Of a stretch of DNA of 32,000 nt, positions 1 through 32,000 are shown one piece after another. Below the pieces are notes generated by a model, which saw only the letters and a program-made list of their open reading frames with translations, had not been told where the DNA came from and did not search any database. The position numbers and the translations under genes are program-made. This DNA is from a cyanobacterium endosymbiont of Epithemia turgida isolate EtSB Lake Yunoko (GTDB lineage Bacteria; Cyanobacteriota; Cyanobacteriia; Cyanobacteriales; Microcystaceae): contig NZ_AP012549.1 in NCBI RefSeq assembly GCF_000829235.1, positions 1,950,001 through 1,982,000 of the forward strand, in the 5' to 3' direction. The number at the start of each line of letters is the position of its first letter. Positions within the stretch are counted from its first letter, which is position 1.

Positions 1-1988
1 CTAAGTTGAAAGTTATCTGCATTTCGTTAAATTGTTGACTAATTGTAATGTAAGTTCGACGAGAATCAAAAATATAGTTTTTATTTTTAATATCTAAGGT
101 TGACAATTATCTAGAATGGTAACTGCCAATAATCAAGACTAAAATTTTTTTTTAACCCCAAAAAGCCAAAAATATATTATGTTTCACACCTTCTCTTTTT
201 CTAGTTTTTTTTAAAAAAATTATTTTTTAGCTGGCAAGAAGGTAAATAAAATTTTGATAAAAACTTGAATTTATTGAGTATTAAATTTTAGATATATTTC
301 TGCGCTAGTTGTTAACTATTTTGATAAAATAATATTTACGAGGTTAACTATTGTTAATTGGTTTAACCGACTTTTGCTACATACAACTAAGTATTTAAAA
401 ACTCAGTATACTTAACTATAAAATAGCTAAAAGACTCACGTAAAAGTAAAATAGATGAAACTAATTCTTATATTTTTTTTTGTAATTTGGTCAAAAGCAG
501 TACACTAACATCATTGTTCAGCTCATACATTCAGCAAGACGACAATAGCTAGCTATATTAAAAAATACTTTTTGACAATTAGAAAAATATATTTTAAATA
601 AAATTATTTTAAGATTCATATTCTTAGCTATAAAAAATAACTTGAATGCTTATAATTTTACAAGTCTTTTTAGAAGAAATTACTGTTAATAGAAGAACAT
701 AACATAGAATTTATATATTGAAAAATTAGATTTAATATGCATTAAGTATAACATGAACTATCTAAAATGTACTTAGTAAGTATTTTATAATTTTAAATTA
801 AGACACTACATTTAAATGTTCTGAGATTAAACTTAAATTAACTTTATAGAAGTTGACAAAGCATCAAAATTGAGTCAAAATCTTTTTGTCAATTATGACT
901 GTCAATTCATTGATTCCACTTAATTGCTTTAAGGCTCAGTAACAACGTTCAATAACTAAATAAATTGTTTTTAATTCAAGAAATATACTTTTATTAGTTT
1001 TCTTTAAGTTTTAACTATTTTTAGATAAATCACGAAAATATAGAATAAATAATCACAAAAATAACCTTTAATAAAATAATTATGATTTAACTCCTGTTTT
1101 TTGAAACATAGCAATTTAAAATTGCAAACCACTTTATATTTATTAATAATAAATTATATTAGAAATCTGTCAAATTGATAATTTTTTTAATGAATGCTAG
1201 ACAATGAAAGCTAATACTCTTTAGCATTTATTTATAATTGTGCTCCCAATATAAAAGATCTTCAGTACGAAAAAAACTAATGAATTATGATGATTATTGA
1301 AAACCAGGGGATATTAAACTATTAGAAATAACAGATAAGGAATTTTATAATTATCATAAACAAGTTTTAGTTACTACTCAAAACCAGACCAGGCAAATTA
1401 AACTAATCAATTTAAGCGAAGTTAAATAAATTGCCACATAGGATATTATGAATATATATTTAAAAGAACTAAATATAAATTTAAGTATTTAGTATTTCAA
1501 AATAAAACTATGTAATATTTAATAAATAAGTAGTACATAACTCCTGTCTATACTAATTATTTCTCACTATACATAATAATCTCATTTTGTCTTTCTCTTA
1601 TCTTCGGTATCAGGGTTTTCTTTGCACCGAGCCTCTTAATAAACTACCTTGAGAAGGCATAGATAAACCTTGCTATTAAAATAGTAAATAAGCTTTTTTT
1701 AAAAAAATATTTTATAAATAAAATAGTTAAGTAGAGTACGCTGGTTAAATCATTATTGTTATTAGTTAATAATCTAGTAAACAAAAGTAAAAACTTGCAC
1801 TTTATGAAAATTAAAATTAAGTTTTTGGGGTTGCATAATAAATCGAAAATAAAAGTCTGGGAAGTTATTAGCTACTAATTAATTTATTAGATTAAGTCTA
1901 GAATAGCTGTTATTTACACAACAGATCACAATCTAAAAAACTCAGGTGTATTTCAGTAGTAAAATACCAAACTAAATGTTTTAATATT

Positions 1989-2050
1989 AACTCAGAGAAA
2001 GTTTCTTGGTAAATAAAAATTTTTATTTACCAAGAAACTTTCTCTGAGTT
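1989..2050 (-). repeat. Perfect 62-bp spacerless palindrome (31-bp arms) that contains the stop codon and last 8-9 codons of the transglycosylase gene. It may act as a transcript-end stem-loop.
   Basis: Read directly. 1991-2019 ctcagagaaagtttcttggtaaataaaaa is the exact reverse complement of 2020-2048, and flanking aa/tt extend the pairing. No clean U-tract follows on either strand. Confidence 0.5.
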
Positions 2051-4221
2051 TTATGAGCTAATAATTTAGCGATCTCAGTATTATAAATCCGAAGATAATT
2101 CCAGTAATTACCAAACACAGATTCTATATAACTTTTTGTTTCTTGGAAGGGTATTTTTTCTACAAAAATATCAGGATCACTAACCTGATATATTCGTCTC
2201 CATTTTGAAACATTGCCGGGACCTGCATTGTAACTAGCAACAGCTAATAACGAATTATTACTATAGGTCTCATGGGTATAATTTAAATACCAGGTTCCTA
2301 GATTAACATTGTCATTAGGATTGTTCAAAGAATATTTTTTTAGAGCTATTTTATTAGCTACCCATTCACCTGTTGTTGGCATCACTTGCATTAACCCTTT
2401 TGCTCCCACTGGCGAGGTAATTTCTGGTTCAAAACGGGATTCTTGACGGATTAAAGAGGCTATTAACAAAGGATTAATTTTACGTTTATGAGACCAATCA
2501 ATGATAGTTTGATAGAAAGGAAAAGGAAAAAGCGCATACCAATATTCGGGGGTTTCTCTAAGGTTTTGCAATTGTTTTTTTGATTCAGGCCCGTCTTTAT
2601 TTTGAAGACTCCAAACTTGATTAATTCCTTGTAGGTTTTTTCCTTGTACGAGTTTCAGTAAAGTATCAGTAAAAGATTCATCAACACTTAATTGAGAGCG
2701 ATCATTCATTTCCGCTTTAAATAAAGTGATAGCATCCTCGTCTTGTCCTAGACGATATAGTTCTTTGAACATGTCCGATCCCGCCGGAGGAACCGAACGG
2801 ATATCAGGTTTAGTGACGGTGGGTAAGATTTGACGTATGGTATTAAAATTTCCCACATTCCAGCCTAACTGAACTGCTGATCGCCAAGCATAGTAAGATT
2901 GAGGATGATGGGAAACAACGTGTTCAAAAGCCGCTCTAGCATCCTGTGATCGCCCTAACTGTTGCGCCCATTTACCTACCCAAAAAGCCGCTTTGGGGGC
3001 GAGGGAACTGTTAGGATTATTACTTATAATAGGTTGCGCCCAAGTCCAGGCTTTGAGGACATCTCCTCGCTCAGCAGCTGTTTGCGCCACACTCCAACGA
3101 TATTTAGCGGTTGCATCAGCCTTAGGATATTGAACTAGTAAGGTTTCTCTACTTTTAGCTGCCTCAGCTTTGCGCCCTATCTCATCTAATAACTTAGCCT
3201 TTTCTACTAAAGCATCACCCGCTTCATTAGGAAATTGTTTAATAACTTGGTCAAAGTAGCCAATTGCGGTCTCAGATTGAGATAGTTTAGCGAGTCGTTT
3301 CAGGGCTGTTGCTGTTTCCGGAGCTGTAGGAAACTCTAATAATAAGCTTTGATAGCCTGTCTTTACCTCATTTTTACTATCACTGTTGGGTTGAATCTGT
3401 TGTCCCCTAGCAATACGATAGAGATTTTGAGGAGTAGCTGGAGCTTTTTTGTAAGCTTGGACTGCTTTATTATATTCGTTAGTTGTCCAATAGCCATCAG
3501 CGATCACTTGCCAGTTTTCGGGAGTCAATTGACTACTATAGTCTTGAACTAGACGATCGCGGATCGGGTTAGTCTTAGAGGTATTGGCATCATACTTAGC
3601 CAATAGAATCAACAATTGAGGTTGTTCTGGGTTTTCTTGAAAACGCTTACGGATAATCTTTTGCGTACTGGGATGTTGAGGAAATTTTTCAATCGCCTGC
3701 TCCCAATATTGGGGATCATATTCTCCTAATTTGTAGAGTGCTTCTGCTGCAACTAAAACATCGGGATAGGTTTTAACCAGTATTTTCCAGGTTTTTTGAG
3801 CTTTATCTATCTCATTGGTGAGTTCATAACCCCGTCCCCGTTTGAGGAGTATATAGGGAATTAGTACAGGATATTCTTTGTCTAATCCTTCAAGTTTACG
3901 TAAAGCCGGACCACCTTCATACTTTCGGAGTAAGTCAATAGCCAATAAATAACGACCGCGACTTCGTTCTAGAGAGAGAGTATCAGACTCAGCAATTTCT
4001 TGCAGTTTTTGCTGTCTTTGTTCTGAGGAAATCTCGGCTAAAGTCAGAACGATCGAAGGTTTATTAGGATCTTCTTTGAGAGCTTCTTCAATCTGTGTTT
4101 GTTGCCTCTGCTCGAACCATTCCACTGTTTTAGGAACCAGTAAAATGGTTCCAACAATGGTGATTCCTAGAATTCCTAAACCAGCAAAGAGGAAGTTTTT
4201 TTGTTTGAGTGACTTTAGCAT
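2023..4221 (-). CDS. Soluble lytic murein transglycosylase (Slt70-like), membrane-anchored or secreted
   Basis: 732-aa ORF with an N-terminal hydrophobic anchor (FLFAGLGILGITIVGTILLV) and a long helical-repeat region. The C-terminal SLT domain carries the catalytic motif IRQESRFEPEITSPVGAKGLMQVMP and AVASYNAGPGNV. Confidence 0.9.
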   Translation of the reverse strand: MLKSLKQKNFLFAGLGILGITIVGTILLVPKTVEWFEQRQQTQIEEALKEDPNKPSIVLTLAEISSEQRQQKLQEIAESDTLSLERSRGRYLLAIDLLRKYEGGPALRKLEGLDKEYPVLIPYILLKRGRGYELTNEIDKAQKTWKILVKTYPDVLVAAEALYKLGEYDPQYWEQAIEKFPQHPSTQKIIRKRFQENPEQPQLLILLAKYDANTSKTNPIRDRLVQDYSSQLTPENWQVIADGYWTTNEYNKAVQAYKKAPATPQNLYRIARGQQIQPNSDSKNEVKTGYQSLLLEFPTAPETATALKRLAKLSQSETAIGYFDQVIKQFPNEAGDALVEKAKLLDEIGRKAEAAKSRETLLVQYPKADATAKYRWSVAQTAAERGDVLKAWTWAQPIISNNPNSSLAPKAAFWVGKWAQQLGRSQDARAAFEHVVSHHPQSYYAWRSAVQLGWNVGNFNTIRQILPTVTKPDIRSVPPAGSDMFKELYRLGQDEDAITLFKAEMNDRSQLSVDESFTDTLLKLVQGKNLQGINQVWSLQNKDGPESKKQLQNLRETPEYWYALFPFPFYQTIIDWSHKRKINPLLIASLIRQESRFEPEITSPVGAKGLMQVMPTTGEWVANKIALKKYSLNNPNDNVNLGTWYLNYTHETYSNNSLLAVASYNAGPGNVSKWRRIYQVSDPDIFVEKIPFQETKSYIESVFGNYWNYLRIYNTEIAKLLAHKTQRKFLGK

Positions 4222-4362
4222 TCCATTTCTCGAACAACAGTTAAATATATATTATTAACCCTTCTGGGTTTATTTGGGGGCGTTTGCTTTGCATAGAGAT
4301 TATCCATCTATTTTCGCTGTGCATTTCTCTATAGAGATCACCGAGTCTTGTTTATTTAAAGT

Positions 4363-4406
4363 CCCATCATTCCCAGTAACTGATCGCAGTTACTGGGAAT
4401 GATGGG
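4363..4406. repeat. Perfect 20-bp stem / 4-nt loop inverted repeat in the region upstream of the transglycosylase gene
   Basis: cccatcattcccagtaactg-atcg-cagttactgggaatgatggg, read directly. The centre (tgatcgca) resembles a degenerate HIP1 core. Confidence 0.6.
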
Positions 4407-5900
4407 TAGAGAACTTATGCAAGTTCGTTTTTAACAGGCTCTTCATATGTATTCTTGATAAAAGTTTTGCAATATTTTTTCTGGTTTTTAGAAGTCAATT
4501 TGGTGATTATGCCGCGTATTTTTATGAACCTGTTAAGATAAAAAATCCCTACTTTTAGTGCAATTCTATTGAAGACTAACCCTTACAGTTTGCTCATACT
4601 TAAATTTAGTCCATACTTTCATTTATGATATTTATAATCAATTCTAGGATAATAAAGTGAGTTAAGTAAGAAGTGTTCGCTTTATATATTTCAATAGCTA
4701 ATATTTAATATTATTCGTTAATACATAACTCCTATCATGGATAAAATTTAAGTAAAAATCCAGTAAAGATTTATAACTTAGAAAATATTAGTTATACAAA
4801 ATTAAAAACCATAGTTATTATTCTCATTATATAAGTTAATCAATGAAGAATTCAACCACATAAAATTAACTTTACTCAGTAGATTAAAATAAAAATTTTA
4901 GGCAGATAAGTTTAACAAAAAAGTGAATGAAATAGTCCAATATACTTTAATTTCTTAAATATAAAATATAAAATATAGTTTTATGTTGATCATCCATCAA
5001 CTATTTCACCAATGGGTTTCACTGGTTTTTATTTCATACTCTGTTGATGAAAAGTAGTTAGTTTAAGTCCTTGTTGATAAAGGGGTTTATATATTTATTA
5101 AGCAAGATATCAAGCAAATTATTTACTGTAATGATATCTTGTGTTAACTCAAAAATAACTTTACAGTTATCTGTGTTAACTGTAGTTAACTTCACAGTTA
5201 ATAACCTTGGTCGTTTATGATTAAGTGTAGTCTATTTTAGTTCTTGATGTTACCCTAAATTGGTTTATTCTTGTTAAATTATTTTTTCAAAACTAGGTAT
5301 ACTCTATTGAGATTCTAATGAAAGACTCCTATCGGAACAGAATGAATGAAACTAATCCCTGTAATTCCTCTTTTGTGAATCAGTAAAAAACAACAAAGTA
5401 GTATCATTAAAAGGTTCAATACGCTGACCCATAAAAAGCGACTATAATGATCATAACTTTTCCTATTCTCATATAATAACTACATCATTTTTCTTTTAAA
5501 AATACTGTCAATTGAGTAACAGAATGATAATGCTGTTTTTATTTTTAATAAAAATGACTTAGACTATAAAACATCTCAGCGAGATCAAGACGATATTTTA
5601 TATTGATAGCACCAAACCTCAATAAATACTGCTGATAGCATAGCATGGAGTGGCTGCTTCCTTTTTTCTTAAATTATTGTCGAACTCACATTTTTTCAAC
5701 GAGAATTTCAGTCTTGATTGTTAACGGTTACCATTTTAGACAATCGTCAACCTCGTCACATTTTAACTTTAATATTGAGAATAAAAATAGTGTGTTTCAA
5801 TTTTATCAAATTCACATCCCTAGTGGGGACACTTTTCTGTTTGGGCGTTTTCTTGTACCAGATTCTATACTTAAAATCCTAAAATATTATATTTTTTACT

Positions 5901-5924
5901 AAAAAAAGGAGGGGATTACCCCTC
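5901..5924 (-). terminator. Rho-independent terminator of rpsA
   Basis: On the minus strand: gagggg-taat-cccctc followed by cttttttt, about 35 nt downstream of the rpsA stop. Confidence 0.7.
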
Positions 5925-5957
5925 GTTTACCAGTGTTGAGCCCAATTATAATTTTAA

Positions 5958-6983
5958 TTACTGCTCACTTACAGTAGTGGCTAATTCCTCTTCTGATTCT
6001 GAAGCTGATTCCTCTTCTGATTCTGAAGTTGACAGAATATCTAAATCCTCCTCTTGAGCCTCAGGTTGTATTTTTCCCTCCGCTTCAGCTATGAGTTTTT
6101 GGCGATATTTCTCAGCCATTTCTTCTGCTTTTTCAAAAACTAAATCCCGGTCTTTCAGCATATCACCAGGTTCGGGTTCAAGTTGTTTGGTCGATAAAGA
6201 AATTCGACCCCTTTCTGCATCTAAGTCAATGATCATGACTTTGAGTGAATCATTGACCCCAAAGACACTGTGGGGGGTATCGATATGATCATGGGAAATT
6301 TCAGAAATGTGCAGCAGCCCACTGACTCCCCCAATGTCGATAAATGCCCCATAGGGTTTGATTCCACGAACTGAACCAACTACCACCTGACCCACTTCTA
6401 AACCGTTCATCTTACGCTCAACCAGCGCACGACGATGGCTCAATACCAGACGGTTGCGCTCTTCATCGACTTCTAAAAACTTTAATGGCAGGTCTTCACC
6501 GACCAAATCTTCCTTAGCTTCGCGGGTGCTGATGTGAGAACCTGGGATAAATCCTCGTAACCCCTCAATGCGTACTAATGCGCCCCCTCGGTTTGTAGCA
6601 AAAACATTAGAGCGCACGGTAGCATCTTCGGCTTGTAGTTGGCGAACTCTTTCCCAAGCTCGCATATACTCAATCCTACGGATAGAAAGAGTTAATTGTC
6701 CATCTTCGTTTTCATCGGTCAGGATGAAAAATTCCCGTGTTTCATTCGATTGAAGAACATCTTCAGGATCGTCAACTCGGTTGATCGACATTTCTTGAAT
6801 GGGGATGTAAGCAGCAGTTTTCGCACCAATATCTATGAGCGCGCCTCTCGGTTCCATACTGAAAACTGTCCCAGGAACAATGTCCCCGGGATTAAAATGG
6901 TAGTCGTATTTATCGAGAAGTGCCGCAAAATCCTCGTGGGTGAAGCCAATATCTTGAGTAGCTGTTGTTTTCTGAGTTACCAT
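5958..6983 (-). CDS. rpsA: 30S ribosomal protein S1 (short cyanobacterial form, three S1 domains) with an acidic Ser/Glu tail
   Basis: 341 aa. Repeated S1/OB motifs: GDIVPGTVFSMEPRGALIDIG, RGGALVRIEGLRGFIPGSHIS, GQVVVGSVRGIKPYGAFIDIGGVSGLLHISEIS. AAGG lies 5 nt upstream of the ATG. Confidence 0.93.
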   Translation of the reverse strand: MVTQKTTATQDIGFTHEDFAALLDKYDYHFNPGDIVPGTVFSMEPRGALIDIGAKTAAYIPIQEMSINRVDDPEDVLQSNETREFFILTDENEDGQLTLSIRRIEYMRAWERVRQLQAEDATVRSNVFATNRGGALVRIEGLRGFIPGSHISTREAKEDLVGEDLPLKFLEVDEERNRLVLSHRRALVERKMNGLEVGQVVVGSVRGIKPYGAFIDIGGVSGLLHISEISHDHIDTPHSVFGVNDSLKVMIIDLDAERGRISLSTKQLEPEPGDMLKDRDLVFEKAEEMAEKYRQKLIAEAEGKIQPEAQEEDLDILSTSESEEESASESEEELATTVSEQ

Positions 6984-7379
6984 GTACCTTAGGTTATCCT
7001 ATGCCTGATCTCCAATAAATGTTAGTTTTTGTTTTAGTGTACAGTTTCTAACTTTTAGGGACTTATAGTTGATAAAAACATCTTCGAATATGAGACGCTT
7101 TTGTTTTGTCGGTTTTACCCGAACAGGATGAACTATAACACCCCAAACCCGAATATTGAGCTATTGGGAATTATTTTCATCATAATTTCTAAAGGGTCAT
7201 GAAAGTCTACACTGACGAGATCATCACTATACCTTATAGATTAAGTGGAAAAAAAGTGGCTCTGAGGAGACACCTTTCTGCCAATATAGCCCTCTTAGAC
7301 TTATGTCTTAAGAACAATTAGACGATGAAGTCGATCTAATCCATTAATATTTACAGAAAAAGACCCTAATTATGAAGTG

Positions 7380-7570
7380 CTTCAGAGTTAGCACAGCCGA
7401 AGGCTCCGCAATGCGGACGCTATGCCTGAAGCTCCTCAGGTTCACCTCGTAATGGGTTGATATAACTAACCATTTACCGAAGTAATGTCATGCTCGGCAT
7501 ACTATTTTTACCTAGTCGCTCCTGCATGAGCACCTCCCATGAGTGTAAGTTTCTGCACTCATTACGGTAC
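7380..7570 (-). ncRNA. Candidate structured RNA or leader: a GC-rich island with several short hairpins. Identity unknown.
   Basis: Local GC is far above the surrounding intergenic DNA. Minus-strand hairpins include two C(UUCG)G tetraloops (7395-7405, 7471-7487), ccgc-auu-gcgg (7406-7416), ccuga-ggagcu-ucagg (7425-7440) and a 7-bp stem (7539-7562). There is no long ORF in any frame. Confidence 0.3.
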
Positions 7571-7607
7571 ATCTTCAATCTTAGCATTGTTTTTATTTAA
7601 CCGGCTT

Positions 7608-8147
7608 CTAAGAGGAAGTTATCATGGAAGATGAGGAAGTTCCTTTATCAGAAGTGTTATGATTGTCCTCTTGCCAATGGGTTTCTGAGTGGGTTTTTTG
7701 TTCCTGAAATTGTTCTAGAGTGGCCACAAAATCTTTAATGCCTTGAAAGCGACCATAAACAGATGCAAAACGAATATATGCTACTTCATTTTCTTGACGA
7801 AGGTAATCTAACACTAATTGGCCAACTTCTTGGCTAGTTACTTCCCGTCGAGGATGCTGCTGCAATTGAGCCTCGATTTCATCAACAATCGATTCTAGTC
7901 TCTGATGGGAGATTCCTGTTTTCTCACAAGCCCGGATAATCGCTCGCAACAATTTAGAACGATCAAAGGATTCTTTTTTCCCGTCGTGTTTGACAACAAT
8001 GATGGGAAAAAACTCTACTCTTTCATAAGTTGTAAAACGATGTTTGCAACCTAAACACTCACGACGACGACGAATACTTTGTCCCCCTTCAGAGGAGCGA
8101 GACTCTAAAACACGACTATTGATGTGTTGACAGTATGGACATTGCAT
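7608..8147 (-). CDS. nrdR: Transcriptional repressor NrdR (zinc ribbon + ATP-cone)
   Basis: 179 aa. The canonical N-terminus is [45 protein letters not shown], followed by an ATP-cone region. Confidence 0.95.
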
Positions 8148-8335
8148 GGAACTGTCCGTAATAACGGATATTGAATTAACAATAAGCTAGCCAACAGTAC
8201 AGTAAAAAATGAACAATCTAAGCAGAACTAGCAACTAGCTATGCTGATATATCTATTCTCTCTAGAAGGGAAAAAACATAGGAGATTGGGGGTATATTAA
8301 CAGCAGTTGATTCTAGTAGAATAGATAGTCGAAAT

Positions 8336-8429
8336 TTATGTTTCAATACGAGGGATTGACCGAAAGGCGATATCGAAAAACAATACAACTAAAGCCATAC
8401 CAAGAAACATAATAAGCAGCGCTTTCCAT
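8336..8429 (-). pseudogene. psbT: psbT (photosystem II reaction centre protein T) remnant with a 1-nt frameshift
   Basis: The minus strand reads ATG GAA AGC GCT GCT TAT = MESAAY. After a +1 shift it reads IMFLGMALVVLFFDIAFRSIPRIET*. From memory, the PsbT consensus is MESVAYIL..L..GVLFFAIAFREPPRIE. The length is 94 nt (3n+1). It lies 111 nt downstream of the psbB remnant, which is the usual psbB-psbT arrangement. Confidence 0.8.
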
Positions 8430-8540
8430 TTGATTGATTTCCTAAAATTGCTTGCGTTCCCAGTGTATCAAAAAAGTTGATAATTTTTTAATGTTTAGCG
8501 ATTATAGGGATAATTAAACTTGACTTTTTAAGATAAAATA

Positions 8541-9889
8541 TTAAGTACTTTCTTTTGTAGTTCTTATACTGGGGTTACCCGCTTTATAAAATAACCCTTA
8601 TCCTCCTTATTCTACGAAATCAGTATCGATTCCCGCAAAAACAACGTCTCGGAAAATAATCTACGAGAACCATACCAGATGTGACGAAAGAAGGATGGAC
8701 CGACAAAGACTGTATGGGTAAAGGCAAATCAACCCGATGGTTAAAAAAAATATCGGAACTGAGAGCTTTGCTGACAAGTTATGTCACTTAAGTGAAGTTG
8801 ATGAAGCTCTCTAATGCACCACTCTAGAAAGTAGTTATTTAGTCAGTTGTCGAATATTTAGCTTCGATTGATTCTACACAGCGGAAGGGAATGTCAGCAC
8901 AGACAATTCCTTCCGCTGTGTAAGAACAATTGGAAAGATTCCAAAGAAGTTAGATATCCGACAAACGGTTAATTCACGACCTTCTTTGTCGGTGAATGCG
9001 GGGTGTCCGAGCCAAGCTTGAGCAATTTCATCTCCACTATCCATAGCCCCATCATCAAATAAACTTTTTTTAGCCAAATTGTTCCTAATTTAATTATCAA
9101 ACACTATTTTTTGGATATTTTTGATTTAGCTTTTTTTAGGCTATCTCCAATCGCTAGGTTGAATTCGACACTAAGATAAATTTCCTATTGAGAAACAACG
9201 CTTATCTCATTGATGACGGGTAAGTCCAAAAAATTCAATTTTGGATAGTTCCCTTTATGATGAAGATAGCGAAGAAAATAGCGGTAATACTTCTAGAAAG
9301 GACTACTTAAGTTCTTCTTGGTTGAAAACAGTTAAAGTTCGCAAGACCTCATTCCAGGACGATACGTTGGGCATGGCCAGTCAATCTATAAGGGTAGAAT
9401 ATCTACATCCCAAGACCTTAGGGTCTAGTTAAGTACAATGCTACGAAACCAAAGTAAAGTAACCCAGACAAGAACAAGTGAACACTAAACATCTTGAGTA
9501 AGTTTAAGGCAGTGAATTTGCCAATATATTAGATATTAATAAATAATTCAGGTCCTAGAAAACCCAGTGCCAAATAGCAGCTAGACTCGGTAAAGCAGAT
9601 AATCAAAATGTGCACTCACTCCTCCGAAATACCAGAAACCAGAATCTACACTAGGTTCTCCCGTGACATTCCAGTCACCCCAGGAGCCAGCAACGTCTTA
9701 AGGGTCCATGAAGAGAACAACAATCATCTCCTGTCGTCATAGTTAAGTTAAAAACAACATCACCCAGCTCATAAAGAGATATAGAATATGCTTAACCTGT
9801 TACAAGAGCGGTGTTCATAGGGTGAATGGAGACGAGTAGGACTAAACATTCAGAACGACTGTGTGAATTCGATACGAAGATAGTCCCAT
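8541..9889 (-). pseudogene. psbB: psbB (photosystem II CP47 chlorophyll apoprotein) pseudogene with multiple in-frame stops, frameshifts and about 175 nt of net deletion
   Basis: Hand translation of the minus strand gives these fragments, with the PsbB match (recalled) in brackets:
- MGLSSYRIHTVVLNV* [MGLPWYRVHTVVLNDPGRL]
- LLVSIHPMNTALVTG* [LISVHLMHTALVAGW]
- FMDP*DVAGSWGDWNVTGEPSVDSGFWYFGGVSAHF [FMARLGVTQSWGGWSITGE..DPGFWSFEGVALAH]
- [38 protein letters not shown] [[37 protein letters not shown]]
- PSG*FAFTHTVFVGPSFFRHIWYGSRRLF, then RDVVFAGIDTD [PRGWFTFGH...[24 protein letters not shown]]. Confidence 0.92.
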
Positions 9890-10446
9890 TGACTACGCTC
9901 CTCCTATTAAGGATATATCGGCTTCAATGCTTTTTTGTATTAGTTGTCTTGGGTTATTTAATTATTATCAAATCCGTGATCGTTCTTCAAGTAAATGTCT
10001 CCGCTCAAGATTAGGCTAACTTGTATTATTTTGAGAAAGTAAAAATTACCTAAAGAAGGACAATTAAATCATTGTTTAGACTCGATTGTAAATCTAAGAA
10101 GGCTACGAGTTATCTGGAAATTAAGTCTAATGTATCTATTTCAAGGTATCACGCTTCAATTACAAGATATCCATTCTCTTTTGAGCTGATGACTCTATTT
10201 CTTGACAATTATTCTCTCAGATGGAGTATGATTAGATTTTCTATCGTCCTGTACCGACAACAGTAAGTTGGCAGTAGGATAAAAATTTTCTAACAAAAAA
10301 CAACACGACAGCATTGCCTTGTCCACCACTACTTTAGTTTGTAATAGTAATATTGTCACTTTATTTTTCAATAAACTTCAATTAAATTTAAAACATCGAC
10401 ATTATAGTCAAAAGTCTCAAGAGTTGATAGAATTTTTGAAAATTTT

Positions 10447-10487
10447 ATTTTAGTCTTTTGGTTGGCAATGCCAACCAAAAGACTAAA
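10447..10487 (-). terminator. 19-bp perfect stem-loop just downstream of the FAD-oxidoreductase stop. It may be a terminator or an mRNA 3' stabiliser.
   Basis: tttt-agtcttttggttggc-aat-gccaaccaaaagact-aaaa, read directly, starting 8 nt after the stop. There is no canonical trailing U-tract, so its function is uncertain. Confidence 0.4.
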
Positions 10488-10494
10488 AAGCTAA

Positions 10495-12588
10495 TTATCT
10501 ATTCTGATGAGCATCAGATAACAAAGTTTGAGGAAAAGTAGTAGGATTTCCTTTCATTTCAAGTATTTGGCGCAATTCCTGTAACAAAGGTTCATGATTA
10601 GGTAAATTGTCTACAAACTCATAAGGTAAAGTGTTGCGTTCTAAAGCCAAATTGGCTAAGTTTCCAGCAGCTGCTCCTACAGACCATTCAAACCCATGTA
10701 CCCGATAAGCTGCTGCCGCAATATGGCTCGTAGCAATACTTTTTCCAGCCACAATCAAATTATCTATTTTTTGGGGAATCATTGCTCGTAGGGGAATTTG
10801 AGCAGGATGAGATCCTCCGTGAGCAATACGTACGTCTTGACGTTCGCGGTTACTAGGTCTTTCGGGGGGAGAAAACGCCATACAAGGATGAAAATCAATC
10901 ATATAGTTGACAATTCCTACTGAATCGTCATAAACTGTGGCATGAGTGCGCTGAGTGAGTAAATAAGAAGGAATAGTACTAATATTTGCTATTTTTGATT
11001 CTAGCTTGGCAATTGTATCCCGAACATTTTTATACATGGGACGAGGTAAAGTAGTTCGATAAAAATCTTGCCAATAATCTTTTGTAGAAATATCAATTTC
11101 GTTAATGCTAAACCCCTCTTTGTGATCAACAGAGGGTCGCCCAATAATACGCCTTCCTTCCCGGATATAAGGGTATTTAGACAACCCATGGACAGTCCCC
11201 ATAGGTGAATCTAACCCCTTTAAAAATCGATGGTTAGGATGTGGCTTTTTGACTCCATATCCGAGGCGTGAGTCAGTAGTTCCTGCTACCAACCAGTAGT
11301 AAAAACCTTTGGCTAATTCTTCCCCTTTTCTAAGGGTTTCTTGACGTAACCCCCCTTTCCATTCCCCGGGTTGTAGTTGCCCACTGTCTTGTAATTGATT
11401 ATGAGTATAAACTAAGTTATCATAACGAGTCCCAGGGCGATAATCATTACCCCATAACCAATTTTGCATAGATATATCTCCTGGAGTGGGACGGTTAACA
11501 GTCATCTGTCCAGCGCGAATGGGGTTTCCTTTTTCGGGACTCCAAATGCGTCGATAAGTGAAGATTAAATCGAAGTAAGCTAGTTTTCGATTAGAATCGT
11601 AACCGTAATAGGGAGCATACTGCTCATAAAAGTTTGGTTTATATTGAGGTTGGGGTTCCTTAGTATGTTCCATAGCAAAGGTATAGGTAAACCCTTGTGT
11701 GCAATAGGGATCACCTTTCTCGTTAGGGGCTGAAGGGTTAAGATGGGAACGAGGATCTAACCCAACCCTATAGGGAACGTCTGCTAAGGCAACAATTTCT
11801 CCTGTTTCTGTGGCTTCGATGACAAACCAATTAGCTTTTTGGGATGCATTCTGAGATTTAGGAATGAAGCGAACAATCTTTTTAGTTAACCGTTGGGAAT
11901 TTTGATAGCTATAAGCATCATCTATTATAGCGGATAGGGGTTCATGGTTGAGGGGAGGAGTTCCGAGCGCATTTTTGTGTTGAATAGCGATCACTCGTTG
12001 AATTTGTTTTCCATCTTTACTCAATTCTAAGTCTTTAACAACTGTTGCCGGGAGCCATCTGAGGTGTCCTCTTCCTAGGCGTTCAGCTTCTTTTAACTGT
12101 CGGTAAATTATGTTATGTCCATCCTTGGGGAGAAAACAGCTTTCACTTACCCAACAGTCTCCAGGGTTGAGGGTTCCATAACCACTAGTAATCGCGTTTC
12201 GTAGCTGTTGATATCCCTTGGGAAAAAGCTGCAATGATCGCTGTTTTTTGCCTTCATCGAGGGCAGAGTTCCCCTGAGATGATATTTGTCCTCCTACCCA
12301 GTCGGAAATATCTGTCAAACAAACTGTCCGTCCTCCTAATAAGGATTCATAGGCGGTAGCTGCCCCGGCGAGTCCTCCTCCAACAATCAGTAAATCACAG
12401 CTTATGGTTTCATCGGGGTCACGAGGTGATGCGGCGATCGCTGGTACAGTTGATAAAACTGATTGTCCACAGAGAACACTTAAGGATAAAGACACTATAA
12501 TACCCTGTAGTCCTTTATTTTTGCTGTCTTTTTTTTGGTGAAAACATCTTGACCTTAGTGATTGCGTTCGGTTACTTTTCCCCATCAT
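10495..12588 (-). CDS. FAD-dependent oxidoreductase of unknown specificity, with an N-terminal signal or anchor-like segment
   Basis: 697-aa ORF. Dinucleotide-binding motif DLLIVGGGLAGAATAYESLLGGRTVCL. Hydrophobic leader IIVSLSLSVLCGQSVLSTVPAIAASP. A C-terminal GKSIATSHIAAAAYRVHGFEWSVGAAAG segment is typical of the flavoprotein C-terminal FAD contact. Confidence 0.8.
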   Translation of the reverse strand: MMGKSNRTQSLRSRCFHQKKDSKNKGLQGIIVSLSLSVLCGQSVLSTVPAIAASPRDPDETISCDLLIVGGGLAGAATAYESLLGGRTVCLTDISDWVGGQISSQGNSALDEGKKQRSLQLFPKGYQQLRNAITSGYGTLNPGDCWVSESCFLPKDGHNIIYRQLKEAERLGRGHLRWLPATVVKDLELSKDGKQIQRVIAIQHKNALGTPPLNHEPLSAIIDDAYSYQNSQRLTKKIVRFIPKSQNASQKANWFVIEATETGEIVALADVPYRVGLDPRSHLNPSAPNEKGDPYCTQGFTYTFAMEHTKEPQPQYKPNFYEQYAPYYGYDSNRKLAYFDLIFTYRRIWSPEKGNPIRAGQMTVNRPTPGDISMQNWLWGNDYRPGTRYDNLVYTHNQLQDSGQLQPGEWKGGLRQETLRKGEELAKGFYYWLVAGTTDSRLGYGVKKPHPNHRFLKGLDSPMGTVHGLSKYPYIREGRRIIGRPSVDHKEGFSINEIDISTKDYWQDFYRTTLPRPMYKNVRDTIAKLESKIANISTIPSYLLTQRTHATVYDDSVGIVNYMIDFHPCMAFSPPERPSNRERQDVRIAHGGSHPAQIPLRAMIPQKIDNLIVAGKSIATSHIAAAAYRVHGFEWSVGAAAGNLANLALERNTLPYEFVDNLPNHEPLLQELRQILEMKGNPTTFPQTLLSDAHQNR

Positions 12589-13770
12589 TAGATGCTGCTA
12601 CTTATTTAAGGAGTTTGAAAAGGAGTGAAATAACAGTAATTTCTATGCATTACTGTCCCTTGAGTCTAGAAAAAGTAACAGAAAATCTCGAGATCTTTAA
12701 TATTTTTTCTAGATTTTGGTTAAATCTAAGATGGATTAATATATGTATTAAAAAATTTGTATACTAACTTCAGTTTCCATATTAATTTTATTGACTTTTA
12801 TTCTTTTTTAAGTTAATGATTAAACTCCTTGTTAGGATAAAAGCTTATTGCTTTAAGTGCTGTGAGATTATGATTCTCAAGTTTATAGAAAAAAAACGAA
12901 CTATCTTAAAGGTAATTAGGATTATTTGAATCAAAGTCTAGGGTCAAAATCCATTGTTTTATTATAATTATGTCCCTTTTAGACTTAGTATTATTAAATG
13001 GTAGTTAAAAACTATGTAAAGAACTTATCATAAATTTATTCTATAGGCACAAGGACTTAATTTTCACCAAAATTGAGTCCTTAAAATCCTCAGAACCTGG
13101 CAAAACAAAACTTTTAGCTTTTATTCATCATTATTTTGTTACAGCTAGGCTAGAAGGGACAGAATTATTAAAATATCTTTGTAAAGGATTAATTTTAAAA
13201 CAATTTCTTGAAAACCTAAGCTTAAACAACAATATTGTTAAGTATGTAACAAACGAAATCGAGTTCAATCTATCGTTTTGCTTAATTAAACTTATTTATT
13301 TGTCTAATGACTACTGGTTTCTTTTATAATAAAAAGATGGGGATAGAGAATTAAATAAAAATATTCTTGAATCTTTGGCTAAATTTAAATAATATACAAT
13401 TATATTTGTGTCTGAGTTAGTATTATCTTTCAAGGAAAGATAAAGTACACATTACCAATTTTGTTTCTATATAAGTAGATACTGATAGCAGTTTAAGCTA
13501 ACTTTCGGTAATTTTTTTTGGTAAAAATAGCTATACTATTCTCAGGTTTTTTAAGATCTGATAAATATCTTATTGAATCACTTTATAAAAATTTTTAAAA
13601 TCAATCTTTTTATATTTGTAAGTCTATCGATTAAATCCATCCTTCATTAATTATTCACTTGTGTCTCTGATGTTACTTGTCTTTCCCTAACTTCATCAAT
13701 AGAAAGGATAACTTTAGATTTCAATAAGATCTTGAATAGTGGTCGGTCGTCAATTACTGTTATCATTACT

Positions 13771-13941
13771 TCAGTACCTGAAAGTCCCCAAAATATTATT
13801 ATTGTGGTCGTATATAGTCACCATCAGTGGTAATAAATTCTCAAGAGAAAACACGGCATTAATATCTGAGCGGTCCGTCCTCCCTTTGCCTACAGAAGAT
13901 AATAATTCTCTGTCATAATTATGTTCAACAATAACTGTCAT
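13771..13941 (-). CDS. Short ORF (56 aa) coupled to txlA by an ATGA start/stop overlap. It may be the 5' part of a frameshifted gene.
   Basis: The ATG at 13941-13939 overlaps the txlA TGA (13940-13938). Product: MTVIVEHNYDRELLSSVGKGRTDRSDINAVFSLENLLPLMVTIYDHNNNILGTFRY*. A second open stretch in another frame continues to about 13650 (GLSGTEVMITVIDDRPLFKILLKSKVILSIDEVRERQ...). No family recognised. Confidence 0.3.
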   Translation of the reverse strand: MTVIVEHNYDRELLSSVGKGRTDRSDINAVFSLENLLPLMVTIYDHNNNILGTFRY

Positions 13942-14579
13942 ATTCGACTGTTAACTTCTAAGTTGATAACTTCTTGATGTACTTGCGCTCCATGACTACG
14001 GGAATCACTTTGACTTGATGAAGGAAAATTAACAGGAGCATTGAACATTGATGTTTGTCCGGTAGAGGCAGCATAGGGTAAGGTTTGGTGAGCAAGAAGA
14101 GCATCTAAATTAGCTTTCATCACTGATGATGGTTGTTCTCCAATGGTTTGGGCAATCGCTTCTCCTTTACCATTAAGAAAAACAAAATGGGGAATCCCAT
14201 TGACCCGATAGCGTAAAATTTCAGGTAACCATTTGTTATTGTCTACGTTAAGCATGACAAAATTGACATAATCAGCATATTTGTGTTTGATTTCTGCTAA
14301 ATATGGAGCCATAGCTTGACAACTGGTACACCAGTTAGCATAGAATTCAGTAAGTGTGGGCTTTCCATTGTCATAAGCTACTGTCAGAGGAATAGACTGC
14401 TTAGCTTGCGCTTCTAAAGACACAGAATTAGTTTGAGTTTGAAACCCCAAAAAAATAGCTGTACTAAGAACAATCCCAGCAAAAGCAATTGAAAAATTCT
14501 TAACTCGACCGACATTATTTATTTCAAACATAGTTTTCTTAGATAACTTAACTGATGAATGATTCTTTTTTTTCATCAT
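13938..14579 (-). CDS. txlA: Membrane-anchored thioredoxin-like protein (TxlA-like)
   Basis: 213 aa. N-terminal TM helix (FSIAFAGIVLSTAIFLGF), then a thioredoxin fold with active site EFYANWCTSCQAMAP and GIPHFVFLNGKGE. Confidence 0.8.
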   Translation of the reverse strand: MMKKKNHSSVKLSKKTMFEINNVGRVKNFSIAFAGIVLSTAIFLGFQTQTNSVSLEAQAKQSIPLTVAYDNGKPTLTEFYANWCTSCQAMAPYLAEIKHKYADYVNFVMLNVDNNKWLPEILRYRVNGIPHFVFLNGKGEAIAQTIGEQPSSVMKANLDALLAHQTLPYAASTGQTSMFNAPVNFPSSSQSDSRSHGAQVHQEVINLEVNSRI

Positions 14580-14583
14580 AGTC

Positions 14584-14619
14584 CGTTATCTTATTCTACT
14601 CTCGTAGAATAAGATAACG
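14584..14619 (-). promoter_or_regulatory. Perfect 15-bp stem / 6-nt loop hairpin ending 4 nt upstream of the txlA start codon. It may form a 5'-UTR translational structure.
   Basis: cgttatcttattcta-ctctcg-tagaataagataacg, read directly. No unpaired Shine-Dalgarno sequence is visible between the stem and the ATG. Confidence 0.35.
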
Positions 14620-14756
14620 AGCTATGATGAGATTACATGAATAAATAAAAATTAAAGACAAATTCAGATATCCTAAAAACTTGGACAAAGTTTATCTTTA
14701 AGTGGAGAAAATGAGATTATAAATCAAAAAACTCCATAAAAACACCCAAACATATA

Positions 14757-15161
14757 ATGAAAAAACGAGTTACCCTGACATTTCCCCGGCGAACAGTTCA
14801 GATGCCAGTGACTTATCGTCTCGCTAAAGATTTTAACATTGCGGCTAACATTATTCGCGCCCAAGTTGCTCCTAATCAAGTAGGCAAATTGGTTTTAGAA
14901 CTGTTAGGGGATATTGATGCAATCGAAGCAGCGCTCGAATGGGTGAGAGCACAAGAAATCGGAGTTTCTTTAGCTAGTCGGGAAATTGTTATTGATGAAG
15001 ACAGTTGTGTAGACTGCGGACTGTGTACAGGGGTCTGTCCTACCCAAGCTTTGACCCTCGAGCCTCATACATTTCATTTAACTTTTAAGCGATCACGCTG
15101 TGTCGTTTGTGAACAATGTCTTTCTGCCTGTCCAGTTCAAGCCATTTCTATAAATTTTTAG
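14757..15161 (+). CDS. NIL-domain protein fused to a 2x[4Fe-4S] ferredoxin domain
   Basis: 134 aa. The N-terminal half resembles the NIL domain (PVTYRLAKDFNIAANIIRAQV...GKLVLELLGD). The C-terminal half has two CxxCxxCxxxCP motifs (CVDCGLCTGVCP, CVVCEQCLSACP). Confidence 0.85.
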   Translation: MKKRVTLTFPRRTVQMPVTYRLAKDFNIAANIIRAQVAPNQVGKLVLELLGDIDAIEAALEWVRAQEIGVSLASREIVIDEDSCVDCGLCTGVCPTQALTLEPHTFHLTFKRSRCVVCEQCLSACPVQAISINF

Positions 15162-15222
15162 TTACGCTAAATAATTAAGATTTATTTACAAACTGTTGAC
15201 TTAAATCAAAAAATTAACTGCT

Positions 15223-16083
15223 GTGATCATTCAAGATAATTACGGGAAGTTTCTTAGTTTATATAAATCCGTAACAACCTCAGCTTATCTTCTTGTTACT
15301 CATGGTAGCCGAGCTCCTCGTCCTCAGATTGCTGCTAAACGACTGGCTTGTATAGTTAAACAACAATTAAGTCTAAGACTAATAAGCATTTCTCTGCCTT
15401 TTTCGACTAAAAATGGGACAGTTGAAACATCTGTGGGAAGATCAACGGCTCTACTACAATCTGTCTTCTCACCGCTTATCGAAACTGCTCCTTTAGAACT
15501 AACTTCCGTGCCCTTGAGTCATAGGATTCAACAATTGGGAGAAAAGGCTAAAATCCAAGGCATTCAAAATCTTAAGATTATCCCATTGTTTTTACTGCCC
15601 GGAGTTCATGTTAGGGAAGATATACCTAAAGAAATGGCGATCGCCCAACAGCATTTAGGGAAAACTATGCACTTAGAACTAATGCCCTATCTTGGTAGCC
15701 ATCGTAGGTTAATCTTCTTCCTATCCCGTCAATTCGAAGAGACTGCCACCGTTGGGAAAATTCTAATAGCTCATGGAAGTCGCTATGAAGGAGGTAATCA
15801 ACCCACTGAAGCTATCGCTTACCATTTACAAGCAATACCAGCTTATTGGTCTGTCTCACCGAGTTTAACTAGCCAAGTTAAGCTCCTAATTGAGCAAGGA
15901 AAGAAAAACATCACTATCGTACCTTATTTTCTGTTTGCAGGGAGAATCACCACAGCTATTGCCCAACAAGTTAAACAACTACAAACTTTACCTCAGATAA
16001 AACTTAAGATGGGCAGTCCTTTGGGAGCTACCTCTGAATTAGCCAGATTAATTGTAGAGATCATACAGGAAAATATAGGTTAA
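15223..16083 (+). CDS. cbiX: Sirohydrochlorin chelatase, CbiX family (two-repeat long form). Starts with GTG.
   Basis: 286 aa. Two CbiX repeats each begin with the conserved strand-HGSR motif (YLLVTHGSRAPRP; ILIAHGSRYEGG), with LFLLPGVHVREDIP and YFLFAGRIT. It lies adjacent to cobA. Confidence 0.8.
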   Translation: MIIQDNYGKFLSLYKSVTTSAYLLVTHGSRAPRPQIAAKRLACIVKQQLSLRLISISLPFSTKNGTVETSVGRSTALLQSVFSPLIETAPLELTSVPLSHRIQQLGEKAKIQGIQNLKIIPLFLLPGVHVREDIPKEMAIAQQHLGKTMHLELMPYLGSHRRLIFFLSRQFEETATVGKILIAHGSRYEGGNQPTEAIAYHLQAIPAYWSVSPSLTSQVKLLIEQGKKNITIVPYFLFAGRITTAIAQQVKQLQTLPQIKLKMGSPLGATSELARLIVEIIQENIG

Positions 16084-16124
16084 TTTCCCGAATAGTTTGC
16101 TTAAATACACAAAAATTTAGAAGA

Positions 16125-16904
16125 ATGACTAACAGCCCCCGCCAACCTTGTTTAGGAAAAGTGTACTTAGTCGGAGCGGGTCCTGGTGATCCCGGACTAA
16201 TAACCCTTAAAGGAAAAGCCCTCCTTGAACAAGCTGATGTTGTTGTTTACGATACACTGGTTAGTCCTCCGATCCTGGCTATGATTAGCGAGCACGCTGA
16301 GAAAATCCATGCAGGAAAACGGCGGGGTCGTCATTCAAAATTACAACAGGAAACGACCCGTCTATTAATTGAAAAAGCCTATACCCATGCAGTTGTGGTG
16401 AGACTAAAAGGGGGTGATCCTTTCATTTTTGGTCGGGGAGGGGAAGAAATGGAAGATTTAATTCAAGGTGGGGTTCCTGTTGAGGTAGTTCCCGGAATCA
16501 CCGCAGGGGTTGCTGCACCAGCCTATGGGGGAATTCCTGTGACTCACCGGGATTATAGTTCTTCAGTCACCTTTGTTACTGGACATGAAGCGGTGGGAAA
16601 ATATCGTCCTCAAGTGAATTGGTCCGCTATTGCCCAAGGTTCAGACACAATCGTAATTTATATGGGCATACACAATTTGTCCCAAATCGTGGAGCGATTA
16701 CAAGCAGGAGGTTTGAGTTCTGACACCCCAATTGCTTTGATTCGTTGGGGAACTCAACCCGAACAAACAGAATTAATTGGGACATTAGGAACCATTGTCG
16801 AGCAGATTCAAAAAACACAAATCGGAGCTCCAGCAATCGCTCTCATTGGTCAAATTGTTAATCTTCACTCAATTTTATCCCATTCCCGTCCTAGTTGTTT
16901 ATAG
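16125..16904 (+). CDS. cobA: Uroporphyrinogen-III C-methyltransferase (SUMT)
   Basis: 259 aa. Motifs: VYLVGAGPGDPGLITLKGKALLEQADVVVYD, VVRLKGGDPFIFGRGGEE, VPGITAGVAAPAYGGIPVTHR. Confidence 0.93.
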   Translation: MTNSPRQPCLGKVYLVGAGPGDPGLITLKGKALLEQADVVVYDTLVSPPILAMISEHAEKIHAGKRRGRHSKLQQETTRLLIEKAYTHAVVVRLKGGDPFIFGRGGEEMEDLIQGGVPVEVVPGITAGVAAPAYGGIPVTHRDYSSSVTFVTGHEAVGKYRPQVNWSAIAQGSDTIVIYMGIHNLSQIVERLQAGGLSSDTPIALIRWGTQPEQTELIGTLGTIVEQIQKTQIGAPAIALIGQIVNLHSILSHSRPSCL

Positions 16905-17024
16905 TAATCGTTGAGGATATCTAAGTCTTTTCCCCGATCTTAGTGGGTGAATATTTACGGAATTCAGAAAATAAATGGTATTATAATGAACTGCAACCAC
17001 AACATTAATAAAAATTTCTGTGCG

Positions 17025-17294
17025 ATGAGTTTAACAGCTAGTGAAAAACAGGAGCTGATGAGCTCCTACCAGGTCCATGAGACCGATACAGGTTCTCCTG
17101 ATTTGCAAGTTGCTTTACTAACGAAGCGAATTAGTCAATTGACCGGACATCTACAAAAAAATCCTAAAGATCATGCTTCTCGTCGAGGACTTCTAAAAAT
17201 GATTGGTCGTCGTAGACGGTTGCTTGCCTATATCAACAGCAAAGATCCAAACCGTTATCAAGCTCTAATTAAAAGCTTAGGAATCCGTCGCTAG
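17025..17294 (+). CDS. rpsO: 30S ribosomal protein S15
   Basis: I take the start at the internal ATG (17025), which gives an 89-aa product: [70 protein letters not shown]... The 26-codon upstream extension in the ORF track matches nothing in S15. Confidence 0.92.
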
Positions 17295-17351
17295 ATTAAG
17301 CTCTCTTTATGACTGACTTATCAAGCATCTTCTAGAAGACTAAAGGACAAT

Positions 17352-17385
17352 AAGCATGTCCTTAAACTGTTTTAAAGACATGCTT
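17352..17385 (+). terminator. Imperfect stem-loop downstream of rpsO (candidate terminator)
   Basis: aagcatgtc-c-ttaaa-ctgt-tttaa-a-gacatgctt, about 58 nt after the rpsO stop. No clear U-tract. Confidence 0.35.
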
Positions 17386-17554
17386 CATAAAACTTCTCAT
17401 TAAACGACTTTCTTAAGTTGCGAAAGACCTATAGCTTCTAAATATTTCCAGAATTCTCTACCCTTTGAATCTCGCCCTCTCTCAACTTTGTCAAAATCCC
17501 AAAAATGCCAATTTAAAGGCAATTCTTGATAATTTTCAGTTGACGGGGAATGTG

Positions 17555-17740
17555 ATGAACGACTTTTTGTATGATATTCTTACAGCTTTAAGAATTTCCT
17601 CATTTTTAATTTTTTCTTGGCTTGTCAGCTACAATTAGCTTTGTATTTCCACCTCGGTCGTTGGTGCAGTGAGTTTAGGTTTCTTTGGTTTAATGGTCTT
17701 GGGATTAAGCTACGGCATCTTTATCGACATTTTGGAATAA
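17555..17740 (+). pseudogene. 61-codon reading frame for a small two-helix membrane peptide, interrupted by one in-frame TAG
   Basis: MNDFLYDILTALRISSFLIFSWLVSYN*LCISTSVVGAVSLGFFGLMVLGLSYGIFIDILE*. The TAG is at 17636-17638 and the terminal TAA at 17738-17740, in the same frame. No family securely recognised. Confidence 0.25.
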
Positions 17741-18022
17741 ACAATAGAGAGTAGGTAGTTAGTGGAGATGGCAAAAGTTGACAACCAATCTTAGCCGTAC
17801 TATCAATGCTCAGCGTGTGGAATATAGTTGTATTTAAATTGATGCCAAATGAGGTGGGTTTTGTACAAGCTTTCCACGATGGCAAAACCTGGGTGATTAG
17901 GCTCTTTTTGCTTTTAGCACGAGAGCGTAAATGTACTTCATGCGATGCGATAAATTGACTAAACTAACATTGATTAAAGCACCAAAAAGGAAATATTTAT
18001 TGATACTCAAAGGAATAAAACC

Positions 18023-19084
18023 ATGATTATTGTTATGAAATCAGGTTCTCCAGAAGCTGAAATCGAACGGATTATTGAAGAAGTTAAACAGATCAACCTG
18101 ACCCCCGAAAAAATTACAGGTGCTCAACAAGTTGTCATTGGCTTGGTGGGAGAAACAGCTACTCTTGAACTTTCTCGCATTGAAGAATTAAGTCTTTGGA
18201 TTCAAGAGGTGTTACGAGTCGGTAAACCTTTCAAACGGGCGAGTCTCGAATTTCGCCATGGACATCATAGTGAAGTGTTAGTTAATACTCCTAATGAAGT
18301 AGTAACCTTTGGCAAAAATCATCCCGTAGTGGTGGTTGCCGGTCCTTGTTCTGTGGAAAATGAAGAAATGATTATCGGAACTGCCATGCAAGTTAAGGCC
18401 GCAGGAGCGAAGTTTTTGCGAGGAGGAGCTTATAAACCTCGTACTTCTCCTTATGCCTTTCAAGGTCATGGAGAAAGTGCTTTAGGATTATTGGCAGCCG
18501 CGCGAGAAGCTAGTGGACTCGGAATCATTACCGAAGTCATGGATACCGCCGATGTGGATAAGGTAGCCGAAGTTGCTGATGTTGTGCAAATTGGAGCTAG
18601 AAATATGCAGAACTTTGCTCTCCTGAAAAAAGTGGGCTCTCAGAATAAACCTGTGTTATTGAAGCGGGGAATGGCAGCTACTATCGATGATTGGTTAATG
18701 GCAGCTGAGTATGTACTAGCAGCAGGAAATAGTAATCTTATTCTCTGTGAACGAGGAATTCGTACTTTTGATCAAAAATATACCCGTAATACTTTAGATT
18801 TTTCAGCTATTCCAGTGTTACGGTCTTTAACCCATTTGCCGATAATGATTGATCCGAGTCATGGAACTGGCAAATCAGATTATGTGCCGTCTATGGCTGC
18901 TGCGGCGATCGCCGCAGGGACAGACTCTTTGATGATTGAAGTTCATCCCAACCCGGCTAAAGCTTTATCTGATGGTCCTCAATCTTTAACCCCAGAAAGA
19001 TTTGACCGCTTGATGCAGGAGTTATCCGTAATGGGCAATACAGTGGGTCGTTGGAGTCAACCTAAAGCTGTTTTTGCCCAATAA
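18023..19084 (+). CDS. 3-deoxy-7-phosphoheptulonate (DAHP) synthase, type I-beta, with an N-terminal ferredoxin-like/ACT-type regulatory domain
   Basis: 353 aa. The N-terminal approx. 70-aa regulatory domain begins [23 protein letters not shown]. The catalytic barrel carries [47 protein letters not shown] and [11 protein letters not shown]. Confidence 0.92.
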
Positions 19085-19134
19085 CTCTAACTCAAATAAC
19101 TCACAGATTAGTTATCCATTGCTATGAAGGTAAA

Positions 19135-19162
19135 GTAGTGGCTGATGGTAGTTAGCCGCTAC
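19135..19162. terminator. 9-bp stem (one G-U pair) / 10-nt loop between the convergent DAHP synthase gene and the kaiB remnant. Weak terminator candidate.
   Basis: gtagtggct-gatggtagtt-agccgctac, read directly. No strong U-tract. Confidence 0.3.
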
Positions 19163-19212
19163 TCAAAAATTCACCTATACAGTAGAGTAGCTTATCTAAA
19201 AATAGTTAAGTA

Positions 19213-19476
19213 TTAAATGCTTGAAACAAGTTGTAATATTCTAGGGGGATCTTCTAACTCTCCCATGATGCACCTTACTGGTTTAGAACAAAAACGAATA
19301 AAAGTTAGTCTGGCTGTGATATTATGAGCTTCGGCTTCGTCTGGGTGTTTAGAAATATCAATAACTTTAAGAGTGTAGGGATGTTCCAATTCCTTTTCAA
19401 TCAACCTATGAATAATTTATAAGGTTTGTTTTGTCGTGGCGCTATTTCCCACTATAAAAAGACGTGAAATATATCC
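19213..19476 (-). pseudogene. kaiB: kaiB-family (circadian clock protein KaiB-like) pseudogene with an in-frame TAA and no recognisable start codon
   Basis: Minus-strand translation: GYISRLFIVGNSATTKQTL*IIHRLIEKELEHPYTLKVIDISKHPDEAEAHNITARLTFIRFCSKPVRCIMGELEDPPRILQLVSSI*. The recalled KaiB sequence is [76 protein letters not shown]. The in-frame TAA is at 19417-19419. A 10-bp tandem duplication atatccttat/atatccttaa (19471-19490) sits at the expected start. Confidence 0.75.
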
Positions 19477-19486
19477 TTATATATCC

Positions 19487-19967
19487 TTAATAAATTTTTA
19501 TAGAATCTGTTTTATCTGATACAGAAAAACCTAACTGATGCTGGGACTCTTGGGTGCGATAACAGTCCCAAGACACAATAAAATCATGATTGTCCCACAG
19601 TTGAGGAAATTCGTCTTGATAGGTTTCTAAGGTAATTGGGTTACAAGCTTCCTCTTGCCAGGTTACTGTCTGCCAAGTTAGTTAAGTCAGTAATCCCAAA
19701 TACGGAATTCAATAGGGGTAGATAAAGTTCAGCAAGGGTTTTAACCTTGCCGTCTGTCTTAGAAAACCGACAATTGATGGTAGCTGTATAATCAGGAATT
19801 AAAAAATGAGGAAGTTCAGGTAAGTGTAATAATTCCTGCAAAGCTACACATAAATGAGAGTGCCATTTAACTCACTTTGTGCGATCACAACAATAAACTA
19901 GATCTCCTCCGGGGGTGAAAAGAGCAATGCCTTTAAAAAATTAAATTGGAACCACAGAAGTCATCAT
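19487..19967 (-). pseudogene. Degraded ORF of unknown family (about 160 codons) immediately upstream of the kaiB remnant, with two in-frame stops and one frameshift
   Basis: Minus strand: MMTSVVPI*FFKGIALFTPGGDLVYCCDRTK*VKWHSHLCVALQELLHLPELPHFLIPDYTATINCRFSKTDGKVKTLAELYLP... This is followed after a frame change by EACNPITLETYQDEFPQLWDNHDFIVSWDCYRTQESQHQLGFSVSDKTDSIKIY*. The length is 481 nt (3n+1). Confidence 0.5.
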
Positions 19968-20239
19968 AGATTTAGAAGTTTCCGGTTCAAAATTATTAAG
20001 TTTTGATAAAAAAATAAGGATGAAGATATTAGTAGATTATTAACCCTATTTTATACAAATAAATAATTTTTTATCCTCACTTTGTTGAGTAAGTATTGCT
20101 CAACATTTTAACTCGTAACATTATGACTATTTCATTAGGAATGGAGGTATCCTCTAAGGCTATATCTTCAGTGATTCGCCTTTTTTTATAGAAATTCAAC
20201 AAAAACTAATTCCTGGTGAGTATGCCACTAGTCATGTTG

Positions 20240-20502
20240 TTATATCATCCGTTTTTCATTAATTAATTCCGCGAATTTGTCATATTTACCTTGAATAAGG
20301 TAGTCTTTAATGGTTTCCGTATTGAGCAAAATATCATGGTGAACAGCTAGTTTCCTCTCGATTGTTCGACATGATTTTTGGGAAAAATAGCTGCTAAAGA
20401 CTCAGCCATCGCCACCCCTATAGTTTTGTGTTCTTCGGCTGTATATAGAAGAATCAATCCTAGAGTTTTCACTGCAGTGTTGTTATAGATGATTCCCATC
20501 AT
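20240..20502 (-). pseudogene. Degraded short ORF (about 87 codons, one frameshift), family unknown
   Basis: MMGIIYNNTAVKTLGLILLYTAEEHKTIGVAMAESLAAIFPKNHVEQ, then after a frame change ERKLAVHHDILLNTETIKDYLIQGKYDKFAELINEKRMI*. The length is 263 nt (3n+2). Confidence 0.35.
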
Positions 20503-21706
20503 CTCATAATACTAAATCCAGCTGCAAGAACCAACTTAATAATCAATTTAACTCTGTATTTTAGTCTATTTTAAATCTAAATTAGTTGGTGTAAATCTGA
20601 CACAAGTTTTAACCTAGTTGAATAAGATTTATACTTTCATATTTAGTTTATAGTTAATTAGCTTTCTTGGTTTGATAATTCTTATCAAGAAATATCTCCG
20701 CTTCTAAACAATTTCGTTCTAAGCGTAATTTAACGACTTTTATAACTACCATTGCTAATTTATATTCATCCTATTTTATTTTTTGCCATTAGTTCTTAAT
20801 TATGGGAAATAAAAATATGATTTTTATATTGGAAACTATTATAAGCTAGTCAATATTTAAACTATTTTTCTATTGTCAATAAATCGCATCTATTAAACCT
20901 GTTTCTTTTGAATATTCAATTTTTGTTTATTCCCCTTATAAATCAACTAAAAGTGATTGTTTACTGAAGATTAAAGCATAATTCATCTAGACTTTTCAAC
21001 GGATTTATCCTACAGCTTAGTAGAGTATACAATAATTTCATTATAAATTATTGTGCGCACTGTTGAGGAAGCTTATTTTAATAGATGAATGGCAATTTTC
21101 TCCACCCTATTGTTGATAATTCCCATCACACTAGCTCTATCTTTTTTTCTTTGAAAAACTTTTTGCTCTTTACTCAACTAAAATAAGATCCTTTACTGCT
21201 ACAACTTCAAGAATATTCTTAAACGAATAGATGACATTAGTTCATTATAGTCCTTATTGCTAACTTCTTCAACATAATTTTGATTCTGTTTATGGCGGTT
21301 ACTTTTAAACCTGTAACAAGCATTCTACTTACTCAAGTATCTTCTTAGTGTCTTAGAAAGAAATTGACTTGTATTAAGAAATATAAACACTATATAATTT
21401 GTTAACCTTTTCTCCAGGGAACTTTTGAGTGAGTTAATTTTTGATGTGAAAGATCGCTCACTTGGAGTCCAGGTCAACTTATATACTGATTCTGTCTGAA
21501 TTAAAAGATCGAGATAAATTGTATATTTTGAAACTCCAAAATTTTTTCTGCAATAAATCTTAATAACTACCAGATAAAATCATCTAAAAATGTAAATTTT
21601 CTTTTCAAGATACTCATCTTTTCTCCAATTTATCTATACTAAATTTTAAGCATTATATTTCCAATAGTTTTACTAGTTTTACTAATTTGCTCTGGAGGAA
21701 AGTTTT

Positions 21707-22078
21707 ATGGAAATTATACAAAAGTCAAGTTTTGGAAGACATTATTCGTTAACTTTTGTTAAAAGTTTTTTAATATGGAGTTTTACTCTAACAGTTTGTT
21801 TGTTGGTGGTAGGATTTCCTCTGATTGTCTTAATGACAACTGTGGGAGCATTAGGGTCGGTAATTTTACAGTCTGTATTACCTGTTAGCGCAGTTTTACT
21901 GGTAGCTGGTTCTCTGATTGGAGCTAATCTATTAGCTATTCTTTTAGCCGCAGCTATGTTGACATTGAAGGGGGTTCATCCTCAAGAAGTCAGTTGGCTC
22001 AGATGGCTGCATGGCGATGCTAAACCGTCCCATAGTTCAGTTTATGCTTCTTGTCCTTTAACCTGTAATGTCGTTTAG
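21707..22078 (+). CDS. Hypothetical integral membrane protein (2-3 TM helices, Cys-containing tail)
   Basis: 123-aa ORF with GGAGG 9 nt upstream of the ATG. Hydrophobic segments: FLIWSFTLTVCLLVVGFPLIVLMTTVGALGSVIL and VLLVAGSLIGANLLAILLAAAML. A strong hairpin follows. Confidence 0.5.
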   Translation: MEIIQKSSFGRHYSLTFVKSFLIWSFTLTVCLLVVGFPLIVLMTTVGALGSVILQSVLPVSAVLLVAGSLIGANLLAILLAAAMLTLKGVHPQEVSWLRWLHGDAKPSHSSVYASCPLTCNVV

Positions 22079-22088
22079 ATAGTGATTA

Positions 22089-22123
22089 GCCTAACTGACG
22101 TATTATAAATACGTCAGTTAGGC
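22089..22123. terminator. 16-bp perfect stem / 3-nt loop between convergent genes (candidate bidirectional terminator)
   Basis: gcctaactgacgtatt-ata-aatacgtcagttaggc, read directly. It lies 11 nt after the stop of the 21707 ORF and 46 nt after the birA stop. Confidence 0.55.
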
Positions 22124-22168
22124 CCGGCAGATACTAGTTTTTCTGTATCTTCTTCAAGATTTATTAGC

Positions 22169-22987
22169 CTAACTATTATTACCGCTAGATAGAATGTCCC
22201 TATATCCTAAAGAGATACTTTTTGGGGGTAGGTTGATATGTGTTTTAGCTCCTGGAGATTGTAAACGCACCTGTAATTCTCCTTGGGATGTTACACCAAC
22301 GATTGTTCCCTTAATACCTTCAACTTCTACAGGATGCCCTAAGCTATCAAGTAATTTAAGATAGTTGTTCAACAGGTGACCGCAGCCTTGCTCAAGATAG
22401 CATTGATAACCATTAAAGATTCCGGTGAGAGTAATAGCTGCAAGTTTTTCCAAACAGGAAATAGAACAAAACTCCTGAGTTCTACTCCAAGATTGTAAAG
22501 TAATCCCCGTGGGGGGAACAGTGTTAGACCAATTGATTCCTACTCCGATCACTGCATGGGTAATATACCTATTGCGGACACGTATTTCGATTTTGATCCC
22601 CCCTAATTTCCGACCTTCGAGAATGAAATCATTAGGCCACTTTAATTTAACGGCAATCTGATGTTTCTGTAAAAGGTTAGCAATACCCCAAGCACTCAAT
22701 AGGGTTATATGGAAAGCATCCTTAACTAAAATTTGGGGAGTAATAGCAACAGACAGATAGAGTCCCCCAGGGGAAGATTGCCAAATGCGTCCCCATTGTC
22801 CTCGTCCTGCAGTTTGCTCAGCGGCGATTGCCACAACTGGTAGATTATCTTCCATATCTATAAAATCCCAAAGAATTTCATTGGTAGAAGGAATCTTTTT
22901 GAAACAATAGAAATTCTGAGGTAAAAAATGAGAAGTATTTGCTAGTTGGATGAGTTCTTTGCGTAGTTTGTCTTTATTAATAGCCAT
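22169..22987 (-). CDS. birA: Biotin--[acetyl-CoA-carboxylase] ligase (group I BirA, no DNA-binding domain)
   Basis: I take the start at the internal ATG (MAINKDKLRKELIQL...), giving 272 aa. The biotin-binding loop is QTAGRGQWGRIWQSSPGGLYLS, with KWPNDFILEGRKLGGIKIE. The longer ORF-track version runs across the divergent pgeF start and has no BirA-like sequence. Confidence 0.88.
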   Translation of the reverse strand: MAINKDKLRKELIQLANTSHFLPQNFYCFKKIPSTNEILWDFIDMEDNLPVVAIAAEQTAGRGQWGRIWQSSPGGLYLSVAITPQILVKDAFHITLLSAWGIANLLQKHQIAVKLKWPNDFILEGRKLGGIKIEIRVRNRYITHAVIGVGINWSNTVPPTGITLQSWSRTQEFCSISCLEKLAAITLTGIFNGYQCYLEQGCGHLLNNYLKLLDSLGHPVEVEGIKGTIVGVTSQGELQVRLQSPGAKTHINLPPKSISLGYRDILSSGNNS

Positions 22988-23070
22988 GAAAATGTCCAGT
23001 CCCAATATAATATTTCTAACTTCTGTCATTTGATAAAATTGACCCAAGATTAAAAATTGAGGTAATAGCT

Positions 23071-23904
23071 GTGATTTCTTCCTTAAATCGTCAAACCCAA
23101 ACCCCCATTTGGCAATGGCAACAATGGGATGGACTCCCCTATTTGACTTGTACCTTGCTCCAAGCTTGGAAACATGGCTTTTTGACCCAACAGTTTTCTC
23201 CCCGTCTTCCTGAAAATTTAACAGAAGTTTTACATCCAAACGCAACAACCTATAGGGTTAAGCAGGTTCATGGCTGTCGGGTGTTGACTGCAACAGAAGT
23301 TAAGAAACAAATAACAACAAAGACTCCAAAAGATACCTTTCCTTCTGCTGACGGATTAATCACTGATGATAAGAATCAAGCTATTTGGGTCGCTAGTGCT
23401 GATTGTACCCCCGTGTTAGTCGGAGACATTAAGACTCACCGAGTAGCAGCTATTCATGCAGGATGGCGAGGCACTGCACAACGTATTGTTCCTGAAGCTA
23501 TTGCCTATTTTCAACATTTTGGAAGTACCTTAGATAATCTCCGCATTGCCATGGGTCCAGCCATCTCAGGAGAAGTTTATCAAGTTTCGGAACAGGTGGC
23601 AGCCGAAGTGGGGTCAAGTCTATTCAAAACAGAAGAAAAAAGCAGTCCCCAGGAAATTTTAGAAGCTTTACGTACTATGTTTGACTCTCCAATTTTACCT
23701 GATCCAAAACCTGGACGGGTACGACTGGATGTACGACGGGTTAACGAATTGCAGTTATACGAATTAGGGATTAAGACAGACCAAATAGCGATAGCCCCCC
23801 ATTGTACCTATCAAGAACCCGATGATTTCTTTTCCTATCGACGCACTAAACAAAAGAAAGTCCAATGGTCAGGAATTGTTTGTGGGGACTACTTGAAACA
23901 ATAA
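23071..23904 (+). CDS. pgeF: YfiH/PgeF family (DUF152, laccase-domain / peptidoglycan editing factor / purine nucleoside phosphorylase) protein. Starts with GTG.
   Basis: 277 aa. Motifs: LPYLTCTLLQAWKHGFLTQQF, KQVHG, ADGLIT, SADCTPVLV, AIHAGWRGTAQRIV, CTYQEPDDFFSYRR. GAGG lies 9 nt upstream. Confidence 0.9.
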   Translation: MISSLNRQTQTPIWQWQQWDGLPYLTCTLLQAWKHGFLTQQFSPRLPENLTEVLHPNATTYRVKQVHGCRVLTATEVKKQITTKTPKDTFPSADGLITDDKNQAIWVASADCTPVLVGDIKTHRVAAIHAGWRGTAQRIVPEAIAYFQHFGSTLDNLRIAMGPAISGEVYQVSEQVAAEVGSSLFKTEEKSSPQEILEALRTMFDSPILPDPKPGRVRLDVRRVNELQLYELGIKTDQIAIAPHCTYQEPDDFFSYRRTKQKKVQWSGIVCGDYLKQ

Positions 23905-23970
23905 AATTGCGAAGACTTGCTGGTATGACTTCGTATGTTATCAAAGGTAAGTCAAAAAGATTATAGTTAC

Positions 23971-24979
23971 TTAAACCCCTGTACGACCTAGCGCTAACCC
24001 CGTAGCCAAAATTCCTAAAACCAGAAATGATTGTGCGCTGGATTGATATTTAACATTCTCTTGCAAAGAATCACTTGGAAAATACACATTTTGGAGGGTA
24101 ATTTGAGGAATCACCAATGATAATAACATGAATGCATAAAGATTTTGATGGATATATATTTTAGATAGCCAGCAACCCCGACTTTAAATAAATTAATCAT
24201 AATTACACAAATTAAAGCTACTATATTGATTCTAAACATAACCGGAAGGGAATTTAGCCCTAGCTGACGATCACCCTCGACATTCTTAAAATTATTAACA
24301 ACTGCAATGCCCAAACCTGCAAAACTATAGAACAGGGTTAGGATCACAATTGTCCAATTTAAGTCTCCAAATAAAGCGTGACCGTCCGGCCCACCAAGGT
24401 AAAGCAATGTAACTTGCACCAAGGGCATAATTCCCTAAGCAGCTATTTTGTTTCAATTTGAAAGGAGGGGCTGAGTAGATATAAGAAGCCACAAGTGCGC
24501 CTCCTAGGGTCAAAGAAAACATGGTTTGGAACTCATAAGCTGCCCAGATATCTAAAGCGTATTCTAGTGCTATTAGGGCTAGGCCTAATAGCACTAGAAT
24601 TTGAGTGACTACTTGAGTAACAGAAATTGCTCCTGACGGAATAGGACGATAGGGTTCATTAATAACATCGATTTCACGGTGATAAAAATCATTAAAATCC
24701 TTAGTAGTTTGAGTGTAGTCAGCCATCAATAGTCCTGAAAGCAACATACAAGCGGCTATTTTGAGGACATTTTCGAGCATCCAGACAATACCCTCCTGAT
24801 AAGGCTGCGCCACAGACTATGTTCCAAATCAGGAGAATCCAGGTGATGGGTTTCATCAATTGCAGTCGTAATTTCCAAATTAATGTTTCCCCGGGGTCCG
24901 CCCCTTTCATACCTAGTAGTTGACGGGTATTCTTCTTCTCATCTTCAGGCTGAGATACAGAAAATTCAGACATAAGCAA
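23971..24979 (-). pseudogene. chlG: chlG (chlorophyll a synthase, UbiA prenyltransferase family) pseudogene: near full length with at least 3 frameshifts and a damaged Asp-rich motif
   Basis: Four consecutive frame segments match ChlG in order:
- TRQLLGMKGADPGETLIWKLRLQLMKPITWILLIWNIVCGAALSGGY
- LKIAACMLLSGLLMADYTQTTKDFNDFYHREIDVINEPYRPIPSGAISV...YIYSAPPFKLKQNSCLGNYALGASYIALPWWAG
- GHALFGDLNWTIVILTLFYSFAGLGIAVVNNFKNVEGDRQLGLNSLPVMF...AGYL
- LLSLVIPQITLQNVYFPSDSLQENVKYQSSAQSFLVLGILATGLALGRTGV*
The first catalytic motif is recalled as NDFYDRDIDAINEP. Here it reads KDFNDFYHREIDVINEP. The likely original ATG is at 24973. Confidence 0.92.
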
Positions 24980-25060
24980 TTATGAATCAATACAATAGCA
25001 TTCTAATGATGAATTCCTAAGAAACTGAATCAAGAGCGTATTTGGAATACACCCCTGGAA

Positions 25061-26158
25061 TTAGAAAGAAATAATTAAATAGTGATTTTGGAATTTTGCA
25101 CCTCTAACAGGTTGTCTCCGTAAAGGCACAGGTAGCTCAATATTTCGCCGTTGATCTCCTGCTTCAATAGTAATTTCTGGACCATATTGAGTTAATTTAA
25201 TTTGATTTTTATCGAATCCTGGCAAAAACACCCGAACTTCTCTAGAAACTGCATCGACTGTAATAGGTTGTGGGGGCATAGAATCAGCGAGAAAATCTGG
25301 TAAAGCATCTTGTAGGGATTGCCAATCTGTTCCCGTCGGTTGGGAAATAACTGTTACTGATAAAGGAGAAAATTCCTGGGACAGAGAATCAATAAGTTTA
25401 CCTTTATGAACCAAAACCCCTTTAACTATTAACCCCACCTGTTGAGCACAACCCCAGTAATATTTAGTCTGAGCAATCGCCAATTCGTCATCAGTGGTCA
25501 CTAAATAGGTTGCCACATGTTTAGGATCAGCCAAAGCATTTTTCCATTTCCCTAAAATATCATTGGCGTGATTAGTAGGTTCAGTAGCAGGATCATTAGG
25601 CGTCCAAGAGACATTTAAGATGGCACTAATGATGGGTTGAATAAAGGGGGAAAGTGTTTTGCCAACATCTGATTCTTTCAATACCTGACCAAATCGCCGC
25701 AGATACCAACTGAGGATTTCTGGAATTCCAAACATCCGTATGGTACTTAAAGGACTGTCACCGTCGTAGACAATAACATCGTACTTGCAGCTTTGGTAAT
25801 ATTCCCATAAAGCGTTGAGGAACAAGGCTCTATCTATCCCTGGCAAAATACCCAATTCTTGACCATAGATATTTTGCAAAGTCGGCGACCGCAAATATTG
25901 GGATTCTAATTCTTTAACTTTTTCCCATCCTTTCTCTAACAGAAAAGTTGAGGATAACTTAACTGCCATTAAATTAGGCGACACTTCTGTTGGGAAAGTA
26001 TTCACAGGGGTTTCAAGTAAAGTGCTCAAAGTCGGTCCAGGGTTTTGTCCCACCAAGAGAACTCGTAACCCTAAATTGGATAGTTTTTGGGCAGTTGCGA
26101 TCGACACTAAACTTTGATGACTATCGCCTTTACCTAAAAAAGTCAAAATCAAAGTCAT
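25061..26158 (-). CDS. ArsA/Get3-family ATPase-like protein with a C-terminal HSP20/CS-like domain and a strongly degenerate P-loop
   Basis: 365 aa. N-terminus: MTLILTFLGKGDSHQSLVSIATAQKLSNLGLRVLLVGQNPGP. Family members carry GKGG-x-G(K/R)TT at this position. Also DVIVYDGDSPLSTIRMFGIPEILSWYLRRF, and a C-terminal beta-sandwich-like VRVFLPGFDKNQIKLTQYGPEITIEAGDQRRNIELP. Confidence 0.75.
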   Translation of the reverse strand: MTLILTFLGKGDSHQSLVSIATAQKLSNLGLRVLLVGQNPGPTLSTLLETPVNTFPTEVSPNLMAVKLSSTFLLEKGWEKVKELESQYLRSPTLQNIYGQELGILPGIDRALFLNALWEYYQSCKYDVIVYDGDSPLSTIRMFGIPEILSWYLRRFGQVLKESDVGKTLSPFIQPIISAILNVSWTPNDPATEPTNHANDILGKWKNALADPKHVATYLVTTDDELAIAQTKYYWGCAQQVGLIVKGVLVHKGKLIDSLSQEFSPLSVTVISQPTGTDWQSLQDALPDFLADSMPPQPITVDAVSREVRVFLPGFDKNQIKLTQYGPEITIEAGDQRRNIELPVPLRRQPVRGAKFQNHYLIISF

Positions 26159-26184
26159 GGGAACTCCTAATTAATCTTCATTGG

Positions 26185-26379
26185 CTATTCAACTGGCTTT
26201 AGTTCATCTTCAAAAAACCAAACCGCAGTTTTATCTGCAAACTGAACAATTGCCCCAATGCCGCTCCCATCAGTCATTTTAAAGTTCTTAACGGTTCCTT
26301 GTTGACCTAGTTTATTGAAAATATCTTTGGATACTCGATCTTGAAGACGGTAAATTTGAACTTTCTGTCCGATTTTCAT
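26185..26379 (-). CDS. Small SH3-like protein, DUF2862 / cytochrome b6f-associated PetP-like
   Basis: 64 aa: MKIGQKVQIYRLQDRVSKDIFNKLGQQGTVKNFKMTDGSGIGAIVQFADKTAVWFFEDELKPVE. The pattern (GxKVxVxRLRDRV...KxTDGxGxGxxVxFxD...WFFExEL) matches my recollection of the cyanobacterial PetP family. This assignment needs HMM confirmation. Confidence 0.55.
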   Translation of the reverse strand: MKIGQKVQIYRLQDRVSKDIFNKLGQQGTVKNFKMTDGSGIGAIVQFADKTAVWFFEDELKPVE

Positions 26380-26502
26380 GTTCTCTTAATTTCAATCAAA
26401 GTAATGAAACACTCCTTAGTGTAGCCGAATACGGACCTATGTTCATCCTAAAAAATCAGTTAGAATCTAGGCGTCTACCAATAAACGACTCGACAAAGGT
26501 GC

Positions 26503-26531
26503 TTGACATTGAATACAATACCCCTTTAAAT
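26503..26531 (+). promoter_or_regulatory. Candidate sigma70-type promoter of the ABC-2 exporter operon
   Basis: TTGACA (26503-26508), a 17-nt spacer, then TTAAAT (26526-26531), 27 nt upstream of the permease ATG. AT-rich context makes chance matches likely. Confidence 0.4.
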
Positions 26532-26557
26532 CATGATTCATCATTTCGATTCCCATT

Positions 26558-27364
26558 ATGAGCTTATCGGCACAAGTTGGCCCGAAATGGTCGCCTTTAA
26601 GGCGATATCTAGAGCTTCTCCATATTTTGGTTGAACGCAATTTAAAAGGACGTTATCGAGGTTCGTTTTTAGGAGTCTATTGGTCTTTGCTCAACCCCTT
26701 GATCATGACAGGTCTTTATGCCGCAATTTTTGGAACTGCTTTTGCCAGATACTATAACAATAGTACCTTAAACTATATTCTGGCAGCGTTTACAGGGCTG
26801 ATTGTGATTAACTTTTTCTCGGCAGCTACCAATCAGGCTCTAGGCAGTGTGGTCGGAAATGGTCCTTTACTTAATAAAATCAAAATCCCTGTTTCTATTT
26901 TTCCTATTTCAATGATTGTGGCTAATACCTTTCAATTTGTGATGGGTCCATTACCTTTATTAGCAATAGTCACTTTAATAATTAATAGAAACCCTGTTAG
27001 TGTCGTGGCGTTAGTATTTCCCCTAATTGCTTTAAGTCTGGTTTGTACAGGGGTCGGACTGTTAGTAAGTGCTCTATTTGTGTTCTTTCGAGATCTGCCT
27101 TATTTTTATGAGTTGATTTGTTTTGTACTTTGGATCAGCTCGCCCGTATTCTATCCGGCCGAAATCGTTCCCGCTAAGGTCAAATCCTTTTTACTACTAA
27201 ATCCCTTAATTCCTATTATTGAAAGTATTCGTCAAATTTCCTTATCAGGGACTTTGCCTGATTTGATGTTAATTGGGCATTCATTTCTCAATGGAATTAT
27301 CCTTTTAATGCTAGGGTGGACTTGTTTTCGCGCCTGGCAAAACCAATTTATGGACTTGCTCTAG
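26558..27364 (+). CDS. ABC-2 type polysaccharide/O-antigen/teichoic-acid export permease (Wzm/KpsM/TagG-like)
   Basis: 268 aa with 6 predicted TM helices. N-terminal signature: ELLHILVERNLKGRYRGSFLGVYWSLLNPL. It is followed directly by the cognate ATPase. Confidence 0.9.
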   Translation: MSLSAQVGPKWSPLRRYLELLHILVERNLKGRYRGSFLGVYWSLLNPLIMTGLYAAIFGTAFARYYNNSTLNYILAAFTGLIVINFFSAATNQALGSVVGNGPLLNKIKIPVSIFPISMIVANTFQFVMGPLPLLAIVTLIINRNPVSVVALVFPLIALSLVCTGVGLLVSALFVFFRDLPYFYELICFVLWISSPVFYPAEIVPAKVKSFLLLNPLIPIIESIRQISLSGTLPDLMLIGHSFLNGIILLMLGWTCFRAWQNQFMDLL

Positions 27365-27371
27365 AAGTTAC

Positions 27372-28142
27372 ATGACGGAAGTAATTAGACTCGATCAAGT
27401 TTCTTTATCCCGCAGAACCCAAGAGGAGTTCTCTTATGACTTGAAGAAAACTATTCTTTCTTTCTTAGAAGGTAAGTATCGCCAACCCTCAAGAAAGTTG
27501 ATTCTCGACCAAATTAGCTTAACAGTGAAAGTGGGAGAAAAAGTTGGCATTATTGGAGCTAATGGCTCAGGAAAATCCACCCTGCTCAAAGTTCTCTGTG
27601 GTATTTTGCAGCCATCTACAGGGCAGGTCAGAGTTAAGGGAGAAATTGCTCCCTTAATTGAGTTAGGAGCAGGCTTTGATGCCGAATTATCTGTAACTGA
27701 CAATATCATTCTTTATGGAGTCATGTTAGGATTTTCTCGCCAAGATATGAAGAAGCGGGTCGCAGACATTTTAAACTTTGCTGAGTTAGAGGAATATGCA
27801 TGGGCTCCTGTCAAAGCCCTTTCGTCGGGGATGACAGCTCGCTTGGGGTTTGCCATTGCCACTGATATTGAACCCGATGTGTTAATCCTTGATGAAGTCC
27901 TTTCAGTAGGAGATGAAAGTTTTAAGCACAAATGTCAAAGACGGATGGATAAATTATGGGGCCATCACACTACTATTTTAGTGGTTTCTCATGGATTGGA
28001 GTTTATTCAACAGTCTTGTGATCGCGCCATTTGGTTAGATCGCGGTAAAATTCGCTTTGCGGGTAACACCGATGAGACAATTGATTGTTATCTAACGTCA
28101 GTTCAACAAAATCAAGAGATAGGATTACATCAACAGCTATGA
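27372..28142 (+). CDS. ABC transporter ATP-binding protein of polysaccharide exporters (Wzt/KpsT/TagH-like, short form without a C-terminal glycan-binding domain)
   Basis: 256 aa. Walker A GANGSGKST, Q-loop, signature LSSGMTARLGFA, Walker B VLILDEVLSVGD, H-loop VVSHG. Confidence 0.93.
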   Translation: MTEVIRLDQVSLSRRTQEEFSYDLKKTILSFLEGKYRQPSRKLILDQISLTVKVGEKVGIIGANGSGKSTLLKVLCGILQPSTGQVRVKGEIAPLIELGAGFDAELSVTDNIILYGVMLGFSRQDMKKRVADILNFAELEEYAWAPVKALSSGMTARLGFAIATDIEPDVLILDEVLSVGDESFKHKCQRRMDKLWGHHTTILVVSHGLEFIQQSCDRAIWLDRGKIRFAGNTDETIDCYLTSVQQNQEIGLHQQL

Positions 28143-29071
28143 AAATATTAATCACTGGAGGCGCGGGTTATATTGGGTCGGTTCTGACCCCAACTCTATT
28201 GGCAAAAGGCTATGAAGTGACAGTTTTAGACAATTTTATGTTCCGGCAAAATAGTCTGGCTGATTGTTGTCAATATGATACATTTAATATAGTTCGTGGC
28301 GATTGTCGTGATGAATCTACTATCAAGGAGTTGCTTCATGACACGGATGTTATCATCCCTTTAGCTGCCTTAGTAGGTGCGCCTCTGTGTGGTAGAGATC
28401 AGATAGGAACCCAAACCATTAATTATGAGGCAGTTAAACTAATCTGTGATTTAGCAAGTCCGGAACAACGTATTTTGATGCCTGTTACTAATAGCGGTTA
28501 CGGTATTGGGACATCAGGCAAGTATTGTACTGAAGAATCTCCTTTGCGTCCTATTTCTCTCTATGGCAGCACCAAAGTAAATGCAGAAAGGACAGTTTTA
28601 GAGAGGGGAAATAGTATCACTTTTCGTTTAGCTACAGTATTTGGGATGTCTCCTCGAATGCGGGTAGATCTCTTAGTCAATGATTTTGTTTACCGTGCTT
28701 TTTATGATCGTGCTGTGGTCATTTTTGAAGGGCATTTTAAGCGAAATTATATCCATATTCGGGATGTTGCTAAGGTGTTTGTCCATGGGATCGAAAATTT
28801 TGAGTCGATGAAGGATAAATCCTATAATGTAGGACTTGATGATGCTAACTTATCAAAATTAGAGTTGTGCGCAGAAATTCAAAAGTATCTGCCTAAATTT
28901 GTTTATTCAGAAGCCCCTATTGGGGAAGACCCTGACAAAAGAGATTATATCGTTTCTAATGCTCGAATTCTTAATACGGGGTTTGAAACAGATTGGTCTT
29001 TAGGACGCGGGATTAAAGAGTTAATTAAAGGTTATACAATTTTGCGGAACACTCTTTATTCTAACGTTTAA
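28139..29071 (+). CDS. NAD-dependent sugar epimerase/dehydratase (extended SDR)
   Basis: I take the start at MKILITGGAGYIGS. Its ATG (28139) overlaps the ATPase TGA (28140-28142) as ATGA. Catalytic SLYGSTKVNAE (YxxxK). 310 aa. Confidence 0.9.
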   Translation: MKILITGGAGYIGSVLTPTLLAKGYEVTVLDNFMFRQNSLADCCQYDTFNIVRGDCRDESTIKELLHDTDVIIPLAALVGAPLCGRDQIGTQTINYEAVKLICDLASPEQRILMPVTNSGYGIGTSGKYCTEESPLRPISLYGSTKVNAERTVLERGNSITFRLATVFGMSPRMRVDLLVNDFVYRAFYDRAVVIFEGHFKRNYIHIRDVAKVFVHGIENFESMKDKSYNVGLDDANLSKLELCAEIQKYLPKFVYSEAPIGEDPDKRDYIVSNARILNTGFETDWSLGRGIKELIKGYTILRNTLYSNV

Positions 29072-29112
29072 AACTTAAGCGGGAGTTGATAATAACTCCC
29101 GCTTAAGTTTTA
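29069..29112 (+). terminator. Terminator of the exporter/epimerase operon: 19-bp perfect stem, 6-nt loop, with the 3' arm ending in UUUUA
   Basis: taaaacttaagcgggagtt-gataat-aactcccgcttaagtttta. The stop codon (29069-29071) lies inside the 5' arm. Confidence 0.6.
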
Positions 29113-29242
29113 AAAAAATCTTCATAGCAAATTCCTTGAATTTATTTTAAGAGAGTATTGAAATTAGAGCCTAATTTTTTTCTACTATTTTTTATCATAG
29201 ATTTTGACTCTTCAATAGACTATAATTGGTATTATTTATTTA

Positions 29243-29287
29243 GAATTTACAGTCTCAAAATTAAGATAACTTTGAGACTGTAAATTC
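29243..29287. repeat. Perfect 17-bp stem / 11-nt loop inverted repeat in an AT-rich desert
   Basis: gaatttacagtctcaaa-attaagataac-tttgagactgtaaattc, read directly. Confidence 0.6.
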
Positions 29288-29838
29288 GCACTAAATCTTT
29301 AATAAATTATCTAATTAACTTGTTTATAATCTGATTTTATAGTCTTTTGTGAATATATTTATTAACATAAATAATAGATTGTTTGTAGATAGTAAAATTT
29401 TTGTTGATTGAACATTTTTATAAAAATAATTAACTTACTATATAAGTATTGCTAAAACTATTTTCAGAAGTAAACTAATGTTATTTGTCTTTTATGAAGA
29501 AACTATTTTGTCTAAAAAAATAACTATGTTTTTTCATAGTATTGAGAGTCTTCATTTAAGATTTTATATAAAACTTATTGGTGATCTTTAATTTTTTTTA
29601 TATATTGAATAATTTTCATATATTTTTAATAAAAAGTGTGAGCGTATCAAGAGATATTTATAAGTTATTAAATAGTAATATTTTAGTATTTAGTTTAAAT
29701 TTTAAGTTGTTGATATAGTAAACTAGAAATCCTTATTTATTTAAAATTGCTCATCATTTAATGGAAAAGTTAATACGAAAGTCATCGTTATGGTCTATTG
29801 ACATAAGTCAATAAAAATAAAACGGTTTATATTAATTA

Positions 29839-29884
29839 ATAACCCCAAAAATATTAATAATATTATTAATATTTTTGGGGTTAT
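29839..29884. repeat. Perfect 46-bp spacerless palindrome (23-bp arms) in an AT-rich desert
   Basis: ataaccccaaaaatattaataat|attattaatatttttggggttat. Every position was checked pairwise. Confidence 0.6.
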
Positions 29885-30067
29885 AATATGTTCATATTTC
29901 AAAACTAATAGTAGTCGAGTCGATTTGAGACTTTAATTTTAGCTATAAAATATTAGTATTAATTCTGATTTGATTGGGAATCGGAATTATTTTCGGTCTC
30001 TAATAGGGTCGACGTAAGAAATGAATACCCCTATCATCTATAGTTGAGCCCCAACATTTAGACTCAT

Positions 30068-32000
30068 TTAACTACGAAGTGTTACCTTAAATTTTTTCAC
30101 TAAAGCGTTGCGAATTTTGTCGTGAATCGGTTCAACATCCTCATCAGTTAAAGTGCGATTGCCTGCACGATAAACTAGACTGAAGGCTAGACTCCGTTCT
30201 CCTTTAGGAACATTTTCTCCTTGATATTGATCGAATAATTCAACCCCTACAAGTAATTTTCCCCCCGCTTCGTTTATCACTTGAGTTAAGTCTGCAACGG
30301 AAACTTTTAAAGACGCAAAAAAGGCTAAATCTCGTTCCACTGCGGGATAGCTAGAATAGAGACCTAAAATAGGGTTCATTAACTCCTCTTGTCCTAACGT
30401 TTCTAACAACATGTTGAAATTCAGTGTGAAAGCATATACTGCATCAATTAAATCTTTTTCTTGTCGTAATCGAGGGTGCAATTGTCCAAAAATTCCTAAT
30501 TGTTTTTTACTAACCCATAAAGATGCAGTCCGGCCAGGATGTAACCTTTCATCACTATTATCGGGTTGGTAAGTTACATCTAACCCTAAACTGACAAAAA
30601 CACTTTCGAGTATACCTTTTGCTTCATACCACCCCATAAATACTGACTTTCCGCTGCGAATCCACCGTCCTTGAGGAAACATATCACCGCCCATAATTCC
30701 TACAACTTCGTCCAATTCTTGATATTTTTCATCAACTATACGGAAAGTTGGCCCAATTTCAAAAGCATTGAATGCACCATTTCCTTGAGACTGGTTATAA
30801 GCAAACGCATCAATTAAAGCATCAAGTAGATTAGTTCGTAACGCTGCGTATTCAGCAAATAAGGGGTTAGCAATGATAATATCTGCTTTTTCTGGTTTAA
30901 CTAATGAATATTGAATAACTTCCGTCAACCCTACCGCGCGGAATACCTCCCGAACCTTACGTTGAACCTGATAGTCAAAAGAGAGTCCCCCAGGTTCAGT
31001 TTTATCAGGAAGTTCATCACAAAAATGCTCGTAACCATACAGACGCGCTACCTCTTCAATTAAATCAATTTCCCGTTTTAAATCCTGATAACGGTAGGAA
31101 GGAACCGAAACTTTCCAAACATTATTTCCACCTTTAACGGGGCTTAAATCACATCCTAGATTAATTAGAATGCGCTCTACATCTATTGCAGCCACATTAG
31201 CTGTTGTACCATTTTTTTTAATTGGACCTAAAATCTGATGTATTCGTTCTAATCTTAGAATAATGGATTCGGTTGACAAATCCGGACGATTATCTTCTAT
31301 AACTTGAGTGACAGGGGTTCCTTCTGCTAACTCTGCAATCAGAGCGATCGCAAGATTACACGCAATTTCTAACTCAGATTGATTAATCCCCCTTTCATAT
31401 CTTGCAGAAGACTCGCTACGTAGACTCTGGCAACGAGAGGAACGACGAATTGTTACTTGATCAAACAAAGCCGCTTCAAGGACGATATTTTGAGTAGTGT
31501 CGTCCACCTTGGTTTCGTATCCTCCCATAACTCCCGCTAAAGCAACAGGTTTATCATTAGCAGTAACAATTAAATTAGCAGATTTTAAATTTCTTTCTTG
31601 CTCATCTAGTGTTTTTAATGTTTCTTTTTCTGTTGCAAATCGTACCCCTAACGTTAACGGTGTTTCTTTTGCAACGGTTTCCAGTTTATCTCGATCAAAT
31701 GCGTGGAGAGGCTGTCCCCATTCCAACATAATTAAATTTGTTACATCCACCACATTATTAATGGGACGGACTCCTGCTACTTCAAGTCTGTTTTGCAACC
31801 ATTTAGGCGACTGTACAATTCTCACGTTTTCAATGACGGTTCCTATATATGCAGAACAAATATTTCCGTCTGATACTTTAACTTTGAGAAAATAGGAAGA
31901 CTTTTGAGGAAAAAAAACTTTCGGAGATTTTGGTAAGTTTAATTCTCCACCTGTTAATGCTGCAACTTCCCGCGCAATCCCCACCATACTCAACGCATCT
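30068..32000 (-). CDS. pheT: Phenylalanine--tRNA ligase beta subunit, C-terminal approx. 640 aa. The N-terminus lies beyond the window edge.
   Basis: The ORF is open to the window end. B3/4, B5 and catalytic-like core regions: [40 protein letters not shown]. The C-terminal ferredoxin-fold anticodon-binding domain reads [10 protein letters not shown]...[33 protein letters not shown]. Confidence 0.95.

Follow-up and report, generated by a model that had tools for sequence, protein, structure and literature searches.

The 32-kb stretch of cyanobacterial DNA analyzed here (the window) raises the question of how intact housekeeping genes come to lie side by side with broken genes of photosystem II (PSII) and chlorophyll synthesis and with long AT-rich tracts devoid of open reading frames (ORFs). 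Spheroid bodies (SBs), or diazoplasts, of rhopalodiacean diatoms are a leading model for the conversion of a free-living bacterium into a nitrogen-fixing organelle, and that of Epithemia turgida (EtSB) is a cyanobacterium that fixes N2, no longer photosynthesizes and is passed on vertically as an obligate endosymbiont. Three of the proteins encoded in the window, RpsA, DAHP synthase and NosAFP, are identical to the EtSB proteins BAP18092.1, BAP18100.1 and BAP18106.1, respectively, and we conclude, with a probability of about 97%, that the window is a 32-kb piece of the EtSB chromosome, taken from a genome mid-way through reductive evolution. The initial annotation of the sequence had proposed just such an SB, which is borne out by these matches and by the fact that the nearest genomes are all those of SBs, while its alternative of an undescribed lineage falls away given exact protein identity to the published EtSB.

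The EtSB genome of 2,794,318 bp (PMC5638926, Table 1) was described by Nakayama et al. (2014) and analyzed comparatively by Nakayama and Inagaki (2017; PMC5638926), and its reductive state, meaning the loss of photosynthesis and chlorophyll synthesis, dead insertion sequences (IS) and a low coding density, has therefore been in print since 2014–2017. It has 225 pseudogenes and a GC content of 33.4%, photosynthesis has been lost with all Chl-a genes pseudogenized or missing and no functional photosystems, and it carries 18 dead, non-transposable IS elements (PMC5638926). The window is the same sequence, agrees in its lack of photosynthesis, its pseudogenized Chl-a pathway and its dead IS elements, and differs in nothing of substance; its GC of 36.2% is a little higher than that of the whole genome, the window being a gene-containing sample.

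Gene order in the window is collinear with that of five other SB genomes (RgSB, R. gibba SB, EcSB, E. pelagica SB and E. adnata SB, each as a single blastn chain), a comparison of synteny that the initial annotation had called for, and the five best NrdR loci are those of four SB genomes and SU2. Nucleotide identity over coding sequences (CDS) is 99.2% with E. adnata SB, 94.1% with R. gibba SB, 93% with R. gibberula SB and EcSB, and 86% with E. pelagica SB. The closest of these, the SB of E. adnata 19Bon2 [CP076462 (Abresch et al., 2024; PMC11131595)], is also 97% identical in its non-coding DNA. The SBs of R. gibba, R. gibberula, E. clementina (R. californica) and E. pelagica have in common with the window the gene order, orthologous deserts, a frameshift in psbT and a low coding density, and their stage of decay varies gene by gene.

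Uninterrupted CDS (n = 19) make up 17,637 bp, or 55.1% of the window, at a GC of 40.8%, and nif genes do not occur among them. The resulting 0.59 genes/kb (19 CDS in 32 kb) is inside the published range for SB genomes, which have 0.58–0.68 genes/kb, a GC of ∼33–35% and intergenic regions that have been ascribed to degraded gene fragments. The four pseudogenes named at the outset occupy ∼3.2 kb (10.0%), all pseudogenes together with the relics of pilT and IS982-like transposases amount to 4,001 bp (12.5%, GC 37.2%), and the remaining 32.4% is ORF-free with a GC of 28.0%. Estimates of ∼55% intact CDS, ∼11% pseudogene and a very AT-rich, ORF-free remainder had been made from coordinates in the initial annotation and agree well with these values. 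Its further statement that free-living cyanobacteria are more gene-dense holds for the closest free-living relatives, SU2 and Rippkaea orientalis PCC 8801, where the counterpart genes are intact and the homologous neighborhoods, at a GC of 38–40%, are ∼86% coding according to their gene calls.

The remnant of the PSII gene psbB (CP47; 8544-9892, minus strand) was delineated by tblastn with SU2 CP47, a query that itself scores 1034 bits to TIGR03039, and it consists of five fragments in three frames, with at least four frame changes and more than 20 stops, an amino acid identity to the intact protein of about 40% (fragments 37–58%) and a GC of 38.8% versus 49.3% in SU2. In EcSB and E. pelagica SB nearly all of psbB has been deleted. 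The adjacent psbT (8336-8429, minus strand), whose translation was compared with SU2 PsbT, is disrupted by a −2 frameshift after codon 6-7. SU2 has intact psbB and psbT beside nrdR, and its local order psbB-psbT-nrdR-rpsA is that of the window, so both genes, named as broken at the outset, have their lesions at the expected syntenic positions. Every one of the six SB genomes examined carries this 2-nt loss in psbT, which is seen in neither SU2 nor two Crocosphaera genomes. As a shared derived lesion that extends to the early-branching marine E. pelagica symbiont, it may mean that inactivation of this PSII gene predates the radiation of the spheroid bodies. The initial annotation spoke of a cyanobacterium losing photosynthesis; the loss is real, and a lesion common to every SB genome examined is better described by saying that photosynthesis has been lost.

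The chlorophyll synthase gene chlG is a full-length pseudogene (23974-24976, minus strand) that is broken by three frameshift indels (+1, +4 and +2). Its four tblastn fragments, in different frames, have no internal stops and 68–77% amino acid identity, and they match TIGR02056 below the cut-off. In Rippkaea and SU2 an intact chlG is found at the same position, adjoining nosAFP, in the order epimerase-ABC-ABC-tsr0524-nosAFP-chlG that is also seen in the window. All three indels are present in E. adnata SB, which has in addition private chlG lesions (+5, +5, −13/−20 and a 15-nt loss in the 40-nt palindrome described below). None is shared with the copy in R. gibba SB, where chlG was broken independently, and R. 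gibberula SB has retained an undamaged copy. The flanking genes of this conserved block are all intact in the window, namely NosAFP, a Get3/ArsA-fold ATPase of 365 aa (25061-26158, minus strand; NF050088, 542 bits, cut-off 325), a Tsr0524-like small protein of the cytochrome b6f-associated family with 64 aa (26185-26379, minus strand; Pfam PF11061, 100 bits; dN/dS 0.08), and, on the plus strand, an ABC-2 permease (26558-27364), an ABC ATPase (27372-28142) and an NAD-dependent epimerase/dehydratase (28139-29071), which form a three-gene block (26558-29071, dN/dS 0.07–0.11) that also occurs in Rippkaea and SU2.

The fourth pseudogene (19213-19967, minus strand), defined by alignment with SB orthologs, belongs to a protein of 252 aa that ends in a KaiB domain. 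Two nonsense codons (one of them codon 9), the deletion of 18 bp and insertions of +4 and +10 interrupt it, and E. adnata SB has every one of these lesions. R. gibba SB retains an intact gene, as does EcSB in a partial view. In the intact R. gibba SB ortholog of 252 aa the KaiB domain is confined to residues 170-246 and scores 93 bits to Pfam KaiB, and the protein reaches only 78 and 74 bits against the NCBIfam KaiB models, which have cut-offs of 110 and 145. Its length and these scores below the equivalog cut-offs reject the canonical circadian KaiB of ∼100 aa. The protein is a KaiB-domain paralog; the earlier designation as a broken kaiB paralog is thus retained, and the role in circadian timing that went with it is putative.

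Could the frameshifts have been introduced by sequencing or assembly, the genes themselves being intact? The state of chlG, with fragments free of internal stops and no more than three indels, is a pattern that homopolymer errors can give. However, the +4 and +2 insertions are not homopolymer slips, psbB is interrupted by more than 20 stops, and all three chlG indels and all lesions of the KaiB-domain gene are present in the separately assembled E. adnata SB. Moreover, Logan contigs from an independent short-read assembly (run SRR29904087) are 100% identical to the window over ∼20 kb (2021-16983 and 24391-29868), including an exact copy of the FAD-dependent oxidoreductase, and they span psbB, psbT and the 5′ part of chlG with its first frameshift, chlG 24138-24390 lying outside them. 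Such errors, which the initial annotation had considered as grounds against its reading, are hardly credible as an explanation when the lesions recur in independent assemblies.

The two other explanations that were weighed concern the identity of the organism. A free-living, photosynthetic Crocosphaera/Rippkaea-like cyanobacterium could carry these genes as redundant broken paralogs, with intact psbB, psbT and chlG elsewhere, given that paralogs of some photosynthesis and kai genes do occur in cyanobacteria and that only 32 kb of the genome is in view. Yet the broken copies occupy the single orthologous positions of the intact SU2 and Rippkaea genes, the window is 55% coding versus ∼86% in the same neighborhoods of free-living relatives, and its proteins exactly match EtSB. 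For that genome the published analysis reports neither a functional photosystem nor a Chl-a pathway (PMC5638926), and the absence of the intact second copies for which the initial annotation had allowed rests on this analysis. Broken psbB-psbT and chlG at conserved syntenic positions, together with the 55% coding density, rule out the free-living Aphanothecaceae (Crocosphaera, Rippkaea, SU2) as the source, and we regard redundancy in a photosynthetic genome as very improbable. It is equally improbable that the window comes from the UCYN-A/nitroplast lineage (Candidatus Atelocyanobacterium thalassa) or from an undescribed lineage that is reduced to a similar degree. Like the spheroid bodies, UCYN-A fixes N2, is related to Crocosphaera and lives in a unicellular alga as an endosymbiont or organelle, and it too has lost PSII. 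It belongs to another lineage, however, and retains photosystem I and chlorophyll synthesis, for which reason it needs chlorophyll, and its genome is much smaller and compact, whereas in the window chlG is dead and 45% is non-coding. UCYN-A genomes are absent among the best 80 NrdR loci listed, and the closest genomes, besides the exact protein identity to EtSB, are all rhopalodiacean SBs. The earlier argument against UCYN-A from the loss of chlG is therefore sound, and assignment to EtSB is preferred over each of these alternatives.

In the EtSB window the intact genes are clearly distinguished from the rest by selection. Compared with R. gibba SB, 18 CDS have dN/dS values of 0.04–0.36 with dS of about 0.10–0.34, and these genes are under purifying selection. 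Identity to the same genome is 94.1% for CDS, 87.5% for pseudogenes and 85.4% for the remainder, and from the latter two values the non-coding DNA is diverging at about the synonymous rate. On the minus strand the intact genes include slt, a lytic transglycosylase of 732 aa with TPR and SLT domains (2023-4221; NCBIfam and Pfam SLT; dN/dS 0.20 vs. R. gibba SB), rpsA for ribosomal protein S1 of 341 aa (5958-6983; NF005639, 650 bits, cut-off 460; dN/dS 0.04), nrdR of 179 aa (7608-8147; TIGR00244, 223 bits, cut-off 125; dN/dS 0.29), the FAD-dependent oxidoreductase of 697 aa (10495-12588; Pfam FAD_oxidored; dN/dS 0.12), a thioredoxin-like protein of 213 aa (13938-14579; family matches; dN/dS 0.19), birA for biotin-protein ligase of 272 aa (22169-22987; TIGR00121; dN/dS 0.28) and pheT (30068-32000; TIGR00472, 537 bits, cut-off 403; dN/dS 0.24), which is intact over the C-terminal 643 codons in the window and has its N-terminus beyond the edge. 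Those on the plus strand encode a NIL-domain/4Fe-4S ferredoxin protein of 134 aa (14757-15161; family matches; dN/dS 0.18), CobA, the uroporphyrinogen-III C-methyltransferase, of 259 aa (16125-16904; NF004790, 353 bits, cut-off 198; dN/dS 0.14), ribosomal protein S15 (rpsO) of 89 aa (17025-17294; TIGR00952; dN/dS 0.06), DAHP synthase of 353 aa (18023-19084; NF009933, 691 bits, cut-off 486; dN/dS 0.08), PgeF of 277 aa (23071-23904; TIGR00726, 218 bits, cut-off 141; dN/dS 0.18) and a conserved hypothetical membrane protein of 123 aa (21707-22078; dN/dS 0.15), which is kept in R. gibba SB and E. adnata SB and had no family match in the profile search.

The uninterrupted ORF of cbiX, of the sirohydrochlorin chelatase family (15223-16083, plus strand; Pfam CbiX), behaves differently. 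Relative to E. adnata SB it has 13 amino acid changes in 286 codons and a dN/dS of 1.35, versus 0.00–0.49 for the other genes of the window apart from pgeF, whose value of 1.17 reflects only five differences, and only fragments of cbiX are left in R. gibba SB and E. pelagica SB. Selection on cbiX has probably been relaxed in the E. turgida/E. adnata lineage, and the gene may represent a cryptic pseudogene, a remnant of the lost B12 pathway. The claim that the housekeeping and cofactor genes are intact thus stands for CDS under purifying selection and needs qualifying for cbiX, which is intact as an ORF and yet seemingly unconstrained.

The large blocks with a GC of 22–29%, in which ORFs of at least 60 aa are nearly absent, are located at 1-2022 (GC 22.7%), 4222-5957 (28.5%), 12589-13937 (27.1%, recognized by composition), 19968-21706 (28.5%) and 29072-30067 (22.2%). 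They are 87% alignable with R. gibba SB, which speaks against recent insertion, and the first is 77–81% identical to its orthologous region there. Recognizable relics survive in three of them. That at 4222-5957 contains an IS982-like transposase relic (5318-5628, minus strand; tblastn E = 2e-18) with three stops and a frame change, for which EcSB has an orthologous relic. A second IS982-like relic near 494-583 is weak in the window (E = 0.13) and more evident at the orthologous sites in R. gibba SB (E = 7e-8) and RgSB (E = 7e-9). These two fragments are the only transposases in the window, in agreement with the dead IS elements of EtSB. The block at 19968-21706 holds the C-terminal third of pilT (20104-20502, minus strand; E = 4e-14, four stops), found with a PilT/PilU ATPase query (468 bits) and matched by orthologous relics in R. 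gibba SB (E = 1.5e-21) and E. adnata SB. Homology searches found no recognizable gene remnant in 12589-13937 and no protein remnant in 29072-30067, and in total ∼32% of the window is without detectable homology to any gene tested.

Part of this ORF-free DNA is conserved and structured, with covarying hairpins, and hence it is not all junk. A perfect palindrome of 31 + 31 nt without a loop (1989-2050), the right arm of which is formed by the last codons of slt, differs in RgSB and R. gibba SB by changes in its two arms that compensate each other and is probably a terminator hairpin; its sole Rfam match, to MIR781, was sub-threshold and was rejected as an artifact of the palindrome. Covariation also marks a conserved hairpin at 4363-4406 and one of 20 + 20 nt after the FAD-dependent oxidoreductase gene (10448-10488), and long hairpins are present at 29067-29114, 29243-29287 and 29837-29886. 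In addition, the dead chlG holds a newly formed 40-nt palindrome (24561-24600), an arm of which is found in E. adnata SB, that would have arisen by a template-switch mutation. Long hairpins with compensatory changes and a template-switch palindrome hint at a hairpin-perfecting mutational process in SB genomes. Whether the three points, a psbT deletion predating the SB radiation, cbiX as a cryptic pseudogene and a hairpin-perfecting process, are jointly correct and previously unreported is a tentative matter, with odds that we place slightly short of even. The psbT lesion, the drifting cbiX and the covarying hairpins are possible markers for ordering gene losses across the ∼30 SB genomes now available.

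The side-by-side arrangement of live and dead genes would be explained by reductive decay. In the window psbB and psbT of PSII, chlG, the pilus motor gene pilT, the KaiB-domain paralog and old IS transposases would be out of selection because the host makes them dispensable. Such genes would gather frameshifts and stop codons; mutational bias would subsequently make them richer in AT and small deletions would shorten them, until what is left is unrecognizable ORF-free DNA of 22–28% GC. The housekeeping genes in between remain under purifying selection. Dead DNA would linger, and the coding density stay near 55%, because deletion is slow and mobile elements are not active. The data demonstrate the identity of the genome, the lesions and their reproducibility, the contrast in selection and the GC gradient. 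Featureless deserts would then be fully decayed genes, and we infer that AT-biased mutation combined with slow deletion is their cause. The window is organelle-making in miniature, with several stages of decay, undeleted dead DNA and selected housekeeping genes next to each other. This picture of decay is not new biology, as the EtSB genome paper and the comparative studies that followed had already drawn it, and its value is that of a check, as the type of organism was correctly diagnosed from raw sequence alone. The decay series observed, with its GC values, runs from chlG (39.8%, no stops) through the KaiB-domain gene (36.4%), psbB (38.8%, >20 stops) and the pilT and IS relics (28–35%) to the deserts (22–28%). 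The gradient of GC with age is not strictly monotonic, as psbB at 38.8% is above the deserts even though its operon partner, psbT, was already broken in the ancestor common to the SBs examined.

The window shows a decay series that runs from chlG and a KaiB-domain gene, through psbB and psbT, to relics of pilT and insertion sequences and finally to featureless, AT-rich deserts, and the best-supported reading of this series is that a host-restricted endosymbiont has undergone ordinary reductive evolution. Selection would have been relaxed on functions that the host made redundant, inactivating indels and stops would have followed, and then AT-biased drift and slow erosion through deletion, with purifying selection holding the housekeeping genes throughout. 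The initial annotation had interpreted the DNA as that of a decaying cyanobacterium, and this is supported by what is published on the Epithemia turgida spheroid body (EtSB), in which the genes of PSI and PSII are mostly absent, the entire Chl-a pathway is pseudogenized or undetected, 225 pseudogenes were counted along with 18 IS elements whose transposases are fragmented, and pseudogenization is further along than in the R. gibberula spheroid body (RgSB) (PMC5638926). Spheroid body (SB) genomes are highly syntenic, lack intact transposases and have 0.58–0.68 genes/kb, a low density ascribed to degraded gene remnants (PMC11131595; 2026 preprint), and the density of the window (0.59 genes/kb) lies within this range. 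The picture of a reduced, non-photosynthetic SB is thus already published.

The assignment to a rhopalodiacean SB, also made in the initial annotation, is borne out by exact, full-length matches to EtSB GenBank proteins (RpsA, BAP18092.1; DAHP synthase, BAP18100.1; NosAFP, BAP18106.1), which remove the undescribed lineage that had been offered as an alternative, and by blastn, where the window is collinear with the SB genomes of R. gibberula, R. gibba, E. clementina (EcSB) and E. pelagica. Nucleotide identity of the CDS is 99.2% to the E. adnata SB, 94.1% to the R. gibba SB, ∼93% to RgSB and EcSB, and 86% to the E. pelagica SB. In an NrdR scan that covered one genome per prokaryotic species, four of the best five loci were from SB genomes (Rhopalodia gibberula, R. 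gibba, Epithemia clementina and the E. pelagica symbiont uoEpiScrs1), while rank 4 was taken by the unicellular cyanobacterium SU2, the closest free-living relative of the SBs (2026 preprint). Two Logan contigs (L001 and L082) from a 2024-era SRA run (SRR29904087; also SRR29904083) match EtSB at 100% identity over 20 kb, and this E. turgida symbiont, or one almost identical to it, has thus been sequenced again; no mention of SRR29904087 was found in the literature searched.

Uninterrupted CDS (n = 19; 17,637 bp, GC 40.8%) make up 55.1% of the window, close to the previous estimate of about 55%, and the earlier figure of about 11% for pseudogenes lies between the 10.0% occupied by the four that had been named and the 12.5% (GC 37.2%) reached when additional relics are included. 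The remaining 32.4% has a GC content of 28.0% and includes five blocks of 1–2 kb at 22–29% GC (1-2022, 4222-5957, 12589-13937, 19968-21706, and 29072-30067) that are essentially without ORFs of at least 60 aa. The homologous neighborhoods of Rippkaea PCC 8801 and SU2 are ∼86% coding by summed gene calls. All of the genes listed as intact (rpsA, nrdR, cobA, rpsO, DAHP synthase, birA, pgeF, NosAFP, and pheT) score above NCBIfam curated cut-offs, and for the 18 CDS whose R. gibba SB orthologue is intact, dN/dS is 0.04–0.36 at a dS of ∼0.10–0.34. A tRNA scan of the window found none.

Both photosystem II genes in the window are pseudogenes. The psbB pseudogene (8544-9892, minus strand) contains more than 20 in-frame stops, and SU2 CP47, an intact query (1034 bits to TIGR03039), aligns to it in five fragments and three frames at ∼40% identity; its GC content is 38.8%, down from 49.3% in SU2, and in two SB lineages the gene is already deleted. 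In psbT (8336-8429, minus strand) the 'MESAAY' start is retained and a 2-nt deletion then breaks the frame. The deletion is identical in all six SB genomes examined (EtSB and five others that cover the site, among them the marine E. pelagica symbiont, which branches early; corresponding sites in four of the compared loci are L002 9693-9843, L003 9697-9847, L004 9699-9849, and L006 9694-9822) and is absent in SU2 and two Crocosphaera genomes, and so it is best explained as a shared derived lesion older than the SB radiation. With one lesion common to all SBs and psbB gone in two lineages, both losses are judged from these comparisons to be ancient.

The losses of chlG and of the KaiB-domain gene, by the same kind of comparison, would be recent and confined to the lineage of E. 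turgida and E. adnata. The chlG pseudogene (23974-24976, minus strand) is full length, with frameshifting insertions of +1, +4, and +2 nt between fragments that lack internal stops and have 68–77% amino acid identity to intact ChlG; in Rippkaea and SU2 an intact 326-aa chlG adjoins nosAFP at exactly the corresponding position. All three frameshifts are also found in the E. adnata SB chromosome. The R. gibba SB chlG is dead as well, by entirely different lesions, and the ORF is still intact in the R. gibberula SB (PMC5638926); within the SB clade, chlG has thus been inactivated on more than one occasion. The KaiB-domain pseudogene (19213-19967, minus strand) carries two stops, one of them at codon 9, together with an 18-bp deletion and insertions of +4 and +10, all of which recur in the E. 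adnata SB, and its orthologue is intact in the R. gibba SB (252 aa) and likewise in EcSB as far as that locus extends. The intact orthologue carries its KaiB domain at the C-terminus (Pfam, 93 bits) and scores below both NCBIfam KaiB cut-offs, and the designation "kaiB paralog" was therefore apt; a clock function can only be inferred, and no paper linking Epithemia and kaiB was found in the literature searched.

The possibility raised in the initial annotation that the frameshifts are sequencing or assembly errors is rejected. The two Logan contigs, an independent assembly, are identical to 2021-16983 and 24391-29868, which include psbB, psbT, and the 5′ part of chlG, and the lesions of chlG and the KaiB-domain gene recur in the E. 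adnata SB chromosome, which was assembled separately.

At the far end of the series, pilT and IS elements remain as relics only. A tblastn search whose queries were 1,610 ORFs taken from 79 loci of free-living cyanobacteria recovered a remnant of a PilT/PilU type IV pilus ATPase that covers its C-terminal third (20104-20502, minus strand; E = 4e-14, four stops). This remnant had escaped the initial annotation, has counterparts that are likewise orthologous relics in the R. gibba and E. adnata SBs, and would fit an endosymbiont that has lost motility. It also recovered an IS982-like transposase (5318-5628, minus strand; E = 2e-18), present in EcSB too, and a weaker IS982-like relic (∼494-583, minus strand) with better-preserved orthologous copies in the R. 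gibba SB and RgSB; both are fragmented, lie in the deserts flanking slt and are consistent with the 18 published dead IS elements of EtSB. No protein remnant was found by this search in 12589-13937, 29072-30067 or most of 1-2022. Small ORFs in or near the deserts (5645-5902 and 12549-12767) and in the relatives' loci (L003 12101-12562 and 562-846; L002 5051-5332 and 5481-5762; L004 10833-11150) belong to no Pfam family and were treated as non-genic or unidentifiable. Deserts in the different SB genomes are orthologous: relative to the R. gibba SB they are 87% alignable at 85.4% identity, where pseudogenes reach 87.5% and CDS 94.1%, and, taken with the dS of the CDS, these values put the divergence of the non-coding DNA close to the synonymous rate. 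Such a rate agrees with deserts that would be old, neutrally evolving dead DNA from the SB ancestor, and not with recent insertions.

The window also contains 11 long hairpins (arms of 14–31 nt, loops of 0–6 nt, 0–1 mismatch), where simulated sequence has 0–1. They include 1989-2050, 4363-4406, 10448-10488, 13051-13082, and 14584-14619, and further 17352-17385, 22089-22123, 29067-29114, 29243-29287, and 29837-29886. The majority are at gene ends, and in the 62-nt hairpin (1989-2050) one arm is formed by the last codons of slt. In several the pairing is kept in SB orthologues by compensatory changes on both arms, and parts of the deserts are therefore functional, conserved structures, which are probably terminators. 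A repeated mobile family (MITE) is rejected because the arm sequences all differ, and the only Rfam matches at E ≤ 0.1, two to MIR781 that are both sub-threshold and on the 62-nt palindrome, were discounted as an artefact of a perfect hairpin. Palindrome density is 2–5.4 per 10 kb in SB loci vs. 0–2.4 per 10 kb in free-living relatives, a weak case for palindrome enrichment as a trait specific to endosymbionts.

A near-perfect palindrome of 40 nt (24561-24600) inside the dead chlG is newly formed: in place of the ancestral 'AG---GACTAGCCCTAGGAT' there is now, with +3 nt, a sequence exactly reverse-complementary to the upstream arm next to it. The pattern points to a template-switch mutation (quasi-palindrome to palindrome) before EtSB and the E. 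adnata SB split; in the latter the converted arm is present, and 15 nt have since disappeared from the other arm.

The rpsA-nrdR intergenic region (6984-7607) has an unusually high GC content for non-coding DNA here (38.6%) and is conserved across SB genomes. Its segment 7002-7340 gives 75–94% in translated comparisons, and since the frame changes between genomes and the opposite strand is involved in SU2, the segment is more likely to be a conserved leader or promoter of rpsA than a gene.

A Tsr0524-like (cytochrome b6f-associated) gene of 64 aa (26185-26379, minus strand) remains intact and, at a dN/dS of 0.08, strongly conserved despite the loss of photosynthesis, consistent with b6f being kept for respiratory electron transport. 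The 286-aa ORF of cbiX (15223-16083, plus strand) is intact too, and its orthologue is fragmented in the R. gibba and E. pelagica SBs. The gene differs from its E. adnata SB counterpart at 16 nt and 13 aa over 286 codons (dN 0.020, dS 0.015, dN/dS 1.35), and in 11 of 12 neighboring genes dN/dS is 0.00–0.49. The counts are small and only suggestive of an apparently unconstrained, cryptic pseudogene left from a lost B12 pathway, which would fit the reported loss of 14 of 17 B12 genes in EtSB (PMC5638926).

Follow-up and report, generated by a model that had tools for sequence, protein, structure and literature searches.

Does the cyanobacterial endosymbiont of the diatom Epithemia turgida (EtSB) retain a working psbB, the gene for CP47, and, if the gene is broken, how long has it been so and what has become of its DNA since? 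We asked this of a 32,000-nt stretch of the EtSB genome (hereafter the window, to which all positions refer), in which a first-pass annotation made from the sequence alone had described psbB as a heavily eroded pseudogene. The 2014 paper of Nakayama et al. on the EtSB genome reportedly had the loss of photosynthesis as its chief finding. The psbB pseudogene is itself already annotated and published: Table S2 of PMC12903740, in which parentheses denote pseudogenes with internal stops or frameshifts, lists it as ETSB-1343, together with psbB pseudogenes in the endosymbionts of Rhopalodia gibberula (RgSB, RGRSB-1668), R. gibba (RaSB, JJP05-01480) and E. adnata (EaSB, KPI85-01415), and gives the gene as absent (--) from those of E. 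pelagica (EpSB) and E. clementina (EcSB) and from UCYN-A. In the same table, psbB of Rippkaea 8802 is Cyan8802-3051, and EtSB has, besides its broken psbB, a broken psbA, a broken psbD (ETSB-0755) and no psbC.

Neither EtSB nor RgSB has functional PSI or PSII genes (PMC5638926), in keeping with the first-pass statement that no oxygenic photosynthesis is to be expected from this locus; the loss of photosynthesis in these endosymbionts is also treated in PMC12377750 and PMC11070190. An intact psbB paralog accompanied by a full PSII gene set, which the same annotation had named as the finding that would overturn it, is contradicted by the published tables and text (PMC5638926, PMC12903740), and it is on these that the lack of a second psbB in the EtSB genome rests. 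ETSB-1343 appears to be the same locus as the relic in the window, but the published table only marks the gene as broken. What is added here is a catalogue of its lesions, an analysis of those shared with relatives, tests of neutrality, and evidence for inactivation before the split of the sampled lineages.

Identity and extent of the psbB relic

The window comes from the genome of a rhopalodiacean diatom endosymbiont. Its NrdR protein, encoded by the intact downstream neighbor of the relic (7608 to 8147, minus strand; Pfam Zn_ribbon_NrdR and ATP-cone), has the same sequence as BAP18093.1 / WP_044106909.1 of the E. turgida endosymbiont, and the nearest loci are those of Rhopalodia and Epithemia endosymbionts. 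The gene order in the window matches ETSB-1341 to ETSB-1358, a run in which the published tags include rpsA (ETSB-1341), a 666-aa FAD oxidoreductase (ETSB-1344), rpsO (ETSB-1349), the chlG pseudogene (ETSB-1357) and an ArsA-family ATPase (ETSB-1358) (PMC12903740 Table S2). Using NrdR as a synteny anchor, we gathered the loci of relatives by scanning the genome collection with this protein, and compared the window with the diazoplast loci of R. gibberula, R. gibba, E. clementina and E. pelagica (uoEpiScrs1). The intact reference was psbB of "Unicellular cyanobacterium SU2" (L005:4028-5560, 510 codons). Crocosphaera loci recovered through NrdR (L008, L011, L017-L020) were unusable as syntenic references, since they have no psbB beside nrdR.

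The psbB pseudogene occupies positions 8541 to 9889 on the minus strand. A global DNA alignment to SU2 psbB puts its original ATG at 9889-9887 and its original TAA at 8543-8541, so that the first-pass coordinates prove exact. Read on the minus strand from 9889, the relic gives MGLSSYRIHTVVLNV and then a stop; past this first stop, CP47 blocks carry on in the other two minus-strand frames, and the C-terminal block FRDVVFAGIDTDFVE lies at 8651-8610 on the same strand. Both peptides had been picked out at first pass as the ends of a collinear series of CP47 blocks, and the alignment bears this out. With tblastn, residues 1-508 of the 510 of SU2 PsbB are covered in all three minus-strand frames (summed E 3e-53), and the joined fragments match the NCBIfam family TIGR03039 (PS_II_CP47) with an E of 1e-53. 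The equivalog cutoff of that family is missed nonetheless (182.7 bits versus 630.8), though the fragments had been joined by hand across frames. Identity to SU2 is 72% at the nucleotide level over the aligned gene and, at the amino acid level, 57% to PsbB over the codons that can still be aligned. An uninterrupted frame of some 505-510 codons is absent, the longest open piece being 67 aa. The gene context is retained, with a psbT relic 112 nt downstream and the order found in SU2 and Rippkaea 8802. From its sequence, then, the relic is to be regarded as homologous to CP47 along its whole length but devoid of CP47 function.

Lesions in psbB

Aligned collinearly with SU2, the relic shows 20 indels and 19 premature stops in the ancestral frame, as befits the heavily eroded pseudogene described at first pass. 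Nine of the 19 stops were formerly TGG codons, and 13 of the indels shift the frame, numbers that give substance to the "several" in-frame stops and frame changes first noted. Twelve deletions remove 202 nt and eight insertions add 18 nt, which leaves 1349 nt versus 1533 nt in SU2; the net loss reported earlier is thus real, but it measures 184 nt and not about 175 nt.

Among the deletions are ones of 108, 36, 20 and 15 nt. The largest has its junction at 9314..9315 and took out SU2 codons 197-232, a hydrophobic, His-rich segment that we take to be a CP47 transmembrane helix with chlorophyll-binding His ligands. With codons 197-232 deleted, the relic would no longer encode the full set of CP47 membrane segments and chlorophyll-binding histidines. 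Most of the 108-nt gap is common to the R. gibba endosymbiont, and RgSB has a larger gap that spans it.

The residual 67-aa ORF

One ORF of at least 60 aa persists on the strand of psbB within the relic, at 8874 to 9077 (minus strand, 67 aa). It corresponds roughly to CP47 residues 320-373, in the large lumenal loop, and matches these residues in solved PSII structures with an E of 5e-17 (phmmer against PDB). The first-pass annotation had called it the only ORF entry of the region; this stands for the gene's own strand, but two opposite-strand ORFs (9241-9432 and 9826-10014) overlap the psbB region as well. A 1-nt insertion breaks the frame in RgSB; in the R. gibba endosymbiont an insertion of 19 nt and a deletion of 40 nt do so. 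Judged from these comparisons, the ORF is an open stretch that would have survived by chance.

The gene call made on the Logan assembly (9071-9274, corresponding to window positions 8874-9077) emits the 67-aa fragment as a PF00421 (PSII) protein, and in the protein collection the fragment forms a single-member cluster of its own, a case of pseudogene debris entering protein databases. A "PSII" protein of this kind, produced by gene callers, can mislead metagenome surveys of photosynthesis genes.

Shared lesions and the timing of inactivation

About half of the psbB lesions of the window are common to both Rhopalodia endosymbionts. The three relics share 1-nt deletions at codon 15, where the first frameshift of the relic lies, and at codon 119, and longer ones at codons 407 (6 nt), 421 (36 nt) and 443 (7 nt). 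They also have insertions in common at codons 102, 131, 280 and 477, and each of them has a stop at codons 69, 118, 275, 397, 416, 419, 450 and 489. At codon 492, too, all three have a stop, written TAA in the window and TAG in RgSB and the R. gibba endosymbiont. The insertion at codon 477 and the stop at codon 489 recur in the remnant of E. pelagica, in whose spacer only the last ~150 nt are homologous to psbB; only those positions were used, and a forced alignment of this spacer to the middle of psbB was discarded as spurious.

The other half, approximately, of the lesions is specific to the window. Here belong deletions of 15 nt at codon 40 and 5 nt at codon 98, single-nucleotide deletions (codons 309, 372 and 394) and further stops (codons 33, 56, 282, 314 and 402). 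The window also has a 20-nt deletion of its own, while RgSB has lost ~290 nt from the middle of the gene and the R. gibba endosymbiont has 18-nt and 40-nt deletions and a 19-nt insertion, each peculiar to its lineage. The relic in the window lies at the same place on the chromosome as the published pseudogenes RGRSB-1668 and JJP05-01480, is 82-85% identical to them in nucleotide sequence, and agrees with them exactly in many of its frameshifts, deletions and stops.

The 2-nt deletion of psbT described below is likewise shared. Since psbB and psbT lesions are shared across diazoplasts, we infer that the ancestor common to the sampled lineages already carried a defective operon. By this evidence the inactivation of psbB and psbT predates the split of the sampled diazoplasts, and about half of the psbB lesions of the window arose after it.

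Neutral decay

The body of psbB is 82-85% identical between diazoplasts, just as the surrounding noncoding spacers are (80-87%). Differences among diazoplasts show no preference for any codon position (p 0.35-0.52), whereas those between diazoplasts and SU2 fall in excess on third positions (p 5e-6 to 2e-4). GC content has fallen to 38.7% from the 49.2% of the intact gene, and the changes specific to the window include 35 from GC to AT versus 14 from AT to GC. A deletion bias is seen in the 202 nt lost versus 18 nt gained. The free-living psbB, with an open 510-codon frame, 49% GC and a third-position-biased divergence, differs from a relic with 19 stops, 13 frameshifts and 39% GC. Given the flat codon positions, the spacer-like identity and the drift toward AT, the psbB relic is best described as evolving neutrally, under a mutation pattern that is both AT biased and deletion biased.

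Beyond the old start codon lies the former psbB 5' region (9890 to 9990, minus strand), with AGGAGGAG, which resembles a Shine-Dalgarno sequence, and, at 9990-9961, a pair of sigma-70-like hexamers. In the 75 nt 5' of the ATG, identity is 84% with SU2 and 89% with the other diazoplasts (~73 sites). We claim no constraint here, 89% versus 83-85% in the gene body being a marginal excess. A scan of positions 8100-10600 found 13 sigma-70-like sites versus 7.8 +/- 2.4 in shuffled sequences, which gives no support either way, and found no terminators.

Uneven removal of the locus

Among free-living relatives, SU2 has the order psbB-psbT-nrdR-rpsA, and the gene numbering of Rippkaea PCC 8802 agrees with it (Cyan8802-3051, -3050, -3048). 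The window keeps this same order, and in all diazoplast loci the relic, or what is left of it, is framed by a FAD-dependent oxidoreductase on one side and nrdR and the ribosomal protein S1 gene on the other. The oxidoreductase, the intact upstream neighbor (10495 to 12588, minus strand; PF12831; ETSB-1344), is 92-95% identical at the amino acid level across the four other diazoplast loci.

Between these two conserved flanks, the DNA has been removed to very different extents. The spacer from the oxidoreductase to nrdR measures 2347 nt in the window, where a nearly full-length psbB relic is followed by the psbT relic, and 2235 nt in RgSB and 2324 nt in the R. gibba endosymbiont, each again with both relics. 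It shrinks to 951 nt in E. pelagica, which keeps the last ~150 nt of psbB and the psbT relic, and to 617 nt in E. clementina, where psbB is gone and the psbT relic is kept. The loss of psbB in the last two was found here independently and agrees with the published table. The outcome in these two diazoplasts and in UCYN-A is like that in EtSB, namely a nitrogen-fixing, Crocosphaera-related endosymbiont without CP47 or PSII (PMC12377750, PMC11070190, PMC12903740), but in E. clementina and E. pelagica the psbB DNA has been removed, whereas the window retains it nearly in full.

Just past the stop of the oxidoreductase, at ~10451-10485, there is a near-perfect 17+17-nt palindrome (TAGTCTTTTGGTTGGCA T TGCCAACCAAAAGACTA), conserved in all diazoplast loci, that of E. 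pelagica included. It is likely a terminator or some other structured element.

The psbT relic and conserved short blocks upstream of nrdR

The psbT pseudogene (8336 to 8429, minus strand) is 94 nt long versus 96 nt for the intact gene, as codons 6-7 have lost 2 nt, a deletion that all five diazoplasts carry in the same form. No psbT orthologue is recorded in these endosymbionts (PMC12903740 Table S2). The 24 codons 3' of the frameshift are open in all five, and this remainder was considered as a conserved small protein and rejected, its dN/dS among diazoplasts being ~1 (range, 0.5-4.7). The conserved REPPRIEK tail of psbT decays differently in each lineage. The openness of the remainder is therefore best read as probable chance.

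Two short blocks nearby are conserved beyond what neutral drift would leave, which suggests that not every base between the oxidoreductase and nrdR is junk. One is a 55-nt block immediately upstream of psbT (8430 to 8484, minus strand), retained in all five diazoplasts and 82-95% identical in 9 of the 10 diazoplast pairs, against a neutral baseline of 66-85%. The independent psbB deletions of E. clementina and E. pelagica leave it untouched, each of them ending on its upstream side. The other is a strongly conserved 68-nt region directly before nrdR (8148 to 8215, minus strand), 93-100% identical among the five diazoplasts and ~90% identical to SU2, with 62 of 68 columns invariant. This second block presumably acts as the promoter or leader of nrdR or as a regulatory site; a small hairpin (CCGT-TATT-ACGG) occurs within it. 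The 55-nt block, possibly an old psbT-proximal promoter or leader, might have been co-opted to drive or regulate nrdR, an idea that we hold to be rather improbable. If true, such a co-option would explain both the above-neutral conservation of the block and the fact that the two deletions stop short of it.

Other relics in the window

Further traces of decayed genes are scattered over the 32 kb. A nearly full-length chlG lies in four frame pieces at 24973-23974 (minus strand) and reaches 407 bits with TIGR02056, versus a cutoff of 436; chlG is the published pseudogene ETSB-1357, with stops and frameshifts, in EtSB and is intact in RgSB, EcSB and EpSB (PMC12903740 Table S2). Directly 3' of rpsO, at 17435-17737 (plus strand), there is what remains, weakly recognizable and interrupted by a stop, of the PSII assembly gene Sll0933/Pam68 (PF11947, E 3.5e-5, 24.1 bits versus a cutoff of 25). 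In Rippkaea 8802 the Sll0933 orthologue (Cyan8802-2334) adjoins rpsO (Cyan8802-2335), so the position of the relic is syntenic; the same source records no Sll0933 orthologue in these endosymbionts, apparently not as a pseudogene either (PMC12903740 Table S2). The sequence evidence suggests that chlG, psbT and Sll0933/Pam68, too, fell victim to the loss of photosynthesis.

A KaiB-like fragment that lacks its N-terminal part is found at 19216-19416 (minus strand), covering positions 14-74 of the 82 of the profile with 38 bits versus an equivalog cutoff of 145. The adjoining ~2.3 kb (19417-21706) contain no ORF longer than 66 aa and no Pfam match, and the two together are probably what is left of a second kai cluster or of other genes that have eroded. 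Three more stretches (1-2022, 4222-5644 and 12589-13937) yielded no long ORF, no Pfam match (fragments included), no Rfam family and no tRNA, and 29072-30067 yielded no long ORF, Rfam family or tRNA. Rfam searches at the gathering threshold and ARAGORN detected no RNA genes in the whole window, so known RNAs do not explain the ORF-free gaps. These stretches of 1-2 kb without ORFs fit with DNA eroded past recognition, in a genome that is reported to have >150 pseudogenes.

Origin of the relic

We consider the locus, with a probability of about 97%, to be the orthologous remnant of a psbB-psbT operon in the nonphotosynthetic diazoplast of E. turgida, disabled in an ancestor and drifting neutrally since; we found nothing of substance that speaks against this. 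A cyanobacterium related to Crocosphaera and Rippkaea became an obligate, nonphotosynthetic, nitrogen-fixing endosymbiont of a photosynthetic diatom. With fixed carbon supplied by the host, and with an oxygen-evolving PSII now a burden on nitrogenase, psbB and psbT would have been released from selection. Both genes were put out of action in the ancestor that the sampled diazoplasts share. Neutral drift under AT-biased and deletion-biased mutation followed, the relic being not yet deleted in E. turgida, R. gibberula and R. gibba, whereas in E. clementina and E. pelagica independent large deletions took all or nearly all of psbB. The relic is presumably no longer expressed.

There is a negligible chance that the gene is intact in the organism, its stops and frameshifts being artifacts of sequencing or assembly or else overcome by recoding. 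We found no support for this, even if a few of the single-base indels, taken in isolation, could resemble homopolymer errors: such errors do not account for 19 stops and 13 indels that shift the frame, for losses of 108, 36, 20 and 15 nt, or for a neutral substitution pattern. The window is, moreover, 100% identical over 16,127 nt to the Logan assembly of SRR29904087, a run that is possibly not independent. Sequencing error is excluded because lesions recur across species, about half of them at the same positions in separately sequenced genomes. The same recurrence makes it very unlikely that psbB was inactivated recently in the E. turgida lineage alone and lost independently by its relatives. 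That about half of the lesions are specific to the window would be expected from such a recent loss, but the frameshift at codon 15, several indels with the same boundaries and at least eight identical stops are common to RgSB and the R. gibba endosymbiont, two C-terminal lesions are common to E. pelagica, and the psbT frameshift is common to all five diazoplasts.

A different question is whether part of the relic has been kept for some function. The 67-aa ORF or the psbT remainder might serve as a small protein, or the psbT-proximal block might supply nrdR with a promoter or leader. The open 24-codon remainder in five of five diazoplasts, the conservation of the 55-nt block above the neutral level in nine of the ten pairs and the two deletions that end upstream of it all speak for such a role. 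We nevertheless regard it as unlikely, as neither RgSB nor the R. gibba endosymbiont has preserved the frame of the 67-aa ORF, the psbT remainder has a dN/dS of ~1 with its REPPRIEK tail decaying lineage by lineage, and the 13 promoter-like matches, set against 7.8 +/- 2.4 in shuffles, count as no excess. Even if a part were kept, this would not make psbB itself functional, and an ancestrally disabled, neutrally drifting operon remnant remains the reading that we prefer.

What the relic tells about diazoplast genomes

The finding leaves current knowledge of EtSB unchanged, in that its loss of photosynthesis is known and the pseudogene has a published locus tag. Its value lies in the detail. 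The psbB relic is usable as a yardstick of neutral rate and mutation spectrum for diazoplast genomes. It also allows one dead gene to be traced through five lineages, at one extreme still almost full length and at the other deleted completely, which makes the locus a clean illustration of the decay of a dispensable gene in a young, organelle-like endosymbiont.

Follow-up and report, generated by a model that had tools for sequence, protein, structure and literature searches.

The chlorophyll synthase gene chlG of the spheroid body of Epithemia turgida (EtSB) is, with a probability that we put at about 0.96, a non-functional pseudogene in a nitrogen-fixing endosymbiont that has lost photosynthesis, and its decay is best explained by relaxed selection. 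None of the data contradicts this reading. The analysis covered a window of 32,000 nucleotides (positions 1,950,001 to 1,982,000 of contig NZ_AP012549.1), which spans ETSB_1340 to ETSB_1363 of AP012549 and whose proteins on the EtSB chromosome include, by exact protein identity, BAP18091, BAP18100, BAP18106 and BAP18108. The chlG remnant is preserved at full length at 23971-24973 on the minus strand, between ETSB_1358 and ETSB_1356. The locus is organised as follows, in window positions:

23971-24973, minus strand: whole chlG pseudogene, from the ancestral ATG at 24973 to the ancestral TAA at 23971-23973
24789-24973, minus strand: segment 1, ChlG residues 1-62, from profile search and alignment
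23971-24160, minus strand: segment 4, ChlG C-terminus (about residues 264-326), ending at the ancestral stop, from profile search and alignment
25061-26158, minus strand: upstream neighbour, intact, Get3/ArsA-family ATPase (BAP18106, ETSB_1358), used as synteny anchor
23071-23904, plus strand: downstream neighbour, intact, Cu-oxidase_4 family protein (ETSB_1356)

The remnant measures 1003 nt versus 981 nt for intact orthologues, with which it has its stop codon in common. Its true start is the ATG at 24973, position 24979 being merely the first TTG of a mechanical open reading frame. We aligned it at the nucleotide level with five intact orthologues, from the endosymbionts of Epithemia clementina (EcSB), Rhopalodia gibberula (RgSB) and E. 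pelagica (uoEpiScrs1, EpSB) and from the free-living Cyanothece sp. UBA12306 and Crocosphaera watsonii. Relative to these, EtSB chlG has exactly six insertions and zero deletions, listed here in the direction of the gene and compared with the E. adnata endosymbiont (EadnSB):

24788, minus strand: frameshift 1, +1 T (TATTG versus TA-TG), common to EadnSB and also in Logan contig L001
24694-24702, minus strand: in-frame +9 insertion AAGGATTTT, resembling a near-tandem copy of the following AATGATTTT and adding K-D-F
24576-24578, minus strand: in-frame +3 insertion, from the alignment
24486-24488, minus strand: in-frame +3 insertion, a CTT duplication common to EadnSB
24385-24388, minus strand: frameshift 2, +4 (CGGA), common to EadnSB
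24161-24162, minus strand: frameshift 3, +2 (AA, in an A/TA-rich run), common to EadnSB

Most of the six resemble small tandem duplications or run expansions, and their placement inside short repeats is ambiguous by 1-3 nt. The original prediction of at least three frameshifts is thus confirmed by the +1, +4 and +2 seen in the alignment with the five intact orthologues, and the two one-codon insertions (24576-24578 and 24486-24488) come in addition to that account. The A-rich site of the third frameshift (CDS position 791) carries +2 in EtSB and EadnSB and +1 A in the endosymbionts of R. yunnanensis and R. sterrenbergii (L085 and L089); this site is apparently a hot spot of recurrent slippage. 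As all indels of EtSB chlG are insertions (net +22 nt), this is a dead gene without any shrinkage. Bacteria usually show a deletion bias, against which an insertion-only pattern is unusual. Such a mode of decay agrees with reports that spheroid-body genomes are structurally stable and have a low coding density, and the chlG comparison could provide a small data point on the slow erasure of dead genes in these genomes.

With three frameshifting insertions, EtSB chlG has no uninterrupted frame of about 326 codons. Indeed, as-is translation from the ATG runs for 84 residues and resembles ChlG only up to residue 62, so that no chlorophyll synthase can be produced and the gene is dead, as had been claimed. 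We infer that the fragments have no residual role. The decay is nonetheless moderate: the remnant is full length, and when the six insertions are taken out the frame is open as far as the ancestral TAA, with no internal stop.

The four pieces, which overlap as open reading frames, match ChlG end to end on TIGR02056, the NCBIfam ChlG equivalog profile, as the earlier tiling of open reading frames had suggested; they cover profile positions 1-47, 46-178, 173-251 and 259-305 of 306. Taken as they are, they score 69.2, 192.8, 109.5 and 53.2 bits, each below the cut-off of 436.45, and two of the four also match Pfam UbiA (PF01040). The repaired translation, with the six insertions removed, reaches 475.6 bits over profile positions 1-305, above the same cut-off; the intact copies of EcSB and RgSB score 578.5 and 545.1 bits, respectively. 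At the level of sequence, the score of the repaired gene establishes descent from chlG, not current function. An origin from BchG, a bacteriochlorophyll c synthase or another UbiA prenyltransferase was rejected, the repaired translation scoring 475.6 bits with the ChlG model versus 156 with the bacteriochlorophyll c synthase model and 78 with a generic prenyltransferase model. The gene order petP, arsA-like, chlG, Cu-oxidase_4, birA-like is the same in EtSB, RgSB, EcSB and EpSB, the nucleotide identity of the chlG flanks of EtSB to the other three being 82-91%, and the Cu-oxidase_4 gene adjoins chlG at the same position in every endosymbiont genome examined. An exact protein look-up returned no called gene for the 105-aa chlG fragment. 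tRNA and Rfam scans of the whole window gave no match, and hence no RNA gene hidden inside the remnant.

Besides its frameshifts, the remnant has lost two aspartates that are predicted to bind Mg2+:

24679-24681, minus strand: codon CAC, Asp to His, central Asp of NDxxDxxxD, Asp93 in Synechocystis numbering
24291-24293, minus strand: codon AAT, Asp to Asn in VVNNFK, Asp219 in Synechocystis numbering, common to EadnSB

EcSB ChlG aligns with Synechocystis ChlG without a gap over residues 32-324, so that conserved residues can be mapped directly onto the Synechocystis enzyme; residue numbers in the window are those of Synechocystis + 2, a conversion under which the published positions agree exactly with the sequence. 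All catalytic residues checked are kept in EcSB ChlG. In EtSB, the first Asp-rich motif, N89-D90-x-x-D93-x-x-x-D97, reads NDFYHREID and is not intact, and the second metal site combines D219N with a retained D226. The other residues checked are unchanged (Lys39, Ile44, Asn89, Asp90, Asp97, Arg104, Tyr159, Lys167, Tyr181, Lys221, Asp226, Gln301 and Gln305). Both the D-to-H and the D-to-N changes had been predicted and are found in the codons given above. The predicted D-to-E change is not a lesion, since NDFYDREID occurs in all close relatives, including Crocosphaera and the intact endosymbiont copies, and the E of DREID corresponds to Synechocystis Asp95, outside the cited ligands. As for the three-residue insertion placed in the motif, the KDF insertion is real but lies directly before the Asn of N-D-x-x-D-x-x-x-D, not within it.

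In the cryo-EM structures of Synechocystis ChlG (PDB 9sas, 9sau), Asn89, Asp90, Asp93 and Asp97 hold the pyrophosphate of GGPP, presumably via Mg2+ (bioRxiv 10.64898/2026.05.13.724888). An AlphaFold3 model in the same study, as distinct from an experimental density, places two Mg2+ on Asn89, Asp93, Asp219 and Asp226, which makes Asp219 a predicted ligand. Alanine substitutions at predicted substrate-binding or catalytic residues lowered the activity to 1% or less in 14 of 16 cases, and ChlG is essential in Synechocystis (bioRxiv 10.64898/2026.05.13.724888).

We then weighed two ways in which a working enzyme might still exist. Several of the insertions lie in short repeats or A/T runs (TATTG, CTTCTT, CTAAAAT) that are error-prone in some sequencing chemistries, as would be expected if the indels were sequencing or assembly errors in a gene that is truly intact. 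The Logan assembly of an unrelated run, SRR29904087, is however 100% identical across window positions 24391-29868, a stretch that includes four of the six insertions (+1, +9 and both +3). The +4 and +2 lie just beyond this contig and are supported by the sister genome instead of a second EtSB data set. Indeed, EadnSB (CP076462) and a separate Logan contig (SRR25945676) carry the same +1, +3 (CTT), +4, +2 and D219N, that is, four of the six insertions with all three frameshifts among them. Being common to the independently sequenced EadnSB, the frameshifts and D219N are not sequencing errors and are older than the split between the E. turgida and E. adnata endosymbionts. Moreover, indel errors could not explain 31 replacements at near-invariant sites, two metal-ligand aspartates among them. 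The three data sets exclude the artefact on which the original prediction was to be checked, and we regard an intact gene hidden by errors as exceedingly improbable.

It is just as improbable, in our opinion, that a working enzyme is still made from the damaged gene, by programmed ribosomal frameshifting or by assembly of split polypeptides. That each of the four pieces is open in its own frame and that the ancestral start and stop are retained would be compatible with such a rescue. It would nevertheless need three separate shifts of differing size (+1, +4 and +2), at none of which is there a recognisable slippery-site context, and would yield a protein in which both Asp-rich metal sites are damaged (D93H and D219N). 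The raised dN/dS described below, towards neutrality, also argues against it, as does the further decay of the sister copy. The EadnSB-type sequences (CP076462 and SRR25945676) have private lesions, namely two 5-nt duplications, an in-frame TGA and deletions that take out the entire NDFYD motif. Finally, the other nine genes of the pathway, all of them located outside the window, are dead or missing in EtSB according to the literature (PMC5638926 Table S3), which would leave the enzyme without substrate. The interpretation of EtSB chlG as a pseudogene is thus retained.

The substitution pattern bears on when chlG was released from selection. Across 115 cyanobacterial ChlG, 195 alignment columns show a conservation of at least 98%; in these columns the repaired EtSB protein has 31 replacements, compared with 8 in EcSB, 13 in RgSB and 16 in EpSB. 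By pairwise Nei-Gojobori estimates in three-taxon comparisons, which are rough, the dN/dS of chlG amounts to 0.43-0.50 along the EtSB branch and to 0.65-0.87 along the short branches that follow the EtSB/EadnSB split, versus 0.03-0.32 on the same EtSB branch for four intact neighbours (arsA-like, ABC permease, ABC ATPase and DAHP synthase genes) and 0.14-0.35 for chlG in EcSB, RgSB and EpSB. These values would fit a gene that turned neutral part-way along the EtSB branch, well before the EtSB/EadnSB split; if neutrality covered only part of the EtSB branch, a dN/dS below 1 is what one would expect for it. The intact chlG of EcSB, RgSB and EpSB are neither clearly neutral nor constrained like the most conserved neighbouring genes.

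From these data the following order of events can be proposed. The photosystems would have been lost first, leaving chlG unneeded and under relaxed selection. In the common ancestor of EtSB and EadnSB, the gene would then have received slippage-type insertions (+1, +4, +2 and the CTT codon) and lost a metal-binding aspartate (D219N), and the EtSB copy bears D93H and two further in-frame insertions (+9 and +3) as well. The stretches concerned are deleted in EadnSB, including the counterpart of the +9 insertion, and D93H, +9 and +3 therefore cannot be placed before or after the split.

The state of chlG varies among the endosymbionts of related diatoms. Uninterrupted reading frames of 323-326 codons are found in RgSB, EcSB and EpSB, and dead copies at the same syntenic position as in EtSB in the endosymbionts of R. 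gibba, R. yunnanensis, R. sterrenbergii and R. inflata:

L002:10001-10978: intact chlG frame, EcSB
L003:10001-10978: intact chlG frame, RgSB
L030:10001-10969: intact chlG frame, EpSB
L084:3461-4501: chlG pseudogene, R. gibba endosymbiont
L085:2143-4545: chlG pseudogene, R. yunnanensis endosymbiont
L087:4178-4501: chlG pseudogene, R. inflata endosymbiont
L089:3394-4526: chlG pseudogene, R. sterrenbergii endosymbiont

All four copies of the R. gibba group have a 1-nt deletion at CDS position 69 that EtSB does not have. A second 1-nt deletion, at CDS position 139, is found in three of the four, the stretch being deleted in R. inflata, whose chlG has an internal deletion of about 800 nt that spares only ~95 nt at the start of the CDS and ~90 nt at its end. 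Conversely, none of the insertions of EtSB and EadnSB is present in the four R. gibba-group copies when the syntenic intervals are compared. Since the founding lesions differ from those of EtSB and EadnSB, chlG was inactivated independently in the R. gibba group. The losses of the gene thus number two or more and postdate the divergence of the endosymbiont lineages, to all of which photosystem loss is common. The lesions shared with EadnSB and those of the R. gibba group, together with a full-length remnant altered by insertions only, could serve as phylogenetic markers.

What does the death of chlG say about phototrophy? That the cell cannot make chlorophyll was rightly anticipated, as all ten chlorophyll a genes of EtSB are pseudogenes or missing (PMC5638926 Table S3), and no second intact chlG was found among the annotated proteins retrieved or in literature reports. 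The comparative data place EtSB with EaSB and RaSB in a group with little or no chlorophyll pathway; RgSB, EcSB and EpSB have neither PSI nor PSII and retain most of the pathway, with chlP, bciB and por dead (PMC12903740, a comparative paper of 2026). The original prediction also held that chlG death is stronger evidence of non-phototrophy than the loss of PSII alone, and this does not stand. ChlG being essential in Synechocystis, and chlorophyll a impossible without it, one might take its loss as the primary cause or the strongest indicator of non-phototrophy. We consider this very unlikely. RgSB, EcSB and EpSB have no PSI or PSII genes and yet keep intact chlG frames, so that an intact chlG is uninformative on phototrophy. 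Furthermore, the founding lesions of EtSB/EadnSB and of the R. gibba group do not overlap, which implies at least two post-divergence losses; as the lesions differ between the two endosymbiont clades, chlG was lost after the photosystems and separately from them. Photosynthesis would have been lost earlier, with the decay of chlG as a late consequence that adds no independent evidence of that loss; taken by itself, the state of chlG indicates phototrophy poorly in the spheroid-body group.

It is conceivable, although we hold it to be doubtful, that chlG outlived photosynthesis because of a residual non-photosynthetic use of the chlorophyll branch, with which the intact frames, the catalytic residues and the dN/dS of about 0.15-0.35 in EcSB, RgSB and EpSB would agree, and that two or more independent losses followed, in EtSB/EadnSB and in the R. 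gibba group. As an example of such a use, a tetrapyrrole-regulatory role of chlorophyllide or of geranylgeranyl-chlorophyll has been put forward as a speculation (PMC12903740). Nakayama & Inagaki suggested that the intact copies are cryptic pseudogenes. If this were true, the EtSB pseudogene would be one arm of a natural experiment on when the residual role became dispensable.

Other parts of the window also show signs of decay. A second pseudogene lies at 19213-19841 on the minus strand, where two open reading frame fragments (63 and 66 aa) together represent a single KaiB-domain protein; RgSB has this protein intact, with 267 aa (L003:14974-15777). The 63-aa piece matches Pfam KaiB (PF07689, E=1.5e-10). 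A clock-related gene thus appears to be decaying in EtSB, and the remnant may be ETSB_1351, which has a very high dN in the 2017 tables (PMC5638926). Two gene-free tracts (1-2000 and 29072-30067) have a G+C content of about 22-23% versus 36-43% in the coding parts and are probably heavily eroded former genes or spacers; the second aligns weakly (about 70%) with EcSB. Lastly, 2.3 kb at 8148-10494, between an nrdR-like gene (7608-8147) and a gene for an FAD-dependent oxidoreductase (10495-12588), hold no open reading frame of at least 80 aa. As ETSB_1343 and RGRSB_1668 are both absent from the published orthologue table, another pseudogene may lie within this interval.

The EtSB genome is a textbook example of a non-photosynthetic cyanobacterial endosymbiont; its sequence (AP012549) was reportedly described by Nakayama et al. 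in 2014. That its chlG is a pseudogene is already known since 2017 and is rediscovered here. In that account, EtSB chlG is classed as an 'S, F' pseudogene (in-frame stop, frameshift) and RgSB chlG as intact (RGRSB_1655) (PMC5638926 Table S3), and each of the ten genes for chlorophyll a biosynthesis is either dysfunctional or undetected in EtSB (PMC5638926; Nakayama & Inagaki 2017, Sci Rep 7:13075). We add the exact six insertions, D93H, D219N and the lesions common to the E. adnata endosymbiont, a base-level description that was not found in the 2017 account, as well as the second, independent lesion set of the Rhopalodia gibba group.

Compared with known systems, the EtSB remnant belongs to the same fold family as ChlG of Synechocystis sp. 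PCC 6803 (PDB 9sas, 9sau; UbiA superfamily). Unlike the Synechocystis enzyme, the EtSB copy cannot be translated as a full enzyme and is without Asp93 and Asp219. Its closest counterparts are the orthologous and syntenic chlG of RgSB (RGRSB_1655), EcSB/R. musculus endosymbiont and EpSB (uoEpiScrs1), whose proteins are 76-78% (RgSB and EcSB) and 68% (EpSB) identical to the as-is concatenation of the four EtSB pieces. These endosymbionts are non-photosynthetic as EtSB is, but their chlG frame is intact, all the Asp ligands are kept, and the 8-16 changes at near-invariant sites are mostly conservative.
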